Source: Candidatus Woesearchaeota archaeon (GTDB lineage: Archaea > Nanobdellota > Nanobdellia > Woesearchaeales > JAGLGH01). Taken from it: DNA of 53,942 bases. The notes beneath the pieces are model-generated. The model was not told where the DNA came from. It was given only the letters and a program-made list of their open reading frames with translations, and did no database searches. Below are positions 1 through 53,942 of the stretch, in pieces. The stretch is taken from the NCBI GenBank assembly GCA_030670545.1, contig DAOVBM010000005.1, positions 1-53,942 of the forward strand, read 5' to 3'. Each line of letters starts with the position of its first letter. Position 1 is the first letter of the stretch. The translations under genes were made by a program, and so were the position numbers.

Positions 1-1
1 C

Positions 2-241
2 CCTAATCTGGTCAATACTTATGGTGAGTGGAGTGAAACAAAACTATCAAAATTTCAAGAATTGGGTTATAAAGTTATTCATTCTTCTTTCCCAAAATTA
101 GTAAATGTTTCTGGAACTTCAATTAGAACAATATTGAAGAAGGAATTAAATGATAATGAGAAAAAAATCGCTTTAATAAAAAATGGTTTAATGCCTCAAT
201 CAGTTGATATAATTCTAGAGATTTATAATAGGAAGTATTAG
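2..241 (+). CDS. Partial (5'-truncated by window edge) nucleotidyltransferase, NMN adenylyltransferase/cytidylyltransferase-like
   Basis: Frame 2 is open from the window edge to TAG at 239-241 and reads ...KLVNVSGTSIRTIL...LMPQSVDII..., containing the SxTxIR motif of HIGH-class nucleotidyltransferases. Not in the supplied ORF track. Confidence 0.55.
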   Translation, partial: PNLVNTYGEWSETKLSKFQELGYKVIHSSFPKLVNVSGTSIRTILKKELNDNEKKIALIKNGLMPQSVDIILEIYNRKY

Positions 242-257
242 AAACATTTATTAAAAA
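241..257 (+). promoter_or_regulatory. Archaeal BRE/TATA promoter for ABCE1
   Basis: GAAACATTTATTAAAAA lies about 25-30 nt upstream of ATG 277, which suggests a leaderless transcript. Confidence 0.55.
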
Positions 258-276
258 ACTCTAATATCCATGAGTT

Positions 277-2034
277 ATGGCAAGAATAGCAGTAGTAGAC
301 AAGCCAAAGTGCAATCATGTCAAGTGCGGTGATTTATGCATCAAGCTCTGCCCTGTTAACAGGACAGGCAAGGACTGCATTGTGCTTGGAGAAGACCAGA
401 AGATCGTGATAGATGAAAAACTCTGCACAGGCTGCGGTATTTGCGTCAATAGATGCCCTTTCGGAGCTATATCAATAATAAACCTTCCAGAAGAGCTGGA
501 GACAAAGCCTATCCACCAGTACGGCAGGAATGGATTCCATCTCTATAATCTTCCTGTACCAAAGTTCGGCAGTGTTGTAGGAATAGTTGGGAGGAACGGA
601 ATAGGGAAATCCACAGCAATAAAAATTCTTGCAGGAATGCTAAAGCCTAATCTTGGAGACTGGGAAAAGAATGAGTCCAGCTGGGATGATTTGATAGCCT
701 ATTTTAAGGGAACAGAAGCTCAGGCTTTTTTTGAAAAAGTAAAAGCAAGGGATATTAGTATATCTTACAAGCCGCAGCAGGTTGACCTTATAGCAAAAAC
801 CCAGAAAGGCACAGTCAGGGAGTTGCTCAGTAAAGTTGATGAGAAAAATGAGCTTGAGAAGATTACAAAAGAGCTTGAGCTTGATAAATTTATGGATACA
901 GAGATAGCAAAAGTATCTGGAGGAGAGTTGCAAAGAGTTGCTATTGCAGCGACTGTGCTTAAGAAAGCAAATGTCTATTTCTTTGACGAGCCTACTTCTT
1001 ACCTGGATATAAAACAAAGGCTGAAAGTGTCGAAATTCATAAGAGGTCTTGCAGATGACAAGACTGCAGTCATGGTAATAGAGCATGACCTGATCATTCT
1101 TGATTATATGGCTGACCTTGTCCATCTCATGTATGGAAAGGAATCATGCTATGGTATTGCCAGCCAGACCAAGAGTACAAGGGCAGGCATAAACATATAT
1201 CTCAGCGGTTATATGAGGGAAGAAAATATAAGGTTCAGGGATCATCCTATCAGGTTTGAGGCAAGAGAGCCATTGAAAAAGATTGAGACAAACCTGATGA
1301 CAAGCTGGAGAGACATAGAAGCAAAACTTGGCAATTTTAAGCTGGAAGCTCCTGAAGGAGATATATACAAGAACCAGGTTATAGGCATACTTGGAGCCAA
1401 TGGAATAGGAAAGACATCATTTGTAAAGATACTTGCTGGAGTAGCTGATTCAGATAAAGGGAAGGTGACTGAGAAAGTCAAGGTCAGTTACAAGCCGCAG
1501 TATATTGACACAAATTCTGAAGAGCTTGTTATGAATGCTATAAAGGACGCAATACAAAAGCATGATGCTGTTATTGTGAAGCCTTTAGGGCTGAAACCTC
1601 TTTTCACTAAAAAAATAAATCAGCTTTCAGGAGGAGAGCTGCAAAGGGTTGCGATAGCTCAATGCCTCTCAAAAGAAGCAGAGCTTTATCTTCTTGACGA
1701 GCCTTCTGCATATCTTGACGTGGAGCAGAGACTCAAGGTATCAAAGGTCATCAGGGATGTCATGGAGCAGAAGCAGGCAAGCGCTCTTGTCGTTGACCAC
1801 GACATTCTTTTTATAGATTACCTGAGCAACAGCCTTATTGTGTTTGACGGCGAGCCTGCTGTTCATGGCACAGCAAAAGGGCCTTTTGACATGGCTGCAG
1901 GAATGAATATGTTCTTAAGTGATATCAATATAACTTTCAGAAGAGACGAAGAGACCAAAAGGCCTCGCACGAATAAGCCTGATTCTGTGATGGACAGGAA
2001 ACAGAAGACTGAAGGAAAGCTGTATTATATTTGA
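277..2034 (+). CDS. rli: Ribosome recycling ATPase ABCE1/RLI
   Basis: N-terminal Fe-S domain (C..C...C...CP; CTGCGICVNRCPF), two ABC domains (GRNGIGKST, GANGIGKTS; SGGELQRVAIA; DEPT/DEPS) and a C-terminal TFRRD...RPRTNK. Confidence 0.98.
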   Translation: MARIAVVDKPKCNHVKCGDLCIKLCPVNRTGKDCIVLGEDQKIVIDEKLCTGCGICVNRCPFGAISIINLPEELETKPIHQYGRNGFHLYNLPVPKFGSVVGIVGRNGIGKSTAIKILAGMLKPNLGDWEKNESSWDDLIAYFKGTEAQAFFEKVKARDISISYKPQQVDLIAKTQKGTVRELLSKVDEKNELEKITKELELDKFMDTEIAKVSGGELQRVAIAATVLKKANVYFFDEPTSYLDIKQRLKVSKFIRGLADDKTAVMVIEHDLIILDYMADLVHLMYGKESCYGIASQTKSTRAGINIYLSGYMREENIRFRDHPIRFEAREPLKKIETNLMTSWRDIEAKLGNFKLEAPEGDIYKNQVIGILGANGIGKTSFVKILAGVADSDKGKVTEKVKVSYKPQYIDTNSEELVMNAIKDAIQKHDAVIVKPLGLKPLFTKKINQLSGGELQRVAIAQCLSKEAELYLLDEPSAYLDVEQRLKVSKVIRDVMEQKQASALVVDHDILFIDYLSNSLIVFDGEPAVHGTAKGPFDMAAGMNMFLSDINITFRRDEETKRPRTNKPDSVMDRKQKTEGKLYYI

Positions 2035-2094
2035 TATTGGCTTGATAAATATATGGATACATATATATCATAAAGCGCGCCAAATTCCAACAAC

Positions 2095-2448
2095 TTAATC
2101 ATATTTGTTCTTTGCTTTAAAATATGATTTAAAGTAATTATACATCAATCTGGAATCGTATTGCAATTTGTCAAAGCAAAAGCCAATTGATGCTCCTCTA
2201 ATCCAGCCCTCAGGGATACTATCTCCAGAAGCATAGCTCATAAGTGCGCCAATAGACCCGCCTACAAGCATACCCCTTCCAGTAGGCTTGACAAAAGCTG
2301 AGAATAAGTATGCCATAGTTTTTACTTCTTGTTTTACTGCTTCAACTGGGTCTGCATCAAGCCTAAAGCGATGCTCATGATTGAAATTGATAGGATCCAT
2401 ATCCTTTAGCGGGTTGAACTCGTTGACAATATTGCTTAAAGATACCAT
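2095..2448 (-). CDS. Hypothetical protein with glycine-zipper-like hydrophobic segment
   Basis: 117-aa ORF with ATG start in an otherwise empty space; GxxxG-rich GRGMLVGGSIGALMS...RGASIG. Confidence 0.6.
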   Translation of the reverse strand: MVSLSNIVNEFNPLKDMDPINFNHEHRFRLDADPVEAVKQEVKTMAYLFSAFVKPTGRGMLVGGSIGALMSYASGDSIPEGWIRGASIGFCFDKLQYDSRLMYNYFKSYFKAKNKYD

Positions 2449-2587
2449 AGTTATTCTGGATTCAATCAGGGATTAATAAGTCTATTGTTTTGTCAATTAA
2501 TAGTTATTACTAAAGGGTGGTCAAAATAGAAACATTTATATACTTCTTAGTATTACCCCTAAATAGTAGTTATATAGTGGTGGTTTA

Positions 2588-3604
2588 ATGAACAATATTA
2601 TCTCAAACATAATATGCAAATCGCGTTCAAAAAAGATTCTTAATAGCCTAAGGTATAAAACAGGGCTATTTGCTGCATCAAGAAAAGATGTAAGCACTGG
2701 CTATAATGTCGCATGGATAAGGGATAATATATACCAGGCAATGGGCCTTGAAACATTTGACAGGAAAAAGGCTATCAAAACATATCACGCTCTTCTTGAC
2801 ATCCTAAAGAAACATGAATACAAAATAGACTGGGCAATCATGGAAAAGCCTGATGCCCGCTATAAGTATATCCATGCCAGATATGACCCTCTCAGCTTTG
2901 ACGAGCTTTTGGAGGAATGGGGAAACAAGCAGAATGACGCTATAGGCGCACTATTGTTCTGTATAGGAACACTTGAAAAAAAACAAATAAAGGTTGTGAG
3001 AGACCTACATGATGTGCGAATATTGCAGAAGCTTGTAAAATACCTCAAAAGCATAGAATACTGGCATGACGAAGACAATGGGATGTGGGAGGAGAATGAA
3101 GAGGTGCATGCATCCAGTGTAGGAGCATGTGTTGCAGGCCTGAAAGCTATCCAGGGGATAGTGAAAGTCGGAGATGATCTTATCGAAAAAGGGAGGGATA
3201 CATTAAACTTCCTTCTTCCAAAGGAATCTCCTACAAAAGAGGTGGATCTTGCACTTCTCTCACTTATATATCCATACAATGTTGTTACAGAAAAGCAAAA
3301 GGATGCTATACTGAAGAATGTAGAAAAGCATCTTGTAAGGCAGAAAGGAGTGATCAGATACAAGAATGACTATTACTATAAAAGAGGAGGAGAAGCTGAA
3401 TGGTGTATGGGATTTTCCTGGCTTGCAAAAATATACAAAGACATGGGAAATAAAAAAGGATACAGGTATTATGTGACAAAGACACTTTCAGTAATGACAG
3501 AAGATGGAGGGATACCAGAGTTGTATTACTCAAATTCCGAGATGTATAATGAAAACACCCCGCTTGGATGGAGCCAGGCAATGTATCTTATTGCAGTAGC
3601 ATGA
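2588..3604 (+). CDS. Glycoside hydrolase family 15 (glucoamylase/phosphorylase-kinase-alpha/beta-like) protein
   Basis: Motifs YNVAWIRDN, QNDAIG, DNGMWEE...HASS and PELY...NTPLGWSQAM; upstream GAAACATTTTATATA promoter near 2530-2544. Confidence 0.88.
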   Translation: MNNIISNIICKSRSKKILNSLRYKTGLFAASRKDVSTGYNVAWIRDNIYQAMGLETFDRKKAIKTYHALLDILKKHEYKIDWAIMEKPDARYKYIHARYDPLSFDELLEEWGNKQNDAIGALLFCIGTLEKKQIKVVRDLHDVRILQKLVKYLKSIEYWHDEDNGMWEENEEVHASSVGACVAGLKAIQGIVKVGDDLIEKGRDTLNFLLPKESPTKEVDLALLSLIYPYNVVTEKQKDAILKNVEKHLVRQKGVIRYKNDYYYKRGGEAEWCMGFSWLAKIYKDMGNKKGYRYYVTKTLSVMTEDGGIPELYYSNSEMYNENTPLGWSQAMYLIAVA

Positions 3605-3632
3605 TAACAAAAATTTGACAATTTATTGATAG

Positions 3633-3762
3633 CAAATCCTATCCCCACCATAAATGGTGGAGTATTACGGATTTGTATTATAGATTCTCAAATTTTTGGA
3701 ATCCAAAATTTCACACTGAAGTGAAGGGTATTAAACCCCAATAAAATTTCGTGCGAAATTTT
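3633..3762. repeat. Cluster of short palindromes resembling IS200/IS605 end or REP-like hairpins
   Basis: CAAATCC..CCACCAT-AA-ATGGTGG..GGATTTG (3633-3675); TTTTGGA-A-TCCAAAA (3694-3708); TTCAC/GTGAA (3710-3725); GGGT-ATTAA-ACCC (3726-3738); AAAATTTCG-TG-CGAAATTTT (3743-3762). Confidence 0.55.
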
Positions 3763-3837
3763 CGATAAAACAGAAGACCAGATTATTTATATTTAAAGAC
3801 TGCTGTGAAAACAGCAAAATATATCTAAACCACCTCT

Positions 3838-3887
3838 GTGTTGGAAGGAAACGGAACCCATAATTTCTTTCCTTCTGACACTTTTTT
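3838..3887 (+). terminator. Stem-loop followed by a U-tract
   Basis: GTGTTGGAAGGAAA (3838-3851) pairs with TTTCCTTCTGACAC (3868-3881) using two G-U pairs on the + strand, followed by TTTTTT. Confidence 0.5.
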
Positions 3888-3897
3888 ATTATGTCAA

Positions 3898-4770
3898 TCA
3901 GAATTGCTTTGTTATTTCAGCATTAATCCTGCCATCCACAAGATCATAAAGTGTAAACCCTGCATTATTAGTAGATATAACAAATTCTCTCATAACCTTG
4001 CTCGCTTCCAGGTCTGGCTCAATTGGAGGGCTTAGATCATTATGTATATGGAACATTGCTACGAATTGCCCAGGCATTACCCCAGGATAGAACATGTTTA
4101 TAACCTGGTCATTGCTCAGTTCATGTATGGAATCAGAATGACTAAGATAATTAGATATAGACAGATTCAGAAAAAAGTCGCTTCTATTTCCTTTTTTGAT
4201 GTTTGCAAGCACTTTTTCGTATAATCCTCCCCCACCATACATCTTCTTAAACACTTCGCTTTTTGATTCAAATATCTGTTCAAGATAATCTTTATTATCA
4301 ATATTATTAATAATATCTTTACATAACTTCATATTTAAACCTTCCATCTCAATAAACCTCAGACTATAACAGTTGTCATTTTCAACAAGTATTGCTAAAC
4401 CACCAATCTCAGAGTAATTTATCCTATTATCCTTCTTGATTAGCCCTTTTATTTACGCTTTTGTAGAAAGATTGTCAAGATAATCACTAAGTTCAGACTT
4501 ATCCAGTTTATATTCCCTGGATTTCAGCACATTAGCATAAGCAAGGGCCCTCATAGGAAAATCTTTTAAAAGTTCTTTTGTCCCAATATTTATTTTATTT
4601 ACTAGAGGGATGATTGATTGTGGGAGGGGTTCTTTCTTAAAAATTGTATAGCCCTCAAAAAAGATAAGGCAAGATAATGAATATACTAAAAGCCTCTTTT
4701 TGAGATTTTTTTTAGTTCTTTCATTCCAATATTTATTATCATATTTCAGGTAATCTATGATTGACTGCAA
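3898..4770 (-). pseudogene. Membrane-anchored JAB/MPN-like metalloprotein gene split by one in-frame TAA (4453-4455)
   Basis: ORFs 4453..4770 and 3898..4347 share a frame and the gap is open: ...STKA*IKGLIKKDNRINYSEIGGLAILVENDNCYSLRFIEMEGL... The EIGG-L motif plus MFHIHNDLSPPIEPDL (HxH...D) match the JAB pattern; an N-terminal hydrophobic helix is present. Confidence 0.7.
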
Positions 4771-4885
4771 TCTCTTACTCCCTTCAGATAATATTTATCC
4801 AAGACAACTTAATTTCTGAAGAATACTACTTCCAAAATAATTAGTGTTTATAAATTTTTCACATAATTCATAATATTTCTTTAGA

Positions 4886-5455
4886 TTATGATTCTCCTTT
4901 GCTCTCTCCCTTTACAATGCCTGCAGAAATCAGATGAGATATCCTCAGAGGTTCAGGTATCTCAGCATTTGTTATTGTTATCCTTAGAATATCCCTGACT
5001 TGATGTAGATTACATCCGGTATATTGTACATAGATATTCCCTATCTTAGTCACTTCGCCTGCTTTTTCTATCAATTTAATTTTGCTTTTCCTTTTAATCT
5101 TTATTAGGATATCCTTTATCTTTGTGAAATCGGGCATCCGCCTTATTATGACTATCACCGGAATTCCAGTCTCTTTGCTCAGCTTATTTATGTCAATGAT
5201 GTTGAAGCCGCCAAATGCTATGCCATCGAGAAGTATTGCTTTGATCTGGGTCCTGAACCTGCTTTTTTTTATGAGAGATAATAGCTTATTTGTTGAGTCA
5301 TTTCCATCTACCTTGACCTTTGCTGACATGATTCCATCAATTGAGTATCCTCCTCTCATAACAGTGCCTGTCACAAGAACCTCCTTGTCCTTAAACTTGT
5401 TAAAAGGAGAATCATCAAATCCGACTATCAGTGAGAATTGCTTTATCTGCTTCAT
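4886..5455 (-). CDS. DUF99 / UPF0215 endonuclease V-like (endonuclease dU) protein
   Basis: IVGFDDSPF, VDGNDST, ILLDGIAFGGFNIIDI and IPEPLRISHLISAG. Confidence 0.92.
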   Translation of the reverse strand: MKQIKQFSLIVGFDDSPFNKFKDKEVLVTGTVMRGGYSIDGIMSAKVKVDGNDSTNKLLSLIKKSRFRTQIKAILLDGIAFGGFNIIDINKLSKETGIPVIVIIRRMPDFTKIKDILIKIKRKSKIKLIEKAGEVTKIGNIYVQYTGCNLHQVRDILRITITNAEIPEPLRISHLISAGIVKGESKGES

Positions 5456-5664
5456 AACTATTATCGCTTGTGTTGGAATATATTAATGTTTCTCTTTGCA
5501 CAAGATTCATTCGAACCTGACATCAATAAGAATTAGGATGCAACTTCCTTCTTTATGCCAACCATATAATCGCATTGGATTTTATGCAGTAGAAGCTGAG
5601 CTTTCTACTGGTCTTTGACCAGTGGTGCAAAAATACTTATATCTTCGATTTTTATTATGCTTTG

Positions 5665-5804
5665 AAGCTTTAAGAAAAAAAGCTAGGAAGCAGACCTAAA
5701 CCAATTATGTACCGTTTGGACACTATTCGTATAGCGTTAACGGTTAAAGCTGACCAAGGCGAACAGGTACGATCTAGCTTCTAGCAATATGTTTCTATTA
5801 GCTT
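5665..5804 (+). ncRNA. Putative structured RNA / 5' leader upstream of tnpA
   Basis: Nested stems: AAGCT/AGCTT and AGAAA/TTTCT; GCTAGGAAGCAGA (5682-5694) with TCTAGCTTCTAGC (5773-5785); GTACCGTTTG (5709-5718) with CGAAC-A-GGTAC (5760-5770); two inner hairpins (5719-5738, 5742-5755). TATA-like AAATACTTATAT at 5631-5642. Confidence 0.5.
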
Positions 5805-5835
5805 TAGCTATAAAAAACTATCGTGAGGTGTTCTT

Positions 5836-6285
5836 ATGAGAAAAACAAATCCAACTAGATACAGTTCTGCCGTCGGAGAGATTTGGGTGATGGCAACATT
5901 CAAGATAAAATATTGTCATAAATTGTTTGATAATCTTGGAATTCGAGAATTGACAGAAGCTTTGTTCAATCAGGCGTTTGATAGGTCTGGCATCATTTGT
6001 AAAAAAATGGCTTTTGATTCTGACCATGTTCATATTATATTGGATATGGGATTGTATAGTAAGATAGAGCTTGCAAAAAAATTGAAAGGGTATGTTGCTA
6101 AAAATATTTTTAAATTCATGCCTTGGCTTAAGAATAACAAATGGGATGGAGGATATTTCTGGAATTCTGGTTTTTGGAACTCTGCATATGACATCCGTAG
6201 CATCAATGATATGGCGTTCTATAGTAGATATTTGGATAAGCAGAAATATGCTGCAAAAGGACAAAAGATGCTAACAGCTTATTGA
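5836..6285 (+). CDS. tnpA: IS200/IS605-family Y1 HUH transposase
   Basis: FKIKY, DHVH (HUH), KKLKG, FW..AY and catalytic-type YLDKQ; GAGGTG Shine-Dalgarno at 5825-5830. Confidence 0.9.
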   Translation: MRKTNPTRYSSAVGEIWVMATFKIKYCHKLFDNLGIRELTEALFNQAFDRSGIICKKMAFDSDHVHIILDMGLYSKIELAKKLKGYVAKNIFKFMPWLKNNKWDGGYFWNSGFWNSAYDIRSINDMAFYSRYLDKQKYAAKGQKMLTAY

Positions 6286-6318
6286 ATCAATTATTGAGTA
6301 CTGTCATGCTATTGGTCT

Positions 6319-7287
6319 TTGACCAATAGTTGTACTCAAGTAAAATTATTTGACAATGAAAAATTAAAATATTCCATAATTGCAGAATCCAATTCAGAAG
6401 TGTATAGATTAGACCCCAAAAACCATCAATTCCTGTCAAACTTCTTTGTTTTTAAGGCAAATAGGGATATCAAAGTGCTTGAGGATGAAGCAACAAAAAC
6501 AAAAGAGCTTGAAGAACTAGTAAAAGGTCATGGAGAATTCGGAACAGCAAAAAGTCTTCATCTTTCTGAGAATATTGACGGAAGATATTTCTATGTCACA
6601 AGATACAGCGATGGAAAGACTCTAAGCGAATCAGATGATATTGAAGATTATAAGAAAGCTGCTAGGTATCTTGGATTAATACATAAGGAAATGAGGAGTA
6701 ATAATGGTCAGATTACTACAAAGAATGATTTTATTAAAAGAATAGAAGAATCTTTTGGTGAATCTGAAAAAGAAAGAATTATTACAAATATCGATGTGGT
6801 CTATGATTCGATAAAGGGAGATTTAGTTTTCAATAGAGATTCTCATCCAGAAAACTGGATTATTAGTGGTGAAAGAAAAGTAATTGCAATAGATATTGAA
6901 GATAAGGGTTATGTGAATCAATTTACAGACTTGGTTAAGATTAGTGAGTATACTAATCTATATGGGGATGATTATGATAAAAGAAAACACATATGGGATT
7001 CGTATTTTGAAGGATACGGAAAAAAGCAATTAAGTCAAAAAGAAATTGAACTATCTTGCTTAAATGCGACAATTCTAAAAGCATTTACATTCTATTCTTA
7101 TGCAAAAAATAAAGGAAGCGAAACACATGAATCATTCAGGGAATCTACACAACAAAATATTATAGACAACGCTATTTCTTCAATACAGAGGATTAAAGAG
7201 AAGTATTCAACAGACTATTCTGAAAGTGATTGGAAAAAATACAGTATACTACACGAAACCTTAGGTTCATTAAAGATTCATACATGA
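6319..7287 (+). CDS. Aminoglycoside-phosphotransferase/choline-kinase-like protein, probably 5'-truncated
   Basis: AARYLGLIH, RDSHPENWI (HxDxxxxN-like) and IAIDIE (DFE-like). The only early start is a TTG inside the IS right-end hairpin. Confidence 0.6.
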   Translation: MTNSCTQVKLFDNEKLKYSIIAESNSEVYRLDPKNHQFLSNFFVFKANRDIKVLEDEATKTKELEELVKGHGEFGTAKSLHLSENIDGRYFYVTRYSDGKTLSESDDIEDYKKAARYLGLIHKEMRSNNGQITTKNDFIKRIEESFGESEKERIITNIDVVYDSIKGDLVFNRDSHPENWIISGERKVIAIDIEDKGYVNQFTDLVKISEYTNLYGDDYDKRKHIWDSYFEGYGKKQLSQKEIELSCLNATILKAFTFYSYAKNKGSETHESFRESTQQNIIDNAISSIQRIKEKYSTDYSESDWKKYSILHETLGSLKIHT

Positions 7288-8175
7288 ATAAGGCCCAGTC
7301 AATTCGTGAGCTTTTTTAAATATATTTATCAAATACATTAAGAGGATATTTTCCTCTCTTGATCCACCCATCATTTCTTCTGCTTTCTTAACAATATCTG
7401 TCTTCTGATCTTCCAAATATGTTGTTTTTTGAGAGTCAAATTTATAAAATAACTCATAATAAATTCGGAGATATTTCGTTGCTTCATTGAATACATCAAA
7501 AACCTCCTTTCTTATTTTGGTTTCTTTTCTTTCAACAAAAATATTGCAAATATCCCTTAAAGTATCCGCTACTTTTTCAAGCTCCCTTATAGTAACATAA
7601 AGAAAATGTGTCTTTTCAGCTTCTGGATAACCCTTCTTATTTAATATCCTGATACAAAAATCCGTAAACTTGTTATTCATTTTTTCCAATTCCTTTATTT
7701 CATTTAGCCTTTCATATTGTTGATTTTTAATAGCATCATAAGCACTATCTGCCATATCTACAAGCATTAGGAATATCTTTCTTAGGATTGTATCAAACTC
7801 TACATCTAACTCGCTTGTTATGCTTTTTATAATACAGTATGACTCACCTTGCTCAATAATTTCAAATCCAAGAAGATTTCCTACCCTCTCTTTTATCTGA
7901 TTAAAGATATCACGATTTTCAAACTTAATCTCGACTTCATCAAACCCTCTCTGATAAAGATGAGAGATGTAATTTTTCCTGAATTTACCTAACTTAGAAA
8001 TATCTAACTCTTTCTTAAGATGTTCAATCCGTAGTTTGGTTGCTATCACTAATTTATCTTTATCCTCCTCAATCTCCAACTCATCTCCCTTGCTAATGCC
8101 ATACATTTTCACCCATTTGCTTGGGAGACTAATCATGAGTGTTGACGAACCTATTTTCGCTACTTTTCGCTTCAT
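7270..8175 (-). CDS. Phosphate uptake regulator PhoU-like with N-terminal AbrB/MazE domain
   Basis: MKRKVAKIGSSTLMISLPSKWVK..GISKGDELEI (AbrB) followed by helical PhoU repeats (LYQRGFDE; RELEKVADTLR). Confidence 0.88.
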   Translation of the reverse strand: MKRKVAKIGSSTLMISLPSKWVKMYGISKGDELEIEEDKDKLVIATKLRIEHLKKELDISKLGKFRKNYISHLYQRGFDEVEIKFENRDIFNQIKERVGNLLGFEIIEQGESYCIIKSITSELDVEFDTILRKIFLMLVDMADSAYDAIKNQQYERLNEIKELEKMNNKFTDFCIRILNKKGYPEAEKTHFLYVTIRELEKVADTLRDICNIFVERKETKIRKEVFDVFNEATKYLRIYYELFYKFDSQKTTYLEDQKTDIVKKAEEMMGGSREENILLMYLINIFKKAHELTGPYSCMNL

Positions 8176-8227
8176 AATAGAGAAGAGGCTGTTAGAATAT
8201 ATAAACTTTGCGAAAAGTTATAACATT

Positions 8228-8239
8228 ATAACTAGTTAT
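8228..8239. promoter_or_regulatory. Palindromic operator candidate in the divergent regulator intergenic region
   Basis: Perfect 12-bp palindrome ATAACTAGTTAT; ATTATAACTA recurs at 8276-8285. The context is AT-rich, so chance occurrence is possible. Confidence 0.3.
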
Positions 8240-8316
8240 TATAGTATTATAAAAAGATATATATATTATGCAACAATTATAACTAATAGTTTCCGAAAAA
8301 ACCGGAAGGTGATAAT

Positions 8317-8775
8317 ATGAACCTGACAAAAAAAGATATGCAGATAATAACTGCATTGAGGAATAATGCCAGAGAATCGCTGACCAAGATATCAAGAAAG
8401 ACAGGAATACCTGTATCAACCATATTCGACAAAATCAAAGACACCCCATTGATAACAAAGAATACCTGCCTACTAGACTTCAGCCAGTTAGGATTCAACA
8501 CCAGAGCAAAGGCTACAATAAAAGTAGAAAGGGAAACAAGAGAAGAATTAAGAAAATACCTCTCCGTGCACTCAAACGTCAATTCACTATACAAAATTAA
8601 CAGCGGCTACGATTTCCTTATTGAACTGGTATTCAGAAACATAAAAGAGATGGAAGATTTCATGGAAAATCTCAGAGATAAGTTCAAGATTATAGACGAT
8701 AAAGTATTTTATATATTAGAAGATATAAAAAGAGAAGAATTCATGAGTAGTGAGAATTTAGGCCAAATAATCTAA
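8317..8775 (+). CDS. Lrp/AsnC family transcriptional regulator
   Basis: KKDMQIITALRNNARESLTKISRKTGIPVSTIFDKI HTH; LDFSQLGF linker; C-terminal RAM-like domain (YKINSGYDFLIE). Confidence 0.92.
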   Translation: MNLTKKDMQIITALRNNARESLTKISRKTGIPVSTIFDKIKDTPLITKNTCLLDFSQLGFNTRAKATIKVERETREELRKYLSVHSNVNSLYKINSGYDFLIELVFRNIKEMEDFMENLRDKFKIIDDKVFYILEDIKREEFMSSENLGQII

Positions 8776-8785
8776 TTTTTTATTA

Positions 8786-9055
8786 TCAACCTTTCCTTTC
8801 ACAGCACATCTCATTCTCTGCGCAATCTCTTGGGTGGTCTACTATGCCAACAGCTTTTACATAACCAGAAGGACAAGCTGTTTTACACACCCTGTCAAAT
8901 TTAGTAAGGCAGATGCTGCTTTCAGCTTCTTCTGCTCCTGTCCTAAACTTCATAGAGTATTTGCCAACAATAAAGATGAGCAAAACAAGCACAATTAGCA
9001 ATATTACTGAGATAATCACAATATTCAAGCTTAATCCTTGTCCTTTTTTCATCAT
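8786..9055 (-). CDS. Small Cys-rich type IV pilin-like protein (class III signal peptide)
   Basis: MMKKG|QGLSLNIVIISVILLIVLVLLI followed by a 6-Cys head ending in CC. Confidence 0.85.
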   Translation of the reverse strand: MMKKGQGLSLNIVIISVILLIVLVLLIFIVGKYSMKFRTGAEEAESSICLTKFDRVCKTACPSGYVKAVGIVDHPRDCAENEMCCERKG

Positions 9056-9056
9056 A

Positions 9057-9320
9057 TCACCTTACTGGCGTGCAGCAGTAGTTTGCTCCTTCCATGTCTG
9101 GCTTTCCATCGCCGTCTGCGTCACAGCCTGACAGATAAATTGGATTCTCATTGGAAAGGCAGTCACCAACTGACCTCTCGCAGTGACCACTGCAAGTGCT
9201 TACACCTGTCCTGAACTGACCGATTTTGCCTGAGAATATAACTATAAGCAGTACAAGCACAATAAGCGCAATGGCTGCTATAATAATGACATTCAGGCTT
9301 AATCCCTGCGCTTTTTTCAT
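9057..9320 (-). CDS. Small Cys-rich type IV pilin-like protein (class III signal peptide)
   Basis: MKKA|QGLSLNVIIIAAIALIVLVLLI; 6 Cys ending in CC; DADGDG motif. Confidence 0.88.
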   Translation of the reverse strand: MKKAQGLSLNVIIIAAIALIVLVLLIVIFSGKIGQFRTGVSTCSGHCERSVGDCLSNENPIYLSGCDADGDGKPDMEGANYCCTPVR

Positions 9321-9321
9321 C

Positions 9322-9606
9322 TTACGTTGATATACAACAGACCCCGTCTATCTGCGCGCCTTCATTATACTCACTGTCTCCGTCGTTGTTGCATGCCAGG
9401 TCATATCTTACAATATCATATGCTCCTGCGCATTCTGATCCAGGATCAAACACGCATCTTCCTTTGTTTGTTTCGCATCGATCCATCTCCACCCTTGTTT
9501 TGCCAATTTTGCCAATAAATATGACAGAAAGCACAACAAGAACAAGGAGTGCAATTGCTGCGATTATAATTGTATTTATAGACAATCCTTGTGCTTTTTT
9601 TCTCAT
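9322..9606 (-). CDS. Small Cys-rich type IV pilin-like protein (class III signal peptide), candidate major pilin
   Basis: MRKKA|QGLSINTIIIAAIALLVLVVL; 6 Cys ending in CC; has its own promoter and GAGGTG Shine-Dalgarno (9612-9617). Confidence 0.88.
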   Translation of the reverse strand: MRKKAQGLSINTIIIAAIALLVLVVLSVIFIGKIGKTRVEMDRCETNKGRCVFDPGSECAGAYDIVRYDLACNNDGDSEYNEGAQIDGVCCIST

Positions 9607-9649
9607 TCTAACACCTCATGATGATTATAATATATCTTAATTCCCTCAA

Positions 9650-9665
9650 TATTTAAAACTTTCGG
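9650..9665 (-). promoter_or_regulatory. BRE/TATA promoter for the three small pilins
   Basis: Minus-strand CCGAAAGTTTTAAATA about 45 nt upstream of ATG 9606. Confidence 0.6.
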
Positions 9666-9738
9666 AGAAAAATCCATTTCTATGTGAATAATACCTATAA
9701 ATATATACTCCCAAAAATTTTCTTTGAACATTTTTGTC

Positions 9739-10221
9739 TTAATCACAAATCTTAAGCTCTGTAGTCACTATGCCTATTGTTGTAGGAATAAATTCCTGTT
9801 TCAGGTCGCCAGGATCATCTTCTGTGCAGTTTTGGTTTGATATGTTCATCATAATTTCATAAGCTGTGATATAAACCTTAAAATAAAAGGGCCTGTTCCC
9901 CCACGCAACAAGAGTATTGTCAAGCAGATATGTCACCAGCTCTTCAGTATAATCACAGACAAGAGTACCTGCGCAAAGCTTCTGGTTATTTGTAACGCAG
10001 GTCTGGATAAGCTGCTCAACAGAGAGACCATCACATTCAGTTGTTGTTCTTCTTAACGTGCTCAGGAAATTAGCAGCAGATTGTGTCTGAGTATAACCTT
10101 TAAGCGCTTCTTCTTCCTCACCAAATACAACAAATCTTATGGCAAAGAACATTCCTATAGTTACAAGCAGCACTATTATTACAAGACCCATTATTTCCAT
10201 CTGCGCTTTTCTGTTTCTCAT
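9739..10221 (-). CDS. Minor pilin-like protein (class III signal peptide)
   Basis: MRNRKA|QMEIMGLVIIVLLVTIGMFF. Confidence 0.82.
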   Translation of the reverse strand: MRNRKAQMEIMGLVIIVLLVTIGMFFAIRFVVFGEEEEALKGYTQTQSAANFLSTLRRTTTECDGLSVEQLIQTCVTNNQKLCAGTLVCDYTEELVTYLLDNTLVAWGNRPFYFKVYITAYEIMMNISNQNCTEDDPGDLKQEFIPTTIGIVTTELKICD

Positions 10222-10232
10222 TGTAAAAAATA

Positions 10233-10745
10233 TTATTCTGGTGAGTAATAGGTTATATTAAGGTAAGCAAATCTGTGCTTTTTGTCAGTAGGATTATATA
10301 CTGAAATTGGCATTAAGGTCACAATGCTCCCTCCTCCTTCTGCCAGATCCCTTGTCCGGTTATACAGCAGGATAGAATCATGATCAGGATATATTATGTT
10401 AAGCTCAATCCTGCTATAACCAAGTTTCTGGTAATAATGGTCAGTAAGAAACTCATTATTTTCAGAATCCTGAAGCATATGCTGAAAAGCCTTAATCTTG
10501 TACCAGTCATAACAGTTCGGCTCACCTACATTCTTTATAGAGCACTGCAGCTCAGCAAGGTTTGATGTCTTTATAGCAAGGCTCACTGTGTCTATCTCTG
10601 TTGCCTGCCTCATCTTTTTCATATTCGATATTTGCTGCATCTTGCCATAGAATGTAAACCCGAAAGAGAGCAGGAAAAAGAAGATGATCAGCACAGCTAT
10701 TGATTCAAACATTTTCACCTGTCCTTTTTTGCTTGTCTTTTTCAT
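10233..10745 (-). CDS. Minor pilin-like protein (class III signal peptide)
   Basis: Start moved to ATG 10745, which gives MKKTSKKG|QVKMFESIAVLIIFFFLL and removes the overlap with the upstream gene. Confidence 0.8.
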   Translation of the reverse strand: MKKTSKKGQVKMFESIAVLIIFFFLLSFGFTFYGKMQQISNMKKMRQATEIDTVSLAIKTSNLAELQCSIKNVGEPNCYDWYKIKAFQHMLQDSENNEFLTDHYYQKLGYSRIELNIIYPDHDSILLYNRTRDLAEGGGSIVTLMPISVYNPTDKKHRFAYLNITYYSPE

Positions 10746-10746
10746 C

Positions 10747-11814
10747 TTAATATATTGCTGGGCATGACCTCTGTAGCGTATCCTCATTTATTCTCATGAC
10801 TGCATCTGCAGCAGATTTTAGTGACGATGCATAAGCTGGAGTGAATCTGCGCGCAGATTGGTTTATGCTCCTGAAAAAACTATCTGCATTTGTATAAACA
10901 ATCTGGCAGTTGTTAGTGTCAGTTGCTGTCTGATAATGAGACTTAAGCATATTCGCCCGATCCCAATAGATTGTATTGACAATCTGAAGCATATTGAAAG
11001 CCATCTGCATATTGCATTCATATGTCTCTGGATCATCTGTAAATATTGATCCTATTGCTGATGCTTCACCTATAAATACTGACTTTGCTGTTTCTTCAAA
11101 CCTATCCCCTTTTTTTTCATAAAATACAAGTTCTCCTGTTCCCTGAATATCCTGCAGGCTGTTTGCATTTATCCTGACAGCAGTATAATCCTTTCTTTTT
11201 ACGCCGCCTAATTTAGGCAAAGGATATGATGCAGGATCAGTTCCTCCGAAAAATACAAACCTTACCTTATAATGATTCTGGTCTTTAAGATTAAGAATGT
11301 CTGCGGATTCTACCAGCTCTTTTGTGAAAAATGCTTTAACCTCTCCATGATCTATTATTGTCCTGTTAGGCATAATATCATATACTTCTTCTGCAACAGA
11401 ACCTATATTGACAAAAACATACCTTACAAAAGGACTTGTAATATAAAGAAAATTAGTTACCCTAAAAGGCATACTCCATTCATGTGTCCAGCTCATAATC
11501 ACTGGCCCTTTTATGAGTTCTGGAGAAAAACTTGTCTTTGCGCGTATCGCGTTTGCCTTACCGACTATATAACCGTCGCAGTCATAAATTATATCAATAT
11601 TAGGTATATTTATTCGCGATGCAGTAGCAGCAGATGCTCTTGATCCAGTCAGCACAGCTCCAAGATTTATCTTGATTGATGCAGATATCTGATCCTCAGC
11701 AATGGTCTTCTGCTTGTTTATTATAGAAATAAAGAATCCTAGTATTATAACTCCTATAATAAGGATAAAAATCCAGTTGAATTGTATTTCTATAGCTCCT
11801 CTTTTTTGCAACAT
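10747..11814 (-). CDS. Pilin-like membrane-anchored protein (class III signal peptide)
   Basis: Start moved to ATG 11814: MLQKRG|AIEIQFNWIFILIIGVIILGFF. Confidence 0.8.
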   Translation of the reverse strand: MLQKRGAIEIQFNWIFILIIGVIILGFFISIINKQKTIAEDQISASIKINLGAVLTGSRASAATASRINIPNIDIIYDCDGYIVGKANAIRAKTSFSPELIKGPVIMSWTHEWSMPFRVTNFLYITSPFVRYVFVNIGSVAEEVYDIMPNRTIIDHGEVKAFFTKELVESADILNLKDQNHYKVRFVFFGGTDPASYPLPKLGGVKRKDYTAVRINANSLQDIQGTGELVFYEKKGDRFEETAKSVFIGEASAIGSIFTDDPETYECNMQMAFNMLQIVNTIYWDRANMLKSHYQTATDTNNCQIVYTNADSFFRSINQSARRFTPAYASSLKSAADAVMRINEDTLQRSCPAIY

Positions 11815-11865
11815 ATTAATAATCCTCAAGCTTCAAGTTACTAAAAAATGTTCGCAGGAAATTCT

Positions 11866-12396
11866 TTACCATGGGCTTATCTCTGCATATTCTCCTGTTC
11901 CCCTGAGCCTGAATAAGGTTCTTGGAAGTGTCACATTCGAACAAAAGAACCGTTCACCACTCTGCTGCGCCTTGACTGCAAGCGACCCTATATTATACCC
12001 TTTTACTGACTTACCTTCCACAATGAACATATTCTCTCCAGTGCAGTCTTTCCAGCTGTCGCAGATAAGAGGATATTCCTCAACAGTAAGATCATCTCCC
12101 ATACAATCAAGATTATGCGGCCTGTTTGCGCAGCCATCCCTTGTATCAACAAAGCATACCTTGTCAAAACTTCCAGATACATCAAGTTTCAGCTTTTCTA
12201 CAGATCCGTACTGTGACTCAATCTTCTCCACGCTTGTCCTAATCTCATTTGTCAGCTGTGTTATGAGAATCTCTTCAGATTGCTGGCTGAAATTCTTGAT
12301 TGCATTGTACCCATACATCAGTACAGCAGAAAAAATAATCAATGCGAGTATATATACAAAAACTTGTCCCATAATCTGCGCTTTTTTGCTCTCCAT
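11866..12396 (-). CDS. Pilin-like protein (class III signal peptide)
   Basis: MESKKA|QIMGQVFVYILALIIFSAVLMYGY. Confidence 0.83.
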   Translation of the reverse strand: MESKKAQIMGQVFVYILALIIFSAVLMYGYNAIKNFSQQSEEILITQLTNEIRTSVEKIESQYGSVEKLKLDVSGSFDKVCFVDTRDGCANRPHNLDCMGDDLTVEEYPLICDSWKDCTGENMFIVEGKSVKGYNIGSLAVKAQQSGERFFCSNVTLPRTLFRLRGTGEYAEISPW

Positions 12397-12400
12397 TTTT

Positions 12401-15400
12401 TCACCTTATCAATAGGGATGTTAATGATTGCGCATCCTTTTTAGTAATAAGCCCTTTAGCAGCAAGTGATGATATTGCTTTCTTGACATTCAATCTTGAT
12501 GTCTTATGCTCAGCTATAAGGTGCGTAAGGATGTGGCTTAAATTCTCTTTTGTCAGCTTACCCTCACGCGAGATATTCCCTAGCTGGTTTACTATCTGTT
12601 CAGCTGACATCTTTCTTGAATTTGCTATTTTCCTGAGACTGAGTATTATACCTTTAGATGGCTTCCATCCAGTAAGATCTTCAAGTTCTCCGAATACGTC
12701 CTTTTTCTCTTTTGCTGCATGCTTCTTAGCCTTTGGCCTGGCTTTAACAAGCTCTTTCTTGACCTTAATATGCTCTTCAATCTTCTTCTTAGGAAGATGT
12801 GCTAATCTCTCAAAAATGTATGAGAGATCTGGCTTTCCTTTCTTTGTCTCTCCAAGAGTTATCCACTCCTCTTCTTTCTTTTTTGCATATTCTGGCTTAA
12901 CTACTTCTTTTAGCCTTTTTATCTTCTCAGGCCTGGCAGCAATAATCCTTTCTCTCTCTTCTATTTTTTTCCTTTCTTCTTCTTTCTTTTTTCTTGCTTC
13001 AATCTCTACACGAGTAGGCACTCTTGGAACAGGTCTTCCAGGGACTGGCCTGCGAGGCAGCTGCCTTCCAGGTATTCTTAGAACAGGAATTTTTTTGCCA
13101 AACCTTAGGCTAAGATTCTTGGATGCAAAAGCCTTTATCTTATCTGAAAACATTCTAATTTCATCAGGATACTGAAGAGAAACATAATATCCCCCTCCTA
13201 ATAGTACAAGTATCAATATCAATACAAGCAGGTATGCCCAGATATAAGACTTAGGCATGTCCCCAGCATCAAGAGGGTCTGTTCCTCTCTTTATTTCTCG
13301 TCCATCTTCCCAACCGTCACCATCAGTGTCAGGATCATTAGGATCAGTGCCATATTTTTCCTCATCAACATTACTAAGTCCGTCTTCATCCCAATCCTCC
13401 TCTCCGTCTAATACTCCATCACCATCAGTATCAGGATTGTTTGGGTCAAGGCCATTCTCGAATTCCCACTCATTCGAGAGCCCGTCATTATCATCATCTT
13501 CTCTCCTGTCCAGTATGCCATCATTATCATCATCATCGTCTAAATCATCTGGTATGCCGTCATTATCATCATCATAATCTTCGTCATTTGGGATTCCGTC
13601 ACCATCCATATCATCATCCATGTTATTCTCTATGCCGTCATTGTCCAAATCATTATCAGGGTCATAGTCATCTGGATCAAGTATCCCATCATTGTCATCA
13701 TCATCATCTTCCCCTATGCAGATATCTGGGTCATTCAGAGGACTGTCTGCTGTATCACACAACCCGTCATTATCATCATCAGGATCCTGCCAGTTCTTTA
13801 TACCATCTCCGTCAATATCATCATCTTTGTCATTAATTATCCCATCACAATCAAGATCATTGTCAGCGCATATAACGCATACGTCAGCCCTGCATCTAAA
13901 AGCTGTTTCACAGTCATCGTCTTCTATGCAGTTCATGCCTTCAGCGCACCTTGTTAGACATATATCTCCTCCGCAATCTATGTCAGTCTCGCGGTTAGCC
14001 AGTGTAAGGTGATTATCCTTGCAAGTATCTGGTTTCTCGCATATGCCATACTGGCAGTTGCCTGTTATGCAGTCACTGTCATATTCGCAGCCAGAACCAA
14101 GAGAGCAAGGATCGCAGTCTCCTCCACAGTCTATGTCAGTCTCATTCCCATCCATTATAGAATCATTGCATGATGCAGGAGCGCATACACCAGCTAAAGG
14201 ATTAAGTGATACATTAATGAGGCAGAACCTGCTGATGCAGTCACTATTCACAAAACAATTTTTCCAGTCAGCGCAAGGAGGGCAGCTCAGGCCGCAGTCA
14301 ACATCAGATTCGCTTGTACTGTCAAACATACTGTTTGCGCATAAGCTTACAAGAGTAGGATCTATTGTCACTGTGTCAGTCATCTCATCTCCTACAAGGC
14401 CAACTATATTTCTCGGTCTTGCATGAAGTATGTATGAGCCGCCTGCAAGATAGAATAATGATCCATTATCAAGGCTCATGAGGGATATTGAGTTGTATGC
14501 TGAATAATCAGTCCAGTTTACTAATGTATCTCCTGTAAACTGTTGTTCAAGCATATATGAATATTGAATATTATCTGGCGTCTCATTATCATGAGCATCC
14601 AGCTTTGCATTTAATGCATAAAGGGGTGGAGCAATCTTTGGGGATGTGTAATTTGGATGGTGGCTTGTTATATTAGCCTCTGTCATGACAGGGGGGGTAG
14701 TATCTGATATAATCCTACTGCTTGCCACAGGTGACAATGTGCCGTTCAGGTCAAAGCACCTGAAATAAATCCTGTTCTCTCCAGGTACAAGCCCTGCTGC
14801 TGCGCCATGGTGCGCTCTTTTGAACTCAGATTCTTCATAATCCTCTACATAGTTATATATAGTATTTTCACTCAGTCCCCAGGAGCATCTTGCTTTCTTG
14901 TTTGTCGTGATATCAATATCTGCTGAAGAACTGTCTGTGATTACAGGCATCCTGCTTACATCAATAATGAATGCAGCATTAAGATCAACAGAAAATCTTA
15001 TTTGCGTAACATTGGCTGCCCATTCTGCCTTGTCCATGCATGCTGCGTAATATGTATAATCTCTTGCCTGGGAAGAATTTATATGGACTTCCTTTCTTTT
15101 CAGCTTATTGAAATCAGTTTCACTTACCTGCTCATCAAAAGCATATCTTAACTGGGAATAATCTGATCTTATCTCAGTATCATACCTGCAGACAACTTTC
15201 TCACTAGCAAGGATGCTTAGGGTAGTATTTAAGTCATAATCAGTGATAATCTCAGGGTCAGCAAGAGCAGCCAGAATTCTTGGAGGCTCTAAATCAACAC
15301 TAATATTAAAAAAAGTATATGTGGAATCATAATAGCCATCATTACATTTGACATAAAATTCATATTCACTTGTATCTCCTGGAAATATCTCAGAGAAATC

Positions 15401-18073
15401 ATTGAGCGTGTGCGCAGTCCCTCCGCTGGTTGGGAAAGGCTTATAGAAAGTATCATGTATCTCTCCAAGCCACTGCCTGTTAAAGAAATAAGAGCAGTCT
15501 GCATCATTATCAGTATTAATCACAATATCAAATATAAATGCAGGAGAAACTCCCCATGAAGGGCTAATGAGAGAGATGTATATATCTTCTATCGAGTTCA
15601 TTACAAACCATGAACTGCTGACAGCCTTGTTTTGTGCATAATCCTCTACTTCTATCTGCAGGTTCTTTGTTCCATCTCCAAGATACTGTTTTATTGTATG
15701 TGTCTTGTTATCTTTTGTTGTGAAATTAGATGCATAGTCAAATCCATTAATCTCAAACATTGACAATGTGATCTTCTCATTATATACTGCCTCCAGATTA
15801 GCTATTGCAGATCTAGGAGTAAGCACTTCACCTTCTTCAGGCTCAAGAGAAATCAGTAATGGGGGGCTTGTATCAATAGTAAAATTCAGATAATAACTGC
15901 TATCCATTGCCAGGCCATTATTCCCTATTGCATTGAGCACAAGAGAATATTCATTATCTACAAGCAGGGATGAGAATACAAATTCTGCAACACTATAGTT
16001 GATCCATTCAAAAGATGTATCAATCGGCTGCTTAAACCCTTCAAGATATATATCTTTCCGTGTAATATCCATTGGCTGGTCTATAAATGTAACTCTGATC
16101 CTGGATTCAGGGCTGTTAGAATATAATATATCATCAATCTCTCTTCCTGGAGATATCTCAGCCGCAATTATTTCAGGGCCTGTAGCATTCTCTGAAGCAT
16201 TGAAAATTATTGTCTGTATGTCCTGGATGTTATTTGAAGGGTCTCTGGCATAATAGTTAAGTATATTCTCTCCCTCGATAAGTGTATAAAGGTATATTTT
16301 CCCTTCTGTAAACTTCAGATTATGTATATTAAGGACATCTTCTGTAATCTCAATATAATCATCCTGTGATTGGCATGATCCGTCATTATTAAGGCAGATA
16401 TAAAGATGATATCCTTTTTTTGCATACTTTGTGACAACAATTTCTCCTATCTGGATACTAACCTTATCTCTGACATCTACATTTAGCTTTCTTGGGATAC
16501 CCATCTTGAAATCAGAAGGGGATAGAGTCATATTTGGAGGGAAATAATCTGACTGGCATCTCCTGAAATCTTCATCAAAAGACAATTCGTCAAAACTTAA
16601 TCCTTTCTGGTCAATGATATGATAACAGTCCATCCAGTCCCGGATTATACCTTCATTATCATCTGCATCCTTATAACATGCCCTGCCAGCTTCATACCAC
16701 TTGCATACTCCTATTGAACATGGGTCATTGATGCCATTGCAGGATCCACTCTCCTTATAATCTATGCATATTGTTGTCTGGCAGTATCTGGTACCAGTAC
16801 CATCAAAATAGCATTTATATTCCTGACTGGACAATGCAGCTGCTTTTTCAGGTGTGCACTGGCTATAAACATTATTATAAGCTTCCTGATTTGTTGCTTC
16901 AGGTGTACCATTCATCAGGCATAATAAACAGTTTGGCAGATCAATATTCTTGCATACTCCAATATTCAATTCAGGTATTGTATCTTCCCATACACATCTA
17001 CCAAAACCACAGTTATCCCTATCGCATGCGCTTCTGCTTTTGTAATCATAGCAGTCCATGCCTGTATCACAACTATAGCATTTATCAAGAGTTGTCGCTG
17101 ACTTGTCAAGGAAACAGAATGTCCTGTTGCCAGGAGAGCCAATGCACATATTCTCATCATTCTGGAAATAAAGGCCAAAAGGATTAGCATTCTCATTCTC
17201 ACAATCTCCTCTTATAGAACATTCAACAGATGAATCTCTTGTAACACATGAGCATTGGGCACCAGGCCCTGCGATTGCATCACAGTCGTCAGCGCCTCCA
17301 ATCTGGTTGCAGTTCTTCACCTCATGCAGCCTGTTAAAGCTGTCGCAATAGAATCCCCTGTTAAGCTTTTTCCAGAACACTGCATTGACATTGCTGTAAA
17401 AATTATCATCACTAAACCCTGCTTCAGAAATAAGGAAGTCCTTATACCTGCTGTATGTGTATTCATGGATGCAGAAAGGGTATTCATCATACCTATACCA
17501 GCATTCAATGTTTCCAAGTGTGGCGTTTGCCTGTGCTGAAAAATCCTTATTCTGGACAGTATAATAGCCTTTAACTGTATAAGTGTAATTTGTGTCCCAT
17601 CTTGCATCAGTATCAAAAAAGCTTGTTGATGTTGTTGTGGCAAGCAGGACAGTGCCATCGCACCCATAAGCGCCTTTTTTGCATTTTCTTGAAATTTCAT
17701 AATATTCGGCTTCGCATGGTGAATCCCAGCCCAAATGAACCCCTCTTGCGCCTTTTGGATATGAAATTTCAAGGTCAATAGGCACATCATAATCAGGGTC
17801 ATCGCATGTCAGGTTCCTGATTATAGGAGGCGCATAAACTTCTTCACATTTGATTGTACAGTTAAGGTCAAGAGGGACATCATAAACTTTCTGATAATTG
17901 CACTGGCTTTCTGGCATCAGGTCTCCGCCGCCATCTGGATAGCAGCAGCATACATTTGTCTCCTGGCTTGCCGCAAATATTGAGAGGAGCACTAATATGA
18001 CTGTCAAAAATAAGGAAAGAGGGATTAATCTAACCTTTTTTCTTATGATTTGTTTAATTCTCCTTGTGTTCAT
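12401..18073 (-). CDS. Giant type I membrane surface protein/adhesin (Cys-rich, FN3/Ig-like, ETDIDCGG repeats, TSP3-type Ca-binding repeats)
   Basis: Signal peptide; Cys-rich N-terminal region; beta-rich modules bounded by D..PP; three E(T/S)D(I/V)DCG repeats; many DxDxDG repeats and DPNDPDTDGDG; one TM helix; Pro/Arg- then Lys-rich tail. Confidence 0.88.
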   Translation of the reverse strand: MNTRRIKQIIRKKVRLIPLSLFLTVILVLLSIFAASQETNVCCCYPDGGGDLMPESQCNYQKVYDVPLDLNCTIKCEEVYAPPIIRNLTCDDPDYDVPIDLEISYPKGARGVHLGWDSPCEAEYYEISRKCKKGAYGCDGTVLLATTTSTSFFDTDARWDTNYTYTVKGYYTVQNKDFSAQANATLGNIECWYRYDEYPFCIHEYTYSRYKDFLISEAGFSDDNFYSNVNAVFWKKLNRGFYCDSFNRLHEVKNCNQIGGADDCDAIAGPGAQCSCVTRDSSVECSIRGDCENENANPFGLYFQNDENMCIGSPGNRTFCFLDKSATTLDKCYSCDTGMDCYDYKSRSACDRDNCGFGRCVWEDTIPELNIGVCKNIDLPNCLLCLMNGTPEATNQEAYNNVYSQCTPEKAAALSSQEYKCYFDGTGTRYCQTTICIDYKESGSCNGINDPCSIGVCKWYEAGRACYKDADDNEGIIRDWMDCYHIIDQKGLSFDELSFDEDFRRCQSDYFPPNMTLSPSDFKMGIPRKLNVDVRDKVSIQIGEIVVTKYAKKGYHLYICLNNDGSCQSQDDYIEITEDVLNIHNLKFTEGKIYLYTLIEGENILNYYARDPSNNIQDIQTIIFNASENATGPEIIAAEISPGREIDDILYSNSPESRIRVTFIDQPMDITRKDIYLEGFKQPIDTSFEWINYSVAEFVFSSLLVDNEYSLVLNAIGNNGLAMDSSYYLNFTIDTSPPLLISLEPEEGEVLTPRSAIANLEAVYNEKITLSMFEINGFDYASNFTTKDNKTHTIKQYLGDGTKNLQIEVEDYAQNKAVSSSWFVMNSIEDIYISLISPSWGVSPAFIFDIVINTDNDADCSYFFNRQWLGEIHDTFYKPFPTSGGTAHTLNDFSEIFPGDTSEYEFYVKCNDGYYDSTYTFFNISVDLEPPRILAALADPEIITDYDLNTTLSILASEKVVCRYDTEIRSDYSQLRYAFDEQVSETDFNKLKRKEVHINSSQARDYTYYAACMDKAEWAANVTQIRFSVDLNAAFIIDVSRMPVITDSSSADIDITTNKKARCSWGLSENTIYNYVEDYEESEFKRAHHGAAAGLVPGENRIYFRCFDLNGTLSPVASSRIISDTTPPVMTEANITSHHPNYTSPKIAPPLYALNAKLDAHDNETPDNIQYSYMLEQQFTGDTLVNWTDYSAYNSISLMSLDNGSLFYLAGGSYILHARPRNIVGLVGDEMTDTVTIDPTLVSLCANSMFDSTSESDVDCGLSCPPCADWKNCFVNSDCISRFCLINVSLNPLAGVCAPASCNDSIMDGNETDIDCGGDCDPCSLGSGCEYDSDCITGNCQYGICEKPDTCKDNHLTLANRETDIDCGGDICLTRCAEGMNCIEDDDCETAFRCRADVCVICADNDLDCDGIINDKDDDIDGDGIKNWQDPDDDNDGLCDTADSPLNDPDICIGEDDDDDNDGILDPDDYDPDNDLDNDGIENNMDDDMDGDGIPNDEDYDDDNDGIPDDLDDDDDNDGILDRREDDDNDGLSNEWEFENGLDPNNPDTDGDGVLDGEEDWDEDGLSNVDEEKYGTDPNDPDTDGDGWEDGREIKRGTDPLDAGDMPKSYIWAYLLVLILILVLLGGGYYVSLQYPDEIRMFSDKIKAFASKNLSLRFGKKIPVLRIPGRQLPRRPVPGRPVPRVPTRVEIEARKKKEEERKKIEERERIIAARPEKIKRLKEVVKPEYAKKKEEEWITLGETKKGKPDLSYIFERLAHLPKKKIEEHIKVKKELVKARPKAKKHAAKEKKDVFGELEDLTGWKPSKGIILSLRKIANSRKMSAEQIVNQLGNISREGKLTKENLSHILTHLIAEHKTSRLNVKKAISSLAAKGLITKKDAQSLTSLLIR
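13280..13870 (-). repeat. Coding low-complexity (GAT/GAC-rich) repeats encoding DDDNDG/TSP3-like motifs
   Basis: Recurrent TCATTATCATCATC on the + strand, in frame with the adhesin; boundaries approximate. Confidence 0.8.
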
Positions 18074-18093
18074 TTTTATATCTCTGGATTTTA

Positions 18094-18236
18094 GACATTG
18101 TTAACTTATCGACTACTCCACTTACCACAACCCTATACTCCATATAGGAACGTGGTAAGCTCTGTCTGGCCATGCCATGAATGCCTTTAGCATTCAATGG
18201 CATCCATGGCACAGACGCCGATAAGTGAACAATGTT
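18094..18236. mobile_element. MITE (143 bp) with terminal inverted repeats and target-site duplication
   Basis: TIRs ACATTGTTAACTTATCG (18095-18111) and CGATAAGTGAACAATGT (18219-18235) match at 16/17. Flanking direct repeat GGATTTTA at 18086-18093 and 18237-18244 (9 bp TGGATTTTA if the element ends at 18235). Confidence 0.8.
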
Positions 18237-18273
18237 GGATTTTATCATTTATCTATTTAAGTTTATATCTTTA

Positions 18274-20340
18274 TCAGTCATATATTGGTTTCCCTTCGTA
18301 TTTCCAACACACTACTCTTGCTGATTCTGGATCCCATACAACTGTCCTGCCTGGTATTGGGTTTGTTGGCTGGCAGCCCACAGCAATGAGATCTGACTTA
18401 GTTTTCAATATTTGTGATCCCACGCTATTCGCCTGCATCCTGACTTCAGACCATCCCTGCCAGGTATCTCCACCATAATATACTAATGGCATTACCCCAA
18501 TCCAAAATGAATTAACCCTGCAAGGCTGCTCAAAGCTTGCATCTGAATTTATAGAGCCACAATCATCTCCTTTGCATGTCGCAGTATATCCTTTACCAGA
18601 CATCAATGACTTACAAGTGTCACCAATATTCCAATTATCAAAAGTCTTACTTCCAAAAGCGCCCTCAAAACGCAATTCATCAACCTCACCATCACAATCT
18701 TCATCAAGCCCATTGCTTGATGATGTTCCTTCAATTAATGAGCATATCAATGTCACAGGAACCTCACCAGAAGGTAAAGACTCGTCTGTCGCATTGAATG
18801 ATTTGATTGTATAATAGTGTGTATCATAACTGCCTGATTCATGTATATATGATATATTTGCTGTTGTAGCTATTTCTACCCCATCTTCAAATATTTTATA
18901 TCCTGCTGCCATAGGAACAGCAGTCCATTCTATTTTTACATTCGGAACCATTACAGTTGCTTCACTATCTGTATACATGTTCCAAGGCTTAGCTAAATTA
19001 ATTACTGGTGGTTGAATGCCTACTGGCACGCATGCTGGAGATTCAGTCCCCCAATCAGCAATATTAAATATAACTGTCTGTGAATCAGAATACTCCCCAT
19101 CTGAAACATTCACAGTAAGATATTTTTTATTTGTATAAGGGGGCGCTTCTACATCCTCAATCAAATCAGGAAGGCTTTCAATATAACTTACAGTAATTAT
19201 ATCATCATCAGGGTCATAATACTGCTTATGTTCTAATATAGGAGATAACGACCTTATTGATTCATTAAAATCAAATTTTCTATCTCCACATTCATCCTCA
19301 ACTATAAGGATATTTTCTTCATCTCCCCTGATCTTATAAGAACTCTTTAATAAAGGCAGGCTGAATTGATCAATATAATGCAGTGCTGGAGGCCTGTTTA
19401 CAATAAGTATATTCAGGCTGAATGGGACTCCATTAAGAAGTGAGGATGTATCCTCAATCACAACTATATCATCAAATCCTCCAGATATGTCCTTATTGAT
19501 ATCTTTCACTTTTATTGAACCCTGTTCTTTTCCCCTCATCTTGTGGCTTATATCTATTGTTTCGCTATGCAGCAGGCTTCTTGTAAAATAATATATGTCT
19601 TTCATATTTATCTGGAAATTAACAAAAAAATCCTCAAGGTGTATTAGTTCATTTGTTGCTTTTTTACGAACATCAAGAGGGTAGTTTACATCAATATATG
19701 TTAAGCTGCCTGTAAATGTTATATTTGCTGTTATATCCTCTTCTTTTACATCCAGATTTGGGAAATTCACAAAACCTTTAGTGCATTCCTTAAGATTATT
19801 TTCAATATAATACTTTAGCTGACCTTTTATTGTAATATTCCTTGCTGAATCTGTAGGATCCTCAAGCGCTGGGAGATCAACATACCCAAAAAGCCCGCCT
19901 AAAAAATACTGGCCAGCAAGCAGGGGAAACCCTTCATAAGGATATTCTGGAAGTTTGATTGGAAATGCTGTTCCTAGACCTGACTCAAACTGCTTTATGC
20001 TATATGCTACATAAGCCTGTTCTTCAGGCACATAAAGATAATCTTTTCCTGCATCCCCTAATGGAATCGGACCTCCCTGCAAATCAAATAGCCTCCATCC
20101 TTGTTTTCCAAGAAGCAAAATTCCATTTTCGGCTGTCAGTTCAACGCATGACTGCGCAAAATTCTTTAATGCTGCAATTTCAGCAGGCAGCTGTCTTACT
20201 TTTTCAGCCTCTCTTTTTCTTTCCTCTTCTGTGGTCCTGCTTATCAGGATGAATAAAGTTATGAATATCATGACCATAACTAATCCTGTTATGATGAAAA
20301 ATGTTATCTGCCCTTTCCTTGTTTTACAATTATTGCCCAT
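18274..20340 (-). CDS. Large pilin-like protein (class III signal peptide) with FN3-like and Cys-rich C-terminal domains
   Basis: TRKG|QITFFIITGLVMVMIFITLFIL; NRPPAL..DPDDD Ig-like module; W....A.GYKIF...Y.IKS.N...ES..S FN3 pattern; NGLDEDCDGEVDE motif. Confidence 0.82.
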   Translation of the reverse strand: MGNNCKTRKGQITFFIITGLVMVMIFITLFILISRTTEEERKREAEKVRQLPAEIAALKNFAQSCVELTAENGILLLGKQGWRLFDLQGGPIPLGDAGKDYLYVPEEQAYVAYSIKQFESGLGTAFPIKLPEYPYEGFPLLAGQYFLGGLFGYVDLPALEDPTDSARNITIKGQLKYYIENNLKECTKGFVNFPNLDVKEEDITANITFTGSLTYIDVNYPLDVRKKATNELIHLEDFFVNFQINMKDIYYFTRSLLHSETIDISHKMRGKEQGSIKVKDINKDISGGFDDIVVIEDTSSLLNGVPFSLNILIVNRPPALHYIDQFSLPLLKSSYKIRGDEENILIVEDECGDRKFDFNESIRSLSPILEHKQYYDPDDDIITVSYIESLPDLIEDVEAPPYTNKKYLTVNVSDGEYSDSQTVIFNIADWGTESPACVPVGIQPPVINLAKPWNMYTDSEATVMVPNVKIEWTAVPMAAGYKIFEDGVEIATTANISYIHESGSYDTHYYTIKSFNATDESLPSGEVPVTLICSLIEGTSSSNGLDEDCDGEVDELRFEGAFGSKTFDNWNIGDTCKSLMSGKGYTATCKGDDCGSINSDASFEQPCRVNSFWIGVMPLVYYGGDTWQGWSEVRMQANSVGSQILKTKSDLIAVGCQPTNPIPGRTVVWDPESARVVCWKYEGKPIYD

Positions 20341-20364
20341 TATCTTTCTTACCCTGGTCCATGC

Positions 20365-23300
20365 TTATTCAAATCTTAATTTAGATGTCAGATCCTGCCA
20401 TATATCCTCACCTGTATCATCCCTTGAAAATACATAATAATCATTAGTTATCTGGTTGCAGACCACAGTTTCATATGCTCTTGGAGCATAAGTATATTCC
20501 ATATGGAACCTATCATCATATAGCTCAACATACTGGCATATATCTACACCTGAAAATCCACTGTAGCTTACTGCAATGAATGTTCCAGTAATGATGTCAA
20601 CAGGTGAAGCTGAATCACCTACTGTCTCAACAGCCTTTCCTGCTGTTGCTACAATAGTATTATCACCGGCGTGCATTAAATATATCCTGTCAAAATTAGA
20701 TGCATTTGTTATAAAGCCTGATTTTATTTCAACCGGTTCTCCAAATACTGTGCTCTGCGGTTTCCAGAACTGCACAGCTTCAAGCATGCTGAATATCTTA
20801 TCCTTAAGAAGAATGCCTAACATATCAAACCAGTTATCATTCTCAAGATAAATGCCTTGCACATAGTATTTATTATATATCACTGATTCTATATCATGAT
20901 TATACCATACTTCATCATGGCTGCAGTCTACAAATCTGCCAGAGGATTGCACTGCTTCAGACTGTTTCTCATCAACGCACAGGCTTGTGACTGGATCCCC
21001 TTCAAAAACATATGAGTCTATAGGGATATTATAGCTTGTGCCTATAAGGATCTGGTTGCCGCGATGATCTTCATAATCAAGTATGCATACATTGTTTATG
21101 CATGGGACCAGATAACCATTCTCCCTCTCACAAATGCCTGGCAGTTCACCCTCATATTTCGGAAGCGCTTTCTCATAATCATCGCAATACAAGGAATAAT
21201 CCTGTATTCCTTCCTGTTCCATCTTCTGCAGCATTGCCAGCGCAATCTGCCTTGTCCTTGATGTCCAGTTGCCTTTTTCGCAGTAGCTGTCAAGGAAATA
21301 CTGGTTGTCATTGATGCATATAGGCTTTTGTGAATAGGTATAGAAACTCTCTGCATTATCATTGTTATCTGCTTCCCCAGACATTGTCACAAGGCACTGT
21401 TCTTCTCTTGGACAGAACCCCACTTCTGTGCTGTTCCAGTTAGGCTTAAGCGCAGCCTTGACCCATGCGCCGTCATAACAGCGATATCCAAAATAAGTCA
21501 AACGCGAACCCTCATCAATCTGGTTGGCCACGCATTCTTCTCCATTCCAGCAGTTATCTGCAGGACAGCAGGCATTTTGCACTGGTACTGTAACTGGAGC
21601 AGAGCTTAATGAAAGGTTTGCAGCGCTTGTTTTTTCCCATACTTCCTGATAAGAACAATATGCATTATAGCCTAATCCCCCTTTCAATAGTGTGCAGAGC
21701 TCCTTATTCTTAACCAAAGGCTGCCCTGTATGCAGATCTAATATATCCAGCAGGTATTCATTATTCTCTTTGTATTGTTTCTTATCTATTGCGCAACCAA
21801 GGAATTCACCATTATAATTGAGAACTTCCCTTAACTCTTTTCCATCATGTTTGACATAATTATTTTTATATACTGTTGTGCTGTTCCAGCAGCCGCCTTT
21901 TCCATCTATGTCATTATAAAATTCATCATTATCATCAGCTTCTCCGCAGCACAAATCTCCAGTCCACACAAGCCCTTCACTAGTGCCGTCAGGCAGAGTG
22001 GCTGCAGTACATGAAATCCCTAGAGGGTCATTTTGCTTTATATTGTCGAGATCCTTCTGGAGAGCAGAATAAGATGTGCAGTAATATCTGCCGTCTGATT
22101 TTTCCCTGCTTCCTCCAGTCCTTAATCTTTCACCGCCAAATGATGCTCCCATTATAAATGAATTGCATGTATCCTCTCCGCAGCATTCAGTGAGATTCCA
22201 TCTGAAATCCGTATAATAACATCCATAATCATGGTTCCGGATATTACGAATAACATTTCCAAACTCCAATGCTTTATCTACAGGGGATCCGCTATGTTCT
22301 TCAGGACTATTTATATCAGTCATATTGCAGCCAAACCAGTTTGTACCGTCAGAGACTGCAGGTTTATCTCCGCATATTGTATGCACAATACCTCCCTGCG
22401 CCTTATCTGCGTCTAACCATGCCCATCCTCCCTGTTGATCATTATCAAAACAAAGGCTTCCACCCTGAACCATCTGGCAATCATCGCCGATTCCAGCTGG
22501 AATTATTTCAATATGGATTGTTTGGTCAATTGAGTTGTCAGGATTTATATTATTGTATGTATCAAGAATATTAAGAAAAGCATCTGGTATTGCATATACT
22601 TTAATTGTATCTGCATTCAGATTCCCGCCATCCTGGCTTACCATATGTATAATATATACGCCAGTTTCAGTTATAGTTTTTGTGAAATACCTCTCACTCT
22701 CAGTTGTGCTGGCAGATAATGAGTAGTATTGCACTCCAAGTGCCATTTCATCAAAACCAAAATTACTTTCATAAATAGATTCATTTGTTTCTCCCCTGTA
22801 TAACTCAAGAGTATATGTCCTGCCTGGTTCAGCATCAAAATTTCCCATAACCTGCGTGAATGGTGTGACACACGGAGCACTGCCATCTGCATAATAAATA
22901 TAATTTTCGTCAGGTCCTGAGCGTTCAATCACTGAACCGGTAATACTGCTGCCCAGATCATCATATATCTTTGCATAAACAACTGTATCAACAAGATAAC
23001 AATTGGAAATATTAAAAGAATATTCAACTGTTTGCGCCTTATCTACCAAAAAAAATCTATCTTCTGTCATGCTATAACTAAAGTAAGCCATAGAGATATC
23101 TGTTGAATTTTCAATATCACTTAATACTGGTATATCCTCTTCTATAACCTTTACAGAAAGTAGCCAGTCATCATAAATCCTTCCTCTGTCATCACCACAG
23201 CACTTTTTGCCATCTCCTCCATCTGGATTCCAATCCCCTCCTCCGCATTCCACATTCCTGCAGAACTCTTCGTCAGCATCCCAATCAACATAATATGCAG

Positions 23301-23574
23301 GAATTGTTTTGCTTTCTCCATCTGCCCAGACACTGGCAGAATACTGTCCTTCCTGTTCGCAGGGTTTTGCTATTAGACTACAAGTAGTGATTCCTTGCTG
23401 CCCAAACTGGCTGCAGTCAGTTTTTACAGCGCCGCAACTCGTATCTCCGTAAGGACACCCCTCTGGATGAACAGAAACCGGCGCATATACCTGCATGCCC
23501 ATAAGAATTATAGATAAGATACATACCAAAAGAAATACCATTATTCTTGAACTGTTTGCAGCACCCGTATTCAT
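20365..23574 (-). CDS. Large secreted/surface Cys-rich hypothetical protein
   Basis: N-terminal signal/TM segment; repeated CCG(D/E) motifs and many C..W/G..C modules; acidic composition. Confidence 0.82.
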   Translation of the reverse strand: MNTGAANSSRIMVFLLVCILSIILMGMQVYAPVSVHPEGCPYGDTSCGAVKTDCSQFGQQGITTCSLIAKPCEQEGQYSASVWADGESKTIPAYYVDWDADEEFCRNVECGGGDWNPDGGDGKKCCGDDRGRIYDDWLLSVKVIEEDIPVLSDIENSTDISMAYFSYSMTEDRFFLVDKAQTVEYSFNISNCYLVDTVVYAKIYDDLGSSITGSVIERSGPDENYIYYADGSAPCVTPFTQVMGNFDAEPGRTYTLELYRGETNESIYESNFGFDEMALGVQYYSLSASTTESERYFTKTITETGVYIIHMVSQDGGNLNADTIKVYAIPDAFLNILDTYNNINPDNSIDQTIHIEIIPAGIGDDCQMVQGGSLCFDNDQQGGWAWLDADKAQGGIVHTICGDKPAVSDGTNWFGCNMTDINSPEEHSGSPVDKALEFGNVIRNIRNHDYGCYYTDFRWNLTECCGEDTCNSFIMGASFGGERLRTGGSREKSDGRYYCTSYSALQKDLDNIKQNDPLGISCTAATLPDGTSEGLVWTGDLCCGEADDNDEFYNDIDGKGGCWNSTTVYKNNYVKHDGKELREVLNYNGEFLGCAIDKKQYKENNEYLLDILDLHTGQPLVKNKELCTLLKGGLGYNAYCSYQEVWEKTSAANLSLSSAPVTVPVQNACCPADNCWNGEECVANQIDEGSRLTYFGYRCYDGAWVKAALKPNWNSTEVGFCPREEQCLVTMSGEADNNDNAESFYTYSQKPICINDNQYFLDSYCEKGNWTSRTRQIALAMLQKMEQEGIQDYSLYCDDYEKALPKYEGELPGICERENGYLVPCINNVCILDYEDHRGNQILIGTSYNIPIDSYVFEGDPVTSLCVDEKQSEAVQSSGRFVDCSHDEVWYNHDIESVIYNKYYVQGIYLENDNWFDMLGILLKDKIFSMLEAVQFWKPQSTVFGEPVEIKSGFITNASNFDRIYLMHAGDNTIVATAGKAVETVGDSASPVDIITGTFIAVSYSGFSGVDICQYVELYDDRFHMEYTYAPRAYETVVCNQITNDYYVFSRDDTGEDIWQDLTSKLRFE

Positions 23575-23696
23575 AGATTAAACCCCTTTTTTTTATAAAT
23601 ACTTATATCCTATTGGCATATATTTAAATATTTCGGAAAATTTAATTTGATTCAACATTAGAAACTTATTTAAACCATGTTATATCTTAATAGATA
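23575..23696. promoter_or_regulatory. Divergent promoter region between the surface-protein operon and the radical-SAM cluster
   Basis: Minus-strand CCGAAATATTTAAATA (about 23621-23636) and plus-strand GAAACTTATTTAAAC (23661-23675). Confidence 0.55.
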
Positions 23697-24605
23697 ATGG
23701 TTTTTTCAATGAAAAGAATTGATATAAAAGTAGGTTTCTCGTGTAATAATAACTGCTTGTTCTGTGCCCAAGGGCATAAAAAGTCATTTGGTGACAGATC
23801 CACTATAGAAATAGAGAGGGATTTGAGTTCTTCAAAAATAAGATGCGGGGGCGTTGTATTTACTGGAGGTGAATTTACAATAAGAAAAGACGCGTTTGAA
23901 CTTGTATCATATGCCAAAGTGCTGGGTTTCTCTGTGATCCAGATACAATCAAACGGCCGCATGTTCAGTAATAAGGCTTTCTGCAAGAAAATCATAAATT
24001 GCGGTGCAAACCAATTTGCACTTGCTCTTCATGGCCATACCCCAGATATACATGAGAATCTTACAAGAGCAAAAGGAAGTTTTAATCAGACCGTGAGAGG
24101 CATAAAAAACCTTAAAGAACTATCCCAAACTGTCCTTATGAATACAGTAGTCAATCTCCAAAATTACAAGCATCTTCCAGAACTTGCGCACCTTTTTGTT
24201 GATCTTGGGGTGGATCAATTTCAGTTTGCATTTATTCATCCAATAGGAACGGGATATAAATACTTTGATGAAATGGTTCCAAGAATTAGTGATGCTGCGC
24301 CATATATACATCAGGGGCTTCAGATAGGCATTGATGCAGGTATAAGTGTAATGGCAGAAGCAATGCCTTTTTGCCTGATGAATGGATACGAAAAATATGT
24401 TTCTGAATTGAGGATTCCAGTTACAGAAGTAAGTGATGTAGATTCTTATGTTTTAGATTATCTGCAGCAGAAAAAGAACGAAGGCAAAATGAAATTTAAA
24501 AAATGCTTTGCATGCAATTTTAATAAAATATGCGAAGGACCCTGGAAAGAATATCCTGAAAGATTTGGTGACTACGAATTTAATCCTATTAAAAAATCAA
24601 AGTGA
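23697..24605 (+). CDS. Radical SAM protein (HxsC-like group)
   Basis: DIKVGFSCNNNCLFC, FTGGEFT, IQSNGRM, EAMPFC and C-terminal CxxCxxxxxCEGPWKEY...G..EF.P. Confidence 0.9.
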   Translation: MVFSMKRIDIKVGFSCNNNCLFCAQGHKKSFGDRSTIEIERDLSSSKIRCGGVVFTGGEFTIRKDAFELVSYAKVLGFSVIQIQSNGRMFSNKAFCKKIINCGANQFALALHGHTPDIHENLTRAKGSFNQTVRGIKNLKELSQTVLMNTVVNLQNYKHLPELAHLFVDLGVDQFQFAFIHPIGTGYKYFDEMVPRISDAAPYIHQGLQIGIDAGISVMAEAMPFCLMNGYEKYVSELRIPVTEVSDVDSYVLDYLQQKKNEGKMKFKKCFACNFNKICEGPWKEYPERFGDYEFNPIKKSK

Positions 24606-25052
24606 TATAGTGTTTTGTCTGACTATATCAAAAATTTGTAAAAATCTTTTTTCATTAAGTTGCTTAAACCCTAACCTGAGATAATTATTCCTAAATAATT
24701 CTATATTAAAATTCATCCAATCACTGATTATAATATTGCCATTTGAACGATACGCAAAAGATAAGTCTATCCAGTTATAGAGACTTAATGGATTTATAGA
24801 AATCACATTATATCTACATCTAATTTGCTCTTCAAATAAATCGTTCAGATTATAAGCCATTGCCAAAAATTTCCATAAAAACACAGAATCTGGTGATTTT
24901 TGAACACCTTGCAGCCCTAATTTAATTGCTTCTTGAATCATCTTTTCATTTCTATAAAATTTTGCTAAACTATAATCAATATCACTCCTAATACCAATAT
25001 CAAATAATTCTTTTATTTTTTCTTTTATTTGCATTTCATTCATTTTAATCAA
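24597..25052 (-). CDS. TPR-like hypothetical protein
   Basis: TPR-type periodicity (P.S..LW..LA.AY...; INP.S..NW..LS.AY); overlaps the stop of the DUF483 gene, suggesting coupling. Confidence 0.6.
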   Translation of the reverse strand: MIKMNEMQIKEKIKELFDIGIRSDIDYSLAKFYRNEKMIQEAIKLGLQGVQKSPDSVFLWKFLAMAYNLNDLFEEQIRCRYNVISINPLSLYNWIDLSFAYRSNGNIIISDWMNFNIELFRNNYLRLGFKQLNEKRFLQIFDIVRQNTISL

Positions 25053-25986
25053 ATTCTAGCAAAAAACCATCAAATGGTCTTTTCTTTTTAATGGTTTGAA
25101 CCAATTTCTTATCATTATAGATAATAATCTCATCATCTTTTACTTTTATTCTGTTGCCCTGACAGAACTTAATTCTATATTTATCATCCCTCGGATGACC
25201 AATGAATTTAAATTTAGAGTAATGGAGATAACCATTTTTGGTTCTTCCCTCAAAAACATAAGAAATTTTTTCTGCAAAATTAATAATAGGCAATTTTAGT
25301 GCTTTTCTGATTTCATGCGCATACTCAGGTTCTTTTTCCATGATTACTTCTTCTGTCTGTTTAGCAATATCTATGGTCTTTTTACAATTAAACGAACACG
25401 GGTGATGATGAATATATGAATAACCTATATGATTCAGTATGTTGTTGCAGTAATAAGATAATGCACCTTTTGTTTTTTTATAACTCTCGTAGGGTGTAGA
25501 CATGCCAAATTTGTTAAAAGAATTAAAGAATTCGATACAACAATTAGGATAACCTAAAACTTCACCAAATCGAAGATGATCAATAAATGGCTTATCTATA
25601 ACTCTCTTCCGAATAATGAGGGGATACCATCCAAATCTATGAGCATTAAAAATAGATTTCCTGTATCTTGATATAAATACATGAACCATACCTTCTTTTC
25701 TGTTTGGATCAAAGGGCAATCCCTTGAATTTTGTGGTTGTCAGAAATCTTGCGCCAATAGAAGTTGTAAGCTCCTTTTTAGTTGGTTCTACAAACATACA
25801 ATCTGGTTGACATAATAAATTATAGTTTTTACATGCGCTTTTTAGTTTATTATAAGCTTGAATAGGAATCCATGTATCAAATAAAGGCTTTATTCCATAT
25901 ACTGTTCCAATTACTAACGGGAATTGGCCAATTCCTAAATCTGCAAGTTCTTTGCATATGCTTTTGACTGGATAATCATATAACAT
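25045..25986 (-). CDS. DUF483-domain protein (putative metal-binding)
   Basis: GIKP, FGEVLGYPNCCIEFF and HHPCSFNCKKT motifs. Confidence 0.75.
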   Translation of the reverse strand: MLYDYPVKSICKELADLGIGQFPLVIGTVYGIKPLFDTWIPIQAYNKLKSACKNYNLLCQPDCMFVEPTKKELTTSIGARFLTTTKFKGLPFDPNRKEGMVHVFISRYRKSIFNAHRFGWYPLIIRKRVIDKPFIDHLRFGEVLGYPNCCIEFFNSFNKFGMSTPYESYKKTKGALSYYCNNILNHIGYSYIHHHPCSFNCKKTIDIAKQTEEVIMEKEPEYAHEIRKALKLPIINFAEKISYVFEGRTKNGYLHYSKFKFIGHPRDDKYRIKFCQGNRIKVKDDEIIIYNDKKLVQTIKKKRPFDGFLLEFD

Positions 25987-26052
25987 TCAAGAGTTTGGGG
26001 GATTAGAAAGTTATTTAAAGTTTATTATAAATTTTAAGATAGGGGGTTCTTA

Positions 26053-26961
26053 ATGAAAAAAGCAGATATAAAAGTCAGTTTTTCATGCAACAATAATTGT
26101 AAATTTTGCATTGTCGCAGATAAAGGAAGACACAAGAAAAAAACAACTCAGGAAATCATGAGAGATATTGATTCTGCAAAAACATCAGGCATCAATGAGA
26201 TAATATTCACTGGTGGAGAACCGACAATAAGGAAGGATATATTTCAAATCATAGAATATGCAAGCAAAACAGGATTTAACAAGGTAGGAATATATACAAA
26301 TGCCAGAATGTTATCATATCCAGAATTTACATCAAAGCTTGTAAAATGTGGGCTGAACTGGTGCCTTGTTTCATTACATGGCCCTAATGACAATATCCAC
26401 GATTCTCTGACACAAGTAAATGGAAGTTTCAGACAGACAACAAGGGGGATAAAAAACATTGTTGAATCTGGCATTGAAGTGATGAATAATATTACTATTA
26501 CAAAAATAAATTATACTTCTCTTTCTAACATCATAAATCTTATTAAATCTCTTGGAATCAAATATACTAATATGACATTTGTTGATATCATGGGAAATGC
26601 TTTTGAGTTCAGGGAGGATATAGTAGTCAATTACAGAGAACTCCAACCATATCTGATTGATGCAATTGAAACTGCTAAAGGCATTGACTGCTTCAAAGCA
26701 ACTACTGAGAACATACCTTTATGCATCCTTGGAAAGTTCTGGCAATCTGCTCGCGAGAATGATTTTGCCAGAGACAAATGGGTATTTAACGAACCGCAGT
26801 CAAATTCTATTGATTTTAACAAGAGCAGAACAGAATCAAAATTCAAAAAGAAATCCTGCTTATCCTGCAGCTTAAATAACAAATGTGAAGGCATAAGAAA
26901 AATATATGCAAAGATATATGGGGATGAGGAGTTTAAGCCAATCATAAAACAGGTAAATTAG
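26053..26961 (+). CDS. Radical SAM protein (HxsC-like group), paralog of 23697..24605
   Basis: DIKVSFSCNNNCKFC, FTGGEPT, TNARML, ENIPLC and CxxCxxxxxCEG...Y...G.EEFKP. Confidence 0.9.
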   Translation: MKKADIKVSFSCNNNCKFCIVADKGRHKKKTTQEIMRDIDSAKTSGINEIIFTGGEPTIRKDIFQIIEYASKTGFNKVGIYTNARMLSYPEFTSKLVKCGLNWCLVSLHGPNDNIHDSLTQVNGSFRQTTRGIKNIVESGIEVMNNITITKINYTSLSNIINLIKSLGIKYTNMTFVDIMGNAFEFREDIVVNYRELQPYLIDAIETAKGIDCFKATTENIPLCILGKFWQSARENDFARDKWVFNEPQSNSIDFNKSRTESKFKKKSCLSCSLNNKCEGIRKIYAKIYGDEEFKPIIKQVN

Positions 26962-26994
26962 TGAAATTTGAGATTATAGAATATATTAAAAAAA

Positions 26995-27879
26995 ATGGGT
27001 ATAAATAACAATCAAATAAAAGTGCATCAGGATAAGCATGCAGCCAAAGTTAGGAATTATTACATCTTGAGATCCTGCAACAATAATTGTCTTATGTGTG
27101 TTTATGCAAACAAAAGCAATGAGATGATGCATCTTGAGGATATTGCATCTGATCTAAAATCCCTGGATAAGAATACAAAAACAATATATGTATCTGGTGG
27201 AGAACCAACCTTACATCCAGACTTTTTTGAGATATTAAAAAAGGCAAGAGCTAATTTTAATGGCAATATCCATATCCTGACAAATGGAAGAACATTCTCA
27301 ATCAACACATTCATCAAAAAGCTTGATTTGGATATTGGAAATGCTGTGTTTGGTGTGCCTTTTCACTCATCATATCCAAAAGTCTTTGATGAGATTACAC
27401 AAGTGCCGGGCAGTTTCATGCAGACTGTCAAAGGAATCAACAATCTTACATCTGCTGGGCAGTCAGTTGAATTAAGGATAATCATCAATATGTTGAATTA
27501 TTCTATGCTGCCAGAAATTGCATGGTTTATCAGGAAAAATTTTCCTGCTGTTGACAAGGTCTTATTTATATCCATGGATCTCATAGGGAATGCGGCAATT
27601 AATAAGGATATACTTGCAGTCCGTATTTCTAAAACTACGCCATATCTACATAAAGCAATAGACATTCTTGAGGGGCATTTCCAGATATTGCTTAACCAGA
27701 TTCCGTTATGCCTGCTTGACCCAGATTATCATAAGTTTGCGCATAGAGGCACTTTTGTGGAGAGGGAGCATTCATTTTCCAAGTGGTGCAAGAATTGCAT
27801 ACGGAAAAAGGATTGCGGGGGTACATGGAAAAGCTATATATCCTTTTTCGGGAGTGAAGAGTTTAAACCAATAAAATGA
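26995..27879 (+). CDS. Radical SAM protein resembling His-Xaa-Ser system maturase HxsC
   Basis: CNNNCLMC, SGGEPTL, ILTNGR.F, VELRIII...NY..LP.IA.FI..NFP, PLCLL and CxxCxxxxxCGG. Confidence 0.85.
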   Translation: MGINNNQIKVHQDKHAAKVRNYYILRSCNNNCLMCVYANKSNEMMHLEDIASDLKSLDKNTKTIYVSGGEPTLHPDFFEILKKARANFNGNIHILTNGRTFSINTFIKKLDLDIGNAVFGVPFHSSYPKVFDEITQVPGSFMQTVKGINNLTSAGQSVELRIIINMLNYSMLPEIAWFIRKNFPAVDKVLFISMDLIGNAAINKDILAVRISKTTPYLHKAIDILEGHFQILLNQIPLCLLDPDYHKFAHRGTFVEREHSFSKWCKNCIRKKDCGGTWKSYISFFGSEEFKPIK

Positions 27880-30632
27880 ATCTGCCACATGAAATAATAA
27901 TAGAATTAACAAATAACTGCAATTTGGATTGCAGTTTTTGTTTTAATAAACAGGGGACTGATCATATTCACGAAATTTCACAAGAAGATGTTTTTAAGAT
28001 ATTAGGAGATGTTTACAATTCAGGAATAAAGGCAGTAAGATTTACAGGAGGAGAGCCATTCTTAAGAAAAGACTTATGCGAGATACTAAAAAAAGCAAAA
28101 TCTATTGGTTTATATGTAATCCTAAATACTAACGCTTTTTTGATAGATGAAAAAAATAAACATTGTTTTAAATATGTTGATTTAGCTCTTTTTTCTTTGC
28201 ATGATACAGCACGACTTGAAAAAGTAAAAGAAAAGATGAATCTGCTGCAAGATTATAATCTAAAAATAATGCTTTGCACTATCCTGACACAATTGAATAT
28301 AAATAATCTTGAAAATTACTATGATTTCATTTCCAAATTAAATAATAAAAATTTTGTAGAATGGTTCTTATTAAGGCCAATCCCAAATCAGTTTAATAAA
28401 AGGCCAATAACCAAAGAAGACGTTAAAACGGTTCGCGAAAAAATAGTGCAGTATAACAATAAGTATAATTTGGATATTAAGATTGCAAACGCCTTGCCTT
28501 TCTGCGCAATAAATGAAGATTTATCTTCTATCTGCAAAGGAGGGCATTTTGATTCTGGTTACACGCGATTGGTTATAGATTCGAATGGAAACTATAAGGC
28601 AGACTATTTTTCTAATATCTGGGGTAACATCAATGATACTAATATCCTTGATATCTGGAATTCTGATGAAATGAAAGATATTAGGAACTATAATAAAATT
28701 GATAAATTATGTAAGGAGTGTTATCATCTCAAAAAATGCAGGGGTGGCCTGATAGAGGGAGAATATTTGTATGAATTTAAGAATGTTAGTTGCTTGGCAA
28801 GCGTAGTCATCCCTACTTTTAATGATTCTCAAAGATTATCTTTGCTTGTGAAAAGTTTAGAGAATCAGACTATAAATAATTTCGAAGTGATTGTAGTTGA
28901 TGATGGAAGTACTGATGATACTAAAGAAGTTGTGGAAGAACTGAAAAACAAGTCACATCTTTCTATCCAATATTTTTACTTGAATAATACAGATATATTT
29001 GGAGCAGGAATAGCAAGGAATTTTGGAGCAAGAAAGGCAAAAGGAAATGTTTTAATATTTTTAGACCAAGATAATGTAGCGCACCCTAAATTAATTGAAA
29101 ATTACTTAAGGGAACATAAGAAGAAGGATATTATATTAGGATATTATGCGGGTTATGGCAATCAAAAATATTATTATGATATTAATAAACTTAAATCCGC
29201 TGTTAAAAAAAATAAAGTTATCAAAACAAATATCTCTGAGTTTAGAAAGGACATTTTTAACAATCCAAACTTGTACAAAAATCAAGAATGGAAATTTTTT
29301 GTATCTGCAAATTTTTCAATCAAAAGGACATTGTTCCTCAAATTCTTGTTTGATGAGAACATAATTTCATGGGGGGGAGAAGATATTGATTTTGGCTATA
29401 GATTGATTAAAAAAGGATATTCTCTGAATTTCTGTAGAGATTGCTTAACTTATAATAGCTCTGATAAACCTTTCATTAATCAGGGTAAATTTTTCTCTCT
29501 GATGAATGTATTGATTTACCTCTTTGATAAGCATAATAGTGAAGAACTTAAAAAATATTGTTTTGAGAGATTCTATCATACGCCAATAAACTTGAGATCA
29601 GATTCCAAGCTGATTGAAAAAAATAATAAATTAATATTTCGAAAGCCAAATATGAATCCTTTTGACAGAGATGATGTCAACAAAAAAAACAATACAAAAT
29701 CCATAAACACTTTTTGCCCGAAATTGTGGTATGAAGTATATATAGATAAAAATGGCGATGTATATAGCTGCTGCCATAATAAGCCAGCAGTTTTAGGAAA
29801 TATCTACACTAAAAATCTAAAAGAGATTTGCAATAATAATATTATACAAGAACTCCGCAAAAAGTCTTTACAGGGAAGATTAGATTGTTATAAAGATTGC
29901 AGATTGCACCTCGAGAAGGATATCCCTGCAATGGATGGATTTACAATTTCTTACAGCAATCTTAAAAAATTAAAGATATTATTTAGTGAGAAATGCAATA
30001 TCGATTGTATCATGTGTTGGCAGGATAGTAAAAATAATGAACGCATTGATTATAAAAAATTAATAGAAAATGTTGATGTATCCCCTTTTGAAGAGATAGA
30101 GATACAAGGTGGCGAGCCATTATTCATTAAAGAAGCAAAAAAGTATTTTGATTATGTCACTTCGAAAGGGAAAAAAGTATCTTTCCTGACTAATGGATTA
30201 TTAATAAACGAAGTTTGGGCTAAAAAGATTGCCCTTTATTCATCCTGTATCTATTTTTCGTTAAATGCTGCAACAAAGAAAACACATGAATCAATTAACA
30301 GAGGATCAAAATGGGAATCTGTACTTGGGAATATCAAGAAAATCAAGAGGTATATAAATAAGTATAATACTGAAGTTAAGATAATAGGACATATGACAAT
30401 TATAACAGAGAACCTGGATGAGATTCCTTTATTCATCAATAATTTTAAAGAATTTGGATTTGATTCAATCGAATTTGGATACGATAAATCTATGCGTAAT
30501 TACTTGAAAGATTGTTCAAGAAAGAAAATGGAGCTTAAGTCATCTATAAAATCAGCATTAAATCGAGTAGTACATAAATCAAAAATAAACCTGTTTGGCC
30601 TTGAGAGAATAGGCCTTATAACATACACCTAA
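27876..30632 (+). CDS. Fusion: radical SAM + SPASM - GT2 glycosyltransferase - SPASM-like - second radical SAM
   Basis: CNLDCSFC/TGGEP; CKECYHLKKCRGG; SVVIPTFN, VVDDGSTD, ARNFG, FLDQD, WGGEDIDFGYRL; CPKLW...DKNGDVYSCC; CNIDCIMC/QGGEP/LTNG. Confidence 0.9.
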   Translation: MNLPHEIIIELTNNCNLDCSFCFNKQGTDHIHEISQEDVFKILGDVYNSGIKAVRFTGGEPFLRKDLCEILKKAKSIGLYVILNTNAFLIDEKNKHCFKYVDLALFSLHDTARLEKVKEKMNLLQDYNLKIMLCTILTQLNINNLENYYDFISKLNNKNFVEWFLLRPIPNQFNKRPITKEDVKTVREKIVQYNNKYNLDIKIANALPFCAINEDLSSICKGGHFDSGYTRLVIDSNGNYKADYFSNIWGNINDTNILDIWNSDEMKDIRNYNKIDKLCKECYHLKKCRGGLIEGEYLYEFKNVSCLASVVIPTFNDSQRLSLLVKSLENQTINNFEVIVVDDGSTDDTKEVVEELKNKSHLSIQYFYLNNTDIFGAGIARNFGARKAKGNVLIFLDQDNVAHPKLIENYLREHKKKDIILGYYAGYGNQKYYYDINKLKSAVKKNKVIKTNISEFRKDIFNNPNLYKNQEWKFFVSANFSIKRTLFLKFLFDENIISWGGEDIDFGYRLIKKGYSLNFCRDCLTYNSSDKPFINQGKFFSLMNVLIYLFDKHNSEELKKYCFERFYHTPINLRSDSKLIEKNNKLIFRKPNMNPFDRDDVNKKNNTKSINTFCPKLWYEVYIDKNGDVYSCCHNKPAVLGNIYTKNLKEICNNNIIQELRKKSLQGRLDCYKDCRLHLEKDIPAMDGFTISYSNLKKLKILFSEKCNIDCIMCWQDSKNNERIDYKKLIENVDVSPFEEIEIQGGEPLFIKEAKKYFDYVTSKGKKVSFLTNGLLINEVWAKKIALYSSCIYFSLNAATKKTHESINRGSKWESVLGNIKKIKRYINKYNTEVKIIGHMTIITENLDEIPLFINNFKEFGFDSIEFGYDKSMRNYLKDCSRKKMELKSSIKSALNRVVHKSKINLFGLERIGLITYT

Positions 30633-30647
30633 GTTATATAATTCAAA

Positions 30648-32879
30648 ATGAAAATACTAATTCATGCAATCAATGGTGTGGGGTTAGGCCACATTATAAG
30701 AACGTTAGAAGTCTCAAAAGCATTGATCAAGTTAAGAAAAGATGTAGAGATTATCTTTGTTACTAACTCACAATTTCCACAGATTATTAGCGATAACGGA
30801 TTCAAGTACTATCAATTGAAACTAAACACAAAAGATGTTCTTGAGAGCAAAGTTTATTATCATGACTATGCCTCATATAATTCCTTGAGATTGATTAAAA
30901 TTATTAAAAGTGAATATCCCGATCTTATTTTATTTGATTGTGAACTGCATGAATCTGTAATTGATTTTTGCGTGAAAAAACATATAAAAACTTCATTTAT
31001 CCTACGCAATAAAAACCACAAACATTTTGATGCAATCATAAAACAAGGCGTTATGAAAAAAATTGATATGATTCTTATTCCTCACAATAAATTAGATGTT
31101 CCAAAAAGTACTATTGCCCATCTTAAAGATTATGATACTGTCTCTTTTGTAGGCCCAATTATTAAAACACGAAGGATAACACTGGATAGGAACAAGAAAA
31201 GTTATGAGAAAAAAAACGAGAGGAATAGAAAAAATCCCCTTAATATATTAATTACATTTTCTGCTGGCGCAGGTATTGAAGACAATAGTGAATTATTTAG
31301 TAAAGTATCCAACTTTCTAGCACAGCTTAAAAATAATGGCAGAAACATTAAAGACAGGCAGGTTAAATTGGATATTATAACAGGACCATATTTCAAACAG
31401 AATTACTGCAATCTCAATGGATTTGATTATAAATCATTTGAGCCTGACATGTTGGGTAAGATGAAAGAGGCAGACCTTATTATCTCTTCTGCAGGATATA
31501 ATATCATCAATGAGATAATATATGCCCAGACTCCTGCTATATTGATACCAGTTAGAAGGGAGGAGGATAATCAGTTTGCTCGCGCAAAAGATATGGAGAA
31601 AAAAGGATGCGCAAAAGTTGTAAAAAACAGCATCTTTCAAGAAATAGAAGATATCTTGCTTAAGAATAAGCTTAGAGAAATGGAGAATAAATTTCCAGAT
31701 ATCCTACCCGGCAATGACTCTGCAGCTAAAAAAATCAGTGAGTTACTTGGCAATAAGGATAAACTTGCTGTCCTATGCACCAATTTCCTGCCATTCTCTG
31801 ATAGATTCATATCTGATGAACTTGACTCATTGCAAGCTTATGAACCTAATATATTCTGCATAAATAAAGAATATGATAAAGAACCCAGATTTAAAATATT
31901 TCACAAGGAAAAATTTATCTCTTTGTGCACGCCTGATTTTCCTTTTATAAGAAATAAGCATATGAATTTGCACAAGGCATTAATTAATTGGTGCACAGAG
32001 ATAATAAGGTCCAATAATATAAAACTATTGCATGCGCAGTATCTTTCAGATGCATTATTTTTCTTGAATGTCAAGAGAATTACCAATCTTCCACTTATTG
32101 TTTCAGTGAGAGGATATGACCTGTATACCTTGAGAAATATCGATTACTCCTTTTTATTCAGTAGTACAGATTTGTTTCTTGTAAGGTCTGAGAAAATGAA
32201 AAAGGATCTGATTAGTAAAGGCTGCGATCAGACGAAGATAATAATTCATCATTCTGGCATAAGATTTGACAATAGATTTACTGATAAAAACCTTAGCCAA
32301 TGTAAAGACGGCAATAAGATTAATATTCTAATGGTCGGGAGATTTGTAGAAAAAAAAGGAACATTATTAGGCATAAAGATATTTAATAAAGTTTGCCAAA
32401 AATACAATAATATTCAATTAAATATAATTGGTGACGGCATCCTTAAGGAAAAAATACTATTAGAAGCCGAAGGTAGCCCTTTCTCTGAAAAGATTAAGAT
32501 TCATGGGGAATTGCCAAACAACAATGTAATTAAGATAATGAAGCAAAGCCATATATTGCTTCAACCTTCTATAACTGCAAAAAATGGAGATATGGAAGGT
32601 ATTCCAAATTCTGTTATGGAAGCAATGGCCTTAGGGGTAATTGTTGTGGCCAGCAATCATTCTGGAATTCCAGAGATTGTGAAAGAGAATAAAACAGGCC
32701 TGATTTTCAAGGAAGGTAACTTAGAAGGAGCAGTCAGTAAATTGAGTTTTGCTATAGAGAATATAAATAAACTGCAAAGCATGAAAAGGGATGCATGGAA
32801 CTTTGTAGAACAAAAGTTTAATATTATAAAGCAAACATCCTTACTTGAACGAATATATGATTCAATATTGGATAAATAA
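30648..32879 (+). CDS. Double glycosyltransferase fusion: GT28/MurG-like GT-B domain + GT4 (WcaL-like)
   Basis: NGVGLGHIIR, ADLIISSAGYN...P..LIP....NQ..RA; then RGYD, VGRFVEKKG and GDMEGIPNSVMEAMALG...HSGIPE. Confidence 0.88.
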   Translation: MKILIHAINGVGLGHIIRTLEVSKALIKLRKDVEIIFVTNSQFPQIISDNGFKYYQLKLNTKDVLESKVYYHDYASYNSLRLIKIIKSEYPDLILFDCELHESVIDFCVKKHIKTSFILRNKNHKHFDAIIKQGVMKKIDMILIPHNKLDVPKSTIAHLKDYDTVSFVGPIIKTRRITLDRNKKSYEKKNERNRKNPLNILITFSAGAGIEDNSELFSKVSNFLAQLKNNGRNIKDRQVKLDIITGPYFKQNYCNLNGFDYKSFEPDMLGKMKEADLIISSAGYNIINEIIYAQTPAILIPVRREEDNQFARAKDMEKKGCAKVVKNSIFQEIEDILLKNKLREMENKFPDILPGNDSAAKKISELLGNKDKLAVLCTNFLPFSDRFISDELDSLQAYEPNIFCINKEYDKEPRFKIFHKEKFISLCTPDFPFIRNKHMNLHKALINWCTEIIRSNNIKLLHAQYLSDALFFLNVKRITNLPLIVSVRGYDLYTLRNIDYSFLFSSTDLFLVRSEKMKKDLISKGCDQTKIIIHHSGIRFDNRFTDKNLSQCKDGNKINILMVGRFVEKKGTLLGIKIFNKVCQKYNNIQLNIIGDGILKEKILLEAEGSPFSEKIKIHGELPNNNVIKIMKQSHILLQPSITAKNGDMEGIPNSVMEAMALGVIVVASNHSGIPEIVKENKTGLIFKEGNLEGAVSKLSFAIENINKLQSMKRDAWNFVEQKFNIIKQTSLLERIYDSILDK

Positions 32880-32889
32880 TATTTTAAAA

Positions 32890-35082
32890 ATGCAAAGCAA
32901 TGAACCATACAGCTTAAGATGGCCACCCATCAGCAAGAGAGATGTTTATGTGGTCATGAAGACACTGCTTAATAAAGATATTTCTATAAGTGATGGTTCA
33001 GGCATAATAGCGGAATTTGAGTCAGATTTTGCAAAATGGCTTGGAATTAAATATTGCCTGGCTCAAAATAGCGGAACATCAACGCTGCATTCAGCATTCT
33101 TTGCTATAGGAATAAAGGAGGGAGATGAGGTTCTTGTCCCTTCTCTCACATGGCATAGTTCAGTCTCACCACTTCTGCATCTTAGAGCAGTTCCTGTATT
33201 TTGTGAGATTGACCCCGCTACATTGACAATTGATCCAGATGATATAAAGAAACGTATAACCCCAAAAACAAAGGCAATATTGGTAGTTCATCTTTTTGGT
33301 ATGCCAGCAGAGATGGATAAAATTATGACAATTGCAAGGAAACACAATCTCCTTGTTGTTGAAGATTGTTCCCATGCTTATGGCTCATTATACAAAGGAA
33401 AATGTGTAGGGACATTTGGGGATATAAGCTGTTTCAGCATGCAGGCAAGCAAGATGCTTCCTGCAGGAGAAGGTGGAATATTCTGCACGAATAAGAAAGA
33501 ATATTATGAAAAAGCGCTTCTACTAGGCCATTTTGGAAGGCTGAATGAACTCTCGAAGAATGATTATAAGAGATTTGCCAATACCGGGCTTGGATTTAAA
33601 TACAGGCCTCATCCTCTTGCAATTGCCCTTGCAAAATCACAGCTGCGCACAATCAATAGGAGAATTAGAAATACGAATAAAAATATAAACCAATTTGAAA
33701 GTCTGCTTAAGAATATTCCAGGTATAAGCATAATCAACAAGCCGGACTATTGCAACTTCAAGAGCAATTATGGTTTTAGGTTCATCTATGATGAGAATGA
33801 AACAGGCATTTCTAAAACAGATTTTATTAAGTCATTAAGGGAAGCAGGAATACCTGCCCATGATGAATGTTACAATCTCCTCCATAAAGAGCCTATATTT
33901 CAAAATAGCCAGTTCTTCCATCTTCCACATAGGGATTATTCCCTGCCGATTACAGAAAAAGCGCACTCAAAGATTATTTGCATCAATTTACCATATAATC
34001 AGCATCCAAACCTTATTAATGGATATTATGAGACAATGCGAAATGTCATATCCACGAAAACAGCTTATAGGCAGTTAAGTGTTGGAAAGGGGGTATTCTC
34101 CACACCCGACCAAATCACAATAGAGTTAACAATGGGATGTAATTTGCATTGCCCTATGTGCTATCAGAGAGATTTTCGGCGTATGCATGACAACAGCATG
34201 GATGAAATGAGTGTAGAATCAATTGAGAAATTATTGGTTGATGTAATGCCCAAGAGAGTTACCTTAAGTGGGGGGGAACCTACAACAAAAAATGGTTTTT
34301 TCAGAATATTGGACACTCTCAAGAAGCTGGGCATAAGATTCACAATCCTAACAAATGGCTCACTTTTTGATGAGCAATTTATTAATAAGATTAAGGAATA
34401 CCAAGGTTTAGGAGATATTGTATTTTCGCTGGATTACTATGATGAAGAAAGACATGATTCGTGGAGGGGTAAAAAAGGCCTTTTTAAGCGTATCATAAAT
34501 GCTGTTGACAAATTAGAAAATCACTTCACTACATGCATAGCAGCTGTAGTATTAGAAGACAACCTGGATGATCTGATAAAGCTGATTGAAGATTATTCTT
34601 CAAGGAATGTTCATATTTCTCTCATTCCTTATGAGCAGTATTGGGAGAAAGAAATAACTGTGACCAGAAAAAGGTTATCAACTATATTTCAGAAGGATGA
34701 GGATTCATTCTCATTAATGGTGGCTGCGCAGGATATGGACTGTGAAAAGATGAAAAAAAATTTGCAGATTCTCAAAGGCAAACAGGATAAGAGAAACAAT
34801 GCCGCTTTTCATCCATCTGACCTTCCAAATGCGATAAATGATTTTTATAGAATGGAAAATGTGAAAGGCATATGTAAAAATCTCAGGGATTCAAGATTAA
34901 GAGTTGACAGCAAGGGAAAGGTAATTGTTTGTAGGATTATCCGGGAAACTCTTGGAGATTTGGGTAGCCAATCAGCAAAGGAGATATGGGATTCAGAAAA
35001 GTATAAGAGATTGCGGAAGGATTATATCAAAAATGGACCATACCCCATCTGCAAGAGATGCCCTCATTTTATAAGGGAGTAA
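32890..35082 (+). CDS. Fusion: DegT/DnrJ/EryC1/StrS PLP aminotransferase + radical SAM/SPASM
   Basis: NSGTSTLH, GDEVLVPS.T, VHLFG.PA.M, EDCSHA.G and FSMQASK..AGEGG (catalytic Lys); then CNLHCPMC, SGGEP, LTNG and C-terminal C..D..G.V..C...CKRC. ATG 32890 chosen over the overlapping TTG 32845. Confidence 0.9.
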   Translation: MQSNEPYSLRWPPISKRDVYVVMKTLLNKDISISDGSGIIAEFESDFAKWLGIKYCLAQNSGTSTLHSAFFAIGIKEGDEVLVPSLTWHSSVSPLLHLRAVPVFCEIDPATLTIDPDDIKKRITPKTKAILVVHLFGMPAEMDKIMTIARKHNLLVVEDCSHAYGSLYKGKCVGTFGDISCFSMQASKMLPAGEGGIFCTNKKEYYEKALLLGHFGRLNELSKNDYKRFANTGLGFKYRPHPLAIALAKSQLRTINRRIRNTNKNINQFESLLKNIPGISIINKPDYCNFKSNYGFRFIYDENETGISKTDFIKSLREAGIPAHDECYNLLHKEPIFQNSQFFHLPHRDYSLPITEKAHSKIICINLPYNQHPNLINGYYETMRNVISTKTAYRQLSVGKGVFSTPDQITIELTMGCNLHCPMCYQRDFRRMHDNSMDEMSVESIEKLLVDVMPKRVTLSGGEPTTKNGFFRILDTLKKLGIRFTILTNGSLFDEQFINKIKEYQGLGDIVFSLDYYDEERHDSWRGKKGLFKRIINAVDKLENHFTTCIAAVVLEDNLDDLIKLIEDYSSRNVHISLIPYEQYWEKEITVTRKRLSTIFQKDEDSFSLMVAAQDMDCEKMKKNLQILKGKQDKRNNAAFHPSDLPNAINDFYRMENVKGICKNLRDSRLRVDSKGKVIVCRIIRETLGDLGSQSAKEIWDSEKYKRLRKDYIKNGPYPICKRCPHFIRE

Positions 35083-35099
35083 ATATTATTGAGAATAGA

Positions 35100-35700
35100 T
35101 TAAATTTTCCTTGATTTGCAAATTTTTATGATATCTATGAAATCATTATTAACAATATTCCTATTAGTGATAATGATGATAGTAAAAACAGCAATCCCTT
35201 TTTCTTTATACATCTGTGACATTTTTAAAACATGTTCGAATAATCCTTCACACTTTCTATTTTGATCATGTATTTCTTTTACTGCGCTATCCAAGTTTAT
35301 TTCAATGATATCCAATCTGCTTTCTTTTAGTTTCGTTATGCTTTCTTTGTCCAGATTAACTGCATTTATCCCAAGTTTGACAGTTACGATTGAAAACAGG
35401 AAAAATGGCTCAAACAGAAGAATTTATTCCAATTTTGATCCAATAAATGAGATAATTCTACTTCAAAATCAAAGGATTACCTGCTTTTATGCAAAAAATA
35501 GAGTAAAATTACTCAACTGTCAAATAGATTTTTAGGACGAAATAGTCAGACAACTGTCAAACTTATTACCCAAGATCAATCTCTACAGATCTTAATCTTT
35601 TTTGCCCTCTTAATAATAAATAGTAGTTTTTAAGTACTCTCAATAGAACAAAAGGCTTTTTGGATACTAATTTAAGATTGTAAATAAATCTATTCTTCAT
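35100..35700 (-). pseudogene. Disrupted radical SAM gene, paralog of 40429..41388
   Basis: ATG 35700 gives MKNRFIYNLKLVSKKPFVLLRVLKNYYLLLRGQKRLRSVEIDLG* (stop 35566-35568), similar to MKNTRRIFANLKITLKKP...LRTIEIALT. Downstream GINAVNLDKESITKLKESRLDIIEINLDSAVKEIHD..R.CEGLF matches TNGIVLDEKYARQLKDKGLDVACVSLD...HD.FR. The CxxxCxxC and GGE motifs are missing. Confidence 0.8.
35373..35564. mobile_element. 192-bp segment bounded by 13-bp perfect inverted repeats (MITE/IS remnant)
   Basis: AAGTTTGACAGTT (35373-35385) and AACTGTCAAACTT (35552-35564); a third partial copy CAACTGTCAAA at 35514-35524; no clean target-site duplication. Confidence 0.55.
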
Positions 35701-37285
35701 TTTTTATGCCCTGACACCTAATTAAATAGTAATCATCACCTTTTATAATTTTCGCTTTATCATCTATGTTTAGGAGTGCAAAGCTGGATATATTTTTTGT
35801 GATATTTTTTACAAAAGAAAAGAAAGGCTCAGTTCTATATAGATGAGGGTTGTTTAAGTATTTATAATCAACTAGCAGGTATTCAATTTTATTATTTGCA
35901 CAAAATGTGAGAATCTCATCAATATCTTCAGAATAAAAAATCCTTAAAAATTCAAAAGTCCTGTTTTTTATCTCATTGTAGTATGCAGAATAGTATGGCG
36001 AAATAGCTTCCTGGCTTGTGAAGACTTTACGCCTTGAAAACAATGGAACACAACTTGTTTCTAATGGGTGGCCTGCAATCAAAGTATCTTTGTGGGTCGA
36101 GGCAAGAAAAGAATAAATATCTGTTTTATTGCAATCTATTAAATCTCTTGACGTCTCAGGGATTATTATTGTTACTGCGGATACTAATACAATGATAAAT
36201 AGAACTATTTTGTATTTCTGTTTAATGCCTGATAAGACTAATCCAACATTTTTTGCAAAAAAGAATGTCAAAAAGAGGGGAAAAGTATATCTGACATACC
36301 TTGTATAGTCATGCAGCAATAATCCGCTGTAACCTGCGATGTAATGTAAGATTAAACCAGATATGAATAGTGCCCATATCTCAGGAGGTAAGATATAAAC
36401 CCTTCTTTTATTGATAATTAAGAAAGGAATGAAGAAGATTAGATTTAGTATGAGCAGAGGTCTTGTGTATTCAAATGCAACTTCAACAAAATGCTTAACA
36501 GGAAAGAGATGTATGCGCCCATCCTTGCTAAATGCCTCATTTGTAGAAACCTCTTTATAGTCTGCCAAAGTCCCAAATCTATTGTTATGACTATCAGAAT
36601 AGAGAAAAACTCCTGCCAGAAATAATATTATTGTCATTGTTAAGAATATTTTAAGTGGTTTTCCAAGAATTCTTTTTTTAAAAAACATAAGGATATCCTT
36701 TGCTTTAAGCAGCAAATCCGATGTCCAGGTTATGAAAAGAGATGGAGGATATAGCAAGAGTGAAGCGAAGAAAGATATCCCTTTTTTAAAGTGCTGTTTG
36801 CTGTTATGGTAATAAAGGAAAGCCAAGATAAAAAGATACGAAAAACTTCTTGGCAATCCGCCTGATATTGTCGGGAAACTCCATATTTGGATTAAAAAGA
36901 TGATTAAAAATAAGTAGGTAGTAATCTTATTAAAATACGTTCTCCCAACTTTGTAAGCAAAAATGGTTATTGCCAAAAAAATAATAAAGCTCATTACCTT
37001 ACTCAGAATAATCATGTCAAAAAAATAAGAAAAGAAAAGCAAGATTAAAACAAAGGCAAGAGGATTTTCAAACAAGAACAAGTCTGTAGTAACATCTTCC
37101 TTGAAAAGCGAGGGGTCTATTATTTTGTATATTGGATAATAATGGACTCTTACATCGTCATTTATGGTAGTATAATCAGAGATTGCAGGATATTGGAAAT
37201 ATAAAAAAATAATGGAGGCTACTGCTAAAAGGATAAATAATTCTTTTTTCTCAATTCCTCTTATTTTATGATACATAAATCTCAT
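35690..37285 (-). CDS. Polytopic membrane protein, GT-C-like glycosyltransferase candidate
   Basis: Many TM helices; acidic INDDVR motif in the first outer loop; GGLPRSF; soluble C-terminal domain. The true start may be slightly downstream. Confidence 0.7.
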   Translation of the reverse strand: MRFMYHKIRGIEKKELFILLAVASIIFLYFQYPAISDYTTINDDVRVHYYPIYKIIDPSLFKEDVTTDLFLFENPLAFVLILLFFSYFFDMIILSKVMSFIIFLAITIFAYKVGRTYFNKITTYLFLIIFLIQIWSFPTISGGLPRSFSYLFILAFLYYHNSKQHFKKGISFFASLLLYPPSLFITWTSDLLLKAKDILMFFKKRILGKPLKIFLTMTIILFLAGVFLYSDSHNNRFGTLADYKEVSTNEAFSKDGRIHLFPVKHFVEVAFEYTRPLLILNLIFFIPFLIINKRRVYILPPEIWALFISGLILHYIAGYSGLLLHDYTRYVRYTFPLFLTFFFAKNVGLVLSGIKQKYKIVLFIIVLVSAVTIIIPETSRDLIDCNKTDIYSFLASTHKDTLIAGHPLETSCVPLFSRRKVFTSQEAISPYYSAYYNEIKNRTFEFLRIFYSEDIDEILTFCANNKIEYLLVDYKYLNNPHLYRTEPFFSFVKNITKNISSFALLNIDDKAKIIKGDDYYLIRCQGIKNEE

Positions 37286-39392
37286 CCATTAAGTTGCCGT
37301 TTTCAAATATTTTTAGCATAAATGTTTCATTTAAGTTAGTAATTTCGACTTTCTCCCCAATAGTCTTGGTGTAATCTCTTTGTGATATATTAGAGACAAA
37401 AAAAGATGTGCTACCCTGTTTTTTATTTATCATTAGGTCAAAGGTATAGCAATGCTCTGGCGACGAGATATCCTTAAATAATTGCCCCTTTTCTGTAATA
37501 TTTGACAGGTCGATTATATTTATATCTCCAGGTTCATATCTCTGATCTACTATGTGTGGAATAATTAGATATAATTCATTTTTATTTTTGAAAAAATAAT
37601 AAGGGGAGACACTTCCGCTTTTTATGCATTTTGTGAATTTATCCAAAAAAGGAGGGAATGCCTGTTGTTTTGCCAAATCTTCAGAGAATTCATTTAAATC
37701 TATTTTATTAAACGCTAATGCAGGTAATAAATTAATCCCTGTCAATTTCTCTTTTTGGATAATGATATACCCTTCATTCTCATCAAATCTAGCTGAATCA
37801 ATAAGTTTTATTCTTGTATCTTTTGTAACGTCTAAGCCTTTAGTTATATTTACACCTAAAACAACTAGTACGATTAGCATTAAGTAAGCTATAACTATTT
37901 TTTTATCTTTAAGATGCTTTACTAAATATTTCAAGCCATTCATGCATAGAATAAGCAAAAAAGGCAGGATCAACAATAATAATGTTGTTTTTGGTGGCCT
38001 CCAGTTTTCATTTATTAATAAAAAAGCCAAAAACACTAAAGATGTTACTAAAAAAAAGTATTTTGTCTTTTTACCCTTTAACTCATTTAACCCAAAAAAG
38101 ATTGCCGCAAAAATAAGCAAACCAAAATTTTTTAACAAAATTAGTGGTAAATAAATAAATATAGGGTAGGGAAATCCTGGAGTTCTGATGATATGATCAT
38201 AAAAAGGAAAATTAAACAGGGATCTTATGTAAAAAGTCATACCAAAAAATTGATGCTTAAATAAAGAACAATAAAGAAACCCAGGGAATTGGAAAATATT
38301 ATTATATAATATGTAGTTGATTATCAGTACTGGAATAATTACTATCACTGAACTTGCTGCAAATAGAGTTATCCTCTTTATATTGCTATAATAAAAGTAA
38401 ATTATCAAGCCTGGCACAAATATCAAACTAATAGGCCTAATGCTTCCAAGAAAACCATATAACATACCAGCTAAAATCATATCTTTTGGCGAGATATAAC
38501 TTTTTGTTAAAAAGTATATAATCACACTAACAACCAGAAAAGCCAAATAATTAGTATTAATGCTATTTGATTCCTGAGCTATTATGTTAAAATTTAACAA
38601 AAAAATACAGAAGATTGATAACCATATCGACCTTGTAAAACCTTTTACTAAATAAAATAGAACTGCTGACGAACACATTAAGATGAAAGAAAATAGGATT
38701 CTCAGCCCTGCAAAATTAAATAAACCCATAAAATAAGATGTGTGAATCCCTATAAAAAAGGGTTCATCATTCATAAACATCTTTTCATTCGAGTTATAAT
38801 TCAGGATTATATTGTTTTTGCTTTGTTCAAATCGATAATAGTTAAGCTCTTCAACTCCAGTATATGAAATGTTTAGGTCTTTATTGACAAGACATGTAAA
38901 ATTAGTTGTTAATTCTATTTTGGATTGTTCTACCTCAGGGAATGCTTCTCTGAATGCTGTATTTTCTATCCCAAATATGTAATCAGTTTTCAAATTTTGA
39001 TAAGCCCAGTTATCAGGGCAATTATACCTTTCTTTATATGGAAAGGAAAATGTTAGAAAGTTGAAAATAAGGATAACCAATAGAATGCCCAAGATAACAT
39101 AATCTCTCTTCTTAAGCCAAATCCTGCTTATTCTTTGTTTTTTATAAGCTATTATACAGGATATGCTTAAATTAAAGACAGTAGATATTGCCACAATACC
39201 ATATAAAGTAAAAAAGTTATTTGTTATTAGGACGAAATAATATGAAATAACTGGCAGAAAGATCAGTACCAACGTGAAGTTGATGATAAATGTCTTTAAA
39301 TTTTTTTTGTTTGATATCTGTGTTAATAAAAATGAAGGTAATATAAATACCCAAACAACCAGTAATATTACCTTTAATAATTCAACAATCAT
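37266..39392 (-). CDS. Polytopic membrane protein, GT-C (PMT/ArnT-like) candidate
   Basis: About 13 TM segments; AGMLYGFLGSIRP; FNFPFYDHIIRTPGFPYP; ENW; paralog of 45555..47441. Confidence 0.72.
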   Translation of the reverse strand: MIVELLKVILLVVWVFILPSFLLTQISNKKNLKTFIINFTLVLIFLPVISYYFVLITNNFFTLYGIVAISTVFNLSISCIIAYKKQRISRIWLKKRDYVILGILLVILIFNFLTFSFPYKERYNCPDNWAYQNLKTDYIFGIENTAFREAFPEVEQSKIELTTNFTCLVNKDLNISYTGVEELNYYRFEQSKNNIILNYNSNEKMFMNDEPFFIGIHTSYFMGLFNFAGLRILFSFILMCSSAVLFYLVKGFTRSIWLSIFCIFLLNFNIIAQESNSINTNYLAFLVVSVIIYFLTKSYISPKDMILAGMLYGFLGSIRPISLIFVPGLIIYFYYSNIKRITLFAASSVIVIIPVLIINYILYNNIFQFPGFLYCSLFKHQFFGMTFYIRSLFNFPFYDHIIRTPGFPYPIFIYLPLILLKNFGLLIFAAIFFGLNELKGKKTKYFFLVTSLVFLAFLLINENWRPPKTTLLLLILPFLLILCMNGLKYLVKHLKDKKIVIAYLMLIVLVVLGVNITKGLDVTKDTRIKLIDSARFDENEGYIIIQKEKLTGINLLPALAFNKIDLNEFSEDLAKQQAFPPFLDKFTKCIKSGSVSPYYFFKNKNELYLIIPHIVDQRYEPGDINIIDLSNITEKGQLFKDISSPEHCYTFDLMINKKQGSTSFFVSNISQRDYTKTIGEKVEITNLNETFMLKIFENGNLMDEIYVS

Positions 39393-40426
39393 TTTTTAGC
39401 AAATTTTTGAAATATATTATAATTTTCAAAGAGATTTAACAAAGATGACCAGGAAAAATGCAGCAATAAGTTTTGTTCAATATGGCAGTTATAGTTACAC
39501 ATGTTGCATTTTGGGACTCTTGTTTCTAAAATTGCTTTCTCCCATCCCTCTTTTAATCCATTTTTGAAAGTTGTACCCTGGTTGTGATAATCTAAATATT
39601 TATAACAGGGCATTACATCCCCATTAGGTGCTATTATAAACGCCAATTTTCCCATTAGGCATTTATTAATTGGAAAGTCCCGAAGACCATCATTTTTAAT
39701 AAATTTAAGATATTCCATAGAATTTAAGACATTTTTCTCATTCTTTTTGAGCTTAATTATCTTTACAAATATATTCATTAATTCCTCATCACTTGCCTGT
39801 AAGTGTTTGATATCCCTTTTTTTAACTCTTGCAAGATTATTATCATATACTGGTGTGAAATTTACTTTTACACCATAGGTTCTTGCAATGTCCATAACAT
39901 AATCCAATTGATCAATATTATATTTTGTAATTATCATATTTATTGCAACATTAATCTTATTTATTCTTGCAAGTTCTAAGGCCTTAATCGTTGCATCAAA
40001 TGACCCTCTCCCCCGAAGTTTTTCATGGATATCCTTGCTTCCATTTAAGCATACAAAAAGAAGATCTACATCTTTTATCTCATCTATTTTTTCTTCTAAT
40101 CCAAAAGCATTTGTAGTGAGAATTATAAGCTGCTTATTTTGTTTAGCATGCTGGATTATTTTTCCAAGGTCATGCCTCAGCAACGGCTCACCGCCTGTAA
40201 AATGAATCCTATGCATACCCATTTTACTTAACTTACTTATCATTTCTAATATTTCATTTGTAGACATTTCATATGTTCTATCTGCCCTATTAATCTTACA
40301 ATACATGCAGTTCGAGTTGCATCTATTAGTAGTGACAAGATTTACCATTAAGGGAATATTCTTACCCATAACTTTAGATTTTATAACATTTATGCCAGAG
40401 ATAATGTTCTTTTGCCAGATATTCAT
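39389..40426 (-). CDS. Radical SAM/SPASM-twitch protein
   Basis: CNSNCMYC, FTGGEPLLR, TTNA, C.MG.....PNGDVMPC and CNMCNYNC. Start moved to ATG 40426. Confidence 0.9.
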   Translation of the reverse strand: MNIWQKNIISGINVIKSKVMGKNIPLMVNLVTTNRCNSNCMYCKINRADRTYEMSTNEILEMISKLSKMGMHRIHFTGGEPLLRHDLGKIIQHAKQNKQLIILTTNAFGLEEKIDEIKDVDLLFVCLNGSKDIHEKLRGRGSFDATIKALELARINKINVAINMIITKYNIDQLDYVMDIARTYGVKVNFTPVYDNNLARVKKRDIKHLQASDEELMNIFVKIIKLKKNEKNVLNSMEYLKFIKNDGLRDFPINKCLMGKLAFIIAPNGDVMPCYKYLDYHNQGTTFKNGLKEGWEKAILETRVPKCNMCNYNCHIEQNLLLHFSWSSLLNLFENYNIFQKFAKK

Positions 40427-40428
40427 GT

Positions 40429-41388
40429 TTAAACCTCTGCAGCCAAGCATTTAATTTTACGGTTAACTTTTGAGTAACATGATTTTCTCCTCATTATTTT
40501 TAATATTGAACTTAAGCTTTCATCAGTTACGTTTCCATACTTCTCTTTAATAAAAGAACAAGGCATCACATCCCCATACAGTGTAACTGCAATCTTTTCC
40601 GAACCTGCTGCGCATCCCTTGAATAAGTAGTTGTTTTCCTCACACAGCCTTGCTAAAGGATGCTTCATAACTTCTTCAAGTTTTTTCATGTCTGCCTTAT
40701 CAAGCCTATTTTCACTGCATCCCTTAAATCTACCAGTAAGAATAGGCAGACAGAATATTACACTTGCATCAGATTTTTCTGCAAATTCAAGTATTTTGTA
40801 TAATTCGCCGCTATGCAATTTCTCTTTTGTTATCAATGCGCTGATTATGACTTCAATCTTATTTTCTCGAAATAATTTTATAGCATTCATCGCTTTTTTA
40901 AAACATCCTGCATAATTCCTAAATACGTCATGTTCTTTTTCTGTCGTAAAATCAAGGCTTACGCAAGCCACGTCAAGTCCCTTATCTTTAAGCTGTCTTG
41001 CATATTTTTCGTCAAGCACTATTCCATTTGTATCAATGCTTGTGATGAAATCCCCTTTTGTGAAATCAAGCAAAGTAAGTAATTTTTCTTTTGCAAGGAG
41101 TGTTTCCCCTCCAGTGAAGAGTATGTGCACTGCGCCTTCTTTCCTAGCCTGTATAATGATGTCCCTGATTTCTTTAACTTTCAGCTCCTTTTTTCCATCG
41201 TCAACCAGATCAGCAGCACTGCAATGCATGCATCGGCATTGGCATTGGTATGTTAATGCTATCTCAATTGTCCTTAAAACTGTTTTTCCTGAAAATAGCT
41301 TAATGTAATTCCAGATAAGCCGAGCGATTATCTTAGGTTTTTTTAGTGTTATTTTTAAGTTTGCAAATATCCTTCTAGTATTCTTCAT
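40429..41388 (-). CDS. Radical SAM/SPASM-twitch protein
   Basis: CQCRCMHC, FTGGETLL, DTNG, SLD...HD..R and GCAAG......YGDVMPCSF. Start moved to ATG 41388. Confidence 0.9.
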   Translation of the reverse strand: MKNTRRIFANLKITLKKPKIIARLIWNYIKLFSGKTVLRTIEIALTYQCQCRCMHCSAADLVDDGKKELKVKEIRDIIIQARKEGAVHILFTGGETLLAKEKLLTLLDFTKGDFITSIDTNGIVLDEKYARQLKDKGLDVACVSLDFTTEKEHDVFRNYAGCFKKAMNAIKLFRENKIEVIISALITKEKLHSGELYKILEFAEKSDASVIFCLPILTGRFKGCSENRLDKADMKKLEEVMKHPLARLCEENNYLFKGCAAGSEKIAVTLYGDVMPCSFIKEKYGNVTDESLSSILKIMRRKSCYSKVNRKIKCLAAEV

Positions 41389-42079
41389 CTCTGATATCCT
41401 CTTGTTTATTTTTTTTTGATGCCACAATCAACATGTTTAATCCTATCGGTAGTTTGATAACAGACTCTATCTTGGCAAGAATCCCGCATGCCAAATCGAA
41501 TCTTTTGAGATCAACTTCTCTATGCCTTTGTGAGTTAAGTATATGATTTTGAAATATCCACCCAAAAATACCAATAAAGTTAATGTATTTAAAATAATTT
41601 ATCTCAAATCCCGATTCTTTTATCTTGCTCATAATCTCATCCTTGGAGTATCTGCGGCAATGCTTATTTGCCTTATCAATCTTTCCGTAAATGCATTTTA
41701 TTGCAGGCACTATAATAACGATTTTTCCCTTGTCTTCAAGAAGTTTGTTCATATTTTTCATTGCCAATAAATCATCCCTAATATGTTCAAGAACATTTAT
41801 GCAGACTACTGTATTAAATTTCTTATCTATAAGCATAGATATATTACCAGTTATGTCAATCTTTTCTATTTTGTTGCCGCTGAAATTTATCTGATATTTC
41901 TCTTTGTCTATGGGTGTTATACTACATAGTTTATCTTTTTCAATTAGGCTGGTGATTGCCCCCATCCCGGCTCCTACTTCAAGTATATTGCTGCCAATAT
42001 GCGGCTTAATCTCACCATATAACCACCTTACATAATTTTGCATTTTTGAAACATTCTTAAGATTTATTTTGTCGTTCAT
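41375..42079 (-). CDS. Class I SAM-dependent methyltransferase
   Basis: ILEVGAGMG, VVCINVLEHI.DD, G..VI.VPA and D....H.RRY; a type often found beside glycosyltransferases. Confidence 0.9.
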   Translation of the reverse strand: MNDKINLKNVSKMQNYVRWLYGEIKPHIGSNILEVGAGMGAITSLIEKDKLCSITPIDKEKYQINFSGNKIEKIDITGNISMLIDKKFNTVVCINVLEHIRDDLLAMKNMNKLLEDKGKIVIIVPAIKCIYGKIDKANKHCRRYSKDEIMSKIKESGFEINYFKYINFIGIFGWIFQNHILNSQRHREVDLKRFDLACGILAKIESVIKLPIGLNMLIVASKKNKQEDIRDEEY

Positions 42080-43104
42080 TTTTTCTTTAAATAATCAGAT
42101 GTATTGTTCTTAAATATCTTGTTCAATCTTAAAAGATTATATATGGATGAAATATTGAGTGAATAAAGAAAATTGTCCTCAATATGACAGCCGTAGTAGC
42201 ATATCTTACAAGAGCTTATCCTGACATTCGCAATAGCTTTTTTCCACCCAACCTTATTACCATTCATACAATTTCCATTGTTTATAAATTTATAGCATTG
42301 GTAAACATTGCCTGTTGGATCAATTGTGACTGACAAACTACCTAGATAGCACCTTTTGAATATTACTGCACCATTTTTGGAAAAAGATCTTAAAGATGCG
42401 TAAGAATTAATAATAGGCTTGCCTTGCTTTTTCTTGTCTATCAATTGGGTAAAAATCCTTTTAATCTCTTCTTTTTTTGGTATAATTTTGTCAAGGCTTT
42501 CGTATTCAACTTTAGCAAGTTCATTCTGAAAAACTGGCTGAAAATTGATAAAGAATCCCTTATCTTGAGCTGTCTCAATCATGAAATCGATATATGCCTT
42601 ATTCTCGTTAGTAATGACAAATGTTGCTATCTTTCCTGCTTTTATACTTCCTGAATCAAGCGCATCCATAGTCTTCTTATAGTTGCCTTTGCCCCTTATC
42701 TTATCATGCACCTCTTCAGGACCATTAAGGCATGTAATCAATAAATCAAGATGTTGAAGTTCAGTTAGTTTCTTATCAAACAATTCGCAGTTAGTGCTAA
42801 TAGTAGTGAGGATCCCCTTACTTTGGGCAAATTTCAACAGCTTTCCTATATCATCCCTTAATAAGGGCTCTCCCCCAATAAATGTAATCTGTTCACATCC
42901 CTGCTTGCTGAGAGATTCAATCATGCTCAAAGCTGATGCTGTATCCATTTCTTTCTTGTGTGGGAATTCTGAAATCTTACAATATGAGCACTTATTTTGG
43001 CATCTATAGGTACAGACGTAGTTTACTTTTAGAGGTAGTCTTCGCTTCAGTACTCTTGAGACCAAAACTTTAATCCCAGATATTAAATGTTTTTTTATTA
43101 TCAT
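42076..43104 (-). CDS. Radical SAM/SPASM-twitch protein, paralog of 39389..40426
   Basis: CQNKCSYC, GGEPLLR, CLNG..E.H.K.RG.G, CYLG...DPTGNVYQCYK and CKICYYGCHIE. Confidence 0.9.
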   Translation of the reverse strand: MIIKKHLISGIKVLVSRVLKRRLPLKVNYVCTYRCQNKCSYCKISEFPHKKEMDTASALSMIESLSKQGCEQITFIGGEPLLRDDIGKLLKFAQSKGILTTISTNCELFDKKLTELQHLDLLITCLNGPEEVHDKIRGKGNYKKTMDALDSGSIKAGKIATFVITNENKAYIDFMIETAQDKGFFINFQPVFQNELAKVEYESLDKIIPKKEEIKRIFTQLIDKKKQGKPIINSYASLRSFSKNGAVIFKRCYLGSLSVTIDPTGNVYQCYKFINNGNCMNGNKVGWKKAIANVRISSCKICYYGCHIEDNFLYSLNISSIYNLLRLNKIFKNNTSDYLKKK

Positions 43105-43184
43105 TTGAAAAGTAGCTGATTTAAAACCCCCAATCTTAAGAGATGGTGCAAATCTATTTAAAGTTTATTGTATTTAAGATAATT

Positions 43185-44606
43185 ATGATGCGCAAAGTAA
43201 TTCTTATTAACCCACCTTATCAAGAAGCTATCAGTTCGGTTTCTCAAATAAGCGTAGGGCCCCCATTAGGATTGGCATACATAGCATCAATGCTTATCAA
43301 GCAAGGGATTAAAGTAAATATACTTGATGCAAATGCCCTTAAGTTTGGTGTCAAGGAAATAATAAGATGGGTGGATAATACCAAGCCTGATATTGTGGGA
43401 CTCACAGCTACAACATCCACCATAAACATATGCAAGAGAATAGCAGATGGGATCAAATCGTTTGCATGGAAAGTTCCTATCGTGGTTGGAGGGATTCATC
43501 CAAGCACATTGCCAAGAGAAACTCTTGAAGATTTCAGAGGTTTTGATTATGTAGTTGAGGGTGAAGGGGAATATACTTTTAGTGAATTGATTTCTGAACT
43601 GAATAAGCCTTCTGGAAAAAACAAACAACCTTGCTTTAAAAAGATAAAAGGTCTTGCATATAGAAATAAGAACAAGATTCATGTCAATGATAAACGACAG
43701 CTAATAGAAAACCTTGATAATATTCCATTTCCTGCAAGACACCTTCTTCCAAATCATTTATATCGCTCTGTTGAATATTCAAACTTCACTACAATTATTG
43801 CCATGCGTGGTTGCCCTGCAAAATGTATATATTGTTCTGTACCTAGCTTTTGTGGGAATCGTCTAAGAAAAAGGAGTCCACAGAATGTAATTGACGAATT
43901 AAAGGAGTGTTTTATGAAATATGGCGTGAAAAGCTTTTCATTCCTAGATGATACATTTACATATGATAAGCAATGGGTAATGGATTTTTGCAGGATGATG
44001 GTTAAAACAGGGCTAAATAAGAAGATGACGTGGCTTTGCCTTACAAGAGTTGATAATGTAGATGATGAATTAATGAAGATGTTGAAAAAAGCAGGATGTT
44101 ATAAGATTGAATTGGGGATAGAATCTGGATCACAAGAGATTCTGCGCAGGATTGGCAAGAATATATCAATTCCACAAATAAGAAAAGCATTTGCAATAGC
44201 AAAAAGGAATAAGATGAAAACAATGGCATTCGCGATAATCGGATTCCCATTCGAAACCAGAAAAGATATTCTGATGACCAAAAAATTGCTTATGAGAATC
44301 AAACCAGATTTTCTGCAGATATCGTATGCAACACCCTATCCTGGAACACCTTTTTATGAATATTGTATGAAAAGGCGATTGATCATGGCTAATGGCTGGT
44401 CGGATTATGTATTCCTAAAAAAATCAAGGGTTAGAAATGAGAAGAATTTGTCAACTAAAGATATCCTTTTGCTAAAGAAATATATTGAACGGTCATTTTA
44501 TCTTCGCCCTTCATATATGATCCAGACTATATTTTATCTAATAACCAGAACAAATAGCCTTAAACTTGTATTTGAAAGAATGTTGGGATTCCTGAAGAAA
44601 ATATAA
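43185..44606 (+). CDS. B12-binding radical SAM protein (class B methyltransferase-like)
   Basis: ILINPP, PPLGLAYIA, PDIVGLT, VGGIHPS, GEGE, RGCPAKCIYC, DDTF, GIESG and TPYPGT. Start set at ATG 43185 (43143 also possible). Confidence 0.93.
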   Translation: MMRKVILINPPYQEAISSVSQISVGPPLGLAYIASMLIKQGIKVNILDANALKFGVKEIIRWVDNTKPDIVGLTATTSTINICKRIADGIKSFAWKVPIVVGGIHPSTLPRETLEDFRGFDYVVEGEGEYTFSELISELNKPSGKNKQPCFKKIKGLAYRNKNKIHVNDKRQLIENLDNIPFPARHLLPNHLYRSVEYSNFTTIIAMRGCPAKCIYCSVPSFCGNRLRKRSPQNVIDELKECFMKYGVKSFSFLDDTFTYDKQWVMDFCRMMVKTGLNKKMTWLCLTRVDNVDDELMKMLKKAGCYKIELGIESGSQEILRRIGKNISIPQIRKAFAIAKRNKMKTMAFAIIGFPFETRKDILMTKKLLMRIKPDFLQISYATPYPGTPFYEYCMKRRLIMANGWSDYVFLKKSRVRNEKNLSTKDILLLKKYIERSFYLRPSYMIQTIFYLITRTNSLKLVFERMLGFLKKI

Positions 44607-44653
44607 GTGATTAATTTGGAAATGTTTAAAAACTCTGCAAAGAAATATAAAAG

Positions 44654-45352
44654 ATGGTAAATGAAATATCCTTGATGTTTTCCGGCGGCATTGACTCAAC
44701 CTATGTTGCAATTAAGCTTGCAGAAAAATATAAGAAAATATATCTCCTTAATTATTCTAATGGTTATGGACACACGAAATTTAACAGAGTAAACGCAAGA
44801 GTAAAAGAGCTTGAAAAATTGTATCCCGAAAAATTTGTCTTATTTCAGACATCAATAAAAGATACCTTTGAAAATATTCTCATAAATAATCTTAGAAAAG
44901 AGACAGACATGTTTGGTTCTGCGTTTATATGGTGCTTGTCCTGCAAGCTGTCTATGCATGCAAGAAGCATAATATTCAATAAAAAAAACAAGATAAAAAT
45001 TATCTCTGATGGCTCATCTTATGATACACAATATATGGTTGAACAAACCCCTTTTGCAATAAATATAATCAAAAAGCTTTATAATGAATTCAATCAAGAA
45101 TATATATTTCCTTCTTATAATATATCAAGAGAGAAAAAACGAAAGGAATTAACACAGAAAAAATTAAGGAGGGGATTTAAGCTCTTTGACAGGCATATTG
45201 GCATACAACCTAAATGCTATCCTGGAGAATTATCTTACTCTCCGCTTGTGATTCTAGGAAAACAACCGCACTACAAAGAAGAAGATATCATAAATTATAT
45301 TGAATTGAAACTTCCCATAATTAAGAGCTACATCTTAAGTGAGTTAGAATGA
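44654..45352 (+). CDS. PP-loop (adenine nucleotide alpha-hydrolase, QueC-like) ATP pyrophosphatase
   Basis: LMFSGGIDST, CLSCKLSMH, SDG.......EQ and IQPKC. Confidence 0.8.
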   Translation: MVNEISLMFSGGIDSTYVAIKLAEKYKKIYLLNYSNGYGHTKFNRVNARVKELEKLYPEKFVLFQTSIKDTFENILINNLRKETDMFGSAFIWCLSCKLSMHARSIIFNKKNKIKIISDGSSYDTQYMVEQTPFAINIIKKLYNEFNQEYIFPSYNISREKKRKELTQKKLRRGFKLFDRHIGIQPKCYPGELSYSPLVILGKQPHYKEEDIINYIELKLPIIKSYILSELE

Positions 45353-45522
45353 AAAATAAAAAAACAAGAGGGGTGTGGTTGAAGTATATTTTGTTTATAT
45401 TGCTGCACCTATCCTTCCTGAGTATAGTTTACATCAAATCCCTATTCAATAAGAAATACGAAAACATATTATATTTCTATATGACAAACTTCAAGCGTTG
45501 CCTAAGAAAACTTAATAAATAA
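45349..45522 (+). CDS. Small (57 aa) single-TM protein coupled to the PP-loop gene
   Basis: ATGA overlap; MKNKKTRGVWLKYILFILLHLSFLSIVYIKSLFNKKYENILYFYMTNFKRCLRKLNK*; not in the supplied ORF track. Confidence 0.55.
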   Translation: MKNKKTRGVWLKYILFILLHLSFLSIVYIKSLFNKKYENILYFYMTNFKRCLRKLNK

Positions 45523-45524
45523 AG

Positions 45525-45556
45525 AATTTTGAAAAACCTTAGGTTTTTCTAAAATT
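45525..45556. terminator. Hairpin between convergent genes
   Basis: AATTTT-GAAAAACC-TTA-GGTTTTTC-T-AAAATT. Confidence 0.45.
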
Positions 45557-47441
45557 ATCCATATATATAGTTCCATACTTCAAGTGTTTTTAGGTTCCTT
45601 TTTCCGACCATATAAACAACTCCCCTAACTGATGAAACATTAAGATTAACTTTGGTATACATTTTTGGAAAAAGGCCAACATTTAGGTATTTTTCTTTCT
45701 GTGTGATATATTCCGAATAAGTCTCATCATGATAAAAAAATTGCCAATCAGACCTAAGCTCTTCAGAAAGGCCTAATGCTGAAATATTGCAAGTTTGTGA
45801 ATGAGGGAATCGTTCGTACCACCTTTCATCTTTCTGAAACTCAAGAGACTTAAGAAAGGGGATTGAACTTGCAATTAAAGTAAAGATAATAATTAAACTT
45901 ATGCATCTGATAACAATTGGTTTCAGAATCATTCTGTTTATCTTCTTTTTTGCATGCTTATATAAGTTTAGACATTCTCTTAAGAATGTATCAATTCCAT
46001 AATTTATAAAATATACAAAACTAGGCAATACCATTATAACGAAACTGCTCTTCAATTCTTCCCAATTCTCCTGAACCATCAAGAAAACCATGAATGGGAG
46101 CATGATAAATATCATTAAAATCGCTGATTTTTTCTTGTCCACCAATGACCAAATAATGCCAAGTATTGCAAAAGAGGTCAATATAAAACCAAAACTACGC
46201 ATCAATAATAAAGGGATTGTGATATAATTTGGAAATGGAAAATGTGGAGTCCTGACCATCTTATCAATAAACGGATAATTGAGCATGCCATTAAATCTGA
46301 AATCCAATCCAAGGATATTATGATCAAATTCTGGCCTGTGGCCATAAAGCCCATCATATTGTGTTGGATGGGCAATTATGCTTCCAAATGCAAAGCTTTT
46401 CCAGAGAAGTATTGGAAGAATGAATATAACAGCCCCTATTACGAAATATGATATATTTTTGATAAGCTTTTTGTTAGATTTATTTGTAAGATAAAAATAG
46501 ACTAAAATGGCTGGGGAAAATATCAATGCAACATTCCTCACACCGCCAAGGATTCCATAGGCAATTCCAGCAATAAAATATGATTTTTTCTTGATTATTA
46601 GAAAAAACAGGAGAGATATTATCATTAATGCAATCATATTTGCGTTTAATCTATTGAAATATATTGTGATGGGATTTATCACTGCTATGAACGCTGAAAA
46701 AAAAGCTGTTTTTTCAGAATGTGAGATATGCCTGAATGTGGAAAATATAAAAATGAAAGAAATTACATTGATTAACGAATAAAATAATGCAAACCCTCCC
46801 AACCCGAATAAAACATAAGGCAGCGAGAATATTATACCTCCTCCTATCCTCTGGTCTTTTGAGATTAGTCCAAAATTCTCTTCATCAATTAGATTTTGAG
46901 GTATTTTGCCTTTAAGGTTATAGTCATAAAGAAGGTTTCCGTCAATATCAACAAAATCTATTTTGTCGTTTGCAATGTGCATAGCCGGCGCTGTGATATA
47001 TGTACTCCAATAGTCCTGTGCTGGGCCTTCAAAATTAATCATAGAAAAGAAAAATATAGATATTAGTGTTATGAATAATATTGTATTTTTCAGATTAATT
47101 AAAGGCATTATATGTATTTTGATACTTCTCATACCCTCCATGCCCATTTTTTTTAGGATATTGCGATCTTTTAATACCAATACCAGCAATACACATATAA
47201 TCAAAGAAGTTGAGATAAGCACCAGCCAAATGCTGACAGATGTATTGAATAACCATGCAATAGAAAAATTCACAATAGGCAAAACAAGAATTCCAAATGA
47301 AAGGCTGATTGCGAGTCTTTCCCAAATATCAAGATTCTTGAAAAGTTTTATTGAACAGAGAAAACCAGGCATGACAAATACATACAAAAACAAAAAAATA
47401 TATAGTACCCCATTCTTCAATAATAACAATGCCAAATCCAT
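45555..47441 (-). CDS. Polytopic membrane protein, GT-C (PMT/ArnT-like) candidate
   Basis: YVFVMPG....ERLAISLSFG N-terminal unit; AGIAYGILGGVRN; LNYPFIDKMVRTPHFPFP; QENWEE. Start moved to ATG 47441. Confidence 0.75.
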   Translation of the reverse strand: MDLALLLLKNGVLYIFLFLYVFVMPGFLCSIKLFKNLDIWERLAISLSFGILVLPIVNFSIAWLFNTSVSIWLVLISTSLIICVLLVLVLKDRNILKKMGMEGMRSIKIHIMPLINLKNTILFITLISIFFFSMINFEGPAQDYWSTYITAPAMHIANDKIDFVDIDGNLLYDYNLKGKIPQNLIDEENFGLISKDQRIGGGIIFSLPYVLFGLGGFALFYSLINVISFIFIFSTFRHISHSEKTAFFSAFIAVINPITIYFNRLNANMIALMIISLLFFLIIKKKSYFIAGIAYGILGGVRNVALIFSPAILVYFYLTNKSNKKLIKNISYFVIGAVIFILPILLWKSFAFGSIIAHPTQYDGLYGHRPEFDHNILGLDFRFNGMLNYPFIDKMVRTPHFPFPNYITIPLLLMRSFGFILTSFAILGIIWSLVDKKKSAILMIFIMLPFMVFLMVQENWEELKSSFVIMVLPSFVYFINYGIDTFLRECLNLYKHAKKKINRMILKPIVIRCISLIIIFTLIASSIPFLKSLEFQKDERWYERFPHSQTCNISALGLSEELRSDWQFFYHDETYSEYITQKEKYLNVGLFPKMYTKVNLNVSSVRGVVYMVGKRNLKTLEVWNYIYG

Positions 47442-47487
47442 AGCAAATTGTATTTTTGCAGGATATAAAAACTTATCTGAAAACAAA

Positions 47488-48777
47488 ATGTCAAAACAAA
47501 AAATTCTTTTAGTGAACCCCCCTTTTGGAAGGACTGTAATAAGGGAAGGAAGATGCCAGCAGTATACACTTCCTTTCCAAACTACTTACCCTCCATTGAC
47601 ATTAGCAAACCTTGCCGCCATATTGCAAGGTAAGTATGATGTTAAGATATGGGATTGCATAGCATCCAAGACTAATCTAAAGACTTTTTTAGAAAACGCA
47701 AAAAAATGGCGTTCCGAAATTGTTTTTATCAACACATCTACCCCTACAATCAATGCAGATATTGAAACAGCAAGACTGCTTTATAATTCAATATCATTTG
47801 ATAAAGGATTAAAGCTGAAGAGGCCAAAAATATACATGTTTGGAGCGCATGTTTCCTATTTCAAAGGCAAGATTAATGAAGATTTCTTTGAAATTATTAA
47901 AGGCCCGCCTGAAAGTTTTGCATCAAAACTGATAGGAAAGGATTATGATTTTAGTGAATCACCTATTCCTGCATGGGATATGGTTGACCTTAAGAGATAC
48001 AGGATTCCTTTCAAGAACAAGCATTTTGTATTGATAAGACCATCTATTGGTTGTCCTCACAATTGCAGTTTTTGTATAGCTCCTTTTTATTATGGCAGAA
48101 AAATAAGATATAAGAAAGTTACAGATATCATATCAGAAATTAAAAGTGTAAAAGCCATAGGTATCAATGAATTCTTGTTTTTTTCAGAGACATTTACAGT
48201 TAATAAGTCGTATCTAACCAATCTTTTGAATGAGATAATAAAGAATAATCTTAAGATAAGTTTTACGGCAAACTCCAGGATAGATACTATTGATGAGGAT
48301 ATTCTTAAATTGATGAAGAAAGCTGGATGCTGGATGGTCAGCTTTGGCATAGAGTCAGCTTCCCCGAAGATACTTAAACTTGCAGGCAAGTACATTGATC
48401 CTGCTTTAATCAGAAAAAACATCTTACTTGTAAATAAAGCAGGTATCAGAACATTTGGTCATTTCATATTCGGTCTGCCTGGAGAAACCAAAGAGACAAT
48501 TAAGAAAACAATCTCTTTTTCAAAAGAACTTGCTTTGGATTTTGCTGCGTTTTATATAGCTACTCCTTTTCCAGGAAGCATGCTTTATGAATATTCATCC
48601 AGAAAACAGCATTTTGAGAATTATGAATATTCCAGATACAGAAATGATAAGGAGCTTAATCCAGAACTTGATATCAATCTTAAACTCATAAGGATTTACG
48701 CGTACATATCATTTTATCTTAAAAGGATAATGAATCCACTATATACCATAAAGCTAATAAAATTATTTCTGTCTTGA
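47488..48777 (+). CDS. B12-type radical SAM protein (HpnJ-like N-terminus)
   Basis: MSKQKILLVNPP...REGRC...PPLTLA, GAHVS, GCPHNCSFC, ETFT, FGIES and TPFPGS. The real start is likely ATG 47488; the longer ORF merely overlaps the divergent gene. Confidence 0.9.
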   Translation: MSKQKILLVNPPFGRTVIREGRCQQYTLPFQTTYPPLTLANLAAILQGKYDVKIWDCIASKTNLKTFLENAKKWRSEIVFINTSTPTINADIETARLLYNSISFDKGLKLKRPKIYMFGAHVSYFKGKINEDFFEIIKGPPESFASKLIGKDYDFSESPIPAWDMVDLKRYRIPFKNKHFVLIRPSIGCPHNCSFCIAPFYYGRKIRYKKVTDIISEIKSVKAIGINEFLFFSETFTVNKSYLTNLLNEIIKNNLKISFTANSRIDTIDEDILKLMKKAGCWMVSFGIESASPKILKLAGKYIDPALIRKNILLVNKAGIRTFGHFIFGLPGETKETIKKTISFSKELALDFAAFYIATPFPGSMLYEYSSRKQHFENYEYSRYRNDKELNPELDINLKLIRIYAYISFYLKRIMNPLYTIKLIKLFLS

Positions 48778-50472
48778 TTCAACTATGTAATTTCCCATAA
48801 CAAGTTTTCCTTTTCCGGTACGAATCAAGGTATCTATTGCATCCTTTGGACTCATAACAATAGGTTCACCATGGATATTGAAGCTTGTATTAAGGATTGC
48901 GCCGTAACCTGTCACTTTCCTTACTCTCTTCAATATGCCTTTATATGGGCTATTATTGTTGTTTACTATCTGCGGCCTGCATGACCCATCAACACTTGTA
49001 ACTCCTTTAAGATAATCTCTTGCTGAATCTTTAGTCATGTACCCCAGAGTCATAAACCCGCTATCTTGAGTGTACGCTTCGAGCATCTTATTTGCATCAT
49101 CTTCAAGTATAGCAGGACAAAATGGCTGGAACCAATCTCTTCTCTTAATAATATTATTTAGCCTGTTTTTGGTCGTCAGATTATCAGGTAATGCTATAAT
49201 GCTTCTGTTTCCTAGCGCTCTTGGACCATACTCCATCCTGCCTGAAAACCAGTAGACTATATCTCCATCAAGAATGGCATCAGCAGCATATCTGCTGGCA
49301 TTATCATCATAAACAAAATTAATCTTTTTGTTATTCCTGAGTTCTGTGAGTATCAGCTCGTTGCTATATTCAGGTCCAAGGCTTAAGCTTTTAATCATCT
49401 TGCTCCTCCCCCCATAAATCTTATTTGATACAAACAATGCAGCCCCTACAGCAAGCCCCCCATCCCCCATATGTGGAAATATAAACCATTTTCTTATGTC
49501 TGATTTGCTTACTACTTTCATATTATGCTTTATGTTGGATGCTATACCTCCACTGAATACTGCATTATGGATGCCAGTCTCTTTAATCCAGTATTTTGCA
49601 AGATTAATGCAATGATGCTCAAGCGCATCCTGAGCCATCCTGCAGAAAGTTTCCTTATTGCAACTGTACAACAATGCTTGAAGCGTCCTGAATCTCCTTT
49701 CAAGGGGCATTGTTGATTTTATTCTCCCTTCTTCCAGTCTAAAGAATCTGGCCATTGGATTTAATTGTATTGGTATGTGAGGGGAATAATCTGCAAGACT
49801 CATCACTTTCCCCTCATCCTCAAGAATTCTCATTCCAAGAAGGGAAGTTACTTCCTGAAAAAAGAGCCCAAGAGAATCTTTTGACTTTGTCCTTATTAAT
49901 TCTGTTATCTCATCTTTTTCCCCTATGCTAACAGTAGAACTATAACCATCTCCAATCCCGTCAATTGTGAATACCACTGCCTTTTTTATGCCGCTTGGGA
50001 AATATGCACATGCTGCGTGAGCTTTATGATGGTCTATATCATACAATCTGAAATTTTTGAACCCCATCTTCCTTAGCGCATCTTTGATTTTATAATGGGA
50101 TATTTTTCTAAACATGATGTTAGCTCGAAATTTCCCAGTATGATTCAATATCCTTCTGTTAATATTCTCAAAACGTGCCTTTCTTATTCTTCTTCGCACA
50201 TAATAATAATTCTCTTTTATTTTAGGCACAAGCCTTGTTAGTGTCAGTGAAAAGTCTCTAGTGCTGTATGCAATATCCTGTATGTCATCTGGTCTGGAAG
50301 CCATAGCTTTCAGGCAGTATAGTATTGAATTTTTTGGAAATCCTATCTCAAGTTTACGTCGAGTAAACCTTTCTTCGTTTACTGCAACACAGATTCTGCC
50401 TTTATCAACTATACATGCTCCCGAGTCATGCCCATCCCATATGCCTAATATCCTACTCTCAGTTCTCGCCAT
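48763..50472 (-). CDS. Carbamoyltransferase (NodU/CmcH/TobZ family)
   Basis: HDSGAC, EERFTRRK, HHKAHA, DGIGD, EGKVMSLA, GDGG...GAA, EYGPRALGNRS, KRRDWFQPFCP, DGSCRPQ and LNTSFNIHGEPIV. Confidence 0.96.
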   Translation of the reverse strand: MARTESRILGIWDGHDSGACIVDKGRICVAVNEERFTRRKLEIGFPKNSILYCLKAMASRPDDIQDIAYSTRDFSLTLTRLVPKIKENYYYVRRRIRKARFENINRRILNHTGKFRANIMFRKISHYKIKDALRKMGFKNFRLYDIDHHKAHAACAYFPSGIKKAVVFTIDGIGDGYSSTVSIGEKDEITELIRTKSKDSLGLFFQEVTSLLGMRILEDEGKVMSLADYSPHIPIQLNPMARFFRLEEGRIKSTMPLERRFRTLQALLYSCNKETFCRMAQDALEHHCINLAKYWIKETGIHNAVFSGGIASNIKHNMKVVSKSDIRKWFIFPHMGDGGLAVGAALFVSNKIYGGRSKMIKSLSLGPEYSNELILTELRNNKKINFVYDDNASRYAADAILDGDIVYWFSGRMEYGPRALGNRSIIALPDNLTTKNRLNNIIKRRDWFQPFCPAILEDDANKMLEAYTQDSGFMTLGYMTKDSARDYLKGVTSVDGSCRPQIVNNNNSPYKGILKRVRKVTGYGAILNTSFNIHGEPIVMSPKDAIDTLIRTGKGKLVMGNYIVESRQK

Positions 50473-50514
50473 TTTATAGGAAGATTTTTAAATTTATTTT
50501 AATTACATCATAAT

Positions 50515-51450
50515 ATGCAAAAAAGATTTATCATTTCTGCTCTATTTTCGATATTGGTCTATGTATTTATAATATTGTTTTTAGGGATATCAAATATTGT
50601 GCAAACTTTAAAAGATTTTTCTGGGGCATATCTTATTATTGCTATATTATTCATTATCCTAAGCTTGTTTTTTGAATTCATTAGGTGGGAATATTATTTA
50701 AAAGTTGTTGGATTAAGTGTTAATTTTAAAACCAGCATAAAGATTTTCTTTTCCGGACTTGCATTGGGGTTTATGCCTGCAAAATCTGGAGAGCTTCTCA
50801 GGTATTATATGCTTAAGAAAAAAGGGTTATCCTTAAGCAGATCATTGCCTATCCATTTTATCTCAAATTTGACTGCATTTTTTGTAGCGCTCCTATTTTC
50901 ACTACCAATACTTTTCATATTAAAAAAACAAATGATGTTTTATGCCGCTATTGGGCTGCTCTTTATATTTTATTTTTCATTCAGATATCCCTCATTTTAT
51001 CTCAGGATTCTCAAAGTGATTGAAAGCAGACTAAATTATAGCATTTTTAAGCATATAAGGGTGTCATTAGCAACGTCCAGAGGATTGCTTAATCTCAAAT
51101 CTCTTTCCATTTCTTTGCTCCTTACATTTATTTATTATTCCTGTATGGGTGGTGCGCTATTTTATATTCTCAGGGGGTTTGAGATGGGCTCTTCTTTCTT
51201 CCTTGTATTCTCAATATATTCAGCATCATTGATAATAGGTGGCCTGTCAATGCTACCAGGGGGCGTTGGTGCAGTAGAGTATGGGGGCATCGCGTTATTG
51301 TCACAATTTATGGATATCTCTATTGCAACAGTTATTGTAATAATGATGAGGTTTATTTCCCTATGGTTAACTACATTTATTGGAATAGCTTTCCTTAATT
51401 ATTCCTTACCTGAGCTTTCAGTTGATCGAGGTACTCCTTGCAGGAGATAA
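50515..51450 (+). CDS. Lysylphosphatidylglycerol-synthase-TM / UPF0104 flippase-like membrane protein
   Basis: RW..YL, P.KSGELLR, LPGGVGAVE and R..SLW. Confidence 0.88.
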   Translation: MQKRFIISALFSILVYVFIILFLGISNIVQTLKDFSGAYLIIAILFIILSLFFEFIRWEYYLKVVGLSVNFKTSIKIFFSGLALGFMPAKSGELLRYYMLKKKGLSLSRSLPIHFISNLTAFFVALLFSLPILFILKKQMMFYAAIGLLFIFYFSFRYPSFYLRILKVIESRLNYSIFKHIRVSLATSRGLLNLKSLSISLLLTFIYYSCMGGALFYILRGFEMGSSFFLVFSIYSASLIIGGLSMLPGGVGAVEYGGIALLSQFMDISIATVIVIMMRFISLWLTTFIGIAFLNYSLPELSVDRGTPCRR

Positions 51451-52171
51451 TCCTGCGTTCCCTTTTCATTATGCCCTCTAATATACTGAACACTTTTTCT
51501 CCAGAATTGAATCTTTGCAGATATTCTAAAAACCTGTTCTGGCCTTCCTGATAGCTTCCTGCCTGGAGATCATGATCATGCAGACTTAATATCCTCTCTT
51601 TTTTATCTGATGAAAGGAGCCTTTTTGGAATCCACTTATGGAAGATTTTGATAAAAGACATTGTGCAGGGAAATTTGAAGGGTGAAAAGCTTGAGATTGG
51701 GAATTCCATCATAAAATTTCCCTTCTTGGTCAAATCATCTCCCTTAGCTATATATGGTGAGTTTGGAATGCCTCTATAATTAAATCTTGATGGAAAATAT
51801 ACCCTGCATAAGGATGAGTCGTATTCATATCCATATTTATTAAGAGAAGTGAGAATATCTTTGTTTGGCAGGTTATATGGCGCCCGGAATCCAATACAAT
51901 TTATTCCAAGATTTTCAATCTCTTCCTTTGATTTTTTTAATTCATACAATATAATTTTGCTTTCAAGTAGTTTTAGATTTTTATGATTATGAGTATGGGA
52001 TGCAATCTCATGTTTCTCTGCAATCTGTTTTATGAACCTGCCATGCTTTTTAATCTGATCTGTCACCACGAAGAAAGTTGCCTTTGCATTATATTTGTCC
52101 AGAAGCCTCAGTAGTCTTCTTACACCCTGCTCAGTTAAATCAAGGTTTTCTATATCGATTGTTAATATCAT
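51395..52171 (-). CDS. Polysaccharide deacetylase family protein
   Basis: LTIDIE, KATFFV, HEIASHTHNH, GFRAP, YDSSL and LHDHD. Confidence 0.9.
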   Translation of the reverse strand: MILTIDIENLDLTEQGVRRLLRLLDKYNAKATFFVVTDQIKKHGRFIKQIAEKHEIASHTHNHKNLKLLESKIILYELKKSKEEIENLGINCIGFRAPYNLPNKDILTSLNKYGYEYDSSLCRVYFPSRFNYRGIPNSPYIAKGDDLTKKGNFMMEFPISSFSPFKFPCTMSFIKIFHKWIPKRLLSSDKKERILSLHDHDLQAGSYQEGQNRFLEYLQRFNSGEKVFSILEGIMKRERRIISCKEYLDQLKAQVRNN

Positions 52172-52248
52172 TAAATAAAACTAGTATGGCTATTTATTTA
52201 TATCTTTCCCATTTTTGTCCTTGTTTAAAACTAAAGATGTCTTAAGAC

Positions 52249-53721
52249 CTATGTCTGAACAACAACGAGTTCTTTAACATACTCCTGACATCTTATAATT
52301 TCTTTATCACTTAATTCATTGCATAATTCAGGCTGATCTAGAAATTCAATCAGATTTACAATGCAGTCAAATTTATAGTCTCCGCTTTTCAGACACATAT
52401 CAACATCACTCTGCAATATACTAAGGCATGATATTCTTGCATCATCATTCTTTATATCTTCGCATTCAATAAAACTATCAGCAGCAAAGGCATTTGCAAT
52501 CAGAATTAGATTCCTATGTTTACCTACATTGGCAATGCAATTTTCCTTAATCTCGCTATTGCCAATAAGATTGCATATTTTAAGGGCTTCAGACTTTATT
52601 ATAGTAATATACTGGTTTGCAATAAAATTGTTCATTATATCACTGCACATCTCTGATGCATAATTTGAGCAATGCTCTGTATTACCAGAGATTAAACTTA
52701 GGCACTTGAATCTCAGCCCATAATCTTCTATTACATTGCATTTTTCAATGTTTTTATCTGCTAATGCGCTTATAAGCTGAATCTCCTGTTCACAATCTGT
52801 GATTATCTCTTTATCCGCATCTAATACAATTAATCTGCATAATGACAATTTTTTGTCAGCATAAGCAGTGCATAATGAATTGAACCCATCATAGTTTAAT
52901 TCTGTCATAATCTCTTTAATATTACTCTCTGTTGCTTCTTTGCAAATCAAAGGGTCATTGAGAACAATTGCCCTGCATAATACATTTAATGCATATGATT
53001 GTGGATCATCAATTTTATTGCAAAATGCAGCATTATTTTCCATGACTGCATTAAACATATAATAGTTAGCTATACGCTTTTGAGAGTATTCTTGACGGGA
53101 GAATGAAATATCAAAGAATTGCAGGGCTTCCTCTTCCTGCGCTTTTTCTAAGTAAGATATATCTCCTGCAGCATACATCAAGCACTCATTTACATCGAAA
53201 TAAAGTTTACATTCTTCAAGCAGTATTTTTGAATTCTTTGATATTTCTTCCTGCGCTTTTTTAATATCTTCTGTAGACATATCTTTCAAGATTTGATCTA
53301 AAGCCTTTTGCTCATTTTCATTGCTTCCTAAACTGATGAAAAATATTAAGATAATGAACAGAACTCCAAGAAATAATATTGCTGCTATTTTCTTATTTTC
53401 GATAAATTTGTATCCAAAAGAAATGCGTCTTTTGTCTTTTCTCTTCTTTTCAATCTGGACAGCTTCTTTTAATTGAGTTTCCTCTTCAGCTTGAGTTTCT
53501 TTGATTTCTGCTATTTCTTCTGGCCGCTCTTCTACTTCTTTTTTCAGCTGTTCTTTTTTTCCTGCTTGAGATGTCAAATCAGAGAAGATTTTAGCTACCT
53601 TCTCTTCTTTATAGCCCCTTTTTGCAAGCGCTTCCTTTATGTTATCGATAGAAAAGCCATTTGCACGTTGCTTTTTAATCCACTCTTTCACGTCTTCTTT
53701 AGTATTGGTTGAATTAATCAT
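52249..53721 (-). CDS. Type II membrane protein with repeated Cys-pair helical modules
   Basis: Charged N-terminal domain (GFS...IK.AL...GY), one TM helix, then roughly ten C..I/L.......C....A......C repeats. Confidence 0.75.
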   Translation of the reverse strand: MINSTNTKEDVKEWIKKQRANGFSIDNIKEALAKRGYKEEKVAKIFSDLTSQAGKKEQLKKEVEERPEEIAEIKETQAEEETQLKEAVQIEKKRKDKRRISFGYKFIENKKIAAILFLGVLFIILIFFISLGSNENEQKALDQILKDMSTEDIKKAQEEISKNSKILLEECKLYFDVNECLMYAAGDISYLEKAQEEEALQFFDISFSRQEYSQKRIANYYMFNAVMENNAAFCNKIDDPQSYALNVLCRAIVLNDPLICKEATESNIKEIMTELNYDGFNSLCTAYADKKLSLCRLIVLDADKEIITDCEQEIQLISALADKNIEKCNVIEDYGLRFKCLSLISGNTEHCSNYASEMCSDIMNNFIANQYITIIKSEALKICNLIGNSEIKENCIANVGKHRNLILIANAFAADSFIECEDIKNDDARISCLSILQSDVDMCLKSGDYKFDCIVNLIEFLDQPELCNELSDKEIIRCQEYVKELVVVQT

Positions 53722-53774
53722 TTTTGCTTTCTTATGAAGATTACATCTAACAAATATAAAAAGGTTACTAATTT

Positions 53775-53942
53775 TTAACCTGAATTTGAAGTCTCATTTA
53801 CCGGCGGCGTAGAAATGCTCAAAAATATATAAGCCGTTAATCTATATGCATTATAGGCAATGATTCTAAACCTTGTTTGATTGCTTTGATACTTAGCTTT
53901 TATGGCATTAATATGTTCACCGCATATTTTTTTCACAACAAA
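53775..53942 (-). mobile_element. 3' end of an IS5-family (DDE) transposase with its terminal inverted repeat; truncated by window edge
   Basis: Minus frame reads FVVKKICGEHINAIKAKYQSNQTRFRIIAYNAYR..., matching F..IKR..GE.......Q..E...R.IAYN. GGCGGCGTAGAAA at 53803-53815 resembles the GGCnnnGTAGAAA ends of archaeal IS5 elements. Confidence 0.65.

What the first reader, a model, noticed from the sequence alone, without database searches (positions are those of the whole stretch)
23697..52171. 28-kb radical-SAM-saturated glycoconjugate biosynthesis cluster in a probable DPANN archaeon
Seen: 10 intact genes carrying 11 CxxxCxxC domains plus one pseudogene, interleaved with GT2, GT28-like, GT4 and three GT-C-like proteins, a DegT aminotransferase, a carbamoyltransferase, a methyltransferase, a PP-loop ATPase, a deacetylase and a flippase-like protein. 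Known: radical-SAM dehydrogenase plus DegT, B12 methylase, TobZ carbamoyltransferase and deacetylase is the toolkit of aminoglycoside/aminocyclitol and hopanoid-type tailoring, while GT-C plus flippase implies a lipid-linked donor used outside the membrane. Inference: an undescribed pathway builds a heavily modified amino-sugar or cyclitol and attaches it to surface proteins or lipids. I know no characterised pathway with this composition.
Basis: partly seen in the sequence, partly recalled or inferred. Interest (0 to 1): 0.85.

Follow-up and report, generated by a model that had tools for sequence, protein, structure and literature searches.

The report
Radical-SAM-rich archaeal surface glycan gene cassette
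A small-genome archaeon from anoxic sediment carries a conserved 28-kb gene set that packs ten uncharacterised radical SAM enzymes among sugar-building and membrane sugar-transfer genes, probably making an unusual cell-surface sugar by oxygen-free radical chemistry.

Summary
Window 23697-52171 has 10 intact radical SAM (rSAM) genes with 11 CxxxCxxC domains and one rSAM pseudogene. That is 12 of the genome's 32 rSAM matches in 1.9% of its DNA (P about 3.5e-12). They sit among GT2, GT28/GT4, DegT, carbamoyltransferase, methyltransferase, PP-loop, deacetylase and MprF-type flippase-like genes.

The three unnamed membrane proteins have GT-C folds: g10 matches ArnT (Z 18.5) and g09 matches AglB (Z 19.4); g17 is a paralogue of g10.

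It is not a chance aggregate. Most of the gene set, largely in the same order, recurs in 7 other genomes with locus GC of 24-50%. Six belong to four other families of this order, and one genome's kinship was not given.

Fusions (rSAM-GT2-rSAM, DegT-rSAM, and rSAM-GT2-deacetylase in homologues) tie the rSAMs to sugar chemistry.

None of the 10 rSAM proteins reaches any curated family cut-off. Seven literature searches found no description.

Best reading: an Arn/PMT-style pathway for a lipid-linked, heavily tailored amino sugar, delivered outside the membrane by GT-C transferases. Product and acceptor are unknown.

The parts
23697..24605 (+). g01: small radical SAM enzyme, HxsC4-like, no SPASM domain
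   Evidence: PF04055 72 bits. NCBIfam HxsC4 153 bits against a cut-off of 500. CxxxCxxC at residue 16. 59% identical orthologue in same-genus G002.
24597..25986 (-). g02 (24597-25052, 151 aa, no family) and g03 (25045-25986, weak DUF483): not conserved in sister loci
   Evidence: No tblastn hits in the other loci.
26053..27879 (+). g04 (26053-26961) and g05 (26995-27879): two more HxsC-like radical SAM paralogues of g01
   Evidence: PF04055 96.5 and 59.5 bits. g05 scores 201 bits on HxsC against a cut-off of 268. 31-36% identity to g01.
27876..30632 (+). g06: tri-domain fusion of rSAM/SPASM, GT2 glycosyltransferase and twitch/SPASM-rSAM (918 aa)
   Evidence: Pfam Radical_SAM in 2 stretches, Glycos_transf_2 103.9 bits, SPASM in 2 stretches. 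CxxxCxxC at residues 15 and 707. rSAM-GT2 fusions recur in 45 database proteins.
30648..32879 (+). g07: fused GT28-type (MurG/Alg13-like C-domain) and GT4 glycosyltransferase
   Evidence: Glyco_tran_28_C 54 bits and Glycos_transf_1 110 bits. Full-length homologues in G041 (30%) and G166 (40%).
32845..35082 (+). g08: DegT-family PLP sugar aminotransferase fused to a radical SAM/SPASM domain. Its database twin is 730 aa, 15 residues shorter than this ORF, which would put the start at Met16 (about 32890; Met positions)
   Evidence: DegT 268.9 bits, Radical_SAM 83 bits, SPASM 39.6 bits. Only 5 full-length fusion clusters in 5.8 billion proteins. Full-length homologues in G041, G166, G224 and G032.
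35100..35700 (-). Radical SAM pseudogene (truncated, frame-broken, Cys triad lost)
   Evidence: PF04055 31 bits over model positions 74-164 at 35124-35399. Three-frame translation.
35690..37285 (-). g09: 531-aa membrane protein with GT-C fold, shaped like a compact oligosaccharyltransferase
   Evidence: AF2 model pLDDT 79, pTM 0.84. VIA-align: AglB 3waj Z 19.4 (439 aligned, rmsd 4.8), PglB Z 19.2, STT3 Z 18.9; next unrelated chain Z 5.3.
37266..39392 (-). g10: 708-aa membrane protein with GT-C fold (ArnT/PMT-like), from a family Pfam mostly does not cover
   Evidence: AF2 model pLDDT 66.6, pTM 0.68. ArnT 5f15 Z 18.5 (302 aligned, rmsd 3.4). The top 20 rows are all GT-C fold; the next is Z 5.8. 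Asp209 is invariant in alignment A1.
39389..41427 (-). g11 (39389-40450, PTO1314/HpnH-like rSAM) and g12 (40429-41427, rSAM/SPASM, the best-conserved gene of the cassette)
   Evidence: g12 orthologues are 49-63% identical in 4 genomes. The g12 family profile is closest in the PDB to BlsE (57 bits) and SkfB (55 bits).
41375..42079 (-). g13: class I SAM methyltransferase
   Evidence: Methyltransf_23 and Methyltransf_11. Orthologues 41-52% identical in 4 genomes.
42076..43104 (-). g14: PTO1314-like radical SAM enzyme, paralogue of g11 (38%)
   Evidence: Orthologues 47-54% identical in 3 genomes.
43143..44606 (+). g15: B12-binding-domain radical SAM enzyme (class B type)
   Evidence: B12-binding 94.7 bits and Radical_SAM 85 bits. 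BchE 227 bits against 481 and HpnJ 201 against 578.
44654..45352 (+). g16: YcfA-like PP-loop (adenine nucleotide alpha-hydrolase) enzyme with three invariant cysteines
   Evidence: Invariant SGGIDS, C94, C97 and C188 in 7 orthologues. Profile against PDB: YcfA 9kq6, E 1.5e-19. YcfA's function from passages of PMC12494993.
45555..47441 (-). g17: GT-C-fold membrane protein, paralogue of g10 (the ORF is callable up to 47486)
   Evidence: 27% identity to g10, E 3.7e-38. PMT_2 29.9 bits against a cut-off of 26.1 at 46401-46790. Homologues in 7 of 7 sister genomes, next to the carbamoyltransferase in 6.
47488..48777 (+). g18: HpnJ/AprD4-like radical SAM enzyme with no detectable B12-binding Pfam domain (the ORF is callable from 47071)
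   Evidence: PF04055 94.9 bits. HpnJ 149 bits against 578 and AprD4 116 against 500. Start inferred.
48763..50472 (-). g19: NodU/CmcH/TobZ-family O-carbamoyltransferase
   Evidence: Carbam_trans_C 180.7 bits and Carbam_trans_N 119.3 bits. Orthologues 46-57% identical in 7 of 7 sister genomes.
50515..51450 (+). g20: MprF-type 'flippase-like' transmembrane protein
   Evidence: LPG_synthase_TM 119.3 bits. TIGR00374 84.5 bits against 43.2.
51395..52171 (-). g21: NodB-type polysaccharide deacetylase
   Evidence: Polysacc_deac_1 75.7 bits. Weak match to the ArnD deformylase.

Best explanation
This is a conserved, probably horizontally exchanged biosynthetic cassette for a cell-surface glycoconjugate in a small-genome (probably DPANN) archaeon from anoxic sediment. 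It follows the logic of the bacterial Arn (L-Ara4N) and PMT/Gtr pathways, with radical SAM enzymes replacing or extending the usual sugar-tailoring steps.

Proposed course; every step is inferred unless marked otherwise:
1. In the cytoplasm, sugars are tailored while nucleotide-linked or polyprenyl-phosphate-linked.
2. The DegT-rSAM fusion (g08) turns a C-OH into C-NH2 by radical oxidation followed by PLP transamination.
3. The B12-rSAM (g15) and the HpnJ/AprD4-like rSAM (g18) C-methylate, deoxygenate or rearrange the sugar.
4. The small HxsC-like enzymes (g01, g04, g05) and the SPASM/twitch enzymes (g06, g11, g12, g14) perform further radical steps such as epimerisation, oxidation or decarboxylation.
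5. g13 methylates and g19 O-carbamoylates.
6. The YcfA-like PP-loop enzyme g16 adenylates a carbonyl, for example of an N-acetyl or uronate group. This allows replacement by N or S.
7. The GT2 domain of g06 and the GT28/GT4 fusion g07 load and extend the sugar on a lipid carrier.
8. g21 de-N-acetylates the lipid-linked sugar, as ArnD does.
9. g20 flips it across the membrane.
10. Three GT-C transferases (g09, g10, g17) pass the sugars from the lipid donor to an extracytoplasmic acceptor, either a surface protein or a lipid.

Shown here: the domain content, the GT-C folds, the fusions, the conservation and the novelty of the families. Inferred: substrates, order of steps, product and acceptor.
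For: - Density: 12 of the genome's 32 rSAM matches lie in 28.5 kb; P = 3.5e-12.
- Conservation (loci). The run CarbT(g19)-GT-C(g17)-B12-rSAM-PP-loop(g16)-rSAM(g14)-MT(g13)-rSAM/SPASM(g12)-GT-C(g10) keeps its order in G260:C1 (48-63% identity for those that are orthologues of window genes; the B12-rSAM there is 34% identical to g15) and in G224:C1. G166:C78 keeps g21 to g09.
- The left-half genes g08, g07 and g06 recur in G041:C32 (49, 30 and 55%) and G166:C71 (44, 40 and 49%).
- g19 and g17 occur in 7 of 7 sister genomes and are adjacent in 6.
- Locus GC ranges from 0.24 to 0.50, so order is kept across very different genomes.
- Distribution: strong matches to the g10 family (E <= 1e-80) in 7 of 401 genomes of the order including G000, spread over families f1, f31, f53, f67 and f119. 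Not found in same-genus G001 and G002 (86% and 89% complete).
- GT-C folds: g10 matches ArnT at Z 18.5, g09 matches AglB at Z 19.4. In each case 20 or more GT-C chains rank first, then Z drops to about 5-6. g17 scores 29.9 bits on PMT_2, above the cut-off.
- Fusions linking rSAM to sugar enzymes: g06 and g08. Homologues carry rSAM-GT2, rSAM-GT2-PF01522 deacetylase and rSAM-GT2-GT4.
- Sister loci add small GT2 proteins (two families; one has a C-terminal TM segment), PMT_2 GT-Cs above the cut-off, a GT4 and a GalT-like nucleotidyltransferase.
- Arn-like parts: DegT, with ArnB its third-best NCBIfam match at 172 bits (after LegC-family 202 and PseC 195); a deacetylase weakly matching ArnD; a flippase-like protein; and an ArnT-like fold.
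- The genome has two canonical STT3/AglB genes elsewhere, so this cassette is an extra glycosylation system.
- The only strong run holder is a marine sediment metagenome, which may be the DNA's own source. This fits oxygen-sensitive rSAM chemistry.
Against: - There is no biochemical or expression evidence.
- None of the 10 rSAM proteins reaches a curated family cut-off. PDB relatives match only the rSAM core. No individual reaction can therefore be assigned.
- SPASM and HxsC-like rSAMs are best known from peptide maturation.
- No phosphoglycosyl transferase of the PF00953 type was found in the genome, which is 93% complete.
- The window has no stand-alone DPM1/GtrB-like GT2; only the GT2 domain inside g06. 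The lipid-loading step is therefore unproven.
- GGGP synthase is not detected above its cut-off, so the source of any isoprenoid carrier is unclear.
- The GT-C catalytic residues were not verified structurally. g09 shows no WWDYG motif (my reading of its sequence).
- Strand alternation (g15 to g21) is unusual for a single operon.
- The g10 model has only moderate confidence: pLDDT 66.6, with 218 residues below 50.
Confidence: 0.6

Rival explanations
1. Membrane-lipid remodelling cassette. The rSAM enzymes act on isoprenoid lipids or their head groups, for example forming a cyclitol or calditol-like group by HpnJ-type ring contraction, or methylating and cross-linking chains. This would let a lipid-scavenging DPANN cell re-tailor host lipids. 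The GTs, deacetylase and flippase-like protein would build a glycolipid, as in GlcN-phosphatidylglycerol or hopanoid cyclitol ethers.
For: - Weak NCBIfam matches to HpnJ (201 and 149 bits), HpnH (88 bits), HpnR, the 'lipid biosynthesis B12-binding/rSAM' family (144 bits) and Tes (55-71 bits).
- PDB hits to GDGT-MAS 7tol.
- g20 weakly matches the GlcN-PG flippase and g07 the GlcNAc-PG synthase.
- No GGGP synthase above the cut-off in a 93% complete genome, which fits lipid scavenging.
- ArnT, the best fold match of g10, transfers to a lipid.
Against: - All these matches are far below family cut-offs.
- The rSAM domains are fused to a sugar aminotransferase and to GT2, not to lipid enzymes.
- Three GT-Cs plus GT2, GT4 and GT28 imply an oligosaccharide rather than a single head group.
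- This overlaps with the main reading if the acceptor is a lipid.
Confidence: 0.18
2. Biosynthetic cluster for a soluble aminoglycoside- or aminocyclitol-like secondary metabolite. It would use rSAM dehydrogenase plus DegT as in BtrN/BtrS, B12-rSAM methylation as in GenK, AprD4-type deoxygenation and TobZ-type carbamoylation.
For: - DegT, carbamoyltransferase, B12-rSAM and deacetylase are all present.
- AprD4 matches of 114 and 116 bits.
- The GC of the cluster is the lowest of 57 genome windows, as in acquired biosynthetic clusters.
Against: - Three GT-C-fold membrane transferases and a flippase-like protein have no role in making a soluble product.
- AprD4 scores are far below the cut-off of 500.
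- BtrN was not among the PDB hits.
- Pfam found no cyclitol synthase, exporter or resistance gene in the window's cluster.
Confidence: 0.08
3. Peptide (RiPP) or protein maturation system. The SPASM, twitch and HxsC-like rSAM enzymes would cross-link or epimerise a peptide or the neighbouring giant secreted proteins, which the GTs would then glycosylate.
For: - The best-scoring named families for several rSAMs are peptide maturases: HxsC 201 bits, StsB, WgkB and SkfB.
- Three large secreted proteins lie just upstream. They are syntenic with HxsC-like rSAMs in same-genus G002.
Against: - No His-Xaa-Ser repeat peptide in any of the six frames of the window.
- Pfam and NCBIfam found no HxsB, HxsD, protease or ABC exporter in the cluster.
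- All scores are below the cut-offs.
- The giant proteins do not accompany the cassette in 6 of the 7 other genomes; G329 has secreted ORFs of 829 and 672 aa.
- An HxsC-labelled rSAM is itself fused to GT2 in a homologue (P0146).
Confidence: 0.05
4. Chance aggregate of unrelated genes, or an assembly chimera.
For: Alternating strands. g02, g03 and g22 are not conserved.
Against: Gene content and order are kept in 7 other genomes. A sequencing run holds 100% of the sampled words of 37266-47000, though it may be the source sample itself. Enrichment P = 3.5e-12.
Confidence: 0.02

Closest known systems
Arn pathway for L-Ara4N modification of lipid A (ArnB, ArnA, ArnC, ArnD, ArnE/F, ArnT). The pathway outline is recalled from established knowledge.
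   Same: The logic and the part types match: a DegT-family aminotransferase, a GT2 loading step, a NodB-family deacylase acting on the lipid-linked sugar, a flippase, and a GT-C transferase. ArnT is the best fold match of g10 (Z 18.5). ArnB is the third-best NCBIfam match of g08's DegT half at 172 bits, and g21 weakly matches ArnD.
   Different: No equivalog cut-off is met: ArnB 172 bits against 631, ArnD 19.8 against 382. No ArnA or ArnC match was seen. The flippase is MprF-type, not ArnE/F. There are three GT-Cs instead of one and ten rSAM enzymes, which the Arn pathway lacks altogether.
Polyprenyl-phosphate-sugar / GT-C glycosylation systems (PMT protein O-mannosylation, Gtr-type three-component systems, archaeal AglB N-glycosylation). 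Recalled.
   Same: GT-C fold in g09, g10 and g17. g09 superposes on AglB, PglB and STT3, including the C-terminal globular domain (Z 19.4, 19.2 and 18.9; 3vu0 Z 11.9). Sister loci contain small GT2 proteins, one family of which has a C-terminal TM segment, and PMT_2 proteins.
   Different: g09 gives no STT3 Pfam hit and no WWDYG motif was seen. The g10/g17 family is mostly outside Pfam PMT_2: 5 of 46 sampled members hit it. The genome has separate canonical STT3 genes.
Aminoglycoside 2-deoxystreptamine logic: BtrN (rSAM dehydrogenase) plus BtrS/BtrR (DegT-family aminotransferase). Also GenK, AprD4 and TobZ tailoring. Recalled.
   Same: g08 fuses exactly such a pair of activities: an rSAM with an auxiliary-cluster domain plus a DegT aminotransferase. 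A B12-rSAM, an AprD4-like rSAM and a carbamoyltransferase are also present.
   Different: BtrN did not appear in the PDB sequence searches. AprD4 scores 114-116 bits against 500. The membrane GT-C and flippase context is foreign to aminoglycoside clusters.
Hopanoid side-chain tailoring (HpnH, HpnI, HpnK, HpnJ, HpnP/R). Recalled.
   Same: It combines rSAM enzymes, a GT2, a deacetylase and an HpnJ-type rSAM. g15 and g18 have HpnJ among their best named matches, and g11 matches HpnH.
   Different: All scores are well under the cut-offs: HpnJ 201 and 149 against 578, HpnH 88 against 225, HpnR 101 against 650. Archaea are not known to make hopanoids (recalled), and no squalene-hopene cyclase context was seen.
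YcfA of the YcfA-YcfC 6-thioguanine system (PDB 9kq6; PMC12494993, passages read).
   Same: The g16 family profile matches YcfA at E 1.5e-19 over 169 positions. The PP-loop and the E-Q pair that aligns with YcfA Glu134-Gln135 are conserved.
   Different: g16 has three invariant cysteines (C94, C97, C188) where YcfA has none aligned. Pfam annotation of the window's cluster shows no YcfC-like stand-alone PLP C-S lyase. The substrate here is presumably a sugar carbonyl, not guanine.

Membership tests
Radical SAM superfamily (PF04055) | CxxxCxxC cluster motif and a Pfam score over the gathering cut-off | tested here: met
   11 motifs in 10 proteins. All 10 proteins score 59.5-119 bits against the cut-off of 29.5.
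SPASM/twitch subgroup of radical SAM | C-terminal (or N-terminal) auxiliary Fe-S Cys-rich domain, PF13186 over its 21.5-bit cut-off | tested here: met
   g06 61.5 bits (2 stretches), g08 39.6, g12 26.1 and g11 21.5, which is at the cut-off. The g12 family has six further invariant Cys outside the CxxxCxxC stretch.
His-Xaa-Ser system maturase HxsC (TIGR03977) / HxsC4 (NF038332) | Score over the equivalog cut-off | tested here: not met
   g05 scores 201 bits against 267.9. g01 and g04 score 153 and 150 against 500.
His-Xaa-Ser system maturase HxsC (TIGR03977) / HxsC4 (NF038332) | Presence of an HxsA peptide with His-Xaa-Ser repeats | tested here: not met
   No (H.S) repeat in any of the six frames of the window.
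Class B (cobalamin-binding) radical SAM enzymes | N-terminal B12-binding domain (PF02310) plus an rSAM domain | tested here: met
   For g15 only: PF02310 94.7 bits against 32.1, and PF04055 85.3 bits. g18 has no PF02310 hit, although it aligns with g15 over residues 143-563, so g18 is inconclusive.
HpnJ (TIGR03471), HpnH (TIGR03470), AprD4 (NF033070) | Score over the equivalog cut-off | tested here: not met
   HpnJ 200.7 and 149.3 bits against 577.6. HpnH 88.5 against 225. AprD4 114 and 115.7 against 500.
GT-C glycosyltransferase fold | Multi-pass membrane domain that superposes on solved GT-C enzymes well above the background | tested here: met
   g10: ArnT Z 18.5, with 20 GT-C-fold chains at Z >= 8 and the next chain at 5.8. 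g09: AglB Z 19.4, with 24 GT-C rows and the next at 5.3. g17: paralogue of g10 (E 3.7e-38) and PMT_2 29.9 bits against 26.1.
GT-C glycosyltransferase fold | Catalytic acidic residue in the first extracytoplasmic loop | tested here: inconclusive
   Asp209 of g10 (NDEP; DQR in g17) is invariant in the 8-row alignment A1. Its structural equivalence to the catalytic Asp of ArnT or PMT was not checked.
STT3/AglB oligosaccharyltransferase (for g09) | PF02516 match and a WWDYG motif | tested here: not met
   No Pfam family at E <= 0.01. No WWD motif when reading the sequence printed. Canonical STT3 genes lie on contigs C38 and C12.
DegT/DnrJ/EryC1/StrS sugar aminotransferases | PF01041 over its cut-off | tested here: met
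   g08 residues 55-381, 268.9 bits against 19.8. No NCBIfam equivalog is reached: LegC-family 202 bits against 420 and PseC 195 against 423.5.
NodU/CmcH/TobZ carbamoyltransferases | Both Carbam_trans_N and Carbam_trans_C domains over their cut-offs | tested here: met
   119.3 bits against 24 and 180.7 against 27. The NodU equivalog is not met: 91.8 against 1000.
MprF-type flippase-like domain (PF03706 / TIGR00374) | Score over the cut-off | tested here: met
   119.3 bits against 33.4 and 84.5 against 43.2. Flipping activity itself cannot be tested here.
Arn (L-Ara4N) pathway | ArnB, ArnD and ArnT equivalogs present | tested here: not met
   ArnB 172.4 bits against 631. ArnD 19.8 against 382. 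g10 shares only the fold with ArnT, at 12% identity.
YcfA-like PP-loop adenylating enzymes | SGGxDS PP-loop and significant similarity to YcfA | tested here: met
   Invariant SGGIDS. Profile against 9kq6: E 1.5e-19, 73.5 bits. Pfam annotation of the cluster shows no YcfC-like lyase; a dedicated search for one was not made.

The most novel reading that the evidence does not exclude
A previously unrecognised 'radical glycan' pathway. The cassette moves between lineages of small-genome archaea in anoxic sediments. At least ten new radical SAM subfamilies, some fused directly to GT2 or DegT domains, carry out oxygen-independent tailoring on lipid-linked or nucleotide-linked sugars. The steps would include C-methylation, deoxygenation, oxidation coupled to amination, possibly ring contraction to a carbocycle, and amidine or thio substitution via a YcfA-like Fe-S PP-loop enzyme. 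Three GT-C transferases of families outside current Pfam models then install the products on the cell surface. The result would be a glycoconjugate with no characterised counterpart, possibly shaping the cell-cell contact on which DPANN archaea depend.
Probability: 0.3. Interest if true: 0.85.

Novelty: new variant of a known kind. Interest (0 to 1): 0.66.

Why it matters
Radical SAM enzymes acting on carbohydrates are few and mostly known from antibiotic pathways. Here ten uncharacterised ones sit in a conserved glycan cassette, so many candidate sugar reactions could be tested from a single locus.

The fusions give direct experimental handles. The DegT-rSAM fusion predicts NAD-independent conversion of a sugar hydroxyl to an amine. 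The rSAM-GT2-rSAM fusion predicts radical tailoring coupled to glycosyl transfer.

The three GT-C proteins extend that fold into families that Pfam mostly misses.

For DPANN biology, an accessory, exchangeable surface-glycan island would bear on how these episymbionts present themselves to hosts and viruses. It is comparable to O-antigen loci in bacteria.

The rSAM-GT2 architecture also occurs in proteins whose source records name Omnitrophica (48% identity), Moraniibacteriota (a CPR lineage, 36% over about a third of the query) and Bacteroidota (29% over about a quarter). The chemistry may therefore be widespread among anaerobes.

Tried and rejected
- Rfam found no RNA family in the window.
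- A sequence profile of the g10 family against the PDB gave only chance-level hits. Foldseek on the g10 model gave no match at E <= 0.001, although ArnT ranked first at E 0.02. The exhaustive VIA-align search was needed.
- Pfam on the 8 g10-family members: 1 of 8 hit PMT_2.
- The metagenome-contig scan with A2 matched 587 pattern stretches but none was a relative.
- Single-sequence PDB searches with the g08 rSAM half, g12 and g14, and the g12 family profile, found only remote rSAM-core matches: SkfB, BlsE, MoaA, viperin and GDGT-MAS. BtrN was not listed, so the BtrN analogy rests on logic alone.
- No His-Xaa-Ser peptide was found.
- The look-up of sequencing runs listed no RNA holder, so expression could not be examined.
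- The idea that the giant upstream secreted proteins are the acceptors was not pursued. They accompany rSAM genes only in same-genus G002. They are missing from the fetched loci of six of the other cassette-bearing genomes; G329 has secreted ORFs of 829 and 672 aa.
- The organism label 'uncultured Methanosarcinales archaeon' on the records behind L019 and L020 was considered and rejected as a guide to taxonomy. G000 has no MCR alpha match at 93% completeness. L020's genome (G042, the same contig as G260:C1, 41,251 bases, with the g10 homologue at the same coordinates) lies in G000's own order. At least 136 families were sampled from that order, and the listed genomes are 0.6-2.1 Mb.
- rSAM counts per relative genome are first-look candidate numbers, not confirmed matches, because I set E <= 1e-30 to limit output.
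- Literature: seven full-text searches found no paper describing this cluster type. An eighth located the paper behind PDB entry 9kq6. Subscription journals are not covered, and supplements were closed and not requested. The supplementary phylogeny of PMC12494993 might bear on where g16 falls among YcfA relatives.

Full report
**1. What is there**

The window is archaeal. It encodes ABCE1/RLI at 277-2034 and endonuclease dU at 4886-5455. It lies on contig C82 of a 1.48-Mb genome in 88 contigs, 93% complete.

ORF calling and Pfam give 21 genes plus one pseudogene between 23697 and 52171. Ten ORFs carry Radical_SAM domains above the cut-off:
- g01 23697-24605
- g04 26053-26961
- g05 26995-27879
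- g06 27876-30632, with two rSAM domains
- g08 32845-35082
- g11 39389-40450
- g12 40429-41427
- g14 42076-43104
- g15 43143-44606
- g18 47071-48777

They hold 11 CxxxCxxC motifs. A frame-broken rSAM remnant lies at 35100-35700 on the minus strand.

The genome-wide six-frame search finds 32 rSAM matches. Twelve are in this 28.5-kb stretch, where 0.62 are expected (Poisson P = 3.5e-12).

- a GT2 domain inside g06;
- a GT28-C/GT4 fusion (g07);
- DegT fused to rSAM/SPASM (g08);
- a methyltransferase (g13);
- a PP-loop protein (g16);
- a carbamoyltransferase (g19);
- an MprF-type flippase-like protein (g20; TIGR00374 above its cut-off);
- a polysaccharide deacetylase (g21);
- three polytopic membrane proteins with no Pfam hit (g09, g10, g17).

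The apparent 416-bp overlap of g17 and g18 disappears with the starts indicated by homologue alignments.

**2. The membrane proteins are GT-C glycosyltransferases**

The g10 protein has only 7 word-sharing relatives among 5.8 billion proteins. One of them carries PMT_2.

An AlphaFold2 model of the g10 protein (pLDDT 66.6, pTM 0.68) was aligned to 48,161 PDB representatives.
- ArnT came first: Z 18.5, rmsd 3.4 Å, 302 residues aligned.
- It was followed by ALG12, ALG9, AglB, STT3, PMT, AftD and others.
- The first 20 rows all have the GT-C fold. The next row has Z 5.8.

The g09 model (pLDDT 79, pTM 0.84) matches as follows.
- AglB Z 19.4 (439 aligned), PglB Z 19.2 and STT3 Z 18.9.
- The matches include the C-terminal globular domain (3vu0, Z 11.9, rmsd 2.8 Å).
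- The next unrelated row has Z 5.3.

g09 lacks an STT3 Pfam match, and I saw no WWDYG motif. The genome has two canonical STT3 genes elsewhere.

The g17 protein is a paralogue of the g10 protein (27% identity, E 3.7e-38). It reaches PMT_2 at 29.9 bits, above the 26.1 cut-off, in the six-frame search.

An exhaustive profile search finds 463 representatives of the g10/g17 family at E <= 0.001 in 1.84 billion proteins, and 112 at E <= 1e-30. Of 46 sampled members, only 5 hit PMT_2 and none hit any other Pfam family. This is a GT-C family that Pfam largely does not cover.

**3. The cluster is conserved**

A pattern scan of species-representative genomes with the g10 family found two loci. Searches of 401 genomes of the same order and 401 of the phylum found more.
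- Strong matches (E <= 1e-80) occur in 7 of 401 order genomes including G000: G032, G156 and G224 (family f31), G166 (f53), G260 (f119) and G329 (f67).
- The phylum sample added none outside the order.
- The two same-genus genomes G001 and G002 (86% and 89% complete) have no match.

After fetching flanks I mapped every window protein by tblastn.
- G260:C1 keeps deAc-flippase-CarbT-GT-C(g17)-B12-rSAM-PP-loop-rSAM(g14)-MT-rSAM/SPASM(g12)-GT-C(g10) in the window's order. The orthologues of window genes are 38-63% identical; the B12-rSAM there is 34% identical to g15.
- G166:C78 keeps g21, g20, g16, g15, g14, g13, g12, g11, g10 and g09.
- G224:C1 keeps g08, g19, g17, B12-rSAM, g16, g14, g13, g12 and g10.
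- G041:C32 holds g13, g12, g10 and g09, and further on g19, g17, B12-rSAM, g08, g07 and g06.
- G166:C71 holds g19, g17, g08, g07, g06 and g01.

Homologues of g19 and g17 occur in 7 of 7 sister genomes and are directly adjacent in 6. Other window genes recur as follows:

| Gene | Sister genomes with a homologue (of 7) |
|---|---|
| g16 | 6 |
| g10 | 6 |
| g09 | 5 |
| g12 | 4 |
| g13 | 4 |
| full-length DegT-rSAM fusion (g08) | 4 |

These loci have GC from 0.24 to 0.50. In G000 the cluster (GC 0.326) is the lowest of 57 genome windows; the genome mean is 0.367. Patchy distribution, absence from congeners and deviant composition point to an accessory island exchanged within the order.

g02, g03 and g22 are not conserved.

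**4. Why sugars**

The rSAM domains are covalently fused to carbohydrate enzymes.
- g06 is rSAM/SPASM-GT2-twitch/rSAM, and g08 is DegT-rSAM/SPASM.
- The full-length DegT-rSAM fusion is rare: 5 clusters, including the window's own.
- rSAM-GT2 fusions are recurrent: 45 proteins at E <= 1e-20.
- Their source labels include Nanoarchaeota (51% identity), Woesearchaeota (47%), Aenigmatarchaeota (43%) and Omnitrophica (48%). Weaker matches over a third or less of the query come from Moraniibacteriota and Bacteroidota.
- Variants are further fused to a PF01522 deacetylase, to GT4 or to a B12-binding domain. One HxsC-labelled rSAM is fused to GT2.
- Genes shared among the sister loci but absent from the window are also glycan genes. 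They are small GT2 proteins of two families (one with a C-terminal TM segment), two PMT_2 GT-Cs above the cut-off, a GT4 and a GalT-like nucleotidyltransferase.

The non-radical parts reproduce the Arn/PMT scheme: a DegT aminotransferase, GT2, a NodB-type deacylase, a flippase and GT-C.

**5. What cannot be assigned**

None of the 10 rSAM proteins reaches a curated NCBIfam cut-off. The nearest labels are:

| Gene(s) | Nearest label | Score vs cut-off (bits) |
|---|---|---|
| g05 | HxsC | 201 vs 268 |
| g01, g04 | HxsC4 | about 150 vs 500 |
| g11, g14 | PTO1314 family | 144 and 112 vs 306 |
| g15 | BchE | 227 vs 481 |
| g15 | HpnJ | 201 vs 578 |
| g18 | HpnJ | 149 vs 578 |
| g18 | AprD4 | 116 vs 500 |

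PDB sequence searches match only the rSAM core of SkfB, BlsE, MoaA, viperin and GDGT-MAS.

Within the cluster the rSAMs form paralogue groups: g01/g04/g05, g11/g14 and g15/g18.

g16 is the one accessory protein that gained a clearer reading.
- Its 7 orthologues keep SGGIDS and three cysteines (C94, C97, C188).
- The family profile matches YcfA (9kq6) at E 1.5e-19.
- YcfA is the PP-loop enzyme that adenylates the guanine C6 carbonyl and adds cysteine in 6-thioguanine synthesis (PMC12494993, passages read).
- I infer that g16 activates a carbonyl for replacement by N or S.

**6. Mechanism proposed**

The course is inferred; see Best explanation for the steps. In outline:
- Cytoplasmic radical tailoring of nucleotide-linked or lipid-linked sugars.
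- Amination by g08, then methylation, carbamoylation and carbonyl substitution.
- Loading and extension on a polyprenyl phosphate by GT2, GT28 and GT4.
- De-N-acetylation by g21 and flipping by g20.
- Transfer by three GT-Cs to a surface acceptor.

I put this at 0.6. The rivals are:
- lipid head-group or lipid remodelling, 0.18 (it overlaps the main reading if the acceptor is a lipid);
- a soluble aminoglycoside-like metabolite, 0.08;
- peptide or protein maturation, 0.05;
- a chance aggregate, 0.02.

**7. Organism**

Evidence that fits a DPANN archaeon:
- Small genome.
- No MCR alpha.
- No GGGP synthase above its cut-off, whereas all four control archaea match that family.
- An order from which at least 136 families were sampled, with listed genomes of 0.6-2.1 Mb.
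- Nearest labelled homologues of g06 from Nanoarchaeota and Woesearchaeota.

No marker phylogeny was made. Two records of cassette-bearing genomes, one of them (L020's) in G000's own order, carry the label 'uncultured Methanosarcinales archaeon', which I regard as unreliable.

The only strong DNA holder is a marine sediment metagenome, possibly the source sample.

**8. Novelty and score**

The overall scheme, a surface-glycan locus with a lipid-linked donor and GT-C, is a known kind. The saturation with uncharacterised radical SAM enzymes, their fusions to GT2 and DegT, the YcfA-like PP-loop enzyme and the Pfam-orphan GT-C families make it a new variant.

Seven literature searches found no description. 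This covers open-access text only, without supplements.

Interest is 0.66. The locus is conserved, enzymologically rich and testable, but its function rests wholly on inference.

Noticed in passing
window 12401-23574 (-): Three large secreted proteins lie directly upstream of the cluster: 1890 aa with bacterial TSP3 repeats, 688 aa and 1069 aa. Each has an N-terminal hydrophobic segment. They are syntenic (55, 47 and 42% identity) with HxsC-like rSAM genes in same-genus G002:C100. They may be surface proteins and possible acceptors, but they do not travel with the cassette in 6 of the 7 other genomes.
   Followed up: partly
L017 (G001:C393:2294-9497): Same-genus genome G001 has seven HxsC4-like radical SAM genes in an array on one 12-kb contig, next to a B12-rSAM. 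G001 has the highest first-look rSAM candidate count (71) of the 41 genomes.
   Followed up: no
L030, L031, L011, L012 (G032:C3:14000-58000): G032 carries a larger version, about 44 kb. It has about a dozen B12-type or HpnJ-like rSAM genes, two carbamoyltransferases, several DegT genes, two g10/g17-family GT-Cs and a DegT-rSAM fusion. The cassette appears to be modular and expandable.
   Followed up: partly
L019 and L020 record titles: The public records behind these loci are labelled 'uncultured Methanosarcinales archaeon'. Yet L020's genome belongs to G000's order, and G000 lacks MCR alpha. The order has at least 136 sampled families, and its listed genomes are 0.6-2.1 Mb. The label is probably a taxonomy-mapping error.
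   Followed up: partly
G000:C33:13015-20031: A second, smaller group of three radical SAM genes lies on another contig of the same genome.
   Followed up: no
window 5836-6285 (+): An IS200-like (Y1 transposase) gene lies about 17 kb upstream of the cluster. A same-sized ORF on the opposite strand (5818-6264) is probably spurious.
   Followed up: no
window 7270-8175 (-): A fusion of a MazE/AbrB-type antitoxin domain with a PhoU domain (301 aa), next to an Lrp/AsnC regulator at 8317-8775.
   Followed up: no
G166:C71:2401-4047: The six-frame search reports 8 in-frame stops in the g17 homologue of G166, whereas tblastn gave one long alignment. It may be a decaying copy or a frame artefact.
   Followed up: no
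window 44654-45352 and alignment A4: The PP-loop protein family has three invariant cysteines (C94, C97, C188). From memory, their spacing recalls the [4Fe-4S] site of TtuA/TtcA-type sulfurtransferases. YcfA, the closest solved relative, lacks them.
   Followed up: partly
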